From NCBI GenBank assembly GCA_017601345.1, contig JAFNIT010000006.1, positions 1-58,915 on the forward strand: a stretch of DNA of 58,915 nucleotides, read 5' to 3'. Of this stretch, positions 1 to 58,915 are shown one piece after another. Made by a program: the position numbers and the translations under genes. Position 1 is the first letter of the stretch; each line of letters opens with the position of its first letter. The notes beneath the pieces were generated by a model. It was not told the origin of the DNA, did not search any database, and saw only the letters and a program-made list of their open reading frames with translations. The stretch is from Candidatus Brockarchaeota archaeon. GTDB taxonomy: Archaea; Thermoproteota; EX4484-205; JAAOZP01.

Positions 1-4
1 GGGC

Positions 5-574
5 ATGGGGAGCAGTCCCACGGTAACAAGCATCCCTTCAAGCCTAATAGTTTTAGATGCGAGTAAGAGTATGGAGAGTGTTTTCGATAATGCTGCAACC
101 TCTGCCTTCATCAACCTATTGTCTGCAGAAGGGGTTGGAGGCAAAACTGCCTCCATAAGCTTCTCTACAGACTACTACTCTGTAGATTGGCAGGGATCAA
201 TGCTTGAGAAAGAAATAGCATTATCGCTATACTTTGGAAATATGACGATACTCCCACTCGGCAGGATAATGGAGCTAGTTTCCGAGAGCGAGAACAGGGT
301 TATAATCAACATAATAACGGATTGCGGATGGCAGAACATAGAGGAGGTACTTCCCTTCTTGGAGCAAATAGTTAAGAGAGGCCACGTGGCCAAAATATTC
401 TACCTGCATGGAGGCGATTACCCTGAGAACCTTAAGAAAGTAAGCAGAGTTAGCGGTATAAGGATAATTCCAGTTAAAGATCCTGAGAAGGATTTACAAT
501 ACCTGGTTGCCAGAGAAACCGGTGGAGACTATGGTCCAATGCTGGTATTTAAAAACCAACCCATTACTACTTAA
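5..574 (+). CDS. VWA-domain protein, probably the C-terminal part of a gene starting upstream of the window
   Basis: MIDAS-like DxSxS (VLDASKSME) and later IITD; frame is open to the window edge. Confidence 0.6.
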   Translation: MGSSPTVTSIPSSLIVLDASKSMESVFDNAATSAFINLLSAEGVGGKTASISFSTDYYSVDWQGSMLEKEIALSLYFGNMTILPLGRIMELVSESENRVIINIITDCGWQNIEEVLPFLEQIVKRGHVAKIFYLHGGDYPENLKKVSRVSGIRIIPVKDPEKDLQYLVARETGGDYGPMLVFKNQPITT

Positions 575-651
575 ACAGCTGTTCGTATTTCTAGACACTT
601 AGTTCTAAGCAATATTGTTAAAAATATCCGTTGCTTTCTTAATGAACAGCA

Positions 652-1506
652 ATGGAGGCTTTAAGCAAGAAGCTGGTGCTCGCATTAGGAATAGTCGCAG
701 TCATAACCATAGGTGTAAACCTAACTATATTCCTCGCTATATTACCATGGTCTATCTCGGCTTCTACTTCGGCTGTTCCACAATCTTCTCTAGAGTCTCC
801 AGAATTAGGGCTAAAGAGAAACTTTTCTCCGTACCTCGGGAGTATTCAGGTTGAGCAGGGGGGTAAAACAATAAGCGTAACAGGCATTGGTATTGCCAAA
901 GCAAAGCCTGAGAGGGCGCTGATAAGTCTGAGTGTGATTACACAGGCAGATAGTGCGGAGGAAGCGATTTCTGAGAATGCTGCTAAGATGGATCTCGTTA
1001 CTAAGGCTCTCAAAACCATGGGAATAGCCGAGGAACAGATAGAAACCTTTGCATACAGCTTAACCCCTCTCTTAGATTATTCTGATCGCAATTCGCCAAA
1101 GATTACTGGCTATACCTGCTCCAATACCATTAGGATTACTACTATGAATCTGAACAAGATAGGGGATATAATTGATAACGCGGTGTCTGCTGGCGCAAAC
1201 CACGTTTCTTCTCTCCAGTTCACGGTATCGGAGGAGAGATTGCGTCAACTAGGGCTAGAGGCATTGAGGAACGCTGTGAAGGATGCTGAGTCAAAAGCTA
1301 AAGCCATAGCCAGTGCTACGGGAGTAACCTTAACAAACCTGTTTTCAATAAGCGTCTTAAGCTATTCTCCGAATGTAGCAAACTACTCCTTTGAATCACC
1401 CATTCCCGCTCCAACACCAATTGCTGGAGTATTATTGACGCCAATACTCCCACCGGGGGAGGTTAGCATAACAGTAAGCATTTCTGCAGTATACGAGTTC
1501 AGATAA
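652..1506 (+). CDS. SIMPL (DUF541) domain protein with N-terminal membrane anchor
   Basis: ISVTGIGIAKAKPE, IIDNAVSAGAN, ALRNAVKDAESKAKAIA and the terminal ITVSISAVYEF strand; hydrophobic N-terminus. Confidence 0.9.
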   Translation: MEALSKKLVLALGIVAVITIGVNLTIFLAILPWSISASTSAVPQSSLESPELGLKRNFSPYLGSIQVEQGGKTISVTGIGIAKAKPERALISLSVITQADSAEEAISENAAKMDLVTKALKTMGIAEEQIETFAYSLTPLLDYSDRNSPKITGYTCSNTIRITTMNLNKIGDIIDNAVSAGANHVSSLQFTVSEERLRQLGLEALRNAVKDAESKAKAIASATGVTLTNLFSISVLSYSPNVANYSFESPIPAPTPIAGVLLTPILPPGEVSITVSISAVYEFR

Positions 1507-2049
1507 ATGTTTAATACTTTAGTTTTTTATAATTCTACTGATGTGATTTCCCGATTGGATGGTGAGGAGGATCTTGAGTATAAACTACGCGGCAAAACTC
1601 TTCAAGTCTATCTTCACCTGATAAGGTCTGGCGTGAATGAGAGCTACGGGGTTAGGGAGATTCAAAGAGCGCTGGGCTTCAAGAGTCCCAGCATAGCCTC
1701 TTACCATTTAGAAAAGTTGAGAGAGCTTGGCCTCCTTTCAAAAGACGAGAAGGGAGACTATCGCGTTATTAAAGAGGTTAACGTTGGATTGTTAAAGCTT
1801 TACATCAAAATAGGAGGACTACGACTACCAAGACTCCTCCTCTATGCCTGTTTTATAACAAGCATGGTTTCAACGTATTTGCTGGTTTATCCTCAAACTC
1901 TGAGCCTGCACAATCTTTTCGCACTATTGGTCGGCTTCTCATCGCTAGCAATACTATGGTTCGAAACATTCCTAGTTCTAAGGGAAACAAAGTTAAAGCT
2001 TATTAAAAAGCAAAACAATGTAAAAAGCATAAAAAGTACCTCCTCTTAG
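1507..2049 (+). CDS. Winged-HTH regulator with two C-terminal TM helices (true start may be somewhat downstream)
   Basis: LRGKTLQVYLHL...GVREIQRALGFKSPSIASYHLEKL, then two hydrophobic segments; paralog at 50260. Confidence 0.8.
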   Translation: MFNTLVFYNSTDVISRLDGEEDLEYKLRGKTLQVYLHLIRSGVNESYGVREIQRALGFKSPSIASYHLEKLRELGLLSKDEKGDYRVIKEVNVGLLKLYIKIGGLRLPRLLLYACFITSMVSTYLLVYPQTLSLHNLFALLVGFSSLAILWFETFLVLRETKLKLIKKQNNVKSIKSTSS

Positions 2050-2096
2050 AAAAATATACATGGTTATAATTGACAATCAATGATGAGCAGAACCAT

Positions 2097-2363
2097 TTAT
2101 TTCAAAAGTCCTACAGCAAACCCTATTAATATTCCTATTGCGAACAATTGCGACGATTCTATGAATGCTTTAATCCATTCGATTGCTGGCAGTATTGCCC
2201 TTAAGAATTCTTCGATCTGGCTTCTAGATACAACAGTAATTCCCAGGAATGCTAAGAGTAAGATTATTAATCCGATTACTGCAGCAACCTTAAGTGCCTT
2301 TGCCATAAGGTATCCTACTCCGATTCCTATTATTAGCCCTATTATTGTAACTGGTTCAATCAT
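2097..2363 (-). CDS. Small membrane protein, FUN14-like
   Basis: GLIIGIGVGYLMAKALK...GILIGFAVGLLK pattern, 88 aa, hydrophobic. Confidence 0.65.
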   Translation of the reverse strand: MIEPVTIIGLIIGIGVGYLMAKALKVAAVIGLIILLLAFLGITVVSRSQIEEFLRAILPAIEWIKAFIESSQLFAIGILIGFAVGLLK

Positions 2364-2466
2364 AGCATTTCAACTCTTGATAAATTATATAAATTTACTG
2401 TATTAAAGCACAGGATCCGGTGAATCTTATGAAACACATAAATAATGTTTTGCACAGGTATGGATT

Positions 2467-3276
2467 ATGTGCAGGCTTCTGGGTGCAATGTTTGTTGAAA
2501 GTAATACTGTTGAAAACCATCTGCTGGATGCTGAATGCTCTATTTTTAAACAAGCGGTTAAAGGTAAGCAGTCGGATGGCTGGGGTATAGGTTTCTACGT
2601 GGGGCGAGTCCCCATTGTGTTTAAGTCTGAAAAAGCCGTATACGAGGAAGAGGAAAGGTTTAAGGAGGTTGTTAAATCCACTAAAGGAAGGATAATAATC
2701 GTACATGTGAGGAAAGCAAGCAACCCTAGAGGACTGCCGCGTGAAAGATTAATATCGCCTGAGAGCTCTCAGCCTTTTTACCATTCAAACTATCTTCTAG
2801 CACATAATGGTTCAATCAACATACCTGACGAAGTGATTAAGAGATTGGGTTACTATAGGGAGCTGGTGAAGAGCAACAACGATAGTGAAGTATACTTCTA
2901 CCTTTTGCTAAGTTTAATCGAGAAGGAGAATGATGTTATCACGGCTTTCAAGAACGTTGAAAAAACTTTGATGGAAATATTCATAGAGGAGAAGCCTAGT
3001 AAGTTCGAAACCCCATTCACTAGTCTAAATACAATATTCTCAGACGGTGAGAAGCTTTACGCGTTTTCAAGATACTTAACTAACCCTGGGAAATCCATAT
3101 GCTATGGGGATTCTCCAGTATTCGAAATGTGTTTCAAATTCGATGAAAAACACCTTGTAGTGGCTTCAGAGAAGACTGAGAGAGGAGTCTGGCACCCATT
3201 GAAAAACAATAATTTGCTTATATGCTGGGTAGAAGAAGATAGGATAGAACACGAGATAGTGGACTTTAACGAGTAA
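2467..3276 (+). CDS. Class II glutamine amidotransferase (Ntn hydrolase, YafJ/EgtC-like)
   Basis: N-terminal MCR nucleophile, DGWG, HVRKAS, AHNG, DSE, ASE motifs. Confidence 0.9.
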   Translation: MCRLLGAMFVESNTVENHLLDAECSIFKQAVKGKQSDGWGIGFYVGRVPIVFKSEKAVYEEEERFKEVVKSTKGRIIIVHVRKASNPRGLPRERLISPESSQPFYHSNYLLAHNGSINIPDEVIKRLGYYRELVKSNNDSEVYFYLLLSLIEKENDVITAFKNVEKTLMEIFIEEKPSKFETPFTSLNTIFSDGEKLYAFSRYLTNPGKSICYGDSPVFEMCFKFDEKHLVVASEKTERGVWHPLKNNNLLICWVEEDRIEHEIVDFNE

Positions 3277-3313
3277 CCAATCTTTTAAATTCTCCATGCG
3301 AGAAAAACATTTT

Positions 3314-6055
3314 CTATTTGATTGTTGATAATGTTACCTCATACCATATTGTTTGATACTCCGGTCCTATCTTAAAAACCTTATACTCGCCCTCATTAAC
3401 TACTTTTACCTGACTAGTTCTCTTACCCCTATTGTCTAACGCCCATACTTCGAGATTCATCCCTGTCCTTATTCTTACAGTTCCGAGTATTCCCTCAGTG
3501 ATGGTTGGCGAATAGCCCCAGTCTGACCCGCAGGTAACTGGTCCGTTGTAGATATGGACACCGGTAAGAGAGTTCCGGAACCATGTTAAGAGACTGTTGC
3601 CTCCTTCATACGTACGTAAACGCATCCCCGTATTCGTAGTATACCCTGCGGCAATTAAGAGCATTCTTTTTGAAGCGGATATATCCTCGTCATCAAGGGT
3701 TGAAAGCGTTATTACACACCAACCATCTAGAAGAGTTTCTCCCACTTCTATAATAACACTGCCACATTTTAATGTTCTTCCTCCACCAAAACCAATTATT
3801 GCAATACTTCTCGAAGTATTTACAAGTATTAATCCTCTTTCTGAATCAGAAACGTTCCATATTATTTCTCCAGTGTCAGAACTATAAGTGTTTTGAGGCT
3901 GTTCAAAACTGATATCGTTGTTAAAAGTGTTTTCAATCGCAATCGCTGTCCTGTGAAGCAAAGATAGTAATGGGTTTAGTCCTGCAGTCCCCCCGTCGGG
4001 AAGCATCCAAGCATAGGCCTTTCCACCCGCTATGAGCATAATCTCATCCTTACTATCCATCTTGATAGTTACAAGCTTTTCTGCAGGTTTTACATCCCCC
4101 CTTACGAAAATAAGATGTGCAGGTATTATAGTTGCCATCTTAACCGGGTGCTGATCTATGTTGAAGAATCCTCTAATCTTTCTAGAATCCCAATTGCCCC
4201 TTGCCCCATAGTCGAAAAGGAATATCCCGTCCCAGTCTTGGAGTGCTGCATATGCTGCTAGGGTTAAGACTGTTTCAGCATCATACATGTTTGGCGAAGG
4301 ATGATTATACTCAGTAACGAAATGAGGCTTTCCATAGACTCTTTTGACAGCCAAGCCCGTAATAGTACTCTGCTGTGGATTATTAACCATGGGTTCATTA
4401 ACAACATACCAATTCGCAGGATCCCATGGGGTTCCTGGAAACCAGGGGTGCATCCAATATGCGTGTGTATCCACTATGTCAAGCTTAGCCATTATGTTAG
4501 GCGTACTACAGCCAACTGTAGTGCCTATTACGAGAGCTTTAACACCGAGCTCCTCCTTTATGAAACGATACATTTCCGTGAAGAAACTCTCCTCCAAGAA
4601 ATATAGGAATTCGATCCAGTCGTTCTTAGCAGCCGAGCTTCTCTTATTATACTCGGAAACGGGAAGTATTTGAACAGTCTTATTACTCAGGCTTTCACCA
4701 TCCATTAAGCCATATCCGTTAAAAAGCTTCATTGAAAAACAGGAAAACTGGTAGGTAGCAATATTTGCTCCAAGCCCTGAGATATCTAGCCTAGCATTAT
4801 CTTCGGATTGAGATGCAAGAAGAGCAATCTCATAATCTACCCAGTCTCTGGTAAGCGTTATATCAACTCTTTGGGAAAGCCCCCTCCATGGTTCATGAGC
4901 CTGAACAAGGCCTATGCTAACTCTAACATTCCTATCCGCCTTAGCGCTGAAACGTACTAAGTATGTTTCGCCTTCGACTATTCTTAACCCGGGTTGGTTA
5001 AACTGTACATGCCAGTTCTCCAAGCCCTTTCTCTTCACAGCGATCTCAAGAAATGCCCTCCCCCCTGCTTCCCTAGCTATCCTATAAGATGCTTCCGCGC
5101 CGTCGTGAACTTCTACAACCCATGAATCCAAACCCTTCTCAAAACAACTGTTTTTCAAAAGCTCGGCACTTTGACTAGGGCTTACTGGTGCTGCCCACGC
5201 CTTCCTAAGATTCTCATCGGAGCCGTATTTAGAGATAAGATAATTATTCCACTTCTCCTTAAGCGCATCCTTAAATATTTGCGGAAGCCTATCTATTGCA
5301 CCGTCCAGCCAAGAGTGTATTAAACCCTGCTCATTAACTATTTCAACAAAGGCCACAGCCGGGTCTTCGCCGTAGGTCATCCCCGTATAGGGATTTAAAT
5401 GAGTCAGGAGTTGTGTCGCATACTCCTTCTCTAAAAATTCAACCTCATCCATGAAAAATCCTAGGATCTGCTGTTCCTTCCAGTCCACGAGCCCGATCTC
5501 TGAAGGTAAACCGTCTGCAACCGTAAACCTTCTAGAGACTAAAAGATTCAGGTCCATGTATATCCCGTTTTCCTTAAGGCAGTGTATGAAGTAGTCCAGC
5601 CTGTCGAGAGCATTATCATTAAGCTTTCTAGTACCGCCTGTGGACTTATCGAAAATGTTGAAGCCTTCCCAACTAGCATCCATATGGTGGAACCGGACGG
5701 CATTCACTCCAAACTTAGCAAGCCGAGCAGCTACTCTCTCCGCCTCATCTTTTTCTGGAAAGGCTGCCCCACCACAGATATTAACTCCCAAAAACTTTAT
5801 TCTCTCTCCTCCAGCATAAAGATGCCCGTCTTCACCTACATAGACATGTCCAAGACTGCCAGCTGGTTTCCCATTATTCATGCTGACGATTGTTTCTTCA
5901 CCATCATCCCAAGGAAGGTAGAAGGGAAATGTTTTTCCACTAAGATTCTCGTTCTCCAATAACACTTTAAAGAATACGAATACTAAAAGTAGGATAATAG
6001 CCAGCAAAAGCGTTGAAAACAAGATGATTCTCTTCCTCATCTTGCTATTCTGCAT
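3314..6055 (-). CDS. Membrane-anchored clan GH-A glycoside hydrolase (GH5-like) with inserted CBM4/9-like module
   Basis: N-terminal TM helix; GVNAVRFHHMD, HLNPYTG, EIVNEQG (acid/base), VTEYNH (nucleophile); insert ELLKNSCFEKGLDSW...WHVQFNQ...GETYLVRFSAKAD. Confidence 0.8.
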   Translation of the reverse strand: MQNSKMRKRIILFSTLLLAIILLLVFVFFKVLLENENLSGKTFPFYLPWDDGEETIVSMNNGKPAGSLGHVYVGEDGHLYAGGERIKFLGVNICGGAAFPEKDEAERVAARLAKFGVNAVRFHHMDASWEGFNIFDKSTGGTRKLNDNALDRLDYFIHCLKENGIYMDLNLLVSRRFTVADGLPSEIGLVDWKEQQILGFFMDEVEFLEKEYATQLLTHLNPYTGMTYGEDPAVAFVEIVNEQGLIHSWLDGAIDRLPQIFKDALKEKWNNYLISKYGSDENLRKAWAAPVSPSQSAELLKNSCFEKGLDSWVVEVHDGAEASYRIAREAGGRAFLEIAVKRKGLENWHVQFNQPGLRIVEGETYLVRFSAKADRNVRVSIGLVQAHEPWRGLSQRVDITLTRDWVDYEIALLASQSEDNARLDISGLGANIATYQFSCFSMKLFNGYGLMDGESLSNKTVQILPVSEYNKRSSAAKNDWIEFLYFLEESFFTEMYRFIKEELGVKALVIGTTVGCSTPNIMAKLDIVDTHAYWMHPWFPGTPWDPANWYVVNEPMVNNPQQSTITGLAVKRVYGKPHFVTEYNHPSPNMYDAETVLTLAAYAALQDWDGIFLFDYGARGNWDSRKIRGFFNIDQHPVKMATIIPAHLIFVRGDVKPAEKLVTIKMDSKDEIMLIAGGKAYAWMLPDGGTAGLNPLLSLLHRTAIAIENTFNNDISFEQPQNTYSSDTGEIIWNVSDSERGLILVNTSRSIAIIGFGGGRTLKCGSVIIEVGETLLDGWCVITLSTLDDEDISASKRMLLIAAGYTTNTGMRLRTYEGGNSLLTWFRNSLTGVHIYNGPVTCGSDWGYSPTITEGILGTVRIRTGMNLEVWALDNRGKRTSQVKVVNEGEYKVFKIGPEYQTIWYEVTLSTIK

Positions 6056-6125
6056 TTTCTAGGCAGGCATAGGCATTTCGATTAGAGAGATTAAAATGCA
6101 TAAACATTCTGATTAAAAATCTTGT

Positions 6126-8030
6126 TTACCAAGGCCATATCCAGGAGGCTTTAGATATTAACGTGATTGTTGTTCCAATAGCTACTACGACCCCCATTCC
6201 GGCTGAGAACCCTGCCAGTACTATGCCTCTCATCGCATTCCATTTTTCTGGTCCCATTAGACGCGGCATAAGATATTTCCCAATAAGCGACATTATGAAC
6301 ACCATTATAGTGTAAGGCGGTATGGAATACATGCCACCGATCAACCCAATAGGGCTTAACGGTATCCCCGCTTTACTAATAACCGTAGCTATTACCCCCC
6401 ATATTATCGCGATACCCATGCCCATGAATATTTGGTCGATCTTTATCGCTATCTGCCGGGTTGCGAAAAGCGAGTCGCTGACAGCGTAGTTTGGCCATAT
6501 GCCCATTACATACGGGTATACGAATGAGGGTATTGGGGCTATTCTCCAGAAGAAGTCTGTGAAAAGCAACCCGAACGTGGCGATCAGTATGAAAGATATT
6601 ATCTGGGCCTTGTAAAAATCCATCGGCCTCGTTTTCGTATTATAAGCTACTCTCGTAGCATTAACCCAGTATGGAGTGGAGAATCCCGCTATAGCTGGTG
6701 TGAATATCCATCCTGCATAACCTTGGTAGGGGCTGTAGTATATCGTGCTCTTCCACATGTTGTATATGAAGTCTGCTGAAAGAAGTATGCCGAGCTCGCC
6801 GTAGAGCCTAGCCGCCACCGATCCGAGTGCGAAGCTCATGCCTATTGATACAACTAGGGGCAACCACACCGGAACACCCGGAACAAGCCAGATGTAGAGA
6901 AGAGCGCTTAGTGCTGAAGATATGAGGTACACAGATAGCAGTAGTTTCGGCGATGGGAAGCCGGGTCCTCCCTTCATCTTACTAAGCTTCGAAAGGGCCC
7001 TTACTATTTTTCTTAGAGATAGTAGGAACAGGTAAATAGACATTCCGAAGGAGAGCCCTATGAAGAGCGAAAGCCACAGCTTTAAACCTGCTCTTTGAAT
7101 AATCAGGAAAATATTCATTCCCGGGGTATATTCCTGAGCCCACTCTGGTGAGAAATCCTTGAAGGTTGTTATGGTGAGCGTATTGCCGAATACCCATGAA
7201 ATTAAGGATCCTACAAATAACGAGCCGGTTAAGGAGGGTGGTAGAACCATTCCATACAGGAAGCTCAACGGATCCGTCGCTATGCCTATTACTGCGCCTG
7301 GAAGGTTGGTCTGTGTATACTGAGTAAAATCTACCCACGGGTATGGTATTAACTGTGCTTGCTGTCCTGCGAGGAGCGGCACAAGATAGAGGAGCATTCC
7401 GTATATCGCACCCATGCTTAACGATGCTATGAAGTACAGCAGGTCCTGCGGCTTCCTTTCATCCAAAGTGTTTATCATGGCAGTATCAATTTGCGCGAAG
7501 GGGAATGGCAGAGGCTCCTCCTCTATGTAAAGGTATGAAAACACTATACTGAGAGAAAGCTCTGCAGCTAAGCCTAAGATTGAGAATGCTAAGTTCACAG
7601 CAATTGCGAAAAGCCAGTCTGGATGTAGAAGAGTCCTTAACTGGTGGGCTGCAGAGGATACGGGGGGAGACATCCACGTGGGCACGTAATCCCTCAGAGG
7701 AGTTCCGCCGAGCTTAAACTCCAAACTAAGAGGGAGATTAACATAGTAAGACCTGTAGATGAACCAGTAGTAGAGAGGCATGGCGCCGCCTATGCCTCCG
7801 ACAATAGAGTATATTATGAATAGCTCCTGTTTAGAAAGCCTGCCGCCGTATATCCTTGCTAAAGCCGTGAACAATATAGCCGTTACATACGTGGCTGCTA
7901 CGCTAACGCTAGAGCCCACTGCAAACCACAAGTATATGGATGCTGGTAGGAATATGAGCGCCGCCATAATCATTGCCAATATGCTTCTCCAAGTTAGTCC
8001 AGGGTAAAACTCAATCCTAGGCTCAGCCAG
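6126..8030 (-). CDS. OPT-superfamily-like polytopic transporter (ORF track start 7979; extended here to a probable CTG start at 8030)
   Basis: Many TM helices; GLTWRS N-terminal motif in the extension, LSKQEL, EEEPLPFP, PIPS motifs. Confidence 0.75.
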   Translation of the reverse strand: MAEPRIEFYPGLTWRSILAMIMAALIFLPASIYLWFAVGSSVSVAATYVTAILFTALARIYGGRLSKQELFIIYSIVGGIGGAMPLYYWFIYRSYYVNLPLSLEFKLGGTPLRDYVPTWMSPPVSSAAHQLRTLLHPDWLFAIAVNLAFSILGLAAELSLSIVFSYLYIEEEPLPFPFAQIDTAMINTLDERKPQDLLYFIASLSMGAIYGMLLYLVPLLAGQQAQLIPYPWVDFTQYTQTNLPGAVIGIATDPLSFLYGMVLPPSLTGSLFVGSLISWVFGNTLTITTFKDFSPEWAQEYTPGMNIFLIIQRAGLKLWLSLFIGLSFGMSIYLFLLSLRKIVRALSKLSKMKGGPGFPSPKLLLSVYLISSALSALLYIWLVPGVPVWLPLVVSIGMSFALGSVAARLYGELGILLSADFIYNMWKSTIYYSPYQGYAGWIFTPAIAGFSTPYWVNATRVAYNTKTRPMDFYKAQIISFILIATFGLLFTDFFWRIAPIPSFVYPYVMGIWPNYAVSDSLFATRQIAIKIDQIFMGMGIAIIWGVIATVISKAGIPLSPIGLIGGMYSIPPYTIMVFIMSLIGKYLMPRLMGPEKWNAMRGIVLAGFSAGMGVVVAIGTTITLISKASWIWPW

Positions 8031-8044
8031 AGTTCCTCACCTTT

Positions 8045-8102
8045 AAGGGTGAAGAGTTAAACACTTTAATAAAAACTTTTTTAGTAAAGGGTGAAAAGTT
8101 AA
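8045..8102. repeat. 16-bp direct repeat in a divergent promoter (candidate operator)
   Basis: AAGGGTGAAGAGTTAA at 8045-8060 and AAGGGTGAAAAGTTAA at 8087-8102, 15/16 identical, 42-bp period. Confidence 0.6.
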
Positions 8103-8127
8103 GATTTATTAAGAAGAGTAGAGAGAA

Positions 8128-11100
8128 ATGACTCCCAGGCGAAGGCCAATGCAAGTTAATGATTACAGGTCGAGTATAATGGCAATATTCTTAATTGCTC
8201 TCATCACGGTAATAGGGGAACCGTATTTTCTGACAGTATTGAGCTCAGCCTCCCCGCTTTCGACTACTCCGCCTTCTATGGTTGACGCTCAGAACCTCTT
8301 TCCATTAAACCTTCAGAGGGTGAGCAGCCTAATACAAGAAATCTCTTCCTTCGGGTCCAGGATGACTGGTTACCCAGGTTATTATAGAACACTCGATTAT
8401 CTTTACAATTATTTCAAGAACGAGTTGAAAATCACGCCCGTGGCTCATAGGTACAAGGTACTAGTGCCGTATGATGAAGAAACCTACATCGAAGTCTTGG
8501 AACCTTTTTCAGCTAGGGTCGATGCGTACGCGCTGTACCCGAACGGGGTTAATCCTTCTCCCACGCCCCCGGAAGGAGTTGTCGGAAGCCTGGTTTACGT
8601 TAAGGATGGTAGTTTAGAAAACTTCGATGAAAAAGATATTGAGGGGAACATCGTCGCCATGGATTTCAATTCTCAAGATAACTGGCTTAAGGCTGCTAAC
8701 CTTGGGGCTCAGGCCGTGGTATTCATCGAGCCGGAGTCAACCATGTACCCTGAATGCGAAGTCAAATTTCTAGATACTCCAATATGCTTTCCAAGGGTTT
8801 ATGTTAAAAAAGCCGATTGGGATCTTCTAAAGAACGCGGGTAAAATCAGGCTCGTCTCCAGGGTTTACTGGAAGGAGATCGAAGCAGTAAACCTGCTGGC
8901 GGTGATTAACGGAACAAGGTCCAGCGATATCATAATGCTTTCAACACATTTCGACTCGTGGTCTGTTGTTCCGGGACTGGCTTCAAGCAAAACCGAGCTC
9001 CTGCCACTAGCACTACTATTAGATTATGCGCACTATCTTAAGGATAATCCTCCATATTACACTGTTTGGATGGTCCTTTATTCTGGGCACTGGCAAGCCC
9101 TTAGGGGTGCGAGGGAATTCGTTGAGGACTACTTTTTCAGCGAAGACGTGATGAGTGGTAGAGTAACAATACGTGGAAACATAAACTTTGACCTCATAGC
9201 CAGCGACTGCGACGGCCTCCAAGTATTACAGTCCAGTTATTACTCTACTTATGGTGGAAATAGTATACATAATGCAGGAATGGGTGTAAGATTAAGATGG
9301 TTTGTATCTAAAATAACCGAAGACATACTGTTAAGAGACGAGGTTGCAGGATTCAGCCGGAACCGTCTAAAGGTCAATAACTCTCTAAACCTGGTAAGTA
9401 TGCAAGTTGCTCCAAGCGCATCTGGAGGATATAACATAAACCCGATCGGAACCGAACCCTATCCATATATGCTGGATTCAGAACCGGTCTCGATCTCCGG
9501 CATAGTGGCCTTCTCCATAACTACTAGGAGCTCAAACAGGCTTTACGTGGGTTCTCCAATAAGCGATGAGAAATATGCTGACCTTACTATTCTAGACCCA
9601 TATTTACAGCTTGCCCTATACATTACTAATGAGCTTTTGAACACAGAGTGGAGCGGCGTGGAAAGAGTTAAGCCGGAGAGATACCTATTAGTACAATCCA
9701 GAGGCTTCCCCGGCTACGCAACTCTCTACGGAAGGGTTGTAACCTACAATTTCAGCAAGGGATGGTACGATGGGGTTCCTAATGCGATAGTGGAGCTGAA
9801 GCTGAACACCCAGTGGGGGCCCTCGACATATAAGCTTAACCGGATAGTCATGAAAGCTGATGAGCAAGGGTATTTCACCGTCCATGGTGTACCTATTTCC
9901 GGCGCAGCAGCAGGCGGTAACGTTGTAATCCCGTTCTCCAGATGGGTTGCGCAAGCCTGGGTTTTCGACGACAAGGGCACTATCCTAATGGCTACTGACA
10001 TGGGCCAGTTCGGCATGAGCAGGTTTCCGCAGGAAGTGATTATCCTACACGAGCATGAAAACATTACTGTGGTGGTGGCTAAAGTAGTTTCAGTCGAGAT
10101 ATTTGATTTCGAACTACCAACCGAGCTCACCACGCCCAGCATAAGAGACCCCCGGGCTGGGACATTCGAGAGATGGAGGTTCTCGAGAGCAGAGCTCATA
10201 CCCTTAGAGTTTTACAGTAAAAGTATACCAATAAGTTTCGGCTCTTATTGTAACGGTTGGGAGCCCGTAGCCATAGCTTGGATACAGCCCAATGTAAGGT
10301 TTGCGGTTTTGGGTACGGGAGTTCTTCTGACAAACTCCTCAGCTGAGAACACAGAGGGGTATGGTCTCTACGCTGACTATGGGAGCAAGATAAGGGTAGG
10401 GTTTTCTGCTCTACAAATTGCTAGGGACCTGTACTACATATCCTACGGAAGGTATGCAGGTCTTGCTAATAAAAACGTTGGAAGCCCGAGTGCGAATGAG
10501 ACTCTTAACAAGGCGAAGGAGTATTTGGAAAAGGCTGAAGAATGCTTAAGCGAGAAGAAATATAGTGAAGCGTATGTTTGTGCGCTAATAGCTAGGGCCT
10601 ATGGTGCAAAGGCCTATGGAATGGAAGTTATGCCACTTATAAACGACTCAGCGAGATCCCTCCTTTACATATTCATCATAATAATACTGGGTGCCTTCTT
10701 CTTGGAAAAGATTTTGGTTCATGCGCAAGGTAATAAGCGTTTAATAGCTATCGTTGCATTCGGAGGATTCTTCATAGGGCTTTTCGCAATAGTTCATCCC
10801 GTTTTTAGCTTGATGAGCAATATATCATTGGGGATGATGGGCTCACTCATATTGGTGGTTTTACTAATTACAGTGATCATTCTGCTCTCACTTAGCGAGG
10901 AGGTTAGGTCAGGCATCGAGAAAAGAATCCTCGGCGTCCACAGGGCTGAGATAAGCCGGCTTGACACAGCTATGATATCCTTCTCTCTTGGAAGCGAACA
11001 CATGCGGCGTAGGCCTTTGCGTGCAATACTTGTCCTCTTAACGATGATTACCATGATTATCGCAATAACATCATTTACCTCTCTTACTCCTTCCCGAGTA

Positions 11101-12687
11101 TCCAGGGATGTCGTCTGGCCAACTACGTATCCGCCGAGCCTCAATGAAATTCTGATAAAGCAGGGGAGGGGCGTGCCCCCAGGCATGCTTTCTGAAAAAG
11201 TTTTTAGCGTAGCGAGTATGATGGCTGGAGACGAATACTATGTTCTGCCACGAGTATGGTTGTATGCTAACTTGGATAGGGTTTTGTCAGCAGCATACTT
11301 TAGGGTTTACAGTGCTAGCAACTACACTACGGTAAATGCTCTCATGGGAATAACTCAGGAAGACTTCAATCTGATTTTTGAAAAGATTAAGGGAAACATT
11401 ACTCTGGGAAGCAGGATTCTTGGCGAAGACTCTGCAATAATATCTAGAACGTTGGCGAAAACGCTGAGCGTCGAAGTAGGGGATACCATAAGGGTTGCAG
11501 GAGTTAACTTTACAGTAATGGGGATCGTAGAATCCCCTGACCTCATCGACTACATTATTGAAGCAGACGGCTGGAATATTTTCCCAGGGAACCCGATTTA
11601 CTTCCCGACTATAAGTAGGGATCAAACGCAGCAGGCTCCGGGTGCTATCCCGCAGAACCTCGGAATCTCAACCACTATTCTAATACCTTATGAGATGGCT
11701 CTAAGACTAGGAGGATATATTGCTACAATAACCTTGGTTCCTAAACAACCCACTTCCTACGAGGATATGTTGAAGCTGGCTAGAGAAATCGCGTATGCGA
11801 CAGACCTGTCAATATACATCTCTTATGAAGGTTCTTCTCGGAGAATGTCTACTTACTCGAGCATCCTCCTAGGAGGGTGGGAAATAATATGGATTATATT
11901 AATCATAGGCGCTTTAAACATTTTCACCACAGTCTTAGGCAGCTTGAAAGAGAGGGCTAGGGAAGTCTACATCTTCAGCGTAGTAGGCTTGTCCCCGATG
12001 GGTGTCACAGTGTTCTTCATGACGGAAGTTCTGGTTTACGCTGTGATAAGCACCCTAATAGGGTATGTCAGCGGCTACTTCGTAACGAGACTATTCATGC
12101 TACTGGGCATTCTACCATCTACTCACGTTTTCAACTTCGCATCTCTCTTCACAATCCTGGGTACTCTAATAGTAATAGCCTCAGCTCTCGCAGCCTCCTC
12201 GTATCCCTCCTACATCGCTTCCAGAGTTGTTACACCATCGTTGGAAAGAAGATGGAAGTTTAAGACGAAGCCTAAGGAAGACGAGTGGGAAATACCCCTG
12301 TTGATAAGCATCCCTACTTTAGAGGAGTGCAAGGGGGTCATGGCATACTTGTACGAGTACTATAGCGGAGGAGGGGCTGTGAAGGAAGGTATACACATGG
12401 TTAAGGATCTTTACCCGCCGGACTACGAGAATCTTTCGCTAAGCCTGACGGCAAGCCTATCGCCTTTCGAAGTAGGCGTCTTGCAAGCAGTCAATGTCTC
12501 AGCAAAGTTCAACGAGAGCATAAAGAGGTACGAAGTCATCCTCCACCTCAAGAGGCTATCAGGCCCGCAGAATGTTTGGGAGACTTCGAACTACAGGTTC
12601 GTAAACGATTTGAGAAAACAACTATTAATGTGGGGATCATTCTCAGCCTCTGAGAAAGCAAAGTATATCTCTAAGGCAGCAGGCTAG
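8128..12687 (+). CDS. Large membrane protein: PA + degenerate M28 peptidase-fold ectodomain, TM bundle, MacB/FtsX-like permease, soluble C-terminal domain
   Basis: Signal-like N-terminus; SRMTGYPG, GNIVAMDF (PA), STHFDSW (M28); MRRRPLRAILVLLT and SLKERAREVYIFSVVGLSP (FtsX); VVTPSLERRW. Confidence 0.8.
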   Translation: MTPRRRPMQVNDYRSSIMAIFLIALITVIGEPYFLTVLSSASPLSTTPPSMVDAQNLFPLNLQRVSSLIQEISSFGSRMTGYPGYYRTLDYLYNYFKNELKITPVAHRYKVLVPYDEETYIEVLEPFSARVDAYALYPNGVNPSPTPPEGVVGSLVYVKDGSLENFDEKDIEGNIVAMDFNSQDNWLKAANLGAQAVVFIEPESTMYPECEVKFLDTPICFPRVYVKKADWDLLKNAGKIRLVSRVYWKEIEAVNLLAVINGTRSSDIIMLSTHFDSWSVVPGLASSKTELLPLALLLDYAHYLKDNPPYYTVWMVLYSGHWQALRGAREFVEDYFFSEDVMSGRVTIRGNINFDLIASDCDGLQVLQSSYYSTYGGNSIHNAGMGVRLRWFVSKITEDILLRDEVAGFSRNRLKVNNSLNLVSMQVAPSASGGYNINPIGTEPYPYMLDSEPVSISGIVAFSITTRSSNRLYVGSPISDEKYADLTILDPYLQLALYITNELLNTEWSGVERVKPERYLLVQSRGFPGYATLYGRVVTYNFSKGWYDGVPNAIVELKLNTQWGPSTYKLNRIVMKADEQGYFTVHGVPISGAAAGGNVVIPFSRWVAQAWVFDDKGTILMATDMGQFGMSRFPQEVIILHEHENITVVVAKVVSVEIFDFELPTELTTPSIRDPRAGTFERWRFSRAELIPLEFYSKSIPISFGSYCNGWEPVAIAWIQPNVRFAVLGTGVLLTNSSAENTEGYGLYADYGSKIRVGFSALQIARDLYYISYGRYAGLANKNVGSPSANETLNKAKEYLEKAEECLSEKKYSEAYVCALIARAYGAKAYGMEVMPLINDSARSLLYIFIIIILGAFFLEKILVHAQGNKRLIAIVAFGGFFIGLFAIVHPVFSLMSNISLGMMGSLILVVLLITVIILLSLSEEVRSGIEKRILGVHRAEISRLDTAMISFSLGSEHMRRRPLRAILVLLTMITMIIAITSFTSLTPSRVSRDVVWPTTYPPSLNEILIKQGRGVPPGMLSEKVFSVASMMAGDEYYVLPRVWLYANLDRVLSAAYFRVYSASNYTTVNALMGITQEDFNLIFEKIKGNITLGSRILGEDSAIISRTLAKTLSVEVGDTIRVAGVNFTVMGIVESPDLIDYIIEADGWNIFPGNPIYFPTISRDQTQQAPGAIPQNLGISTTILIPYEMALRLGGYIATITLVPKQPTSYEDMLKLAREIAYATDLSIYISYEGSSRRMSTYSSILLGGWEIIWIILIIGALNIFTTVLGSLKERAREVYIFSVVGLSPMGVTVFFMTEVLVYAVISTLIGYVSGYFVTRLFMLLGILPSTHVFNFASLFTILGTLIVIASALAASSYPSYIASRVVTPSLERRWKFKTKPKEDEWEIPLLISIPTLEECKGVMAYLYEYYSGGGAVKEGIHMVKDLYPPDYENLSLSLTASLSPFEVGVLQAVNVSAKFNESIKRYEVILHLKRLSGPQNVWETSNYRFVNDLRKQLLMWGSFSASEKAKYISKAAG

Positions 12688-13351
12688 TATACGTAAAACC
12701 TTCTACTTTTTTCGCTAACCCTAATACCGTTAGATAACTTCTCCCAGTGCCCCCGCCGCCGAAAGGCATACCGTACATTAAATGAGCCCTCAAAATCCAT
12801 GAGACGGACGGAGGAGACTCTAAGTATTCCTTAACCAGCCTGCCGATTACTAGGCCCCTGCCGGAGGCAAGCATGTAGTATTCGAGCAGTTCAGCAGGTA
12901 TTAGCCTTGGAAATATTTCTAAAAGCTCCAACCTGCTCTTCTTAATGTCCTTCTCAACATCCTTATCGTTCTTCAACATTGAGAAAAGCTCTCCCCCATC
13001 GGGCAGTGGAATCTTATTCTTAAGTGCGGGGAGCTCGCTCCACCTCCTTATCTCCACCCTCTTAATCAATACTCCCTTCACCTCCAGTTCCACGGATTCC
13101 GACAACATTTTCTTCAACAATTGAGAACGCTCCCTGTCTCGAACTCTGTCCTCCGGGATATCAAGTATTCCAATCATCTCGATCTTCATGTCAAGACTAA
13201 ACTGCATCCTCCTCACTATAATCATCAAAGTAAAATTTGGCTGTTTAATCGGCTTAACTAGGAGGTTCCCTCTCTGCGTTTCTTCTAAGGATACTTCAAA
13301 TCGCTCTAAAGTCTTCTTGACAGCTCTTATCCAAGACATTCTTATTGCCAC
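12671..13351 (-). CDS. Hypothetical protein
   Basis: 226-aa ORF with normal composition, convergent 17-bp overlap with the preceding gene; no motif recognised. Confidence 0.65.
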   Translation of the reverse strand: MAIRMSWIRAVKKTLERFEVSLEETQRGNLLVKPIKQPNFTLMIIVRRMQFSLDMKIEMIGILDIPEDRVRDRERSQLLKKMLSESVELEVKGVLIKRVEIRRWSELPALKNKIPLPDGGELFSMLKNDKDVEKDIKKSRLELLEIFPRLIPAELLEYYMLASGRGLVIGRLVKEYLESPPSVSWILRAHLMYGMPFGGGGTGRSYLTVLGLAKKVEGFTYTSLLP

Positions 13352-13501
13352 GAAGCTACCTACAAGTATTATTTTAAAATTAACAGCCTCAAATGCCCGA
13401 TTTTACTGACGCAACACTGTGTTAAACCGTTTGAATGAGGTTTTCAGCATATTTTTCAACACTGATAAAGAAAATTAGAGTTGCCATTAATGATTTTTTT
13501 A

Positions 13502-13546
13502 GCAAAACTTAAATACTTACTATCCGTATAACATATACGAAGGTGA
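13502..13546 (+). promoter_or_regulatory. BRE/TATA-like box and Shine-Dalgarno upstream of 13556
   Basis: CAAAAC-TTAAATA at about 13503-13515 and AGGTGA at 13541-13546; same layout upstream of the paralog (TTTAAATA, minus strand 32299-32306). Confidence 0.55.
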
Positions 13547-13555
13547 AAATATAGT

Positions 13556-15655
13556 ATGGCTACGGAAGTAGAGTTAAAAACAGGCCTAACCGTAAGATCA
13601 CTTGCCTTATCAATTCCCTTAACGCTGATATTCGCAGTCCTCTCGGCCATAATGGGTACCTACACTGATAAGACCGGGACGTTCGGAACCTTCATCCTCC
13701 CGATGATTTACATCGTGATCATCATGGAGCTCCTTGGGAGAGCAAGCCCTAAGGCGAGGCTGACCCCTCAGGAATACGTTTTCGTATTCACAATGTTCAC
13801 ATGCTTGGGTATGCACAGTTATCTAACGATGCATGCTGCAGCTCACCATAATCCTATAAACATGCCCTTGTACGGAGCTTTTAGCGACTATCTAGCGTTT
13901 GGAATAGGTGACTTAAGAGACCCCTGGAGTAAAGCTGTTCCCTCTGTAATAGTCGCACCTGAGCCGGTTCGCTTCGATATTGCGACGATGCTCCTCAACG
14001 GGAGGGCTCCGGGTCAAGCAGTACCATGGGGATACTTAATGACTTCTATAGTGTACTGGGGACTGATATACTTGTTCTACTCTTTCATAAGCATATTCGT
14101 AGCCTTCACCGTAGGAAGGGTATGGATAGAGGAGGAGAGACTAGTGTTCCCACTAGCATTACCCTCACTCCACCTGTTCAAGGAGGCGGGGGAGGTTGAT
14201 CCGACCACGAATAAATCTAGAATCTTCGACTTCAAGCTGGCAACCACGAAAGTGTTCTGGGGAATGTTCCTCATCGGCGCGCTCGGCGGCATAATCCCCG
14301 TTGTAGTTGAGCTCTGGCCAGCGTTCCCAGCATCAGCTTGGTGGGGTGAGAACAGGGTTGACATGCCGTTTCTAGCGCAGGCAATACCCGGTGCCTACGC
14401 ATCCTTCATATTCTTCATACCTCAAATAGCCGTCGGGCTAGTCATGCCCAATGACGCTTTGATAACCCTAATCATCGGATGGGTAATATTCGGCGTAATA
14501 TACCAGGGACTAGCAGTGGCCATGGGCTGGATAGCGTACACGCCAGGCATGGAGTTCCTCTGGCCTTGGGATGGCGGCGCGGGGACAACACTAATGCCGT
14601 TCCCCTACAGGCTCGTCGGCTCAACGGGTTTAGCACTCGGCATAGCTGTATGGTGCATCTACACTCAAAGGAAGAGGTTCCTAAGCGTGTTCTCATCTCT
14701 TTGGAAAGGCGGTGAGGAGAGAGGTCTTTCATTGAGGATTGTTTCACTACTGGTTCTAATAGGCGCCTTCGGATGGTATGCGTTGATGCTCGTAGAAGGA
14801 GCTGACCCGCTCGTCGCCCTGCTAATACCTTTATGGGGCTTCTTGTTCAACGTTTTCTACGCGAGAATATACGCTGAGGTGTTCTGGCACGTGGGCACTG
14901 GCTGGGGACAAGGCACAGCTGTCTGGGAGCCAACATACCTAGTTGGCGTAGGTTTGAGAGGATGGCCTGCTCCCGAGGCAGTAACATGGAACACGCCTAT
15001 GACTGACCCCGGCTGGTTCACGATAGCCAGGAACATCGCTAACGTCGGCCACTGGAACATCTCATTCTCCCCGCTTGCATCGGGACACATGGTGACGCTT
15101 TACAAGCTTGCCTACGATCTTAAGATGAGGCTTAAGGACCTGCTGATTGCCATCATCATAAGCATACTGATACTCCTATTCATATTCGTACCACTCGTAT
15201 CCTACTTCATGTTCAATACGAAAGGCGGGATAAGCCAGCTTGGTGACATGTACACATGGTGGCCGTGGATTGCGCAGGGGATGTATCACAGGGGTAGAGC
15301 TGCACCAACCGGCATGACTATAGAATACTCATTGCTGGTAGTCAACCTACTCGGTTTCGTGCTGGCTATAGTGCTCTACATACTCAAGCTGAAGGTGCCG
15401 ATCTTCTGGTTCATAAACGTCCCGGCGCTCTCCATAGCCATGACCATACCAACATACATGTGGATGACTTCGCTGATTGCTTTGATCATAAAGTTCGTCG
15501 TAATAAGGACTGTGGGTATTAAGAAGTACGAGGAGTATGCTATACCCATTGTAGCAGGCTGGATACTCGGCTTCGGAGCAATGTGGCTGCCGGCTGCAAT
15601 ACTAAACCTAGTCGGGCCGACAGCAACAAGGTTCTCAACGCTATTCGCACCGTAA
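13556..15655 (+). CDS. Polytopic membrane protein, DUF6785/OPT-like, copy A
   Basis: GLTVRS, LTPQE, PWG, WIEEERLVFPLALP motifs; many TM helices. Confidence 0.75.
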   Translation: MATEVELKTGLTVRSLALSIPLTLIFAVLSAIMGTYTDKTGTFGTFILPMIYIVIIMELLGRASPKARLTPQEYVFVFTMFTCLGMHSYLTMHAAAHHNPINMPLYGAFSDYLAFGIGDLRDPWSKAVPSVIVAPEPVRFDIATMLLNGRAPGQAVPWGYLMTSIVYWGLIYLFYSFISIFVAFTVGRVWIEEERLVFPLALPSLHLFKEAGEVDPTTNKSRIFDFKLATTKVFWGMFLIGALGGIIPVVVELWPAFPASAWWGENRVDMPFLAQAIPGAYASFIFFIPQIAVGLVMPNDALITLIIGWVIFGVIYQGLAVAMGWIAYTPGMEFLWPWDGGAGTTLMPFPYRLVGSTGLALGIAVWCIYTQRKRFLSVFSSLWKGGEERGLSLRIVSLLVLIGAFGWYALMLVEGADPLVALLIPLWGFLFNVFYARIYAEVFWHVGTGWGQGTAVWEPTYLVGVGLRGWPAPEAVTWNTPMTDPGWFTIARNIANVGHWNISFSPLASGHMVTLYKLAYDLKMRLKDLLIAIIISILILLFIFVPLVSYFMFNTKGGISQLGDMYTWWPWIAQGMYHRGRAAPTGMTIEYSLLVVNLLGFVLAIVLYILKLKVPIFWFINVPALSIAMTIPTYMWMTSLIALIIKFVVIRTVGIKKYEEYAIPIVAGWILGFGAMWLPAAILNLVGPTATRFSTLFAP
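13956..14101. repeat. 146-bp block identical to reverse complement of 31714-31859
   Basis: Base-by-base comparison by eye. Confidence 0.9.
14168..14268. repeat. 101-bp block identical to reverse complement of 31547-31647
   Basis: Base-by-base comparison by eye. Confidence 0.9.
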
Positions 15656-15714
15656 AAACACTAAACCCCTTCCTCTTTTTCTTCCTAAAATTTTCCAACC
15701 TTTTCTAACTCTAA
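15452..15714. repeat. 263-bp block identical to reverse complement of 30110-30372 (3' coding end plus 59 nt downstream)
   Basis: Base-by-base comparison; identity extends past the stop codon. Confidence 0.92.
15661..15714 (+). terminator. Pyrimidine/oligo-T tract, probable archaeal terminator (duplicated at about 30110-30163 on the minus strand)
   Basis: CCCCTTCCTCTTTTTCTTCCTAAAATTTTCCAACCTTTTCT right after the stop. Confidence 0.55.
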
Positions 15715-15789
15715 ACCATGTTAAGAGCGTATCTTGAACTATTTAAATCGTAGTGAAAAATTTAAAGACTACAAAAATCTGTTAGAAGA

Positions 15790-17232
15790 TTGATGAAGCC
15801 AGGTAAGCATGCTTACTTAATCATTCTCTTTGTAATATTTCTACTGCTATTGTTCTCGTCTTACAGCTCGTTTACCTGTTTCCAATCCCTTAGGGGGATC
15901 GAGAGCCAGCTTGATGAGTATGATAAGGATTTCAAATCCTTGGCAAGCCTTATATCCGGTTTATATTACGACGATTATGGTGGAGTATTGCACGCGAAAG
16001 GAAGAGCCACAGGCTTCTTCCATGTTGAGAAGATTGGTGATGTATGGTGGATAATAAACCCTGAGGGGAACGTTTTTCTTTCGAAAGGAGTCAATGCAAT
16101 AAACTTTCAAGGAGATTACTCGCCAGCACTCGGGTATAGTCCTTATAACAGAGCTCTGTTAAGGAAATACGGAAACTCAGAGACTTGGGCTAGGGCGACA
16201 GTTACAAGACTTCGCGAATATGGTTTTAATACTATTGGTGCATGGTCAAGCGAGGAACTTTTTACTCAGGGAATGCCTTACACGATCATTCTTAACGTCG
16301 CGGCCAGGGCGGGAGCAGAATGGGTTAGCGGCAGGGTTACGGACTTCTTCTCAGAAGATTTTGAAAGGATTGCAAACGAAGTGGCTGAGGAAATATGTGC
16401 CACTAGGAGGGATGATCCTTATCTTTTAGGCTACTTCACTGACAATGAGCTAAGATGGTCTCCTGATTGGAGATCGTCTAAACATCTTTTCGACGACTAT
16501 ATTGCTCTGGAAAAGGATGCACCGGGTAAAAGAGCTTTAGTCCAATATTTAGAGAGCAAGTATGGAAGCATAAGAGAGCTCAATGCGAAATGGGGTATGA
16601 ACTTCAACTCTTTTGAAGACATTCTCGATACTTATACACTTCCCCCAAGCAGTTTAATAGATCCTGATAGGCTAGGCTTCTTGGAGGTCGTTTCTAGAAG
16701 GTATTTCCAAGTTTGTCATGATGCAATAAGAAGGCACGATCCGAACCATATGATTTTAGGGTGCAGATTCGCATTTAGACCTCCCGACGAGGTTTTGAAA
16801 GGATGCATAGGCTATATCGATGTAATTTCAATGAACAACTATGGATTGGAGCCTCCTGTCGAAGACCTTAGGGAAATGCATAATTTAACAGGCTTGCCGA
16901 TAATGATAACAGAGTTTTCGTTTAAAGCAATGGATTCAGGCCTGCCAAATACGCGAGGAGCCGGGTCCCCATTAGCAACGCAGAAAGACAGAGCAGAACG
17001 ATTTGAAAAATATGTTAGTAAACTCCTGTCTGAGCCTTACATAGTCGGTTATCACTGGTTCCAATACGCAGACCAGCCGGCGCAGGGAAGGTTTGACGGG
17101 GAAAATAGCAATTTCGGTCTTGTTAACATAGAGGATGAGCCCTGGACGATTTTAGTTACAAGGGCTACAGTCGTCAATCTTAAAGCTGAACTCATACATG
17201 CAAGGTCCGTTGAAAAATCTAATCCGCCTTAG
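15790..17232 (+). CDS. Membrane-anchored/secreted glycoside hydrolase, GH50 (beta-agarase-like) catalytic domain
   Basis: ATGFFHVEKIGDVWW, GFNTIGAWS, GYFTDNELRW, DPNHMILGCRF, ITEFSF, VGYHWFQYADQPAQGRFDGENSNFGLV. Confidence 0.8.
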   Translation: MMKPGKHAYLIILFVIFLLLLFSSYSSFTCFQSLRGIESQLDEYDKDFKSLASLISGLYYDDYGGVLHAKGRATGFFHVEKIGDVWWIINPEGNVFLSKGVNAINFQGDYSPALGYSPYNRALLRKYGNSETWARATVTRLREYGFNTIGAWSSEELFTQGMPYTIILNVAARAGAEWVSGRVTDFFSEDFERIANEVAEEICATRRDDPYLLGYFTDNELRWSPDWRSSKHLFDDYIALEKDAPGKRALVQYLESKYGSIRELNAKWGMNFNSFEDILDTYTLPPSSLIDPDRLGFLEVVSRRYFQVCHDAIRRHDPNHMILGCRFAFRPPDEVLKGCIGYIDVISMNNYGLEPPVEDLREMHNLTGLPIMITEFSFKAMDSGLPNTRGAGSPLATQKDRAERFEKYVSKLLSEPYIVGYHWFQYADQPAQGRFDGENSNFGLVNIEDEPWTILVTRATVVNLKAELIHARSVEKSNPP

Positions 17233-17499
17233 TTTTTAGTAAGAAAGGTATATTTACAACACTAAATCCTTTTCTATCCGTCACGAGGGTTTCCGATAAG
17301 AATTGCTTAAGATACAACATTCAATAAAATTCGATGAATTGAGCTTAAGCCTGATTCGAAGGCTGCTGCATGCTTTCAGTATCGATTATGACGAGACTCT
17401 AACCATGTTCTTAACCGACTTATAAAACATTTAAAACGATTTACTGTACGTGTTAAAACTATAAATATTGTAAAAACTTAACATGATTGGTGTGGAAGG

Positions 17500-19803
17500 A
17501 TGGGGGACAAGCCTGTTTACCTAGATTCTTCAGCCCCGGTGGATCTAAGAGTGAAAGACCTTTTGAGAAGAATGACTCTGGAAGAGAAGATAGCTCAACT
17601 CCAGAGTCTCTGGCTGAGAATAGGAGGAGAAGCACTTACTGAGGATAAGTTTAAAGAATTGGCTGGAAAAGGTATCGGGGAAATAACGCGTGTCTCAGGA
17701 GCATTAGGAGTTAAACCGGGAGAAGGTGCAAGAATAGTTAATGAAATCCAGAAGTTTCTAGTTGAAGAGACTAGGCTAGGCATACCAGCTATAATCCACG
17801 AGGAGTGTTTAACCGGCTTCTTAGCAATGGGCGCCACAGCCTTTCCTCAAGCAATAGGCTTAGCCAGTACGTGGAATCCCGAGCTCATTGAACAAGTTGC
17901 CTCTGTAATAAGGAGGCAGATGAGAGCATGCGGGGCCCATCAGGGTCTTGCACCAGTCCTCGACGTTGCGAGAGACCCGAGATGGGGGAGAACAGAAGAG
18001 ACCTACGGGGAGGATCCTTATCTTGTCGCACGCATGGGGGTTTCCTACGTTAAGGGTCTTCAAGGAGAGGATTTGAGAAACGGCATAATTGCTACTGCTA
18101 AGCATTTTGCCGCCCACGGTTTCCCGGAGGGGGGTAGGAACTGTGCACCCGTTCACGCTACTCCGAGAGAGTTTAGGGAAGTATTTTTATTCCCATTCGA
18201 AGCCGTGGTTAAGCTTGCTGGAGTATACTCGATCATGAATGCATATCACGATATAGATGGTGTTCCGTGCGCTTCTTCAAGGGCTCTTCTCACCGACATT
18301 CTCAGGGGCGAGTGGGGTTTCAACGGATTTGTAGTATCGGACTATTTCGCCATAAGAATGCTTGAAAACTTCCATTATACTGCTTCAGACGCTAAAGACG
18401 CTGCCGTAAAGGCGATTATCGCAGGCATAGACGTTGAACTACCTTCAGTCGACTGTTACGGTAAGCCCCTTCTAGATGCGGTGAGCGAAGGTCTCGTACC
18501 CGAGGGAATAATAGACACTGCTGTATCGAGGGTTTTAAGGGCTAAGTTCCTACTGGGCTTGTTCGAAAACCCTTATGTTAACGCTGAGGAAGCTGCCGGG
18601 CAACTTGATAGAGAAGAGGATAGGGCTTTAGCTCTCAGGGCGGCTAGAGAATCCATAGTTCTCCTTAAGAACAATGGTGTTTTGCCAATACCTAGCTCAG
18701 TAAGGTCCATAGCTGTAGTCGGTCCTAATGCTGACAGTAAGAGGAATCTTCATGGAGACTATAGTTTTACTGCCCACATGGATAGTAAAGACAGGCCTCC
18801 CGGCTACGACGAAATATTTCAAGAAGGTGCTGTGAGGACTGTAAGCATACTCCAGGGTATTAGAAACAGAGCTCCCCCTGGTGTTAATATTAACTATGCA
18901 AAGGGCTGCGACATAACGGGGGATTCGAAAGAAGGCTTCAAAGAGGCTGTTGATATTGCTATGAAATCAGACGTAGTGATAGCTGTAATGGGTGAAAAAT
19001 CCGGCATGTTTGAAACAGGCGTTTCAGGAGAGGGCTGCGATCGCTACTCGCTCAAGCTTCCCGGAGTGCAGGAGGACCTAATGAAAGAGCTCTGTAACAC
19101 AGGAAAGCCCATAGTTTTAGTCTTGGTAAACGGTAGGCCGCTTTCACTCGGATGGATAGCTGAGAAATGTTCGGCTATAATCGAAGCATGGTACCCGGGC
19201 GAGGAAGGAGGTAATGCTGTAGCAGACGTTCTTTTCGGACATTATAATCCTGGAGGGAAGCTCCCAATAACGTTTCCAAAAGACGTGGGGCAGATACCGT
19301 TAAACTACAGTAGAAGACACTCTTCCTTTAGGAACTACGTGGGAATGGATGCTAAACCATTATTCCCGTTTGGACACGGACTAAGCTATACGCGTTTCGA
19401 ATACAGCTCGCTAGAAATAAACCCTAGCAACATTAGCCCCATGGGGCAGGTTAAAATACGCTTCAAACTGAAGAATTCGGGAGAGAGAACGGGCGACGAG
19501 GTTGCTCAACTCTATGTGAGAGATACGGTTGCCAGTGTTGCTAGGCCAGTAATGGAGCTTAAAGGATTTAAAAGAGTGAGTTTAAAACCGGGAGAGGTAA
19601 AAGAAGTAGAGTTCACTCTCTTTGCGGAGCAGCTTGCATTCTACGACGAATATATGAGGCTGGTTGTTGAACCGGGGGTTTTCGAAGTAATGATTGGAAG
19701 CTCCTCTGAAGACATAAGACTGAGAGGCGAGTTTAAAGTAGTTGGAGAAACTAGAGTAATTAAGAATAGAACCATTTTCTTCAGCGAAGTCGAAGTAAAG
19801 TAA
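17500..19803 (+). CDS. Glycoside hydrolase family 3 beta-glucosidase/beta-xylosidase with Fn3-like domain, cytoplasmic
   Basis: MTLEEKIAQL, RDPRWGRTEETYGEDP, AKHF, VVSDY nucleophile, PFGHGLSY; no signal peptide. Confidence 0.95.
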   Translation: MGDKPVYLDSSAPVDLRVKDLLRRMTLEEKIAQLQSLWLRIGGEALTEDKFKELAGKGIGEITRVSGALGVKPGEGARIVNEIQKFLVEETRLGIPAIIHEECLTGFLAMGATAFPQAIGLASTWNPELIEQVASVIRRQMRACGAHQGLAPVLDVARDPRWGRTEETYGEDPYLVARMGVSYVKGLQGEDLRNGIIATAKHFAAHGFPEGGRNCAPVHATPREFREVFLFPFEAVVKLAGVYSIMNAYHDIDGVPCASSRALLTDILRGEWGFNGFVVSDYFAIRMLENFHYTASDAKDAAVKAIIAGIDVELPSVDCYGKPLLDAVSEGLVPEGIIDTAVSRVLRAKFLLGLFENPYVNAEEAAGQLDREEDRALALRAARESIVLLKNNGVLPIPSSVRSIAVVGPNADSKRNLHGDYSFTAHMDSKDRPPGYDEIFQEGAVRTVSILQGIRNRAPPGVNINYAKGCDITGDSKEGFKEAVDIAMKSDVVIAVMGEKSGMFETGVSGEGCDRYSLKLPGVQEDLMKELCNTGKPIVLVLVNGRPLSLGWIAEKCSAIIEAWYPGEEGGNAVADVLFGHYNPGGKLPITFPKDVGQIPLNYSRRHSSFRNYVGMDAKPLFPFGHGLSYTRFEYSSLEINPSNISPMGQVKIRFKLKNSGERTGDEVAQLYVRDTVASVARPVMELKGFKRVSLKPGEVKEVEFTLFAEQLAFYDEYMRLVVEPGVFEVMIGSSSEDIRLRGEFKVVGETRVIKNRTIFFSEVEVK

Positions 19804-19916
19804 TTCAATCCTTTTTCATTAATTTTTAATACTAAATGGTCGAACCGAGTTAAAATATTGTTAGCTGCACATTAAGAAAGCATTTTTAAATCGAGGAATC
19901 CTGTCTTTCCTTACGA

Positions 19917-21191
19917 ATGGCTGAGGAACAGTTCTTCCAAATGTTCCTAAGTGGGCTTTGCGAATCGTTAAATAGACTAATCCCTTTAGATTTCGACTCT
20001 TCACCTTTCAAGAGCTCCTATCTTTCCAAATGGTGTTCTTACGGCGAAACATGTAAGCCGGATGGAGCCGTAGTTGCCTGTGACGGGAGCATTAGCGAAT
20101 CCAGCTTCTCCGGGGGCTTAGTCATCTGGACTGCGAGGGCTGTAGCACATGTTTACTCGGAAGAAGGTAGACCCGATAGCCTTATGGAGGCTGGTGTGGA
20201 GGCGGGCTATAGGCTTCAAGGCCGACAATTTTTCCTAAGGCTTCTTGAGCTTAGAACGCTGAGACGGGCTTTAGAAAAAGCTTCACAATCGCACGAAAGG
20301 GTTTTCGGTATTTTCGACGGAAGCCTCTATCTTACTTTTCTCCACAATAGGAACCGCTTGAGAGTTTACTCAAGGTTATTCGAAAATTACGTCAGGGAGC
20401 TGACTCTTCTTTTGAAGCTTGTCGACGAGAAAAAGATTGTTGTCGGCATCTGCAAGGATAGTGACATAAGTTATCTCAGGGCTAAGATAATGGTTGACAT
20501 CTTGCATAGCCTAGACCCTGAGCTGGCTGCTGAGGCAAGGGGAAGAAGCATACGAAGGATTCGGGAAGTGTTAAGCGAAAGGATTAAGGATTCGACTCAG
20601 GATTTGTTGAAAGCCTGCTTAAAGGAGTTGGAGCAGGATTTTTCAGATGAAGGTGTTTACAGCGAGATAGCGCCGGGCCCGGGGTTTACGAGGCCTCTCC
20701 TTCTTGCGCCACAGACGATTTTTCTAACCAGTGAGACTGGGTCAACAGACTGGTGGGACTCAAGATTCAGAACTCGCCTTGAGAAGGATAACGGGCTAAA
20801 AGGGGTTCTTAGGGCACTTGACGAATACTTTTCAAGCCCTCCAGTAGCGTTAACATATTGGAGACCCAAGATTAGCTTCAGGGTCTACAGGGTTGACGTG
20901 CCTTCAAGCCTTCTGGGATATAGTGGTGCGAGTGGAAGCCTCTCAGGAGACCTTTTCACGGATGATTCGGGTATTGAAAAGGCAAAAGCAGTATTCGGCG
21001 TGTTAAACCTGCTGTACCAGGAGCCTCATGTTGTTCAACCGCTTGCTGAAGTAGACTGCATCGCCAGGCTCAGCAGGAGCCTCTATAAGGATTCTTACGA
21101 ACCTGTTATAGTTGAAGAGTTGAGGAGAAGAGGTTTTAAAGCAAGTCCTAGAAGGAGAAGCATTAGGAATATTGTGTTAAGGGGATATTAA
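19917..21191 (+). CDS. nurA: NurA-family nuclease
   Basis: VVACDGS, GIFDGSL, VGICKDS, C-terminal PLAEVD; coupled to HerA. Confidence 0.8.
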   Translation: MAEEQFFQMFLSGLCESLNRLIPLDFDSSPFKSSYLSKWCSYGETCKPDGAVVACDGSISESSFSGGLVIWTARAVAHVYSEEGRPDSLMEAGVEAGYRLQGRQFFLRLLELRTLRRALEKASQSHERVFGIFDGSLYLTFLHNRNRLRVYSRLFENYVRELTLLLKLVDEKKIVVGICKDSDISYLRAKIMVDILHSLDPELAAEARGRSIRRIREVLSERIKDSTQDLLKACLKELEQDFSDEGVYSEIAPGPGFTRPLLLAPQTIFLTSETGSTDWWDSRFRTRLEKDNGLKGVLRALDEYFSSPPVALTYWRPKISFRVYRVDVPSSLLGYSGASGSLSGDLFTDDSGIEKAKAVFGVLNLLYQEPHVVQPLAEVDCIARLSRSLYKDSYEPVIVEELRRRGFKASPRRRSIRNIVLRGY

Positions 21192-22744
21192 TGGAGCCGC
21201 TTGGTAGAGTAATAGAGGAATCCACGCCTTTCCGATTCGTCTTCAAGACGGGCATCGATAATCCAATAGCTCTCCATGATTACGTCTTTGTTGAAGTTAA
21301 CAACGTTGAGGATGGAAAAGTCAGTAAAGAAAGGGTTCTTGCCGAAGTCGTAGGTTTAGGTTCTAAGAACCCCATGGCTACGGAAAGGCTTGTTGCAGAG
21401 CAGCAAGTATCAACATATTCTTATAAGCTCGTCTTAGCCGAAGTCATAGGTTACCTTAAAGACGGTAGGATAATCAGACCAAAGGTGGCTCCTGACCCTA
21501 ATTCCCCTGTCTACAGAGCAGACGACGAGCTTCTCCAAGCCTTCTTCTCAGGAATCAATAGTAGAATACCTTTGAAAGTAGCAGCGTTACTTAACAGGCC
21601 TGGGATAAGTGTTCCAATACACCTTCAAGACCTCCAGTTTCACCTTGGAATTTTCGCCGCAACCAGAGCGGGCAAGTCGTATTTTGCTGGAAAATTAATC
21701 GAGGAGATTCTGATTAATACTCCTTTTCCAGTAGTAGTTATAGATATTCATGCAGACTACGTCATGATGGATAAAAGACAAGACGGGTCTAAACATGGTG
21801 ACTTCAACGTTATCGTCTACTATCCGCCTAAAGCACCTAGGATTAGTGGCGTGACAGCAGAGCAGAAAGAGCTCAAGTTAAGCCCGGAGAAACTGACCCA
21901 TGAAGCTTTGGCAATGCTCCTAGGCGCAACATTGGGTGAGAGACAGAGAATAATATTGAGAAGAATATTGAAGAAGCTAAAATCCGAGAAGAAAGCTTTC
22001 GGTCTCAATGATGTAATTGCTCAAATAACTGAGGAGTTGAATAAAACAGATGAGAAGGGGGAATATTTGCTAAAAAGAGATGAAAGAGCGAGGTATGAAA
22101 GCCTACGCGATAGACTGGAGGATTTAGGAGAAGATATTTCCCTTCCCCCTACTGGAATGGATGTTTCCGAATTGCTCCAGCCTAAAACCCTGAGCGTAAT
22201 CTGCTTGAACGGCCTACGTTCTAAAGTCCAAGATGCGTATGCGAGTATAATCATTGAAATGCTTTTCAAACACCAAGTTTCAAGTAAGGATGAAAAGAAT
22301 TTCATGCCAGTTTTCCTCTTCATAGAAGAAGCACATAGAATAGCGTCCGGAGAAGGTGGAGGGTACGCTGTAAGAACTATATCAACAGCAATAAGGGAGG
22401 GATCGAAGTTCGGTCTCTTCATAGTTTTAATAAGCCAGCGGCCCAGGAACATCGATCCAGATATTTTAAGCAACGTAGGTAACTATGCAGTAATGCGCAT
22501 CACTAATCAACAGGACCAGAGCGTCATAGAGAATGCTAGCGAAAGCTTCTCACACCGGCTTATAGAAGACCTACCTGGGTTAAACCAGGGCGAGGTGGTA
22601 CTCGTAGGACCCTTCGTACCGCTTCCAGCGCATGTTAAAACATTAGAAAGGAAGACGATTCATCATGGAGTTACACCAGAATTAAGCGTTTTAATAAACA
22701 GGATCAATGAGGCGCTTGAACAGAGAGAGAAAAGCAGGTGGTGA
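21191..22744 (+). CDS. herA: HerA-family helicase/ATPase
   Basis: HAS-barrel-like N-terminus, HLGIFAATRAGKS, DIHADY, FIEEAH, REGSKFG, SQRP. Confidence 0.9.
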   Translation: MEPLGRVIEESTPFRFVFKTGIDNPIALHDYVFVEVNNVEDGKVSKERVLAEVVGLGSKNPMATERLVAEQQVSTYSYKLVLAEVIGYLKDGRIIRPKVAPDPNSPVYRADDELLQAFFSGINSRIPLKVAALLNRPGISVPIHLQDLQFHLGIFAATRAGKSYFAGKLIEEILINTPFPVVVIDIHADYVMMDKRQDGSKHGDFNVIVYYPPKAPRISGVTAEQKELKLSPEKLTHEALAMLLGATLGERQRIILRRILKKLKSEKKAFGLNDVIAQITEELNKTDEKGEYLLKRDERARYESLRDRLEDLGEDISLPPTGMDVSELLQPKTLSVICLNGLRSKVQDAYASIIIEMLFKHQVSSKDEKNFMPVFLFIEEAHRIASGEGGGYAVRTISTAIREGSKFGLFIVLISQRPRNIDPDILSNVGNYAVMRITNQQDQSVIENASESFSHRLIEDLPGLNQGEVVLVGPFVPLPAHVKTLERKTIHHGVTPELSVLINRINEALEQREKSRW

Positions 22745-24015
22745 AATTGAAAATAGGGGTTTTGGCTGACACTCACGTAGGCAGAAGAATACCGATTGAA
22801 ATAGGCGAGCTCAGGAGACGTGCTTATCGCCATGCTTTCACGCAATCCATAAACATTTTCATCGAGGAGGGTGTTGACTATGTTATTCACGCGGGAGACC
22901 TTTTTGAGAAACGCAGCATGACCTCAGAGGACAGTGTTTTTGTAAAGGAGGAGTTTCAGCGACTTGTAAATTCTATTAAAGAAAAACATGGCAAGGAGGT
23001 TTCAATATTCGTCGTCAGGGGGAATCATGATGGCAGTTACGACAATAACGCTCTGGATTTTGTGAAACATCCGTTGGCAAAATACCTTAAGGTGGTGGGG
23101 GAGGCTCTAGCTAGAGGAGAAGAAGAGTTTTACGTGGATGGGGAAATCATGTTGACCGGCATGCCTTACCATACGTATGTTTCACGTGTTTTCAAGGATG
23201 TTAAGCCATTGATCGAGAAACTATTTAAGACGAAGGATTACCTTAAGATTTTCCTAATGCACAATTTCATTCAAGGGCATCACGACATTCCGCCTGGGAC
23301 GCCTCCGCATAACTTTCTGAGCATCAAGGATTTTGAAGGACTGGGTGTAAACATCGTTGTAGCAGGACATTTCCATACGAAAGCTGGACCATTTGAAGAA
23401 AACGGCATTGTCTTCCTGACTCCAGGAGCAACGGAGGCTATAGATCTATCTGATGAAGGGCCTTTTGGAGTATACATTTTAGAGCCAGGTGTTAAACCCA
23501 GATTCGTTAAAATAAGGCCGTTGCACGAAATACGCAATTCTAAAGTGGACTCTATGGAAACAGTGAAACCTAAGGAGTGGTATGTAGAAAATGCTTTGAA
23601 AGAAGCAAACGCTTATTGCTCGTATCTAAAGGAGAAAAAGGCTGATGGGCTACTAAGAATCGTAATATCAGGATATTTAGAAGAAGGAGACCCGTCGATT
23701 ATAAATTCGGCTTTGAAAGAAGAATTGTCGAAATTGACAAGTCAAACCGGACTATTATATGTGGATTTAGTCAACCGCGTCAAAGAGATTCCTCAGAAAA
23801 TAGCGTTTCCGAAAATGGGTACAGGCCTCGACTACATGGCGACTGCTCTAAAGCCATTGGGGGAAAACATTGGAGAAGCCATGAGTCTTATTGAGGAGAT
23901 AAGTATGGTGCTTGAAGAAAAAGCCAGTCAGAAAACTGGACTACTAACCGAATTAGATAGGTCTCGCTTCGTTAAAAGATGGTTGGAAATATTTGAAAAG
24001 AGTGATGTTAAATGA
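22738..24015 (+). CDS. mre11: Mre11/SbcD metallophosphoesterase nuclease
   Basis: ADTHVG, AGDLFE, RGNHD, MHN, AGHFH motifs. Confidence 0.88.
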   Translation: MVKLKIGVLADTHVGRRIPIEIGELRRRAYRHAFTQSINIFIEEGVDYVIHAGDLFEKRSMTSEDSVFVKEEFQRLVNSIKEKHGKEVSIFVVRGNHDGSYDNNALDFVKHPLAKYLKVVGEALARGEEEFYVDGEIMLTGMPYHTYVSRVFKDVKPLIEKLFKTKDYLKIFLMHNFIQGHHDIPPGTPPHNFLSIKDFEGLGVNIVVAGHFHTKAGPFEENGIVFLTPGATEAIDLSDEGPFGVYILEPGVKPRFVKIRPLHEIRNSKVDSMETVKPKEWYVENALKEANAYCSYLKEKKADGLLRIVISGYLEEGDPSIINSALKEELSKLTSQTGLLYVDLVNRVKEIPQKIAFPKMGTGLDYMATALKPLGENIGEAMSLIEEISMVLEEKASQKTGLLTELDRSRFVKRWLEIFEKSDVK

Positions 24016-26003
24016 GCACTGTAATAGAAAAACTAGTTTTGAAGAATTTTGAAAGATATAGAAGGGTTGAAATAGATTTTTCAGCAGGACTTAATTTAGT
24101 CAGGGGCAGAAACTCAACGGGCAAAACTACGATTCTAAACGCTTTAACGTTCGCGCTTTTCGGAGAAGCCCCAGAAGTAAGACCTAGGCTATTAGTATCT
24201 AGGCTACCTGGATCTGGAGAGATGTCTGTATACGTAAAATTCAGGAGCCCAAGGAGTGGTCAAGTAGTAGAAGTAGAGAGAAGGGGTGGCCTAGATAGAA
24301 ATGGGGATTATAAGACGGAGAGTAGAATGCTTAAAATCGACGGTAAAGCAATACCTGTTGACAGCGAGGAGGTTCTTAAACAAAAAGTTACTGAACTCCT
24401 TGGAATGAGCCTTAGAAGGTTTCTTAACCTTGTCTACGTTAGGCAGGGAGGATTAAACGAAATACTCTCGCCAAACAGGGATCAGATGGATTCAATATTA
24501 GGAATAACTCTAATGAGGGAAGTTCGAGAACAATTTAAAGAGGTATGTAAGGAATTAGAAAGGTTTGAGGGGGAAGATGTTATGACTAAGCTACGAATAT
24601 TAGAAGAGCAAATACCTAAATACGATTCCGACCTAAGTTACGTAAATAAGGATATCGAGAATCTGGAGAATGAGATAAAGGAGTTAAGCGAAACAGTTAG
24701 CAAAGCGGAATCGAAAGAATTAAGCGAGCTCTTGGCAAGCATAAAGGATAGGGACAGTATTGAGCAAGAGTTGAATAAGAACAATTCTAAAATCCAGGCT
24801 TTTCTAGAGCAGACAGGATCCTCGTCAATAATAGAACTTGAAGAGAAATTAAATTCCTGTAGCAAGAAGCTTGAAAATCTAGCATCTAAAAAGAGTTCTC
24901 TAGAGGAAACAGTAAAATACTGGGAGGAAAAATGGTCGGTAACAAGAGCACAGGTGGAGAATTTCAGAAGACAGATTAGGGAGCATAAAGAACTTGCCGA
25001 AAGCGGCTTATCCAAATGCCCCAAATGTGGTCAGGAGATCAATCCATTAATCCTCCAGCGAATACTTAAGGAGGATCAGGCTTTACTAAAAGGACTTGAG
25101 GAAGAAGAGGAAAGCCTGAGGAAGACCGTTGACTCGAACAGGAGTGAATTGAAACAGGTTCTCGACGAACTTAAACAACTTGAAACTAATCATTACAGAC
25201 TAGCCTCTGCGATGAATAGTATAGGCGAGGCTTTGAAAACCGTGAAGGAGCTTTTAGATGAGAAGAGCTTAATCTTAGAATTAATAAATAAAAGGTTGAC
25301 TAGTCTAAATCTTCCACTCAAGCCTGAGGATCCGTATTTAGCACTAAAGATAGCTCAACTCCTACCAATTCAGCCTGAAGAGCTGGCGAGGAAAAAGAAA
25401 GACTTGGAGGAGAAGATGAAAACCTTAGAGGAGAAGAAGCGTAGGCGGGATAAAATCCTAGAGGAGGTTGAGAAAGCCAGAGGATTACTCGACAAGCTTA
25501 AGAAAAGGGTTGAAAAGGCGAATCTTGTCAAAACGCTTGCGAAATCTCTTGAGAAAGCAATTGAGGAAAGGAGGCGTGAACTCCTAAGACGGATGGAGTT
25601 CAAGGCATTAGAGTATTACAGGACTATGACTGATCAGCATGTTTACGACGCTATTAGAATAGACCCGGAGGATTACTCCGTCTGGGTTCACCCTCGGGGT
25701 TTAACGGAACCAATACCGGCGAACAGGGTTGGAGGAGGACATCAAACAATAATATCTCTTGCAATACGCCTTGCTCTACTAGACTCCTTAAACCTAAGAT
25801 CCATACTAATACTGGACGAGCCCACCTACGGCGTTGACTCGCAGAACCTGCCTCAAATAGCCAACTACATAGGAGAGGTTTCAAAATATATTTCGCAAAT
25901 GATACTGGTTACTCATCATAGCATATGCGAGGAAGAAGCATCTAATATTATAAACGTAGTCGTACAAGAGGACGGTACTTCTAAAGTTGAACTAGAAGCG
26001 TAA
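24012..26003 (+). CDS. rad50: Rad50/SbcC SMC-like ATPase (short)
   Basis: GRNSTGKTT, YVRQG Q-loop, coiled coils, central CPKC zinc hook, VGGG signature, ILDEPT, VTH. Confidence 0.88.
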   Translation: MSTVIEKLVLKNFERYRRVEIDFSAGLNLVRGRNSTGKTTILNALTFALFGEAPEVRPRLLVSRLPGSGEMSVYVKFRSPRSGQVVEVERRGGLDRNGDYKTESRMLKIDGKAIPVDSEEVLKQKVTELLGMSLRRFLNLVYVRQGGLNEILSPNRDQMDSILGITLMREVREQFKEVCKELERFEGEDVMTKLRILEEQIPKYDSDLSYVNKDIENLENEIKELSETVSKAESKELSELLASIKDRDSIEQELNKNNSKIQAFLEQTGSSSIIELEEKLNSCSKKLENLASKKSSLEETVKYWEEKWSVTRAQVENFRRQIREHKELAESGLSKCPKCGQEINPLILQRILKEDQALLKGLEEEEESLRKTVDSNRSELKQVLDELKQLETNHYRLASAMNSIGEALKTVKELLDEKSLILELINKRLTSLNLPLKPEDPYLALKIAQLLPIQPEELARKKKDLEEKMKTLEEKKRRRDKILEEVEKARGLLDKLKKRVEKANLVKTLAKSLEKAIEERRRELLRRMEFKALEYYRTMTDQHVYDAIRIDPEDYSVWVHPRGLTEPIPANRVGGGHQTIISLAIRLALLDSLNLRSILILDEPTYGVDSQNLPQIANYIGEVSKYISQMILVTHHSICEEEASNIINVVVQEDGTSKVELEA

Positions 26004-26026
26004 TAAACAGTTTTGATTATATAGAG

Positions 26027-26164
26027 TCAGATTAATATTTCCTCCAATATCTTTCGTAGCTTTGTCTTTTGATACTGTCGCCTTAATCCCAACAGCACAA
26101 ACTGCAACACATAGCTCATTTCAATTGCTAATTCCACCTTCTCTTCCGGATCAAGATTCTCCAT
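26027..26164 (-). other. Possible small ORF or remnant (45 aa, MENLDPEEKVELAIEMS...)
   Basis: Manual translation; below the ORF-track cut-off; protein-like N-terminus. Confidence 0.3.
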
Positions 26165-26316
26165 ACCCCTTTTTTAATACAATTCTCACATTCATTATAG
26201 TATTGTTGAAGGAGCACTAAAAGTTAAGAGCATTCCGCGGTGACAAAACCGGATTCTAGTAAGATAGCAAATTTTTATTAACTTGATGTGTAACATGTTT
26301 ATTAAGATGGGAGAAC

Positions 26317-26590
26317 ATGGCAAAAGAACTTGATCGAATTGCTCCTTATTCATTCCTGATTTTAGGTTTATGCTTAATTTTTATTTTTCTCCCCATGCTT
26401 GTCTCTTACTCTAATGATTTAGAAGATTTGAGAATGCGCTAAAGGAAAATCCTAGGATTGCCCATTTTGCAGAGATAGTGACTATTAGGGCGTTATATGA
26501 TACATTACTCTCCATAGTTCTTCTGAGGTTGAGTACGATTTGCAAAGGTTACTTGAGTATGAAACCGGAAATCGAAGACAAATTTTGAGA
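26317..26590 (+). pseudogene. Possible frameshifted small membrane protein
   Basis: MAKELDRIAPYSFLILGLCLIFIFLPML... stops after 41 aa; another frame continues NALKENPRIAHF...EDKF. Confidence 0.3.
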
Positions 26591-26888
26591 ATCGCCCGTT
26601 TACTAAAAAAGTTTAGGCTTCAAGCTATAGTACAATATTTTTCGTCTTCATAGAGATAATAGTGACTATACTTGATTTAATGAACGAAGTAGCGGTTAAC
26701 ATCGCTTTTTACACCACCATCTTTAAAAGGATATGACGTGTTACTCTTCACACTGTCGAAGCCGTTTCTTTTAATCGCATCCATTGCAGTAATTACGTTT
26801 GCAATAACGATCCTTTATTTTTACTTTGATAAGGTCTCCGAAGGTGGAAAAAGATGAAAAAGATCAACTAGCATTTTTGAACGTTGTT

Positions 26889-27071
26889 TCATATTTTTGA
26901 TGCTTGTTCTCCTCGTACTCCCCAGTTGCTTTTAGGCACATCGTGGATGATTATATTAAGCCATTCAGGTTTAACACCTATTTCCTCGAACGCTCTTGTT
27001 ATTCCTTTTATGAGCTTCTCCTTCTGCTCTTCAGTGCGCCCCTCCCACATTTCGACTATGACTACGGGCAT
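26889..27071 (-). CDS. 4-oxalocrotonate tautomerase family protein
   Basis: Catalytic Pro after Met, GRTEEQKEKLI, WGVRG; GGTGA SD 6 nt upstream. Confidence 0.93.
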   Translation of the reverse strand: MPVVIVEMWEGRTEEQKEKLIKGITRAFEEIGVKPEWLNIIIHDVPKSNWGVRGEQASKI

Positions 27072-27123
27072 TTTCCATCACCACTTTCCTTTGCAATTCG
27101 ATTTTAAAAGGGTTTCCTATTTT

Positions 27124-27957
27124 TTAAGAAACCGGAATCTCTAATACAGAATGGTACATTGTCTCTTCCCATTCGGCATAAGGGAAGTGGGCTTCAATAA
27201 CGTGGACGCCTTCTTCACTGAACGTATACTGGTATTCTGATTGAATTATGTCGCCAGCTTTTAAAACGCGTTCCTGAATAACTTGAATACATATTTTTTC
27301 AGGGTCATAACATATTGGAAAGAGCTCGATCCTACGGCCACTAGGAGTCTGAAGGTATATTTTAAAGTCTGGAGAACAAGGCGTTGGTGAAGAATAGTGG
27401 AAATCCTTCTTCATGAGGTTTACAGCTACCGAATATATTTTCAATGTCTCGCCTTTGTTAACAGTAAGCTTATCCGTTTTTAGGTAGAAAATTATGTCTT
27501 GAAAACCCGATGGGAAGCCGCTAGTTTCACGCAACAAGTGGTGGAGATAAGCGAGTTCTTTAGGCGGCTTTTCGCTAACATCAGTCCAATAATAGTTTAT
27601 TGACTTGCCCCTGTCGTAAATAGTCAGGTTGTAAATGAAATAGTCCACTGCACCCTCCTCAGGCTTAAGCTCTAAACCATCAGGATATTTTTCGAGAAGA
27701 AGACTCATCCTGCTCGTTAATTCATCCAGTACAAAGCTTGGTATTAATGCCGAGCTGTTTCGTCTCTTAGCAAATACAGCCCCGTCCGAGTAATACTCGC
27801 ATGTCTCACAAACGCCCCAGAATCCTCCTGAAAATGTCAGCTCCATTATTTTCTCAGGCTTTTTCTGGGAGCCGAAAAACATGACAATTATCCCACTGAT
27901 TATCACCATTGCCAGCCAGATGAATGCGTAAAGCCCTATCCTGCTCATGAAAATCAT
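27124..27957 (-). CDS. Membrane-anchored protein with possible emfourin-like and BsuPI-like domains
   Basis: N-terminal TM; SGGFWG...AVDYFIYNLTI; LKTDKLTVNKGETLKI...CIQVIQERVLKAGD. Confidence 0.55.
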   Translation of the reverse strand: MIFMSRIGLYAFIWLAMVIISGIIVMFFGSQKKPEKIMELTFSGGFWGVCETCEYYSDGAVFAKRRNSSALIPSFVLDELTSRMSLLLEKYPDGLELKPEEGAVDYFIYNLTIYDRGKSINYYWTDVSEKPPKELAYLHHLLRETSGFPSGFQDIIFYLKTDKLTVNKGETLKIYSVAVNLMKKDFHYSSPTPCSPDFKIYLQTPSGRRIELFPICYDPEKICIQVIQERVLKAGDIIQSEYQYTFSEEGVHVIEAHFPYAEWEETMYHSVLEIPVS

Positions 27958-28067
27958 TCTAAAACAGTAATATATAATGCTAGATTTTCGAACAGTATTT
28001 CTAGGCTTTTAAAGTACTGCTTTTTGAACTAAAAGATTTATTTTCAACAACTTATTTTTTTCTTAAA

Positions 28068-29117
28068 ATGACCAATCAAGAGGAGAATAAAAAAGACGTG
28101 TTTTCAGCCTTAGAGGGGTTAACTAAGGTTGTTGAACTCAAGACTAACGTAGGCTCAGCATTAGTTACAGAATATGGTGCTAGAATACTTGGAGTGTTTA
28201 TAGGAGAGAGGCCGAATCCCTTTTGGACTGCCAGGAACCCGCAGGAAGTTATTCGCAATAGGGATTGGAACATCGGGGGGAACAGGCTTTGGATATCCCC
28301 GGAGAGAAACTTCTACTATAGAAAACCCGAGAAATTTGAGGAATGGTTTTGCCAATCTGCTTTAGACCCCGGAAACTGGCGCATAATTAGTTGCGGAGAG
28401 AAAAACGTAACTCTGGAAGAGGAAGTTGAACTCAAAGACTTCCTGAACAATATTAGTCTACACATGTTACTTTCAAGGCAAATCTCCGCCTCAGGTACAC
28501 AGCTTAAGAAAAACTTAGTGTACATGAGGCTCTGGGTTAAGGATGCTATTATTGTAAAGGGGGATTTGAAGAATGGAGTTAACCTCTGGGCTTTAACTCA
28601 AATACGGCCCGGAGAGGACAGAGGCGGTACTGCAATAATACCTACGCGTCGAAAAGCTAGGCCCATACATTATTTTAGAGAAATACCTAAGAACAGACTG
28701 AGAACCTCTAAAGACCATGTCTCGTTTAGAATAGATGGTTTAGAGGTTTACAAGCTTGGCATAGCTCCAGAAGATACTTTTCAAGAAGGGTGTTCAATCA
28801 TACTCTATTATGTTGAGCATGGAAGAGAAGTCTTTCTACTGTCGATGAAAACCATGATGGCGCCTACAACTCAAGAGGAGTGTCTGGATGTTGCTAAAGC
28901 AAACCCTTCTGGTCCTAAAGGATGCATACAATCTTATAACTCCGGACCAGACCTGTGTTTTGGCGAAATGGAGTTGCATTTTAAACCAGTAGTAAGGGTT
29001 AAAGACTCTTGGATATCTTATGCTGATTACGAAATAGATATTTTTGCTGGAAGTCGTGGAGAGATCTTAGGGGTTTTGAGGAAAACCATTCCAAAACCAT
29101 TCTTATTTCAGTGTTAA
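28068..29117 (+). CDS. Galactose-mutarotase-like beta-sandwich protein (DUF6786/DUF4380-like)
   Basis: YGARILG, WNIGGNRLWISPE, IQSYNSG, FGEMELH. Confidence 0.6.
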   Translation: MTNQEENKKDVFSALEGLTKVVELKTNVGSALVTEYGARILGVFIGERPNPFWTARNPQEVIRNRDWNIGGNRLWISPERNFYYRKPEKFEEWFCQSALDPGNWRIISCGEKNVTLEEEVELKDFLNNISLHMLLSRQISASGTQLKKNLVYMRLWVKDAIIVKGDLKNGVNLWALTQIRPGEDRGGTAIIPTRRKARPIHYFREIPKNRLRTSKDHVSFRIDGLEVYKLGIAPEDTFQEGCSIILYYVEHGREVFLLSMKTMMAPTTQEECLDVAKANPSGPKGCIQSYNSGPDLCFGEMELHFKPVVRVKDSWISYADYEIDIFAGSRGEILGVLRKTIPKPFLFQC

Positions 29118-29215
29118 ACTAAAAAAATTGACGCGTGCTTTCAAAAAGTGATCGACGCTTTATCGCGGGAAGGTTTAAAAGAAATTTCAACTCAATGGGA
29201 TAATGTGCCAAAGGT

Positions 29216-30070
29216 TTGAGTAGTGGTAAAGAATTGGAGGAAATATACAGAGTTATGCCGTGGCCCGAAGACCCTTGGAGCAAAGAGGGGAGGTCAAGGT
29301 ATGAAGAGGGTCTTAGAAGATTCGAGAAGCTTACTTCGCATGAGTGGGTGAACTCGATGATCTCAAAAAAAGATTGTATACGTATAATTGATGCTTGCGG
29401 AGGCACAGGCATAGGTGGAATAGCCTTGGCAAAAGCCTTGGTAAAGTATGGGAGAAGTATAGAGCTAACAATAACGGACCTTAGGAAGACAGCTTTGCGA
29501 AAAGCCGTCAAATTCGGCAAGGAAGTCGGGATAAAAGTTAATGTTGAATATATTGATGCGCTCAAAATCCATGAAACCGATAGGGAATACGATATAGGGC
29601 TTCTTTACGGCAACTCTGCACCGCACTTCAATCCTTGGAGACTAATCAGGTTCTTGGCTTCAGCATCAAGCTCAATAATTGAAGATGGTATCTTCATACT
29701 TGATGAAGTGGACAGAATCTACATGTTTCTAGTTCAGGGATACCGGCTTGTGCTTCCTGACGAAGCCTCTAAGGAGAGAGCTGTAATAAGCATGCACAGC
29801 CATTATGACCCGATAACTGGTGAGATTAGGCGTTTAGAGCTCGACCTCGTGAAAAGAAAGAGCGCAGAATTACCATTATACTTCTGGGGACTAGCGGAAT
29901 TAATGTCCATTGCCTGGCTTTTCTTCGAAGATATTGACTTCCTAAGAGACGAGGATAGTAAGGGGGGACAATGTAGGGGACTAATATTGGCACATAAACC
30001 AAGGAAAAGGATTACTCCAAGCGATCTTATCCGTCATCCTAGAGTGTTATCAGAAATTAAGGGTCCTTAG
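29216..30070 (+). CDS. Class I SAM-dependent methyltransferase
   Basis: IIDACGGTGIGG motif I, ITDL, DA, DGIFILD. Confidence 0.85.
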   Translation: MSSGKELEEIYRVMPWPEDPWSKEGRSRYEEGLRRFEKLTSHEWVNSMISKKDCIRIIDACGGTGIGGIALAKALVKYGRSIELTITDLRKTALRKAVKFGKEVGIKVNVEYIDALKIHETDREYDIGLLYGNSAPHFNPWRLIRFLASASSSIIEDGIFILDEVDRIYMFLVQGYRLVLPDEASKERAVISMHSHYDPITGEIRRLELDLVKRKSAELPLYFWGLAELMSIAWLFFEDIDFLRDEDSKGGQCRGLILAHKPRKRITPSDLIRHPRVLSEIKGP

Positions 30071-30168
30071 GATTAGTGTCTTTAGAGATAGGAATGATTT
30101 TATTTACTGTTAGAGTTAGAAAAGGTTGGAAAATTTTAGGAAGAAAAAGAGGAAGGGGTTTAGTGTTT

Positions 30169-32259
30169 TTACGGTGCGAATAGCGTTGAGAACCTTGTTG
30201 CTGTCGGCCCGACTAGGTTTAGTATTGCAGCCGGCAGCCACATTGCTCCGAAGCCGAGTATCCAGCCTGCTACAATGGGTATAGCATACTCCTCGTACTT
30301 CTTAATACCCACAGTCCTTATTACGACGAACTTTATGATCAAAGCAATCAGCGAAGTCATCCACATGTATGTGACTGCAACCATAACTACGTATAGTGCA
30401 GGAATGTTTATGAACCATAGGAATGGAATCTTTGTCTTAAGTATGTAAAGAACTATTCCAAGCAGAAAACCTAAACCATAGAGATATAACAGGTTATACT
30501 CGATGGTCAAACCCGTTATTGCAGATCTTCCTTTATGATAGTGGCCTTGTGCAATCCACGGCCACCATCCTAGTAGACGATCGCCCAATTGATTGATTCC
30601 TCCCCTTGTGTTAACGATGAAGTAAGTGTCTAATGGCACGAATATGAATAGCAGTATTATCGCACCTATTAATAAGGCGATTAGAAAGTCTTTTAGCCTT
30701 ATTTTCAACTCATAGGCTATCTTGTAAAGTATCATCATGTTTCCTGCAGACAGTGGAGAGAACAGGACATTCCAATTGTTCACGTTCACAAGGTTCTTGT
30801 TTATGGTGAACCATGCTGGGTCAGTGTTAGGAGTGCTCCAGGTTACTGATTCAGGCGCAGGCCATCCTCTTAAACTAACGCCGGCCAAGTAAGTCGGCTC
30901 CCAGATGTATTCGTAACCAGTAACGAACCACCAGATCTCCGAGTATATTCTTGCGCAAAGTATGTTGAAGAGGAACATCCATAGGGGCACGAGGAGAGCG
31001 ATTAGAGGATCGGCTCCCTCAACCAGCATCAACGCATACCATCCAAATCCGCCTATCAACAATAATGCTGGAATTATTCTCAATGGGAGCTCTCTTTCTT
31101 TCCCCCCTTTCCACAATGATGAAAATACGCTGGCTAATCTCTTTCTCTGGGTGAAGATGCACCATACTGGTATTGCAAGCCCCATGCCGTTTGCGGCGAA
31201 CCATTTGTACGGGAATGGCATTAAATTGCAACCGGCATTTCCATCCCAATTCCATACAAATTCCATGCCTGGCGTGTACGCCATCCAGCCCATGGCCACT
31301 GCTAGTCCCTGGTATATTACGCCGAATACTAGCCAACCGATGATCTGGGTTAACAGTACATCGTTAGGTAGGATAAGTCCTATGGCGACTAATGGTAGGA
31401 AGAAGATAAAAGCCGCATAAGCGCCTGGTATTGCTTGGGCTAAGAAGGGTATGCCTACATTGGTTTCACCCCACCACGCTGCTGCAGGGAACGCTGGCCA
31501 GAGCTCAGTTACTACAGGAGCTATGCCTGTTACCATACCTATTAGAAACATTCCCCAGAACACTTTCGTGGTTGCCAGCTTGAAGTCGAAGATTCTAGAT
31601 TTATTCGTGGTCGGATCAACCTCCCCCGCCTCCTTGAACAGGTGGAGCGAGGGCAACGCCATTGGGAACACTAGCCTCTCCTCCTCTATCCATACCCTGC
31701 CAAATGCGAAAGTTACGAATATGCTTATGAAAGAGTAGAACAAGTATATCAGTCCCCAGTACACTATAGAAGTCATTAAGTATCCCCATGGTACTGCTTG
31801 ACCCGGAGCCCTCCCGTTGAGGAGCATCGTCGCAATATCGAAGCGAACCGGCTCAGGTGGTATTATAGCTGAAGGAACAGCTTTACTCCAGGAGTCTCTT
31901 AAGTCACCTATTCCAAACGCTAGATAGTCGCTAAAAGCTCCATAGATTGGTATGTTTAACGGATTACCGTGAGCTGCGGCATGCATCGCTAGATAGGAAT
32001 GCATCCCAAGGAATGTGAAGACTGAAAATATGAAAACATATTCTTGAGGAGTCAATCTTAGCTTAGGGCTGGCGCGTCCCAAGAGTTCCATTATTATCAC
32101 TATGTATATCATTGGGAGTAGGAAGGTTCCGAAGGTTCCAGGCTTATCTGTGTAAAGACCCAGCACAACCGAGAGGTATGCGAATATTAGTGCCAGAGGG
32201 ATCGAGAAAGCGAGCGATTTTACAGTTAAGCCTGATTTAAGCTCTACTTCTGAAGCCAT
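30169..32259 (-). CDS. Polytopic membrane protein, DUF6785/OPT-like, copy B
   Basis: Full-length paralog of 13556..15655 with identical C-terminus. Confidence 0.75.
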   Translation of the reverse strand: MASEVELKSGLTVKSLAFSIPLALIFAYLSVVLGLYTDKPGTFGTFLLPMIYIVIIMELLGRASPKLRLTPQEYVFIFSVFTFLGMHSYLAMHAAAHGNPLNIPIYGAFSDYLAFGIGDLRDSWSKAVPSAIIPPEPVRFDIATMLLNGRAPGQAVPWGYLMTSIVYWGLIYLFYSFISIFVTFAFGRVWIEEERLVFPMALPSLHLFKEAGEVDPTTNKSRIFDFKLATTKVFWGMFLIGMVTGIAPVVTELWPAFPAAAWWGETNVGIPFLAQAIPGAYAAFIFFLPLVAIGLILPNDVLLTQIIGWLVFGVIYQGLAVAMGWMAYTPGMEFVWNWDGNAGCNLMPFPYKWFAANGMGLAIPVWCIFTQRKRLASVFSSLWKGGKERELPLRIIPALLLIGGFGWYALMLVEGADPLIALLVPLWMFLFNILCARIYSEIWWFVTGYEYIWEPTYLAGVSLRGWPAPESVTWSTPNTDPAWFTINKNLVNVNNWNVLFSPLSAGNMMILYKIAYELKIRLKDFLIALLIGAIILLFIFVPLDTYFIVNTRGGINQLGDRLLGWWPWIAQGHYHKGRSAITGLTIEYNLLYLYGLGFLLGIVLYILKTKIPFLWFINIPALYVVMVAVTYMWMTSLIALIIKFVVIRTVGIKKYEEYAIPIVAGWILGFGAMWLPAAILNLVGPTATRFSTLFAP

Positions 32260-32563
32260 AAATTATTTCACCTCAGTATATGTTTTAAGCAAAAGTAATA
32301 TTTAAAGGTTCTGGCCTTAAATTCATTTTTTAAAGTATTTATTTTTATTCAAATAACTGGAAAGAGTAATTACGACTAGCTGGTCTAAACAGCTACATAC
32401 TTGCAGTCAGTTGCATGTATTTAGTCTTTATTGATGCTTATTGCTCTAACATAGCTTGTTGGTGTTTCAAAATAGACCTACATTTTGCTCGTCACTTCTT
32501 CAAGCTTTTAAAAAGCTATTTTGAAGCATTAAGTTCTTATTCTGCTTATAGTTTGTGTATATT

Positions 32564-33358
32564 ATGAGTTTTGAGGTAAAGAGACTGAGGACTGGCGTTG
32601 AAGGCCTTGACTCGCTTCTTCAAGGAGGAATACCTGAGGGGTTTTTCGTAGCGGTTACTGGAGAACCGGGTTGCGGGAAGACGATATTGTCGATACACTT
32701 TATAAATAAGGGTATTGAGGACGGGGACAAATGCATATACGTTACTACCGAGGAGAGCCGGGAGTCAATAGTCAGACAGGCTTCTCAATTCAATATGGAT
32801 TTCTCTAAAAAGGTTGAAGAAAACAGGTTGATAATAATCGATGCTTTAATGGGTAGAACAGACAAATGGAGTCTTCAAAGCCTGGACATGGAGGCATTAG
32901 TCTCTAAGATAATAGAGGCCAAGAAAGAGCTTGGATACGGAAGGGCTAGAGTTGTTATCGACAGCCTTTCAGCATTCTGGCTTGATAAACCGGCAATGGC
33001 TAGGAGGTACAGCTATTACGTTAAGAAGGTTCTTTCAAAATGGGATTTCACAATACTCGCAGTAAGCCAGTATGCGATAACCACTGCGGAAAGCTTCGGC
33101 TTTGGTGTTGAACACATAGCAGACGGGATAATAAGGTTCAGGAGAATTATCCGTGGAGGCGAGTTGAAAAGGTTCGTAGTGATCGAGAAAATGAGACAGA
33201 CCGACCACAGCAGATACCTTCACGAGATCGATATCAAGCCTGGTGTTGGCCTAGTGGTCTTAGGCAGGGTTGAGAAGAGAGTCGAGGACTATAAGCTACC
33301 TTTTGAAGTAACGAAGAAAATAATTGAGGCTAAGAAGGAGGCTGAGAAAGAACTATGA
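32564..33358 (+). CDS. Single-domain KaiC-like (RecA-superfamily) ATPase, PAE1156-type
   Basis: TGVEGLD, GEPGCGKT, TTEES, IDSLSAFWLDKPAMARRY, EHIADGIIR, EKMRQT; ATG at 32564 preferred over GTG at 32555. Confidence 0.9.
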   Translation: MSFEVKRLRTGVEGLDSLLQGGIPEGFFVAVTGEPGCGKTILSIHFINKGIEDGDKCIYVTTEESRESIVRQASQFNMDFSKKVEENRLIIIDALMGRTDKWSLQSLDMEALVSKIIEAKKELGYGRARVVIDSLSAFWLDKPAMARRYSYYVKKVLSKWDFTILAVSQYAITTAESFGFGVEHIADGIIRFRRIIRGGELKRFVVIEKMRQTDHSRYLHEIDIKPGVGLVVLGRVEKRVEDYKLPFEVTKKIIEAKKEAEKEL

Positions 33359-34224
33359 ACCCTTGGCTTCCGTCAGAGCATTATGAGAGACCTGAGGTTA
33401 AGAAGGAAATAGCTGATTACTGTAAAAACCGGTGGGTTGCTATCCACTGTGAAGCTGTTGGAGAAAACGGTATGCGTATAATGATCAGGTATGATAGAGG
33501 AAAACCATTGACAATAAACTCAGAATCTGAATTCACGGGGCTGATCAACCGTTACATGAAGTATAGACCAAGGGCATTCTATGCTACAGCTCACATTTAC
33601 TCTAGGTTTAAAATTAGGGAGGATGTTTTAGACAGGAGCAACATAGTCTACTCTTCTCCTGTATGGGATATAGACTCTAAAGATGGAGATTGGAGAAGGG
33701 TGATCAAAAAGGCTCAGGAGATAGTAGGCTTGTTAGATAGTTTTGGAGTGTCCAAATCGGTTTTCGTAAAGTGGAGCGGACGCGGTGCCCATGTCCACAT
33801 AAACCCGTTCTGTTTCAGTGTCGATGTAAGAAGGAAAATAGAACCGATTGACATAGCATATTCAATAACGAACTTCATTACTAATAGGCTTGAGCATACT
33901 GAAGGGGTTATTGTTGAAAGCAGGATAGATATTCAGAGAGTTTTTACTTCACCCTTATCTCTACATAGGGTTCTAGATCGCGTAGCCATATGCCTGTTAC
34001 CTGAGAAACTGGAAGAATTCGACATAGGATGGACAGATCCAAAATCATATGTTCATTTCCCAGACTCTTGGAGACGTTTCTCAGAAAGTGAAGGGGACGA
34101 TTTGGCTGAAAAAGCCTTCACTTCTACAGGCCCATACGTAACTGGAAAGCATTGGAGGAGAAAACATAAGCCACTTGATACCGAGATACTGGAAACAATC
34201 GGGAAATTCGGCAATCAACTCTAA
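33355..34224 (+). CDS. Archaeo-eukaryotic primase (PriS-like) catalytic domain protein
   Basis: WDIDS (DxD), KWSGRGAHVH, RVFTSPLSLH. Confidence 0.75.
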   Translation: MNPWLPSEHYERPEVKKEIADYCKNRWVAIHCEAVGENGMRIMIRYDRGKPLTINSESEFTGLINRYMKYRPRAFYATAHIYSRFKIREDVLDRSNIVYSSPVWDIDSKDGDWRRVIKKAQEIVGLLDSFGVSKSVFVKWSGRGAHVHINPFCFSVDVRRKIEPIDIAYSITNFITNRLEHTEGVIVESRIDIQRVFTSPLSLHRVLDRVAICLLPEKLEEFDIGWTDPKSYVHFPDSWRRFSESEGDDLAEKAFTSTGPYVTGKHWRRKHKPLDTEILETIGKFGNQL

Positions 34225-34284
34225 ATTTAATTATTGAGATCTTTAAATAATAAACATTAGGGTAAAATTTATTATTGTGGGACA

Positions 34285-34882
34285 ATGACAATAGTTAGGG
34301 TTGACGAAAGTGGAATGGCGACTATTCCCAGAGAAATTGGTGTTAGAGGAACTAGAGCTATAGTCATACCTGCGGGCAGTTTCTTAACGATACCTCTCCC
34401 TCAGTCTCCTCGCGAAGAGGAGGAAACAGCTTTGATTATTGAGTCTCTGAATAAAACGCCTCTCAGTTTTTCTGAGCTTAAGAAAAGGATAGGGTGGAGA
34501 GTAGTGGCCATCTCCAGTTCCGTTTGAATAAACTGAATGGGCTTGTAGAAACCACACCAGAAGGAAGCTACAAGCTTACGGACGATGGGAGGGAAGCGCT
34601 GAGGATAATAGGAACGATGAAGAAAACAAATGGAATACGAAATTCCAGATCGCATACTCCTTTATTGTATTCATAGTTCTGATTTTTCTGAGCCTATACC
34701 TTCTATCTTACGAAGAATGGGCTCTTCCTCCACGTACTTCTCTTGGAACTACTCTGGAAATATTTTGCCCAGGCTTGGATACTACTATCCCCTTATACGT
34801 AAAGCCAAATCAGTCTGTTACACTTACATGTACTGTAAACTACGATTGGGTGTATCCCTCAACAGTATGCGGAGGAACTTAA
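34285..34882 (+). pseudogene. Decayed fusion of an AbrB-like antitoxin fragment with a frameshifted wHTH-TM regulator
   Basis: MTIVRVDESGMATIPREIG then PLSFSELKKRIG / frameshift near 34493 / VESSGHLQFRLNKL...YKLTDDGREAL / frameshift / FIVLIFLSLYLL. Confidence 0.65.
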
Positions 34883-35220
34883 TTCTGATAGAAGAATACC
34901 CTGCTCCTGAAAACACTTTTGAAGTCTATGAATATGATTTTTGACACTACTATTTTGATGTTCATGGCGTGGAATCCTATCATATTTTGAATAAAAGTTA
35001 CTACAATGGCAGTTATTCGCTAGAATGTAATTTACTTAACAAAGGTGAGTATGAGCCCCCTTTACTTGGGGAGGCTTAGGCCGGTCTATTGATAAGCCTG
35101 GTAGTTACCATATTGTCATTTATAATCTGGTCTATCGGAATTTGAGATCAGAGGTAGATTCCAATTCACTGGTAACCGTTTTCAAAAGCCCTATGCAAAA
35201 ATAGGCTAGTAACACTATCC

Positions 35221-35259
35221 TTGGTAATTATCTATTTCTTTTGGTAATTATCTTTCTTT
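35221..35259. repeat. Short imperfect tandem repeat (20-bp period)
   Basis: TTGGTAATTATCTATTTCTT followed by TTGGTAATTATCTTTCTTT. Confidence 0.6.
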
Positions 35260-35344
35260 GTAATATTAACAGTTTATCTCGTATAAAAGCTAAAGAAATA
35301 ATTGTTAGCAAGTGATTTCGAATAGTGGTCTAGAGAGCGTAGAC

Positions 35345-35674
35345 TTATTGCCTTTTAAGCTCCATGTTCATCCATTCAAAATAGCTTTTATCTCCAGAAG
35401 CTATCGGCATTGCAATAATTTCTGGAACCTCGTATGGATGATTCTCTCTAATAGTTTTTTCAAGCTCTTCATAGAAGTCTTCTTTGCTCTTGATTATGCA
35501 TAGCCATTCTTCTGCTTCTTCTATTTTCCCCTTCCACCAGTATAGGCTTGATACTGGGCCAACTATCTGAACGCATCCTGTTAACCTCTTCTCCAACAAT
35601 ATTTTAGCAATCCTTAAAGCGTCTTCTTTTTTCTCTACTGTTGTTAAAACCTGTATATATTCTATCTTACTCAT
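35345..35674 (-). CDS. cutA: Divalent-cation tolerance protein CutA
   Basis: SLYWWKGKIEEAEE, HPYEVPEII, YFEW. Confidence 0.95.
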   Translation of the reverse strand: MSKIEYIQVLTTVEKKEDALRIAKILLEKRLTGCVQIVGPVSSLYWWKGKIEEAEEWLCIIKSKEDFYEELEKTIRENHPYEVPEIIAMPIASGDKSYFEWMNMELKRQ

Positions 35675-35799
35675 AGTAGTATCCTAGTTTAGAAGAGGGA
35701 GGATTTATTAATATAGTTTGACTACATCGATTTTTAAGCCACTTAAAAGAGGATTAGAAGCCTAATGTTTTATATGTTCTCTAAAGACATTACGGGATT

Positions 35800-36825
35800 A
35801 TGGATATTAATAGACTCTATATTCCTGACCCGGTTTCAGCCGGAATAATATTGTCGTACAAGTGTAATAGCAAATGTAAACATTGCATGTATGCCTGCTC
35901 CCCCCTATGGAAAGCTGATTGGCTTGCTAAGGAGGATATTAGGCTTATTCTAAAGCAACTGGCTTTAAGGATTAAGCCAAGCCCATATGGCTCTGAAAGT
36001 ATTGGTGTAAATTATGGACTACATTTTACTGGTGGAGAGCCATTTCTAAATTATGATCTTCTTTTAGATGCTGTTAAAACTGCGAATGATCTTGGAATTC
36101 CTTCAACCTTCGTTGAAACTAACTGCTTCTGGTGCGTTGACGATGAGCAAGTCAGTGAAAAGCTCACAGCCTTAAAAAAGGCTGGGTTAAAGGGAATACT
36201 AATCAGTGTAAATCCCTTTATATTAGAGCAGGTTCCTTTCGAAAGGGTTGAGAGAGCAGTCAGGATAAGTGAAAAAGTTTTTGGCAATAATACAATCATA
36301 TATCAAGGAATCTACTATCATCGTTTCAAAAAACTAGGTATAAATGGTACTATTACCCTAGACCAATATTTGAAGATAGATGGGTGGGCATTGCAGTATT
36401 CGGAACTTCTTCCAATGGGAAGAGCCTGCTACAAGCTGAAGCATCTGTTCGTAAAGCACCCTGCTAAAACCTTCTTTAACGAATCTTGCATATCTGAGCT
36501 CACTAGGAACTGGCACGTTCACATAGATAATTATTTCAATTATATGACAGGTTATTGTGGCGGCATATCTCTCGGAGATGCTAGAAATCTGGATGATTTA
36601 GTACGGGAAGGAGTAAGCTTGGATGATAGGCCAATACTACGCGCACTCGTCACAAGCATTGAAAGTCTCTATGAATTTGCAGTAAAGGAATTCAACTATA
36701 GGGAAAATGAAGAAGGATATATTTCTAAATGTCACCTTTGTATAGATATAAGGAGACACATAATACAACAAACCAACGAATTTAAAGAGCTTCAACCGAG
36801 AGAGCTGTATTATAATTTAGAGTGA
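35800..36825 (+). CDS. Radical SAM protein
   Basis: [22 protein letters not shown]-terminal CHLC. Confidence 0.9.
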
Positions 36826-36875
36826 AGAGTGAACGGGTAAATTTTAAAAAGGGATTGAAAATCGCCTTTTTTAAA

Positions 36876-37088
36876 ATGAATAATAATAGAATCGTTCCTC
36901 TAGCTAAGAGAAGAAGAGGAATTACTATATTCTGGAGAAGGGCGAGAGGTTTCTCTCTAGGCGAATTAAAGGAGGCTGGTTTGAACATTTATGAAGTCCG
37001 AAAACTCGGCGTTCCTGTAGACCCTAGGAGAAAATCGGTTCACGAAGAGAATATTAAGAAACTTAAAGAACTTCTCAAATCCTCCTGA
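36876..37088 (+). CDS. rpl13e: 50S ribosomal protein L13e
   Basis: [16 protein letters not shown]...[13 protein letters not shown]; ATG at 36876 preferred. Confidence 0.9.
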
Positions 37089-37104
37089 TCGCCTTAAGCT
37101 ATCT

Positions 37105-37692
37105 CTATGCTCTTACAGATACGAACCTGGAGTTTTTGACATAAAACCTTAATGGGATATCGAGATCTTTCGTAACACCTATTCGAAAGCTTCTGGCAAT
37201 ATTCTCCTCCTTCCGTCCTTCTCTTATCGTGATCTCCGAACTATTTAAGTAAACAGGCTTCTTATGAAGATTCTTATTAATGTCCATGGCTTCAGTAAGC
37301 CTTCCAGGGCCATTCGTCAATTTAAGCAAATCATCAATCTTTCTAAGCTTTTTCATCATTTCTACTCCTCTAATTGGTTCAAGGGCCCTGATTAAAACAC
37401 CCCCGCTTCCATGCGGCTCATGGGCCACAACGTTGAAAAGCCATTTTCCATGGACACCGTATACGAGAGCTCTGCCAACATCGCCATACAGCATCATGGC
37501 TATATCGCCCCTGCTCCTATATGCTCTTGAAGCAGGGTCTGTTTCCCCGTAGTAGGCTTCTGTTTCGACAATGACTCCCGCTAGGATTATTCCCCTTAAA
37601 ACTCTACATAAAACCTTGCCTAAAAGATTCATTGCTACTAGTGCTGGATCCCTTGCATAAAAATCCTGCGGCAGTATCCTCCCCATTCTCAT
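37105..37692 (-). CDS. mpg: DNA-3-methyladenine glycosylase (MPG/AAG family)
   Basis: IVETEAY, DPASRA, VLIRALEP, NGPGRL, RIGV. Confidence 0.93.
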   Translation of the reverse strand: MRMGRILPQDFYARDPALVAMNLLGKVLCRVLRGIILAGVIVETEAYYGETDPASRAYRSRGDIAMMLYGDVGRALVYGVHGKWLFNVVAHEPHGSGGVLIRALEPIRGVEMMKKLRKIDDLLKLTNGPGRLTEAMDINKNLHKKPVYLNSSEITIREGRKEENIARSFRIGVTKDLDIPLRFYVKNSRFVSVRA

Positions 37693-37716
37693 AGTTTATG
37701 GCTGTTGACAGCTAGC

Positions 37717-38523
37717 TTATTCGACTTTCTTCTCCAATGGTCTGCGTTTGCTGAAAGTGGTTATATGCTCATAGCCTATCGTCCTTATGTATTCTATCAA
37801 GACATTGTAGGCGTAGTCTATTTCCCCTATGGAATGTGCGTCAGTACCTATTGTAATTGGTATACCCAATTCGCAAGCCCTCTTCAATATTCTAGGAGAA
37901 GGATATATGGAGCTTACGGGTTGTCTTAATCCTCTTGAAGAAACTTCTAGACACAATTTCCTCTCCTTGATAAGCTCTAAAGCCTTCTGCTCGTCTTCAA
38001 AACCATCGGCGGGGGTAAATCCCCATATCTTAACAAGATCCATGTGTCCAACGATATCGAAGAAACCGGTTTCCACAGCCATTCCCACTAGTCTCAAGTA
38101 TTTAGAATAAAGGCTGTCAAAACCATTTTCCCTAACCATCTTCTCCACTAGAGCCCTCTGCCTCGAAGAATCTATGCAAATACTGTCGACGAAATGGACG
38201 CTCCCTATTACAAGATCAAAATCATAGTTTTTCAATATTCTTTCAACTATTTCCTCGTTTCCCGGTATGTAATCAACTTCAACACCGAGCCTAATGGTTA
38301 CCCTATCTCTGTATTTTCCAGAAGCCGCCTTAACTTCTCTAACATAGTCTTCGATCTTAAGCGTGTTTAATGAGTGGGTTTCCGTCGATCCATCGGGGAA
38401 AACAGTTAAGTGGTCAGTGAAAGCAATCTCTTCAAAACCTCTTTGAATAGCAGTCTTGCAATAATCCGTTATGCTGGAACTTCCGTCGCTGAACACCGTA
38501 TGAATATGATAGTTTATTTTCAC
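37717..38523 (-). CDS. PHP-family histidinol-phosphatase-like protein (HisJ family)
   Basis: YHIHT, FTDH, GVEVDY, IGSVH, GHMD, GTDAH. Confidence 0.88.
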   Translation of the reverse strand: MKINYHIHTVFSDGSSSITDYCKTAIQRGFEEIAFTDHLTVFPDGSTETHSLNTLKIEDYVREVKAASGKYRDRVTIRLGVEVDYIPGNEEIVERILKNYDFDLVIGSVHFVDSICIDSSRQRALVEKMVRENGFDSLYSKYLRLVGMAVETGFFDIVGHMDLVKIWGFTPADGFEDEQKALELIKERKLCLEVSSRGLRQPVSSIYPSPRILKRACELGIPITIGTDAHSIGEIDYAYNVLIEYIRTIGYEHITTFSKRRPLEKKVE

Positions 38524-38951
38524 GAGACTGAGTTAGAAAAAACTTTTTTAAACCTTCCTATTCATCTGCCGAGCAGCTAAGGTCAGTTTCTTGCTTCTGG
38601 ACTTCAAATACAGCTTCACGAATACAAGTTAATATCATCTACTTAACCTTAATTTTCTATTTTTTTATCTATGATTTTTAATGCCACTTTCTACGCAGGG
38701 ACTACATTCCCATTCTCCTTGACATCTTTTACAAAGGAATGTTTAATCATGAAATCACTTGAGCCGAGATTTGTTTTTTTTTGAGAAAGGAGTTCCGTGA
38801 TTTTAAAAGGAAATAAATAGATATCTTGATATTTCTGTAAGTACGGCTTATTACAAACGTCTTATTATTCTCCGTTTATTGGTTCATTTGTAAACTAAAT
38901 TATGAAACAATTCTTAAAATAATAAAATTCTCTCTTTCCCCGGGGGAGGGG

Positions 38952-39317
38952 TTGGGGGGAATGAGGCCCTCAGAGATTAGAAGTTTGAAGGAAACGTTTC
39001 TGAGGACCCTGGTTTTTTCAATGTTGTTGGCTATTTTAACCAATGTTCTTTCTCTTTTCTGGGTAATTGGTGGTGAAGCATGGTTTGAAAATTCTTATCT
39101 TTACTCTTCCCCGCCTCCTCATAACTCTGATGGTAAAACGAGTAAAATCCAGATCGATACTTCTATTTCTAAAATGGAGGCGTCATTTTACGCTCCTGCT
39201 CAACAAGCATATGAGAAATTAGAAGCCAATGGTTCCACGCATATTGAAAATGTTTTTCAATATATTGCTCAGGACATAAAAGAATTATTTCAACTGATTA
39301 CCGTCATCTTTTCTTAA
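38952..39317 (+). CDS. Hypothetical membrane-anchored protein
   Basis: 121-aa ORF with one hydrophobic helix. Confidence 0.45.
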   Translation: MGGMRPSEIRSLKETFLRTLVFSMLLAILTNVLSLFWVIGGEAWFENSYLYSSPPPHNSDGKTSKIQIDTSISKMEASFYAPAQQAYEKLEANGSTHIENVFQYIAQDIKELFQLITVIFS

Positions 39318-39591
39318 CCTTCTCATAGCGTTTACAGTAGGCACTGGAAAATTACCCTAAAGTATTCTTGCGAAGATTTTTAACATGCATCAGTCTAGCG
39401 GTTTCGGATTCTGGCCAAATTTATTGTAAGCCGGAGTAAAAATGCTGGGTTAAACGGGGAAAGATGCCCGTTTAAAAACCACATATTCGTTGAAACAGGC
39501 CTTAAAAAAGGGTTTAAATGGTAAACAGACACCATTATTTAAGAGGTAGAAAAATAATCTTTAAACTATCCGTTTTCAATTCCAATAACAG

Positions 39592-40866
39592 ATGGGGGTA
39601 AAGAGAAGCTGTAGGATAGTTATACTCGCGGCATCCATATTTCCACTGCTCATTATAATGCTTTCATGGAATATCACCATACTGAAAAGTGCCTTTAATC
39701 CTTCAAATACTCATTGGAGACATCCGGAAAAAGCAAGTGGTTACATCGTTGACGGACGCGGTGAGAATATTGTTGCATTTCTATCTGCCGATGAGGATAA
39801 CGAAGTATTATTCGCAAGTCTAGACAATGGAACTGATTACTCCATGATTGAGCCTTGCGAAAAGGATTTTAAAGGACCTGTCGGCTATGTTCTTGTTTTC
39901 AATAGTTTTACAGATGAGGTTCAGTACCGCTACATATATCTCGGAATAGTTCCTGAAGGGTCTAATGCAGATTGCAGTCCTTCCCAATCTAAAAAGTTCG
40001 AGGTCGGCATAGGCGATATTGTTCTGTTTTTCACAGATTCTGAGGGTAGACCGCTTGAAAATGTTCACGTGGTTTTCGATGAATGGGGGATAGAGGGGTA
40101 TACTGACAAGTCTGGAAGCCTGAGGCTGGAGAAGATGCCGAGGATAAGCTACAGAATTACTGCAGAATGGGTGAGTAAGTATGGTAGTAGAGCTTTTACA
40201 AGAGCATTCGTGAAAGGCGACTACATTATAACTATGCCAGTCTACGACGTTACCTTACAATTATTAACTTCAAAAACTAGTCCGGTGGCTAATGCTAATG
40301 TTTGGCTGGGGAACTTATACCTGGGTGTTACTGATGGAGAAGGGAGGATCTTGGTTACCCAAGTTCCAGCAGGCAGCTATGTGGTTTCAGCAAAGTGGCT
40401 TGGCTCGGATCTTATTCTGCAAGGTGTGAATGTTACAACCAGTGGCGAGATAGTCCTAACACCCTCCAATGTACATAGTTTAACCATAATGGTCAGGGGA
40501 GCTATGGGGCAAGCTCTTGAAGGAGCTAGCGTTACCGTCTGGAAGGATGGTGCCGAACTGCTTAGAAGGATTACGGATAAGAGCGGTAGCGTGGAGATTG
40601 AGCTACCCGACGGAGAATATGTTATCGAGGCTTCTTTTGATCAGTTTCAGAAGAAGAAATCAGTAACTCTTACAACTGATAGTTTTGAAAGAATCGACCT
40701 GGATGTATTTGTAAAAGTGCTCGGTGTTTCGATGACTCTTTCACAAACTATCCTCTCAGTATTAGGAATAATCTTGATGATTGTTCTTTTAGCCGTGATT
40801 ATTCACGAATATCATATTTACAGGAGGAAGAAATTACCTCAACTCTTTATCGTAAGGAAAATATAG
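39592..40866 (+). CDS. Cell-surface protein with repeated carboxypeptidase-regulatory-like beta-sandwich domains
   Basis: Signal/TM N-terminus; three repeats of the type G.PLE.A.V...TD..G.....LP.G.Y; C-terminal TM plus RRKK. Confidence 0.75.
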   Translation: MGVKRSCRIVILAASIFPLLIIMLSWNITILKSAFNPSNTHWRHPEKASGYIVDGRGENIVAFLSADEDNEVLFASLDNGTDYSMIEPCEKDFKGPVGYVLVFNSFTDEVQYRYIYLGIVPEGSNADCSPSQSKKFEVGIGDIVLFFTDSEGRPLENVHVVFDEWGIEGYTDKSGSLRLEKMPRISYRITAEWVSKYGSRAFTRAFVKGDYIITMPVYDVTLQLLTSKTSPVANANVWLGNLYLGVTDGEGRILVTQVPAGSYVVSAKWLGSDLILQGVNVTTSGEIVLTPSNVHSLTIMVRGAMGQALEGASVTVWKDGAELLRRITDKSGSVEIELPDGEYVIEASFDQFQKKKSVTLTTDSFERIDLDVFVKVLGVSMTLSQTILSVLGIILMIVLLAVIIHEYHIYRRKKLPQLFIVRKI

Positions 40867-40905
40867 TAACGATTCGGCTTTTTGTTTATCAATTCTTCCT
40901 AAAAC

Positions 40906-40925
40906 ACAGCATATAACAGCATATA
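40906..40925. repeat. Perfect 10-bp tandem repeat
   Basis: ACAGCATATA twice, in the intergenic region upstream of the HTH-V4R operon. Confidence 0.6.
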
Positions 40926-41160
40926 GATGTAAATGAGTGCACGTACTGGTAATACGTCATTCTTATATAGTGAAACGATGAATTCCCGCCTAAATGAGTT
41001 CTCCCTCTGATTCGGAGATTAGAGAACGATTAAAATCCATTATCCATGAAATTATTTTGATATTAAAAAAATAGCTGAGCCTTGGGCAATAGCGCTATCG
41101 AACTGTCAATTTTGATTTTCTAACACATGTCCTTTTCACGATATTTTACTTTGTCAAAAA

Positions 41161-41847
41161 ATGAATAAAAGTGCGTTATGCGAAAAACATATATTTAACG
41201 ATTCTAAAAATAATACCGGCTTGGGTAAGAAAAAAGACATAGTGGACAAGCTCGACTTAGAAATACTCCACATTCTTTCCCGGGATCCTAGGCTTAGCTG
41301 TCGGGAAATAGCTAAGCAGCTTGAAGTATCCGACAGGACTGTGGCTCGTAGGGTATCCAGAATGGAGAAGGAAGGCATTATACTCGGATACCAGCTTGTT
41401 TTGAACGATTATGCTAAAAGCCTTGTTTTCGACACTAGTGATCTAAGCGAGATAAGGTTCACAGTAGCAGAATGGTCTAATTTCGAAGAGGCTCTTCGCC
41501 AAATGTATTCTACTGCAGCCGATGTCATATTTTTCTACGCTGGAAAGGGGATTGGCAAGTCGATAATAAGAAGTATGGGTAAAAGCAAGCTTAGTATAGA
41601 AGATGCTTTATCCTTCTCTTCTAAAGTGTGCAATATGAGAGGGTGGGGGAATGTTCGCTTCGATAAGTTGAAAGATAATTCAGTAAAGGCTGATCTCAGA
41701 GGTCTGAGAATAAACCCTTCTTTCTTCCGGGGAATAATTGCAGGGATGCTTGAGAACATGACTGGAAAGGAACCTGAATCATTGTTATTCACGGAGGATG
41801 GTTCACTCATAATAAGGCCCTTGGAGGGTTTGAGCCTTGAAGGATAG
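41161..41847 (+). CDS. Lrp/AsnC-type HTH fused to a V4R-like domain (start may be TTG at 41221)
   Basis: DKLDLEILHILSRDPRLSCREIAKQLEVSDRTVARRVSRMEKEGII; FFYAGKGIG, RGWG, FFRGIIAGML. Confidence 0.8.
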   Translation: MNKSALCEKHIFNDSKNNTGLGKKKDIVDKLDLEILHILSRDPRLSCREIAKQLEVSDRTVARRVSRMEKEGIILGYQLVLNDYAKSLVFDTSDLSEIRFTVAEWSNFEEALRQMYSTAADVIFFYAGKGIGKSIIRSMGKSKLSIEDALSFSSKVCNMRGWGNVRFDKLKDNSVKADLRGLRINPSFFRGIIAGMLENMTGKEPESLLFTEDGSLIIRPLEGLSLEG

Positions 41848-42526
41848 AGTGCCCTTTGGCATAGCGGAGCTCGACAACCTTATCCAGGGAGGATTACCCA
41901 AGGGGGGGCTTATTGTAATCGCGGGCAGTCCGGGAGCTGGTAAAACAATACTTTCAGCCCAGTTCGTTTACAACGGTGCCATGTTATATAAGGAGAAGGG
42001 TGTGTACGTTTGTTTGAGCGAGAGCAAGGAACATTTTAAGAGCAATATGCTCGGTCTAGGATGGGACTTTAATAAGCTTGAGGAAAGAGGCATGGTGAGA
42101 ATAGTAGAACTGCCTACAGTGGCAAAAATAAGGGTTGAGGATATGACTGATCTTATAGTAGAGGAAGCTAAGAAGTTTAAGGCACAGAGACTCGTAGTCG
42201 ACTCGCTTTCAGCTCTAAACTTAGCATTAGGCAGTAGGGCTGAAGTCAGGGCGGTGATAAACCTGATTGCCAGAATGTTGAAGCACGTGGAGTGCACAAC
42301 GCTAATGATCACGGAGAGTCCATGGGGGACCACGGGAATAGGTATGGGTATTGAAGAATTCATAGCTGACGGCATAATACTCATGGAATCGGTTGTTGTG
42401 GGAAACAGGCTTGAGAGAAGATTGATGATACTTAAGATGAGAGCCACGAGTCACGATACCAGATACTATAGGCTGAACATAACTAAGGATTCAGGCATAA
42501 TTCTAAGCACGTACCCGGAGATGTAA
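41837..42526 (+). CDS. Single-domain KaiC-like (RAD55-type) ATPase
   Basis: GIAELD, GSPGAGKT, VVDSL, EFIADGII, LKMRAT. Confidence 0.92.
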   Translation: MKDRVPFGIAELDNLIQGGLPKGGLIVIAGSPGAGKTILSAQFVYNGAMLYKEKGVYVCLSESKEHFKSNMLGLGWDFNKLEERGMVRIVELPTVAKIRVEDMTDLIVEEAKKFKAQRLVVDSLSALNLALGSRAEVRAVINLIARMLKHVECTTLMITESPWGTTGIGMGIEEFIADGIILMESVVVGNRLERRLMILKMRATSHDTRYYRLNITKDSGIILSTYPEM

Positions 42527-42535
42527 TCGGGCGGG

Positions 42536-44170
42536 ATGTTTTTCATGATCGACGAGGGCAAAGAACTATGGGATAAATACTGCGGCTTCCTCTACCAGGA
42601 TTTCCAGAGACAGATCGAGTACAATCGTGAAAAGACAGAAGCCTATTTTAAGAAGATCAAGAACACAAGGCTTCTTGAAGCCTTAGGGGCTAGGGATGCT
42701 GAGGACATAAGAGAAATACCTGTTACAACATACGATGATTATCTCTTCCTAAGGGTTTTTGAGGAGAGGATTAGTAGATTGGAAGCAACGACTCCTAAAA
42801 ATAGAGGTGAAACCCTAGCCGACTACTATATGCGTATTGGAAGGGTTGCTGCCGAACCTATTACAGAATATTTGCCCGGGGAATTCCAATCCTGCGTCAA
42901 GACGAGTGGAACAACTGCTCAAAGCAAATGGGTATTGTGGACAAGGCTCTTCCGTGAAGCATACTCTGAGATTGGAATATCTCCAATGGTCATGGCCTGT
43001 AGTGAACGCACCGGGGATACTCGTCTCCGTCTAGGGGATAGTCTATTGAACATGGGCGCGCCTCCGCCCTATTTTTCAGGATGGAGTCTACATTTTTTAT
43101 GCGAGCTTTTTCAATTTAAAGTATATCCTCCACCCGAAGTTATTGATAAGACTTCTGATATTAGGCGGAGAATTTGGATGGTATTAGAGAAAATAGATCG
43201 GATGAAAGAAAAAATAGCATTAATAGGGACAACCGCACCACTACTATTCCTGCTTGTAAAATATGTAATGGATAGAAGGTCTTTCTATAGAGAATATTAT
43301 GAGACGTTGGATATGGGGGCAACAAAGATATACATGTTTTTAAAATCTATTCACGCCGAATTGTTTTGGGAGCCGAAAGATATTAGAGATGTTTTTCCGG
43401 TAAAAGGCTTAATAAGCGCAGGTTTCGATTCGAAGATGTACATAGAGCTTTTCAAACGCACTTGGGGAATTGAACCGTTAAACCTCTACGGGGCCAGTGA
43501 AATCGGCTTCCCTATGTATGGCACGGTTGAAGATAGGTATAATATGGTCCCGGATTTGAGAACAGGATTCTTCGAATTCATGGATGTTAAGAGTGGTGAA
43601 GTGTTTGAAATAGATGAGTTAAAGAAGGGAAACAGTTATAGTCTGATAATAACCCCTTTCGGAGGATGTGTCATTAGATACAGGATTGGCGACATCTTCA
43701 GGGTCGAGCATTTAAGGGATGATGGAGCGCCCGTGTTCGCATTTGAAGGAAGAGAAGGATATTCGTTTGACATTTACGGCTATTTCAGGATCGATGAGAG
43801 GCTGGCTACTAGGGTTATGATTAAATCTGGGTTGACTTCTTCCGAAGACTGGTGTTTCGCCAAAATAATGGAGCCCAATGAAAAAGTATGCGTACTTATG
43901 GAGAAGGAGCGCGATTATAGTGAAGAAGCTGCTGCTGGAATGATATTTAAAGCACTGCTAGATGAGAGCGAGGACTTTAGGAACTTTATAAGGGATTTTA
44001 AAATAAGGAATCCCACAGAAGTGATCAAAGTTGAATACTTGGAAAGAGGTGCATTCAAAAGGTATTCTCATTCGAGGTTGAAAATGGGGCTTCCCTATGG
44101 TCAAGTCAAACCCCTTAAAGTCATTCCGACTCAAAAAATGGAGATTTTTGAAACATTAAGGGGAATGTAG
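42536..44170 (+). CDS. GH3 auxin-responsive family acyl-acid amido synthetase (ANL adenylate-forming superfamily; not a glycosidase)
   Basis: IPVTTYDDY, KTSGTTAQSK (motif I), YGASE (motif II), RYRIGD (motif III), GQVKP. Confidence 0.85.
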   Translation: MFFMIDEGKELWDKYCGFLYQDFQRQIEYNREKTEAYFKKIKNTRLLEALGARDAEDIREIPVTTYDDYLFLRVFEERISRLEATTPKNRGETLADYYMRIGRVAAEPITEYLPGEFQSCVKTSGTTAQSKWVLWTRLFREAYSEIGISPMVMACSERTGDTRLRLGDSLLNMGAPPPYFSGWSLHFLCELFQFKVYPPPEVIDKTSDIRRRIWMVLEKIDRMKEKIALIGTTAPLLFLLVKYVMDRRSFYREYYETLDMGATKIYMFLKSIHAELFWEPKDIRDVFPVKGLISAGFDSKMYIELFKRTWGIEPLNLYGASEIGFPMYGTVEDRYNMVPDLRTGFFEFMDVKSGEVFEIDELKKGNSYSLIITPFGGCVIRYRIGDIFRVEHLRDDGAPVFAFEGREGYSFDIYGYFRIDERLATRVMIKSGLTSSEDWCFAKIMEPNEKVCVLMEKERDYSEEAAAGMIFKALLDESEDFRNFIRDFKIRNPTEVIKVEYLERGAFKRYSHSRLKMGLPYGQVKPLKVIPTQKMEIFETLRGM

Positions 44171-44172
44171 AT

Positions 44173-46272
44173 ATGAACCTCCTCCCTTTCCATCCTTGGC
44201 TTCTTTTCTACCCTGCTGCAGCCATATCCTCATTAATAATTGCGCTTCAAATTTTAAAGGGTAGGCCTAAAACATTAAGCTCAAAAAACTTTCTATTATT
44301 CGCCTTATCAATATCGCTATGGGAAACCTTCGCTTTTCTTCACAGGATTGCTCCCAATGAAGATACCTCATGGCTCTTTCTACAATTTGCAATCATATTC
44401 TACAGTCTAAACCCTCTCCTCCTTCTAATGACTGTTATTTTCCTTTGGAGAGAGAATCCCAAGTTCTACTTGCTAACAATACCTGCAATTCCTTTGTACA
44501 TACTCCATCTGATGTACGTTAAGGTTAATATCGTGCCATCGAGTTATGGTTGGTCTTACAATTTTGAAATAAATACTTTCACAATAATTGAGTATTTAAT
44601 TTACCTGCTCTGCTTGCTTGAAGTATGTTTTTTCATCGCTTTTTTGATTAAACGGGTTAAAAGCAGTATTATACGTAGGAAGTATTTCATAATTCTAGTA
44701 TATTTTATCGTATTTTACGTCATCGGAGTTTTCGGCTTTAACATACTCCTAGTTGAGAATCCAGAAATGCCTCCGCCTGGAGGAATAAATACATACTTGT
44801 TCTTTCTAGGTGTTAGCTATGCCTTCTCGATAAGAGAGAAAACAATTAAACCTGAAATAGGGGAGATTAAAGACCTCTTGCTTAAGCAATACATGTCCTT
44901 CATTAACAAGTTTATAGAAGTTGTTCCGGGGAAAGAGCTTGGGCAAAGCCTCATTGAGCTTGAAAGATACTTAGTGAGAGTCAAGCTGAGACACGCATTA
45001 GAACAAGATTCAGAGGGCAGGTTAATATTAAAGCCAGATGCTCTGGATAAGGCAGACTTAATCACAATAATGGAAGAAACCATACGTTATCTTGAAGACA
45101 AGCCTTGGGTCATAGAGCTTTCCGACAGCCTCTTAAAACTATTGAACGTATCTTATATGAAAGTTGATGATAAAAATGGCTTCAAGAGAATGCTTATTCG
45201 ATGTCAGGATTTTCTGAAGAAAACGGATATTGCCTACGGCCTGATCGGAGGGGAATTTATTCCAGAAATAGGGCGTGACGATTCCCTTAGAGAGCTTCCA
45301 GACTGGCAAGCCTGCCTCAGGCTATGTCGCAGGCTTATTTCAGCAATCCTTCAAGATTTCTACAATAACGTTGGAAATACCGTGGAGAGTAAAATGGTCT
45401 CGTTCAGCCTCTTGAACCATTTAAGAGTTTCCAGCTTAGGCGAAGTTGAAATTAAAACCCTTGAAGAAAAAGTTAAATCAATGCCTCAAAACGAAAGGAT
45501 CCCGGCCTTACTGGATAATTTTATACCGTTTATAGCATGGATGGTTGAAGAGCTTTATAAAAAACTGGGTGAGAATATTGACAGTATCATAAAACGTTTG
45601 AGGCTCGTGTTAAGGCTTAACATGGATGTTGCTGTAAGAACCATGGTTTACAATAATCTTGTAGAATCATTGTCGAGAAGGATTCCATCGACCTACATAA
45701 GCGTGCTAAGGCTTGCTGAAGGCTTTACGGAAAGGGACTTAAACAGGTTTTCCTCAAGAATCAACTTAGACCATGAGAAGCTGGTAGGGAAGGGGATACT
45801 TCTCGAATTTGAGCCTGGAAGCACATACTTAGAGTATGTAAGTGATTACGTTATTGAGGCACTAGCCCACGATGATGCTAGTATAATCATTACGAGGAAG
45901 GGCAGCCAGTTGCAAGATAGCCTTCAATACCGTAGAAACGTTAAATTTATTCATCCTTCATTAATGACTTTACATACTACAACTGTTTCCGAATCGGAGG
46001 TTTACGTACCTCTACAGGATGTCATTCAAATATTAGAATCGCTTGGCAAGAGCATTAAACTCTCCTCCTCACCTGTATTCGTGGTTTTTGACAGTATAAC
46101 CGATTTCCTAACTCAACACGGTTTCGAAAAAACGTATAGGCTTATTAGAAGCATGCTTGAGTTAAACCCATTAAAAGTCTCGTTAATGGTAACTTTAAAC
46201 ATTAAGGCTTGGGGAGAGAATGTCAAGTCTGCATTAGAAGAGCTTCTGAACATTACTATCCGTGTTGACTAA
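44173..46272 (+). CDS. 7TM (HisKA_7TM-like) sensor with C-terminal DUF835/inactive KaiC-like domain
   Basis: Seven hydrophobic helices in about residues 8-220; C-terminal IIITR, VVFDSITD, GFEKTYRLI, VTLNIKAW; no Walker A and no histidine-kinase boxes. Confidence 0.7.
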   Translation: MNLLPFHPWLLFYPAAAISSLIIALQILKGRPKTLSSKNFLLFALSISLWETFAFLHRIAPNEDTSWLFLQFAIIFYSLNPLLLLMTVIFLWRENPKFYLLTIPAIPLYILHLMYVKVNIVPSSYGWSYNFEINTFTIIEYLIYLLCLLEVCFFIAFLIKRVKSSIIRRKYFIILVYFIVFYVIGVFGFNILLVENPEMPPPGGINTYLFFLGVSYAFSIREKTIKPEIGEIKDLLLKQYMSFINKFIEVVPGKELGQSLIELERYLVRVKLRHALEQDSEGRLILKPDALDKADLITIMEETIRYLEDKPWVIELSDSLLKLLNVSYMKVDDKNGFKRMLIRCQDFLKKTDIAYGLIGGEFIPEIGRDDSLRELPDWQACLRLCRRLISAILQDFYNNVGNTVESKMVSFSLLNHLRVSSLGEVEIKTLEEKVKSMPQNERIPALLDNFIPFIAWMVEELYKKLGENIDSIIKRLRLVLRLNMDVAVRTMVYNNLVESLSRRIPSTYISVLRLAEGFTERDLNRFSSRINLDHEKLVGKGILLEFEPGSTYLEYVSDYVIEALAHDDASIIITRKGSQLQDSLQYRRNVKFIHPSLMTLHTTTVSESEVYVPLQDVIQILESLGKSIKLSSSPVFVVFDSITDFLTQHGFEKTYRLIRSMLELNPLKVSLMVTLNIKAWGENVKSALEELLNITIRVD

Positions 46273-46703
46273 TTTTTTACATTTTTACTTTGTACTATGT
46301 GTATTACTCTAATTCCTCTTCTAGTTAAATAATGTGCGATAAACCTCCTGTGACAATACTTAGGATCGGTTTCAAGACACATTATGCATGTCCTATCCTT
46401 CCCAGCGATTTCCAGAAGCTTATTAACTCCCTCTTTAAACCTCGTTGTTTCCATATACTTCTCATAGCCTTCGCGACGGTAACCCCCCAGCTCTTCCCCA
46501 AGCCAGAAATAGACAATCCCGTTTTCAAGAAGCCATTTCTCTATATTTTCCATGGTGAAGTGTTCTGACTTAGACTTTGGAAACCTTCGGATATCTACCA
46601 AAATCCTGATTCGTTGTCTCCTCAGTAATCTTAGAAACTCTTCTTTAGAGAGACTTCCATAGCCTATTGTCCAAATTATTAGTCTACCCTTACGCTCGGC
46701 CAA
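46269..46703 (-). CDS. DUF488 family protein
   Basis: WTIGYG, LVDIRRFPKS, ELGG, MCLE..P..CHR. Confidence 0.88.
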   Translation of the reverse strand: MAERKGRLIIWTIGYGSLSKEEFLRLLRRQRIRILVDIRRFPKSKSEHFTMENIEKWLLENGIVYFWLGEELGGYRREGYEKYMETTRFKEGVNKLLEIAGKDRTCIMCLETDPKYCHRRFIAHYLTRRGIRVIHIVQSKNVKN

Positions 46704-46896
46704 TCGAATAATATCCGATTAAGTGGCTTATATGAATTACCTAATTTTTAATGCTTCCTAACTATTATTCTCGTCTTTTGATCAAATTGGTTCGTACTCG
46801 AAGTAATTGACGGTTGGTTCTGAAGCCGAATGGAACAATTATTCGAGAATAAGTAAGATTTATATATGTCTAATATGGTATTATCTAAGCTTGAAA

Positions 46897-47718
46897 ATGG
46901 CCTCTAGGAAAGACCAAGATCCTACTGAAATTTATCATCCTAAGGAAATAATGTGCTCCGAGTATGTTTCTGGAGGCGGGCTTGTCGAGTTTTTCATAAG
47001 GCTTCGTAAAGGGGCTGAATCAGAATTTTTTGACATTCTAAAAATCTTGAAGAAGAATAATGCTATAGGGTTATCCGGTTTCTACGATACCGACTTAGAG
47101 AAGGACGAGATTTACATAGGTTTTTTCATGGACATATCGAATATGAAAGACACGACTCTTGAGAAGATAGTTGAAGAGTTTAGGAAGATAAAGGGCGTTC
47201 TGGAGGTAAGGTTTTCACAAAGAGTATTCAAAGACCTGATTATTGACGAGCTCTTCTTCCCTTTGATGGTGGGCGGTGAAAGGAGCTTCACCCTCAGGGT
47301 TGAGAGCTTCGGAGCAATACTGAAGAGGCTCTACGAGAAATTCGGAACAGGCGCAGCAGTAATACTATACGAAATGGGCATATCCCTCGGAGAAAGCAAG
47401 GTTGAAAGCATTATTAAAAAATACAAGGTGGATAAGCAAACGGCTTTGAAAATAATATTGGCTGAGCGTGCAGCTAAGGGATGGTGTATTGCAGAGGCTG
47501 AAGAGGTAAACAGTAAGAGGGCAGTAATAATTGCCCGCGAACTTTTCGAATGTCTCCCCTTTAAGGGTAAGCAAGAGAGGCCTATAAGTCAACTTTTCAG
47601 AGGATATTTAACAGGGGTCTTCCAAAAGCTGTATGGTAAAGGGTTTACAGTATCTGAGGTTAATTGCATCGCCAAGGGTGATGATGTCTGCAGGTTCCTT
47701 GTAGAAGCTGCCAAGTAG
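46897..47718 (+). CDS. ACT-like + V4R domain protein
   Basis: LYEMG, KGW, FEC, FRGYLTG, EVNCIAKGDDVCRF; ATG at 46897 preferred over 46807. Confidence 0.82.
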   Translation: MASRKDQDPTEIYHPKEIMCSEYVSGGGLVEFFIRLRKGAESEFFDILKILKKNNAIGLSGFYDTDLEKDEIYIGFFMDISNMKDTTLEKIVEEFRKIKGVLEVRFSQRVFKDLIIDELFFPLMVGGERSFTLRVESFGAILKRLYEKFGTGAAVILYEMGISLGESKVESIIKKYKVDKQTALKIILAERAAKGWCIAEAEEVNSKRAVIIARELFECLPFKGKQERPISQLFRGYLTGVFQKLYGKGFTVSEVNCIAKGDDVCRFLVEAAK

Positions 47719-47738
47719 TTTTTACATTAATCAGAAGA

Positions 47739-48390
47739 CTAGATAGAAAGTACCATTCTGAAACCTATTAGCAGGATGACAATGATTAAAGCCTTCTTCA
47801 ATACCTCTGGCCTGGTTCTCCTAGAGATCCTCGGGCCCAATTGGCCTCCAAGAACCGCCCCTAAAACAAGTGGTGTACCGTAATCCAACAATACGTTTCC
47901 AAGGCTGAGATGCGATAAGACTCCTGCAATTAGTTATAGTCATGCCGAAGACTGCTGTTGCAACAGCCACGTGTGCGGGGGACTCCTATGAGCATTATTA
48001 CAGTCGTATCTACTGCTCCGCCTCCTATTCCAAATGGGCCAGTAGCTAAACCGCTGAAGACGCTCGCAAGTTGTGAGAGAAGCAAGTGGGTGAAACCAAG
48101 CCATACCCGTAAACATTACCATATCTATCCATTAAGCGTCTCCTAAATAAAGGTCCATCGCCTCCCCTCTTAGCAGTATTCTTAGACTCCTTAATGTCGT
48201 TGCCGCTTCTCCAAAGCCTTAAAGCAGAAAATATTTGGAAGAAACCCATTAACATGGCTGTAAGAGCGGAGGGCAGTACAACCACCATGTATGCGCCAAT
48301 TACCACACCGAGCACGTTCGGAGTATCAAAAAGCAGAGCAAGCCTAATGTCAACCCTTCTCTGCCTAAGGTATCCGTAGGCTGCTGAAAA
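47739..48390 (-). pseudogene. TauE/SafE (TSUP) transporter pseudogene, 5'-truncated with two frameshifts
   Basis: SAAYGYLRQRRVD..., then GPFGIGGG...GVPAHVAVAT, then GAVLGGQLGPRISRR...LKK in different frames. Confidence 0.8.
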
Positions 48391-48609
48391 TATTCCACAA
48401 ATATTAAGAATATTAAGTTTTTAGTATTTAATATTTAAAAAGGGGTACTTCTTCTAGGTTTAAATTGGAATCGATTTATTAACTTGAATGCTTCCCAATA
48501 AGCTCCCATTAAACATGGGTTCCCATTCACGGCAATGCTTAAGAGGTTGTATTCAAACACTACGCCACTCATCTAAAGATTGGTTATTAAAATTCTGGAG
48601 GTGATGCTT

Positions 48610-49623
48610 ATGACCTCCAACCTAAGTCCTCCCGAATACATGACATGGCTACTTACCTCTAGGTGTAACCTTAGATGTGAACATTGCTACGTTTCTTCAC
48701 GTCCTTGGAATGGCGAGCTGGAAGGAAAAAGAATCATAAAAATCGTTGAAGAAGCATGTGAAATAGGTGTCGAAAACCTCCATCTAACTGGCGGTGAACC
48801 AATTTTACGAGAGGATATTTTCGAAATACTTAAAGCCGCAAGAAACGGTACAAACGTATCGCTTTTCACAAACCTGTTGTCAATGGACAGGGAAAAAGCC
48901 AGGAAGCTCGGATCCCTAGGGGTCCAGGTTTTTACAAGCATTGAAGGTGCTACAAAGGAGAGCCATGAAGCCATTCGCGGGGAAGGTACTTGGGACCTCT
49001 TAATGCGGCGTATAAGCATCCTTAGGGATGAAGGAGTTAGTTTCACACCAATATTTTCGGTATCACGCTTAAACTTTAAAGAAGCCGGGGAATTTATCCG
49101 TCTGACTGAGAATCTAGGAGCTTCATCAGCCCTGTTACTGCCAGTTATGCCATTCGGGAGGGCAAAAGACAGGGGTTTCGAAGCTGATTCTTACGCCTGC
49201 ATCAAAGCAATAAGTCTGGCGGAAGAGGCTGCTGAGGAGCTTGGCTTCAATATTACTTTGTGGTGTATGCCTTTCGCCGGTATATTAGTGAAATCCAAAT
49301 ACGTCTCATGGGACTCCTGCAAGTCTGAAAGGAATATGGATATTGGCCCGGGTGGAGAAGTCCTTATCTGCGATACTCTTGATGTTCCAGCCTCAAGTAT
49401 TAGGAATAAGAGCCTTAGGGAAGCTTGGTTTGAACTGAATTCAAATAGCCTTTTCACCGAAATCATGAATAACAATCCCTGTCCGGACTGTCCTATAAGA
49501 AATGTTTGCAGGGGAGGGTGCTATGCAAGGTCCTACAAGAAGTATGGCTCTTTCAACAACCCAGATCCCCTCTGCCCCAAGGTTTCACAGGAAATACGTG
49601 TCCTCCCAATACTTAGAGGGTAA
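48610..49623 (+). CDS. Radical SAM/SPASM-domain protein
   Basis: CNLRCEHC, TGGEP, CPDCPIRNVCRGGCYARS...DPLCP; GGAGGTGA SD before ATG 48610. Confidence 0.92.
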   Translation: MTSNLSPPEYMTWLLTSRCNLRCEHCYVSSRPWNGELEGKRIIKIVEEACEIGVENLHLTGGEPILREDIFEILKAARNGTNVSLFTNLLSMDREKARKLGSLGVQVFTSIEGATKESHEAIRGEGTWDLLMRRISILRDEGVSFTPIFSVSRLNFKEAGEFIRLTENLGASSALLLPVMPFGRAKDRGFEADSYACIKAISLAEEAAEELGFNITLWCMPFAGILVKSKYVSWDSCKSERNMDIGPGGEVLICDTLDVPASSIRNKSLREAWFELNSNSLFTEIMNNNPCPDCPIRNVCRGGCYARSYKKYGSFNNPDPLCPKVSQEIRVLPILRG

Positions 49624-49651
49624 GAGTGTCTCAAAATAAGACTATTGTTTG

Positions 49652-50200
49652 CTAACCCCACCACTTTTTCCTCAACGGCATTGCTATTATTTCTCTTATC
49701 TCAAGCCTCCTAGACTTATTGCTGCTGAATATTTCTCCGGTTGGAGTTGCTCTGGCTACTATCGCTGTGTCCGCACCTTCCCCACTTCCGCCAACGCCAA
49801 TAACATCCTCGTACCGTTTTACAAGATTTTTATCAGCAGCTATTAAAACCACTTCTACAGCCACCTTAAAGCCCTGTCCCAGCGTGTAGAAAGAGTCTCT
49901 AACTCTATCCATTCCCCTACCATGTAATGGTAGATGAGTATTGTCAACAGCTACTCCTCCTAACTTAATTATCCTCTCCTTGAATTCAGGATTCATCCTC
50001 TCATGGGAAACAACTACTAGTTCTGCTCTTCCCCTTAGAGCTTTAGCAAATTTAAACCCTGTTCTCCCGGAAGTGCTAGCAACAATTACTCTATTAACAT
50101 CATCTAATAGAATCCTTTTCACAACGGCTTTTACAACATCATCGGTATTCTCTGGACCTGGATTAGCAAAATACCTTATGATTCTCCCATGTCTAGACAT
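49652..50200 (-). CDS. Pyruvate-kinase C-terminal-like (MTH1675-type) protein
   Basis: YFANPGPENT, VASTSGRTG, GQGFKVAVE, GADTAIV, IREIIAMP. Confidence 0.85.
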   Translation of the reverse strand: MSRHGRIIRYFANPGPENTDDVVKAVVKRILLDDVNRVIVASTSGRTGFKFAKALRGRAELVVVSHERMNPEFKERIIKLGGVAVDNTHLPLHGRGMDRVRDSFYTLGQGFKVAVEVVLIAADKNLVKRYEDVIGVGGSGEGADTAIVARATPTGEIFSSNKSRRLEIREIIAMPLRKKWWG

Positions 50201-50259
50201 AAGATATTAAACCATCAGGGTGCTTAAAACTTTTTGAATAGGAGTCGCTATTCTAAACC

Positions 50260-50688
50260 TTGTGTAAAACGATGGAAAGTATAGAGGACATTGATGAAGT
50301 TCTTAGGGGAAAGACTTTACTATTATACTACTACATGCTGCGTAAGGGTAAGCCTCTTTCCATTAGACAAGTTCAAGCCGGTTTAAGATTTAAAAGCCCT
50401 TCTCAAACCTTTTACCATCTAAATAGGCTTCAATCAGCCGGATTGATCGAACTCCGGAAAGAAGGTTATGTGGTGAAAAGAATTTACTTAAAGCATTATG
50501 CGGTGATTTCCAAACTCATCTATCGCCGTTTTCTCTTCTACTTTGTTTTCTTTGCTACAGCCTTATTTACAGAACTTCTAATCCTGAAACCTGAGAGCTC
50601 TTTAAGCTATTTATTTTCGGCAATAATCATACTTCTGGGAATCACCTTTTTTCTCTATGAAACCGTTAAAATTCTTTTGATAAAATGA
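50260..50688 (+). CDS. Winged-HTH regulator with two C-terminal TM helices
   Basis: LRGKTLLLYYYML...IRQVQAGLRFKSPSQTFYHLNRL; paralog of 1507..2049. Confidence 0.8.
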   Translation: MCKTMESIEDIDEVLRGKTLLLYYYMLRKGKPLSIRQVQAGLRFKSPSQTFYHLNRLQSAGLIELRKEGYVVKRIYLKHYAVISKLIYRRFLFYFVFFATALFTELLILKPESSLSYLFSAIIILLGITFFLYETVKILLIK

Positions 50689-50731
50689 ATTAAGTTTAAA
50701 TATTTATAGAAAGAATTTTTCATTTTCAAGG

Positions 50732-51307
50732 ATGAGTGTGTTTAAGAAGCTTAAGGAAAAGGTGACTCCTCCCAAAGCTAGATTGACAATTGAGCTGAAG
50801 AAACCTTTCTTTGTTCTTGGAGATAGCATAGAGGGTGTCTTGAAATTAGAGTCTCAAGAAGAATTTTATTGTACTGAAATAAGATGCGAGCTAGAATGTG
50901 TGGAACGAGTGCGTAGAATAAGAAGATTTTACGATGCAAATCTTAAGAGGGATGTTGAGCAGCAAGTTTGGGAGTCTGCAGTACTATTTTCAACAAGACC
51001 CCCGTTAATCGGGGCAATGCATATTCCTGAGGGCTTTATTTAGAACTTTCCATTTAAGATACCGATCCCGCATGGAGCCCAACCCTCTTTCAAGAGTCTA
51101 GATAGGATTGTTGTCTGGAGTCTCAAGGGGGTTGTTGCTGTAGAAGGCCGTCCTGATGCAACCAGCAAGACTATAGAGCTACAGATTACTCATCCCTCAC
51201 AAGTTCCCCAACCGCTGGTTTCAACGGTTACTTGCAAGTATTGTGGGACTGTTTATCCTGAAAGCGAGGTTAAGTGCCCCAATTGTGGAGCTCCTCGTAC
51301 GCTTTAG
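50732..51307 (+). pseudogene. Arrestin-N/SpoOM-like protein plus zinc ribbon, interrupted by in-frame TAG at 51041-51043
   Basis: Same frame continues NFPFKIPIP...WSLKGVVAVEGRPD...CKYCG...CPNCGA to TAG at 51305-51307. Confidence 0.75.
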
Positions 51308-51730
51308 AGTTTTTTAAACGTTTCTCAGCATCTTCAATGAGCCTTAGGAAATAATCATTGCCGAGATTTTCTCCACTACCTAATCCAGGACATGAAGGGT
51401 CAGCTTCGAAAACATAGGTAGTGCCGATTTTACGCATAAGGAGAGGGTAAAATCTGCATACTAGCGGTCTATCAGAGTATATTTTACACATATTATAAGG
51501 ATCTAAGAAGCATTTCCCTGAAACCGGTTTCATAACGTATGGGTATTTTTCGTCAATATTTTTATCAGCAAAATTTTCTATTCTAAGTCCTTCTCAGTTA
51601 GGACTATCTTTTTCTCTTAACTGTATACGTGTTCATACAACATTTTCCGCAAAGTATGTATTTGAACTCTGTATCTGGAAAAGAAATATCTAACTTTCTC
51701 CTCGATAAATCGTTTTTACTTTTTTGCATT
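51270..51730 (-). pseudogene. YkgJ-family cysteine-cluster protein, frameshifted 5' part
   Basis: C-terminal CFL...CKIYSDRPLVCRFYP...CPGLG; N-terminal CGKCC lies upstream, out of frame. Confidence 0.7.
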
Positions 51731-51834
51731 CTATCCTTGGATTTAACTCTATATTGTGATATTTAAGCTTGCAATTGTTTTAATAGAGAAGCTTTAAAAA
51801 TCCCTTTAAATTCGTTTTAACAAGGTGATAATGG

Positions 51835-52347
51835 CTGAACGAGTTTCAACTATTGGCATTAACGGCTGCTGACAATATTAAGGGTGCTTCTAAGGACGAA
51901 ATCAAGAGAGCTAGCCGGGTGAGTGAGAAAGAGCTTCAGGAACTTATTAAAAAAGGGTATTTAGAGACTATAAAGACGAGGGGTAGGATTGTTAAATATA
52001 GGACTACGGAATCTGGCAGAGAGTATTGTGCGCGTGAAGCCAAGAATTTAAAATTGCTAAAATATTTGAAGGCTAAGCAGGTTTCCAACACCGTGTTTCT
52101 CAATGCTTTAAAGTCTGCTTACATGAACCTTGTAAGAACGAGCCCCATAGCCCCCTACGTCAAGGTATCTGATTTACGTGCAAGGTTGAAGGTTGAGCTA
52201 GGAATCGAAGATAATGAATTCGACAAAAGGATCATAGAACTAAACAGCAGCAACCCATACGACATCCAGCTCCACATCGGAAGTGGAGAACCACATGAAG
52301 GTGTGAAAACGGCGAGAGGTGTTTACCATTATGTCATCATCAAATAG
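51835..52347 (+). CDS. Small protein with winged-helix domains (ORF track start 51853; probable CTG start at 51835)
   Basis: LQELIKKGYL...YRTTESG wHTH; second basic domain YVKVSDLRARL...EFDKRIIEL. Confidence 0.7.
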   Translation: MNEFQLLALTAADNIKGASKDEIKRASRVSEKELQELIKKGYLETIKTRGRIVKYRTTESGREYCAREAKNLKLLKYLKAKQVSNTVFLNALKSAYMNLVRTSPIAPYVKVSDLRARLKVELGIEDNEFDKRIIELNSSNPYDIQLHIGSGEPHEGVKTARGVYHYVIIK

Positions 52348-54154
52348 GTATCGCCCATTAATGTTAGAGGCAAATCCGTTTCCACTAACTCCCGTCCCAA
52401 CCAGAATATGGATTTTGGGAGGAGAATCGAGGATCAATGCGCTTAAGAGGATTAGGGAGGAGATAGAATACTCTTTCAGACTTGAGGAGCCGAAAATAGA
52501 CATGCTCATCGGGGATGCTGGAAGTGGAAAGACTCATCTAGCACTTCATCTCCAATACTTGTTAAGCCAAGAGAAGCCAAGCCAACCCTTCTCCTATCTC
52601 TCCACCATCCAAGATTCCGTTTACAAACCTTCTCTAATATTCTTTGCTTTAAAAGTTGTTGAAGCCCTTGGTGGAGAAGGCTTTTTAAAGAATCTGTCCT
52701 TGAGGTTGCATCAGGTTTTAATCTCAAGAATGGTACCAGGGTTGTTTGATGAAGCTGTTTCAACAAACATATTCTCAATCATATTGGGGAGAGGAAGAGC
52801 TGTAAGTGAAGTTCTGGATAGAGCTCTTGCAGACTTCAGGTCTATAGGCGAGCTTGTGGAAAAGGGTATTTTAGACATAACCAAGCTTGTAAAGATCGAG
52901 CTCCAAGAACTTTCTCAAATCCTCGAGACGAGGTTCGAACCCTATAAAGCCAGAAGGTTTGCTGACCCGAGCCTGGCGAAATGGATACTCTGGCTACCGC
53001 ACCCATACTACGGCAGTTGGGGTATGAAGCATATTAATGACTATGTGAGAGAATCCGATGATAATGCTCTCAAGTTTTTAACAACAATTGTTAATCTATC
53101 TAAAATCATAAGCAATACCCCCTTCGTGATAGTTGTGGACGAAGTTGAAACTCTTTCTGAAGACAATGTTGACGTTTTCTTTCATACTTTAAAAAGGATT
53201 GTTGACAGCGGCCCGGGAGGATTATTCATACTCTTGCTTCTAACACCTAGAATGTTCGAAGACTTGAAAAGCCAGAGGTTTAGAGTTGCACCAGCTATAG
53301 TTAGCAGGGTCTCTTCAGCGCCAATAAGCCTTGAGAAAATAAGCGTTGAAGAAGCCAAGGATATTGTTGACAGGTATGTAAGAGCCTTATACTTGGATAA
53401 GGGTGATGATGGCTATACGAGGATGTTTCCTATGGATAGTGTAAAACTTTTATGGGCTAATTCTGGGGGTGAAATAAGGAGGCTACTTTCTGAATGCTTT
53501 ACGTGCATCGAGATACTTGCAGAGAGGGTTAAAGAAGGTTCTACCGAGCCTAGGTGGGTTGACACGACGATAGTAATGGAAGCGATTGCTAAAATGGGTT
53601 TACCGCTTATAGAAGCAGTAGTCCCGATAGAGCCTGATAGCGATGTTAGAAGCCAAATACTCGCCAGGTTCTACAATATTGAAAAGTCTTCGGAAAGAAG
53701 CATTGTGATTGAACAGGCGATTATAACTCTAATAGAGGCAGGATTAGGTAAGGAGAATCTCATTAGGAGGAAAAGGATAAACGTATCTCTAACCAAGAAG
53801 AGGGAAGTGGATCTGCTTTTTACAGATAGTACTGCTGGAGGAATTATGGTTGGAGTTGTAATTAAGGCTTTGAAACCTCAAGAGGCGCTTGGGATAGGCA
53901 GTGTTGAATCCTTGATAGATTTGGCTAAGAGCAGGAAACTCGACAAACTAATCCTGCTCACAACAAGTCCTCTAAACGCTGATTCTCAAAGTGCTCTGAA
54001 ACAATTTGAAAACGTTAAAGTACTGTTTCTGAATGATGAGAAGATTTCCACGCTCATATACGTGTCTCAAGTGTTCAAAAACCTATCTAGGCCGGAAAGA
54101 TTAACTCCCGAGACCTCCTTGGAAGTATTGCGGAAAATAAACCTAATAGGCTAA
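52331..54154 (+). CDS. P-loop AAA-type ATPase with C-terminal restriction-endonuclease-like (Mrr-type) domain
   Basis: NPF, GDAGSGKTH, VVDEVE, SRV, GEIRRLL; C-terminal EQAI...REVDLLF...VVIK...LILLTT. Confidence 0.7.
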   Translation: MSSSNRYRPLMLEANPFPLTPVPTRIWILGGESRINALKRIREEIEYSFRLEEPKIDMLIGDAGSGKTHLALHLQYLLSQEKPSQPFSYLSTIQDSVYKPSLIFFALKVVEALGGEGFLKNLSLRLHQVLISRMVPGLFDEAVSTNIFSIILGRGRAVSEVLDRALADFRSIGELVEKGILDITKLVKIELQELSQILETRFEPYKARRFADPSLAKWILWLPHPYYGSWGMKHINDYVRESDDNALKFLTTIVNLSKIISNTPFVIVVDEVETLSEDNVDVFFHTLKRIVDSGPGGLFILLLLTPRMFEDLKSQRFRVAPAIVSRVSSAPISLEKISVEEAKDIVDRYVRALYLDKGDDGYTRMFPMDSVKLLWANSGGEIRRLLSECFTCIEILAERVKEGSTEPRWVDTTIVMEAIAKMGLPLIEAVVPIEPDSDVRSQILARFYNIEKSSERSIVIEQAIITLIEAGLGKENLIRRKRINVSLTKKREVDLLFTDSTAGGIMVGVVIKALKPQEALGIGSVESLIDLAKSRKLDKLILLTTSPLNADSQSALKQFENVKVLFLNDEKISTLIYVSQVFKNLSRPERLTPETSLEVLRKINLIG

Positions 54155-54188
54155 TGTTTATTTCTTCTCCCCCTAGTTAATAAGCGTG

Positions 54189-55967
54189 CTAGGATGCTTT
54201 AACGTCGTTTCTAGAACCCTCCCCATACCTGTCTTCATATAATTCCTTAATGACAGTATCAACTAATTCTTTCAACCTTTCCTCGCTTACACCATACTTC
54301 GCCGCTACTTTCCTAAGCCTCTTGATAACTGTTGGATGCGTTTGAAAAGCCTCCTGTCCTTTAGAAGCCTCGATTGGAATAAGGTTAAGAACGGAAAGCT
54401 TCACAAGAGCCTTCACATAAGCTTCGGGATTAATGCCTATTTTCAGAACAAAATCGTCAGCCTTTCTTTCAAAAACCCTTATTACGAAATATAGCATTAA
54501 AAACCACGATATGAATAAAGCGATATAGACTGAGATGGTCACTAGCATTATTAATATCTCGGATGCATTAAAAGCCTGTTTCAGAGTTTTCAAGAAATCT
54601 GCTATAAACCCATATGAATTACCAACCGTAAAAACGAATACCAGAGCAAAAACAATAGCTATCGGCATATGATTATACTTTATATGGCCGATCTCATGAA
54701 GGATTATTGTGCTTAATTCTTCGTCATCTAGATTTTTCTCAGCTGTCTCCGTCACAACCACTTTCCTCCTGAATAATCCGATAACCCCTGCATTCGCAAC
54801 CGTCCCATAGAACGTCCTAACCTTTATTATCGGAGGTGCTTTTTTCAAGCCTACTTTGGAAACCGCTTCTAAGAATATTCTCAACAACCTTTCATCCATG
54901 GCAACCATTCCCTTTCGAGATGATAAGTCGATTATTAACGACATTCCTACAAAACCCATTAAGAAACCAATGATTATTAAAAACTGTTGTAAAAACAAGG
55001 GCTGGATAAACTTAGATAGAGGATCATAAGCTAGAGAGTTTATTACTATGATGATAAATATGAGAGACAAGGGTAGTAAGTTTGCAACCAATGAGAATTT
55101 TTTAACATCCTTTTCATATTCCAACATCTTCCTGAACGGGGGGATTTCTTTCAATATTGGTTTTAAATATTTGCCATGCAGCCTCGTCCAAGTCAGAAGT
55201 AGAAAGGCGAGGGGAGCGAATAAAGTTAATGCAAAAGCAAGTGCTGTAGCCCATATGAAGCTTACTCTCCATGCCACGGAGATTGCTGAAGGCAATCCTA
55301 AAAGAGGTGGAGTTGGCAGGAAAACTATGAGGAATCCCATAAGCAGTAAGGCTGCTGGAGCATAGTTAAAAATAATCATCAACTTGTTAACCTTCTTCGA
55401 TGCGACTTGATATTCTTCAAGCCGGCTGAGCTTTAAAACTCTCCTACTCCATAAGGCGATAGCAAAAGCGCATAGAGACGGGGCTGCAAATAAAACTATT
55501 ATAGAAAAAATTAGAGTCCAAACAGTTACTTCTACTTTTTTAACCGCTATCAATAGCTGTTTGTTTTCATATATGCAAGCTTCCGTAAGATTATGCACGA
55601 CTTGTAGCGACGAGGGATATTCTATTGCAATTATAACTGGTTTAGCCAAATGGGGCAGTATCTCCGTTAAATCATATATGAGTAGAAACTCATCGCTATC
55701 GCTCCAGCTTATGGGGAATGTTATGAGGTAACTGCCATCGGAAAGCTTCTCAGATTTTCTAAGCTCATAACCATGGGCTTTCAGGTTTTCAGCAATCTCA
55801 ATGAAATTAAAAATTCCACCTGATATTTCTACTAGCGGCTTTTCATCAATAAGCTTAATAGTTATAGAACTCCCTTGAGAACCTGAAGCACTCGTTTGAG
55901 AAAAAGCTATTATTAAAATTATTATCAGGACGCTTACAAGTGCATTCAGCCACTTAAAGCTGAGCAT
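54189..55967 (-). CDS. M48 (HtpX/Ste24) membrane zinc metalloprotease with extended N-terminal region
   Basis: ANAG, HEIGH, ERKAD, THP; multiple TM helices. Confidence 0.9.
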   Translation of the reverse strand: MLSFKWLNALVSVLIIILIIAFSQTSASGSQGSSITIKLIDEKPLVEISGGIFNFIEIAENLKAHGYELRKSEKLSDGSYLITFPISWSDSDEFLLIYDLTEILPHLAKPVIIAIEYPSSLQVVHNLTEACIYENKQLLIAVKKVEVTVWTLIFSIIVLFAAPSLCAFAIALWSRRVLKLSRLEEYQVASKKVNKLMIIFNYAPAALLLMGFLIVFLPTPPLLGLPSAISVAWRVSFIWATALAFALTLFAPLAFLLLTWTRLHGKYLKPILKEIPPFRKMLEYEKDVKKFSLVANLLPLSLIFIIIVINSLAYDPLSKFIQPLFLQQFLIIIGFLMGFVGMSLIIDLSSRKGMVAMDERLLRIFLEAVSKVGLKKAPPIIKVRTFYGTVANAGVIGLFRRKVVVTETAEKNLDDEELSTIILHEIGHIKYNHMPIAIVFALVFVFTVGNSYGFIADFLKTLKQAFNASEILIMLVTISVYIALFISWFLMLYFVIRVFERKADDFVLKIGINPEAYVKALVKLSVLNLIPIEASKGQEAFQTHPTVIKRLRKVAAKYGVSEERLKELVDTVIKELYEDRYGEGSRNDVKAS

Positions 55968-56040
55968 ATTTTACTTTTTCCCTAAATCTGTCTAATTTAA
56001 ATTTTGCTTATAAAAAGTTATAAAAGCGTCCTCATCCATA

Positions 56041-57078
56041 TTGTTAGAAGTGAAGTTTCTCCTAACGTTTCCAGTTGGCATTGAGGATATAGTTAAGGAG
56101 GAGATTAAAGAGAAGACTGGATGCTTAATCGAAGAAAATCCTCTTAACGTTCCTGGTAAATTCATTATTCAACTACCGGAATCCAAGAGAAGTATTGTCT
56201 CATCGCTTAGGAGCGTAGATTCTATTGTGGAATACATTGGCTCGCTCAAGATTAGCAGGGATACGAGTGCTCTCGACAAGATTTGTCAAGAAATGTTGAG
56301 TATTGAATTCCCAGAGGATTTCCGTAATGCTTCTTCCTTCCGAGTTACTTGCGAGAGAAAAGGTGAACATGATTATACGAGCATGGATGTTGAAAAGGCT
56401 GTTGGTCAAGTTTTAGTAGATAAATACCGTCTTAAAGTTAAGCTTGAAGATTTTGAAATAAATGTTTTCGTAGAGATTATTGACAACTCGTGCTTTATAG
56501 GATTGCTTAAGGAGGAGTATTTGCGTAGAAGATACTTTGTCTTCAACCATCCTGCTGCTATCAAGCCTTCCATAGCTTATGCGATGATCAGATTGGCTGA
56601 TGTTAAACCAGGCATGACTGTGCTCGACCCTATGTGTGGGGGTGGCACAATACTTATTGAAGCAGCTTTAGCACTAAACAACGTGAAACTCTATGGTTTC
56701 GATATTTCTGAATACTTCTTAGAGGGTGGAGTGTTAAATGCTGAAGCCATGGGCCTTAGCGATCAGATAGTTTTTAAGAGAGTCGATTGCAAAAAGCTTT
56801 CAAAGCTTATTGACTTTAAAATCGACAGAATAATAACAAATCCTCCATATGGTACTAAACCCCTGCCCAAAATGGATCCATGCCCACTATATTTCAAATG
56901 TCTAACAGAGATGAAAAAGGTTTTGACAGAAGATGGAAAAATAGTTATAATAACCCTTAAGCCTGATTGCGTAAAAAATATTGCGCATAGGGTGGGACTT
57001 AAAATAGAGCATGAGAGAACTGTAAAGCACAATGATACTCTCCCCCAGATTTTTCTTCTATCGAGCTCTTTAAGTTAA
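56041..57078 (+). CDS. THUMP-domain tRNA guanine-N2 methyltransferase (Trm14-like)
   Basis: SFRVTCERKGEHDYTSMD, HPAAIKPSIA, DPMCGGGTI, TNPPYG. Confidence 0.88.
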   Translation: MLEVKFLLTFPVGIEDIVKEEIKEKTGCLIEENPLNVPGKFIIQLPESKRSIVSSLRSVDSIVEYIGSLKISRDTSALDKICQEMLSIEFPEDFRNASSFRVTCERKGEHDYTSMDVEKAVGQVLVDKYRLKVKLEDFEINVFVEIIDNSCFIGLLKEEYLRRRYFVFNHPAAIKPSIAYAMIRLADVKPGMTVLDPMCGGGTILIEAALALNNVKLYGFDISEYFLEGGVLNAEAMGLSDQIVFKRVDCKKLSKLIDFKIDRIITNPPYGTKPLPKMDPCPLYFKCLTEMKKVLTEDGKIVIITLKPDCVKNIAHRVGLKIEHERTVKHNDTLPQIFLLSSSLS

Positions 57079-57107
57079 TTTTAAATTTATCGCCGTGAAG
57101 TAAACTT

Positions 57108-58115
57108 ATGAAACCACGCATCTTTATCTCGCGTAGGATACAGGAATCTGCAATAGAGATGCTCAGAAAATATTGTGAAGTTGAAATCTATGACTCTGAA
57201 TACCCTGTGCCTCGAGATGTTTTAATTAAAGGCTTAGAGGACAAAGATGCTGCACTCATACTTTTGAGCGACAGAATTGACAAAGAAGTTCTGAACAATG
57301 CTAAGAGGCTTAAGGTTTTAAGTACGATGAGCGCTGGTTACGACCACATAGATCTTGAAGAAGCTACTTCCAGAGGTATTTACGTTACAAACGTCCCAGC
57401 CGTCCTTACGGATGCTGTAGCAGAGTTTGCAATCGCCCTCATGTTTGCTGTTGCAAGGAGAATCGTCGAAGCCGATAAGTTTGTTAGAAGCGGCTCATGG
57501 AAGATCGCCTGGTCCCCAACCTTCATGCTGGGCTCAGGAATAGCCGGTAAAACTCTAGGTATAGTTGGACTTGGTTCTATAGGTCAAGCTATAGCGAGGA
57601 GAGCCAAGGGACTTAGTATGGATGTCATTTACTACAGTCGGACTAGGAAACTTGATTTTGAAAACGAGCTGGGAATAAGCTACGCTCCGTTCCACGAAGT
57701 TTTATCTAAAGCAGACTTCATAGTGCTATCCGTTGCTTTAACTCCTGAAGCGATGGGGATGGTGGGAGAGAAAGAGCTTAGGCTTATGAAGAAATCTTCC
57801 TACTTAATCAATATATCTAGGGGGCAGGTTGTTGATGAGGCTGCACTAACAAGAGCTCTTAAAGAAGGCTGGATAGCTGGAGCTGCTCTCGACGTGTTTA
57901 GTAAAGAACCTCTGGACCCTGATAATCCGCTGCTCAGCTTAAGTAACGTTGTCTTAACACCGCATATAGGTAGTGCTACTTTCGAAGCCAGGAGTAAGCT
58001 TGCTGAAACTGCTGCCGAAAACATACTGCTTCTTTTAAAGGGGGACGTTCCCGAAAGCCTACTCAATCCTGAAGTTATGAAGGTCAGGCCAATAGAAGAA
58101 ATCAAGATGCTTTAA
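57108..58115 (+). CDS. gyaR: Glyoxylate reductase / D-2-hydroxyacid dehydrogenase
   Basis: GYDHID, GLGSIG, NISRG, LDVF..EP, TPHIGSAT. Confidence 0.88.
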   Translation: MKPRIFISRRIQESAIEMLRKYCEVEIYDSEYPVPRDVLIKGLEDKDAALILLSDRIDKEVLNNAKRLKVLSTMSAGYDHIDLEEATSRGIYVTNVPAVLTDAVAEFAIALMFAVARRIVEADKFVRSGSWKIAWSPTFMLGSGIAGKTLGIVGLGSIGQAIARRAKGLSMDVIYYSRTRKLDFENELGISYAPFHEVLSKADFIVLSVALTPEAMGMVGEKELRLMKKSSYLINISRGQVVDEAALTRALKEGWIAGAALDVFSKEPLDPDNPLLSLSNVVLTPHIGSATFEARSKLAETAAENILLLLKGDVPESLLNPEVMKVRPIEEIKML

Positions 58116-58169
58116 GAAGCCCTTGCTATTAAATGTTTTTAAACCAGTCTATGCTTTTCCCTATAGGAG

Positions 58170-58706
58170 ATGAGTGAATTCGTTAGAAAATATGAGGAGG
58201 AAAGAGGTTTATCTGAAAAGATTGCCTCCTACATACCCGGTTACAGAGGATATAAGCAGAAGGAGGTTAGAAGGGAGGCGGATAAGCTTCTTCGAGGATT
58301 CATGGTTAGGAAGCTTGAGGCAGCAAGGTCAAACTTGAAGGACGTTGCCAAGGAGGTTGCTAATGCTGACGCCGTTGAATTGTTTAAGACACTGAATAGG
58401 GTTACTGCGGTAATTGATAGGGTGATAAATAAGGTTGAACATGCGGATTACGGCTACTCTGGATTCTTCGATTTCGTTAAGATACGTGAAGACGAGCTAG
58501 ATAGGCTTATGGATTATGACTATAAGCTCCTAGGAACTTGCGACGAAATATCTAGACTAGCCGTTGAAACGAGTAGTAACGCCAGTGCTGGAAGCCTCGA
58601 TATGCTCCCAAGCCTCCTTAAACAGCTTGAGTCTAGGCTCTTAGAATTCGAATCCGCATTCGCCTCTAGAGAGGAGGCTATAATATCCATTAAGGGAGGT
58701 GTTTAA
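58170..58706 (+). CDS. Conserved alpha-helical hypothetical protein
   Basis: IPGYRGYKQKEVRREADKLLR, ADYGYSGFFD; 2 bp upstream of the SPFH gene. Confidence 0.8.
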   Translation: MSEFVRKYEEERGLSEKIASYIPGYRGYKQKEVRREADKLLRGFMVRKLEAARSNLKDVAKEVANADAVELFKTLNRVTAVIDRVINKVEHADYGYSGFFDFVKIREDELDRLMDYDYKLLGTCDEISRLAVETSSNASAGSLDMLPSLLKQLESRLLEFESAFASREEAIISIKGGV

Positions 58707-58708
58707 GA

Positions 58709-58915
58709 ATGCCTCAGATAATAGAGTGGGTTGGAGCATCTGCCGAAGACATTGTCTGGAGATATCCTAAGGAGGAGATAACTTGGGGTGCACAGCTGAT
58801 AGTACACGAGTATGAGGCGGCAATATTCTTCAGAGACGGAAAAGCCTACGATGTACTTGGTCCAGGAAGACATACTTTAACTACGATGAATCTTCCGCTT
58901 CTGACTGGAGTATTA
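58709..58915 (+). CDS. SPFH/band-7 domain protein (YdjI-like), runs off the window end
   Basis: MPQIIEW...IVWRYP...QLIVHEYEAAIFFRDGK...GPGRHTLTTMNLP; GGAGGTG SD. Confidence 0.85.
   Translation, partial: MPQIIEWVGASAEDIVWRYPKEEITWGAQLIVHEYEAAIFFRDGKAYDVLGPGRHTLTTMNLPLLTGVL

Follow-up and report, generated by a model that had tools for sequence, protein, structure and literature searches.

The genes for two related permeases, OPT-A and OPT-B, and for FUS, a membrane protein of 1519 residues, are a conserved gene set that extends from archaea of hot springs to several bacterial phyla and is no chance cluster. It was studied in a stretch of 58,915 nucleotides from a Candidatus Brockarchaeota archaeon (contig JAFNIT010000006.1; hereafter, the window), where genes for a GH50 homolog, a GH3 glycosidase and a CBM4/GH5-like protein flank the trio, the CAZyme clustering typical of a polysaccharide-utilisation locus. 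How the products of glycoside hydrolases (GHs) are taken up is largely unknown in uncultured Thermoproteota (Thermofilaceae, Bathyarchaeia) and in PVC-group bacteria, and the trio may be a previously undescribed route of sugar-chain uptake. The reading that we prefer, tentatively and at slightly less than even confidence, is of the trio as an OPT-type oligomer importer helped by an accessory protein; in this genus it would work together with anchored GHs and a GH3 enzyme.

Gene content and order of the locus

All seven open reading frames that a first-pass annotation had placed at 3314-19803 were recovered at the same positions. They are listed with two further genes of the window.

1507-2049: ArsR/LexA-like HTH gene, in the window and outside 3314-19803
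3314..6055, minus strand: CBM4 protein, weakly GH5-like, 913 aa, with an N-terminal hydrophobic anchor (residues 6-38)
6126..8030, minus strand: OPT-A, permease with about 14 TM helices and a predicted OPT/Yellow-Stripe fold; canonical ORF 6126-7979
8128..12687, plus strand: FUS, 1519 aa, with Pfam matches to M28 (PF04389; 26.4 bits, above the cut-off of 21.3), MacB_PCD (25.8 bits, below the cut-off of 27) and FtsX (39.2 bits)
12671..13351, minus strand: small cytoplasmic ORF, 226 aa, overlapping the 3' end of FUS by 17 nt
13556..15655, plus strand: OPT-B, DUF6785 permease, 699 aa
15790..17232, plus strand: membrane-anchored GH50 homolog, 480 aa, with an N-terminal anchor (residues 1-32)
17500..19803, plus strand: cytoplasmic GH3 glycosidase, 767 aa, with GH3 N and C domains and an Fn3-like domain
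30169..32259, minus strand: second OPT-B paralog, 696 aa, DUF6785 (63.3 bits) and DUF6784

The flanking enzymes had been described as an anchored GH5-like/CBM protein, an anchored GH50-like hydrolase and a cytoplasmic GH3 glycosidase. This description held except for the GH5 assignment, which is weak. The carbohydrate-binding module of the 3314-6055 product is solidly predicted, by a Pfam match to CBM_4_9 (5.1e-11) and a PDB match to the CBM4 of laminarinase 1gui (E=1.2e-10), but the GH5 mannanase 3pz9 matched it only at E=1.3e-3, over residues 147-242. The 15790-17232 product is homologous to GH50 β-agarases (4bq2, E=1.1e-52, residues 113-465; 5z6p, E=5e-49). The GH3 domains of the 17500-19803 product were found in Pfam at 2.9e-84 and 9.7e-61, and no N-terminal hydrophobic segment is present. 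Its top NCBIfam model is a β-xylosidase/arabinosidase (811 bits, under that model's cut-off of 1050). The 226-aa ORF matched no family in Pfam or NCBIfam; phmmer found relatives at three other loci (L003, 3.9e-69; L020, 2.4e-31; L019, 1.1e-6).

The genes for OPT-B, the GH50 homolog and GH3 run consecutively on the plus strand. On the minus strand, 70 bp separate OPT-A from the CBM4/GH5-like gene that follows it. The layout of GH50, GH3 and CBM4 around the trio is retained in a 73%-identical relative (locus L003), where the ortholog of the CBM4/GH5-like gene stays next to OPT-A. The strands and spacing of the trio and GH genes suggest shared transcription. The Pfam scan revealed no sugar regulator inside 3314-19803, and there are no tRNA genes in the window. 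Neither sigma-70 promoters (34 found, 27.9 ± 4.6 expected, with a model that is uninformative for an archaeon) nor terminator-like sites (8 found, 14.4 expected) occur in excess in the window. The closest public DNA sequencing run shared 0.20 of the sampled words. In one metatranscriptome run, contigs from a 90-95%-identical relative span FUS, OPT-B and parts of the other genes; as contigs are blind to transcription, strand and level, no claim about expression is made.

The permease pair and the FtsX-type protein

About 14 hydrophobic segments are present in each of OPT-A and OPT-B. OPT-B matched DUF6785 (PF20581) with 69 bits (cut-off 25). OPT-A did not match DUF6785, had no Pfam match at all for 6126-7979, and is a member of a family that Pfam does not model and that comprises 363 representative clusters (E≤1e-30) among 1.84 billion proteins. 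The cut-off of the OPT family itself (PF03169, 25.8 bits) was not reached by OPT-B (22.0 bits), and OPT-A did not match; a precomputed PF03169 label exists for a few OPT-A homologs. Profile alignment with hhalign identifies OPT-A and OPT-B, together 1333 residues, as full-length, end-to-end paralogs (probability 100%, E=1e-39, 593 columns). The motifs that the first-pass annotation had seen in both types are real, E..L.FP being nearly invariant in both families. The N-terminal GLTWRS of OPT-A is encoded in frame at 7980-8030, upstream of the first canonical start; since this motif is conserved, OPT-A is likely to use a non-canonical start.

The predicted structure of OPT-A (pLDDT 87.7) resembles over its whole length the barley transporter HvYS1 (7wst/7wsr; E=2.4e-12, TM 0.65-0.69), a member of the OPT/Yellow-Stripe-like family (TC 2.A.67, PF03169), even though the two are only 15% identical. 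The next PDB matches of the model had TM of 0.16 or less. OPT-B would share this fold through its hhalign match to OPT-A; no useful PDB match came from sequence searches with OPT-B or with profiles of OPT-A and OPT-B. HvYS1 is described as homodimeric, working by a proton-coupled, elevator-like mechanism (PMC9691689), whereas OPT-A and OPT-B are two distinct paralogs encoded together. Given their paralogy and the fold of a dimeric transporter, an OPT-A/OPT-B heteromer is plausible. Known substrates of the OPT family are peptides and metal chelates; we know of no member that carries sugars. OPT-A and OPT-B also differ in having a giant FtsX-type companion protein, which to our knowledge no described OPT system has.

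That companion, FUS, starts with an N-terminal anchor, an M28-like head and β-sandwich domains, followed by three extra TM helices. Next come a MacB/FtsX permease unit with a periplasmic core domain and, last, a cytoplasmic Bet v 1-like domain. Most of 83 FUS homologs carry an M28 label. In an alignment to 3iib, however, the catalytic Glu-Glu pair is replaced by H-W in FUS; the pair is absent from all 40 FUS homologs compared, in which the position of the first His ligand is occupied by H, Y, N, R or S. The head is therefore unlikely to cleave peptides and is probably not a peptidase. Catalytically inactive M28B proteins of the transferrin receptor type are known. FUS is like them in its N-terminal anchor and its M28-fold head lacking catalytic residues, as are seven FUS homologs in having a PA domain, but FUS runs on into a polytopic FtsX unit.

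A model of FUS residues 400-1519 (pLDDT 84.9) matched MacB and LolC (Z 15.2 for MacB, 5lj7), with a predicted 4-TM FtsX fold at residues 944-1374 and a periplasmic core domain (Z 12.2, rmsd 3.4). The modelled unit is thus that of a type VII ABC permease, as in MacB, LolCDE, FtsEX, YtrEF, HrtBA and YbbAP. Known roles of FtsX-family proteins are ATP-driven export and mechanotransduction. Unlike these systems, FUS has no nucleotide-binding domain in its model or its Pfam matches, and no cognate ABC ATPase is fused to it or encoded beside it. It further differs in its three added TM helices, its 800-residue head, its C-terminal domain and its genetic coupling to secondary-transporter genes. The C-terminal domain resembles Bet v 1 (Z 8.8 over 118-129 residues). 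Since folds of the Bet v 1/START type usually bind a hydrophobic molecule, this domain hints at a lipid ligand.

The window had been said to lack ABC components, and indeed none of the 45 ORFs scanned in it matched ABC_tran or a solute-binding family; the 27 ABC_tran matches of the genome all lie on other contigs. Nine of 40 trio loci have ABC_tran in their flanks, in most cases within other ABC systems that can be recognised. This supports the view that the trio brings no cognate ATPase gene with it, though a partner could be encoded elsewhere. In the same genome, small canonical FtsX genes adjoin an ATPase gene, whereas giant FtsX genes do not.

One giant sister protein in this genome (1785 aa) carries a β-mannosidase-like GH2 head (5n6u, E=1.4e-19, catalytic barrel included) on a PCD-FtsX anchor. 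Its gene, on contig C6, occupies the place usual for the binding-protein gene in an Opp-type ABC operon (compare the canonical operon at locus L062). This 77%-complete genome has no SBP_bac_1 match and a single pair of BPD_transp_1 proteins, that of the Opp-type operon. In hyperthermophiles, 'peptide-transporter' families reportedly carry sugars. Opp/Dpp-type importers with oligosaccharide cargo are therefore a precedent for the trio, and the same genome sets its GH2-headed protein before such an operon; however, these importers are ATP-driven and have soluble or lipid-anchored binding proteins, and the trio has neither feature.

Distribution of the trio and its glycoside hydrolase neighbours

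Of 401 Thermoproteota genomes sampled, 63 encode OPT-A, 86 encode FUS and 46 encode OPT-B. Forty Thermoproteota loci were chosen because two of the parts stood together, and all three genes are present in 35 of them. Where OPT-A and FUS are co-directional, the two genes often lie end to end or share a few bases (L005, L006, L017, L038, L039 and L042). At least three copies of OPT-A occur in 31 of the 63 positive genomes, which fits nutrient uptake with diversified substrates. A search of bacteria with a Kiritimatiellota relative of OPT-A gave nine loci, of which seven encode a FUS homolog (six full-length and one truncated where its contig ends; E 1e-149 to 4e-300) and four OPT-B. Where the bacterial trio is complete (Planctomycetota, Lentisphaerae and Anaerolineales), the order is OPT-B>FUS>OPT-A; one locus from Kiritimatiellota carries just FUS>OPT-A.

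The first-pass annotation had proposed CAZyme enrichment near the trio as a check on its role. At the level of proteins there is enrichment, with 25 GH-type proteins among 331 in the flanks against 6 among 299 in control regions (odds ratio 4.0, P = 0.001, a value made too optimistic by the relatedness of the sampled genomes). Per locus the difference is not significant (17/40 with a GH gene versus 4/20 controls, P = 0.15). The sampled genomes are GH-rich overall, and two of the GH-holding control regions sit on contigs with a module. In 23 of the 40 modules no clear GH gene lies within about 5.5 kb, nor was one found at the closest ortholog locus outside the genus (L020); the trio is thus not confined to polysaccharide loci, and its link to GHs is moderate rather than universal.

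The GH families vary by locus (GH3, 4, 10, 30, 31, 42, 57, 127, 130, 2, NamZ and PL1), and TrmB sugar regulators adjoin three modules (L010, L036 and L040). In bacteria, GH20, GH130 and BNR_2 are among the flanking genes. Peptidases also occur as neighbours (M20 at L009, TldD and S58 at L034, M55 at L011), as do genes for cell-wall salvage (two NamZ and a BadF/G kinase at L011, AnmK at L029, SIS with BadF/G at L032). Peptides or glycopeptides are therefore possible substrates.

TldD/PmbA, URO-D, AP_endonuc_2, GFO_IDH_MocA and BadF/G were considered as module partners and rejected, each being present in control regions as well.

Literature searches, covering sources other than subscription journals, revealed no work that by title and abstract relates FtsX to the OPT family in archaea, none on DUF6785, DUF6784 or DUF6786, and none on prokaryotic relatives among cryo-EM studies of OPT structures. 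Titles and abstracts within the same coverage, on polysaccharide utilisation, OPT proteins and GHs in Thermofilum and Bathyarchaeia, held nothing on the trio module.

A proposed model for uptake and its alternatives

If the trio is an importer of oligomers, OPT-A and OPT-B would most likely form a heterodimeric secondary importer, by analogy with HvYS1. FUS would be its accessory subunit, an ATPase-less membrane scaffold of MacB/FtsX type with a large putative extracellular head (M28-like and β-sandwich domains) and a predicted cytoplasmic Bet v 1-like domain. A β-linked glycan would be cut outside the cell by the anchored CBM4/GH5-like and GH50-like enzymes, and the resulting oligomers, in this organism probably β-glycan fragments, might be captured or positioned by the FUS head for the OPT pair. 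The pair would then import them on an ion gradient, and GH3 would complete their hydrolysis inside the cell. The analysis establishes the gene content, folds, homology, synteny and a moderate GH enrichment; we infer that the three proteins associate physically, which way they transport, what they carry and what powers them. Since paralogous modules lie beside different enzyme sets, the substrate is probably module-dependent, as it is between polysaccharide-utilisation loci.

The same three parts might form an importer of peptides or glycopeptides (for example, muropeptide-like ones), as the name of the OPT family would suggest, the FUS head binding peptide ends and the GH genes being mere neighbours in a genome rich in GHs. 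This seems unlikely. The known substrates of OPT proteins, the M28-derived head, the PA domain of its seven homologs, the peptidase and cell-wall-salvage genes and the 23 modules lacking a GH neighbour all agree with it, but the Glu-Glu pair is missing from every homolog compared and the first His is variable, TldD/PmbA is found in the controls too (L052, L058 and L059), GH-type neighbours are enriched about four-fold, a CBM4/GH5-like gene sits so close to OPT-A on its strand, and a sister anchor protein bears a GH2 head. Similarly improbable is an envelope or export machine in which FUS, like MacB, LolCDE or FtsEX, would move or activate something beyond the membrane, driven by an ABC ATPase from another locus, with the OPT-like pair handling a lipid-linked or amphipathic molecule bound by the Bet v 1-like domain. 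No ATPase gene accompanies the module in the window, those in flanks belong mostly to other ABC systems and, within one genome, only the small canonical FtsX genes have one adjacent. Several paralogous copies per genome suit nutrient uptake better than a housekeeping envelope role, and the sole solved protein of the OPT fold is an importer. These points are to be set against the solved relatives of the FUS membrane unit, all of which are type VII ABC proteins that export or transmit force, against the hydrophobic ligands bound by Bet v 1/START folds, and against envelope genes near some modules: MurJ and GT1 at L064, undecaprenyl-diphosphate synthase at L015 and GT2 at L017, L032 and L065, with FtsX and ABC_tran 1.5 kb downstream in one Lentisphaerae locus.

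It is quite improbable that the GH genes adjoin the trio by chance and are served by another importer (the Opp-type ABC system of contig C6, for example), with the trio having an unrelated role. The genome does encode that importer beside the GH2-headed protein, the incompleteness of the assembly means that others may be missing, and many modules lack GHs. However, the GH50/GH3/CBM4 arrangement has been kept in the 73%-identical relative, spacing and strand suggest shared transcription, GH enrichment spans 40 loci, and GH neighbours recur in bacteria.

An oligomer importer of the kind preferred here might go further and be a new transport class, although we regard this as possible rather than probable. 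An ATPase-less MacB/FtsX scaffold with a dead-enzyme receptor head would feed a heterodimeric elevator of the OPT fold, and paralogous modules would be the counterpart, in organisms without SusC/SusD, of SusC/SusD polysaccharide-utilisation loci. Like those loci, the modules lie beside varying GH sets and sugar regulators; in contrast, the trio system has neither SusC/SusD nor an outer membrane, and just 17 of its 40 modules have a GH gene nearby. The proposed pairing of an extracellular capture part with an ion-driven permease also recalls TRAP and TTT secondary transporters. This is an analogy only, there being no relation in sequence or fold, and the putative capture part of the trio is integrated in the membrane on a MacB-type scaffold.

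If true, a conserved, multi-copy and ATPase-less module combining the OPT fold with a MacB scaffold would be a new importer architecture, and DUF6785/DUF6784 and the unmodelled OPT-A family would gain a function. Modules with different heads and neighbours would stand in for polysaccharide-utilisation transporters in archaea and PVC-group bacteria, and the GH2-headed sister would show that a PCD-FtsX anchor can also feed an ABC importer. The public labels 'M28 family peptidase' and 'antimicrobial peptide ABC permease' would then mislead for FUS-type genes, and an uptake route would go unnoticed when the metabolism of sediment and hot-spring archaea is reconstructed.

A second OPT-B gene (30169-32259), absent from the first-pass annotation, adjoins neither OPT-A nor FUS. 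Its neighbour encodes a DUF6786 protein, for which a PDB sequence search gave nothing. The second OPT-B is 77% identical to the first.

Gene content of the locus

The first-pass annotation had described a polysaccharide-utilisation locus built round a non-ABC transport machine. Its gene list was borne out by an ORF listing and family scans of the window:

3314-6055, minus strand: CBM4/GH5-like protein, 913 aa, with an N-terminal hydrophobic anchor
6126-8030, minus strand: OPT-A, a polytopic permease (617 aa in its canonical ORF, 6126-7979), 70 bp upstream of the CBM4/GH5-like gene
8128-12687, plus strand: FUS, a giant protein of 1519 aa with M28, MacB_PCD (periplasmic core domain, PCD) and FtsX matches
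12671-13351, minus strand: cytoplasmic 226-aa ORF of no family, antisense, between FUS and OPT-B
13556-15655, plus strand: OPT-B, a 699-aa DUF6785 permease
15790-17232, plus strand: anchored GH50 homolog (4bq2, E = 1.1e-52)
17500-19803, plus strand: GH3 enzyme

The 'GH5-like/CBM' label given to the 913-aa protein holds for its CBM4-type module (Pfam 5.1e-11; PDB 1gui, E = 1.2e-10); the GH5 mannanase-like stretch is weak (E = 1.3e-3). Neither signal nor anchor was detected in GH3, in keeping with its proposed cytoplasmic location, and the reported lack of an ABC ATPase or solute-binding protein was confirmed, as 0/45 scanned ORFs in the window match ABC_tran or a solute-binding family. The 226-aa ORF shares 17 nt with the 3' end of FUS and is kept in L003 and L020, and weakly in L019, which are loci from other genomes.

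The window belongs to a 1.18-Mb MAG (77% complete) whose nearest protein relatives carry the labels Thermoproteota/Thermofilaceae. Directly downstream of GH3 lies a NurA-HerA-Mre11-Rad50 operon (19917-26003), which identifies the host as archaeal and adjoins the module in L003 and L008 too. Further along (41161-46272) stand, in a row, genes for an AsnC-type regulator, a KaiC-like ATPase, a GH3 (acyl-acid amido synthetase) central-domain protein and a 7TM HisKA-like membrane protein, a set that is unusual for an archaeon.

The conserved trio and its proteins

OPT-A, FUS and OPT-B are conserved as a unit. Among 401 sampled genomes of the phylum, 63, 86 and 46, respectively, were positive, and the matches neighbour one another on the same contigs. 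Synteny was compared in 40 loci from 29 genomes, picked for having at least two parts together (L026 and L027 were picked as a split case); all three genes occur in 35 of them, counting divergent DUF6785 members recognised by Pfam. Where OPT-A and FUS are co-directional, they are in many cases directly contiguous or share a few bases, which suggests coupled translation. The module is multi-copy, since 31 of the 63 OPT-A-positive genomes have at least three scored OPT-A copies. A search started from a Kiritimatiellota OPT-A relative found nine bacterial loci (Kiritimatiellota, Planctomycetota, Lentisphaerae, Desulfobacterales and Anaerolineales), seven with a FUS homolog (six full-length, one cut by a contig end) and four with OPT-B; loci with all three genes have them arranged as OPT-B>FUS>OPT-A. 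Contigs from the sediment metatranscriptome library X9, 90-95% identical to the window, fall on FUS and OPT-B (8281-15655); being contigs only, these data do not demonstrate transcription.

Pfam and NCBIfam scans gave no match for OPT-A. Among 1.84 billion proteins, 363 representative clusters match its profile at E ≤ 1e-30; the family is small yet real. When alignments of 22 OPT-A and 20 OPT-B relatives were compared by hhalign, they matched end to end (probability 100%, E = 1e-39, 593 columns, 20% identity); the two are paralogs. The motifs said earlier to be common to both rank among the best conserved columns, with E..L.FP all but invariant in each family. N-terminal GLTWRS is > 90% conserved among OPT-A relatives. 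In the window it is encoded at 7980-8030 (minus strand), in frame and upstream of the first ATG/GTG/TTG (stop at 8037-8039), so the start is likely non-canonical: CTG at 8030, preceded by a Shine-Dalgarno-like GGTGAGG, or ATT at 8015. An open frame of the same length, 636 codons, is found in the two closest relatives.

The only two real PDB matches of the OPT-A AlphaFold model (pLDDT 87.7, pTM 0.86) are both barley Yellow Stripe 1, HvYS1 (E = 2.4e-12, TM 0.65-0.69, 15% identity). HvYS1 is described as a homodimer held by scaffold domains, with a proton-coupled, elevator-like mechanism (PMC9691689). With the paralogy of OPT-A and OPT-B and the fold predicted for OPT-A, this makes a putative OPT-A/OPT-B heterodimer a reasonable inference. 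A second OPT-B paralog (30169-32259; 77% identical, DUF6785 plus DUF6784) has neither OPT-A nor FUS beside it; around it (27124-32259) are a methyltransferase, a 277-aa anchored protein and a DUF6786 protein (28068-29117) for which a PDB sequence search found no relative.

Hydropathy, together with a structure model for residues 400-1519 (pLDDT 84.9), gives the order of parts in FUS: the N-terminal anchor is followed by a head of about 800 residues outside the cell, then by three additional TM helices, the 4-TM unit with PCD and, at the C-terminus, a cytoplasmic domain. The 4-TM unit is of the MacB/LolC/FtsX type (Z 15.2 to MacB; PCD Z 12.2, rmsd 3.4), the C-terminal domain folds like Bet v 1/START (Z 8.8 over 118-129 aligned residues) and an Ig/prealbumin-like beta-sandwich (Z 8.4-8.9) makes up part of the head. 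Neither the family scan nor the model contained a nucleotide-binding domain. Where an M28 structure has its catalytic Glu-Glu pair, the alignment places His-Trp in FUS; Glu-Glu occurs there in 0/40 homologs and the first His ligand varies, so the M28-like part is, by alignment, non-canonical. Public records name FUS-type proteins 'M28 family peptidase', 'FtsX-like permease' or 'antimicrobial peptide ABC permease'.

A second FtsX-type protein of about 1000 aa, with no M28 head, adjoins several modules and stands alone in the genome of the window (G000). FUS has a single FtsX unit, with which this protein could pair. Its genes are at:

L008:3745-6771, L028:747-3710 and L026:2469-5687
L007:17008-19998 and L014:16122-19178
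G000 contig C8:10937-14002 (standing alone)

Possible association with glycan breakdown

All 331 flank ORFs of at least 150 aa from the 40 loci were compared with 299 control ORFs, taken from arbitrarily chosen 20-kb regions (20 in all) in these genomes. The expected enrichment of CAZyme genes near the module was significant per protein but not per locus, and the p-values overstate the case because the sampled genomes are related.

GH/PL/CBM-type proteins near the module and in control regions
All: flanks 25/331; controls 6/299; odds ratio 4.0; p 0.001
Minus phmmer-only and BNR_2 calls: flanks 21/331; controls 6/299; odds ratio 3.3; p 0.009
Minus same-genus locus L003: flanks 22/324; controls 6/299; odds ratio 3.6; p 0.006
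Per locus or region: 17/40; controls 4/20; odds ratio 3.0; p 0.15

The excess has no sharp fall-off within 5 kb (8/93, 6/71 and 5/59 at neighbour ranks 1, 2 and 3), and GH families vary between loci. TrmB-type sugar regulators adjoin three modules, and four of the eight bacterial loci with flanks have GH20, GH130, BNR_2 or a weak GH42-like protein. The sugar-metabolism families GFO_IDH_MocA, AP_endonuc_2 and BadF/G, and likewise TldD, were rejected as a module signal, being common in control regions too. URO-D-like, MttB-like and B12-binding radical-SAM genes are repeatedly found close to modules (L014, L022, L029, L031 and L032); as they are also present in controls L049 and L061, they are probably merely abundant in these genomes.

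The evidence for the locus consists of the parts list, folds, homology, synteny and a moderate GH enrichment. The best reading, held tentatively and somewhat short of an even chance, is that the anchored CBM4/GH5-like and GH50-like enzymes would cleave a beta-linked glycan outside the cell, the FUS head would capture or position the fragments, an OPT-A/OPT-B heterodimer would import them, driven by ions, and cytoplasmic GH3 would complete hydrolysis. That the GH genes are adjacent by chance seems the least probable explanation, in view of the per-protein excess; 23 of the 40 modules have no nearby GH gene, among them L020, the closest out-of-genus ortholog locus. Peptidase or cell-wall-salvage genes adjoin some modules, and uptake of peptides or glycopeptides by the trio is unlikely, a little less so than chance adjacency. 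An export or envelope role, in which the ATPase would be encoded at another site and the Bet v 1-like domain would bind a lipid, is improbable to the same degree; in the window's genome an ATPase adjoins small canonical FtsX genes, whereas the giant FtsX genes have no adjoining MacB-type ATPase.

Every part of the module comes from a known superfamily; an OPT-fold pair, an ATPase-less FtsX scaffold and a dead-enzyme head are together undescribed, and the gene set is absent from the literature searched, the coverage of which stopped short of subscription journals. The module is filed here as a transporter of the OPT superfamily whose accessory subunit has no precedent. That it represents a receptor-assisted secondary importer of a new class, filling the role of a PUL transporter, is conceivable and rather doubtful.

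A GH2-headed relative of FUS

The MAG, at 77% completeness, gave no hit to SBP_bac_1, and its only BPD_transp_1 pair is part of the Opp-type operon of contig C6, which encodes two permeases along with two oligo_HPY ATPases. In this operon the leading gene (L063, 5411-14323), which takes the usual place of the binding-protein gene (compare L062), encodes a 1785-aa protein. Its head is GH2 beta-mannosidase-like, with the catalytic barrel included (5n6u, E = 1.4e-19), and its anchor is of the same PCD-FtsX type, with 29% identity to FUS residues 839-1506. Together with the giant FtsX genes being without a MacB-type ATPase, this GH2-headed protein lends support to a view of the PCD-FtsX unit as anchoring, or acting as adaptor for, an extracellular head that serves a neighbouring importer.
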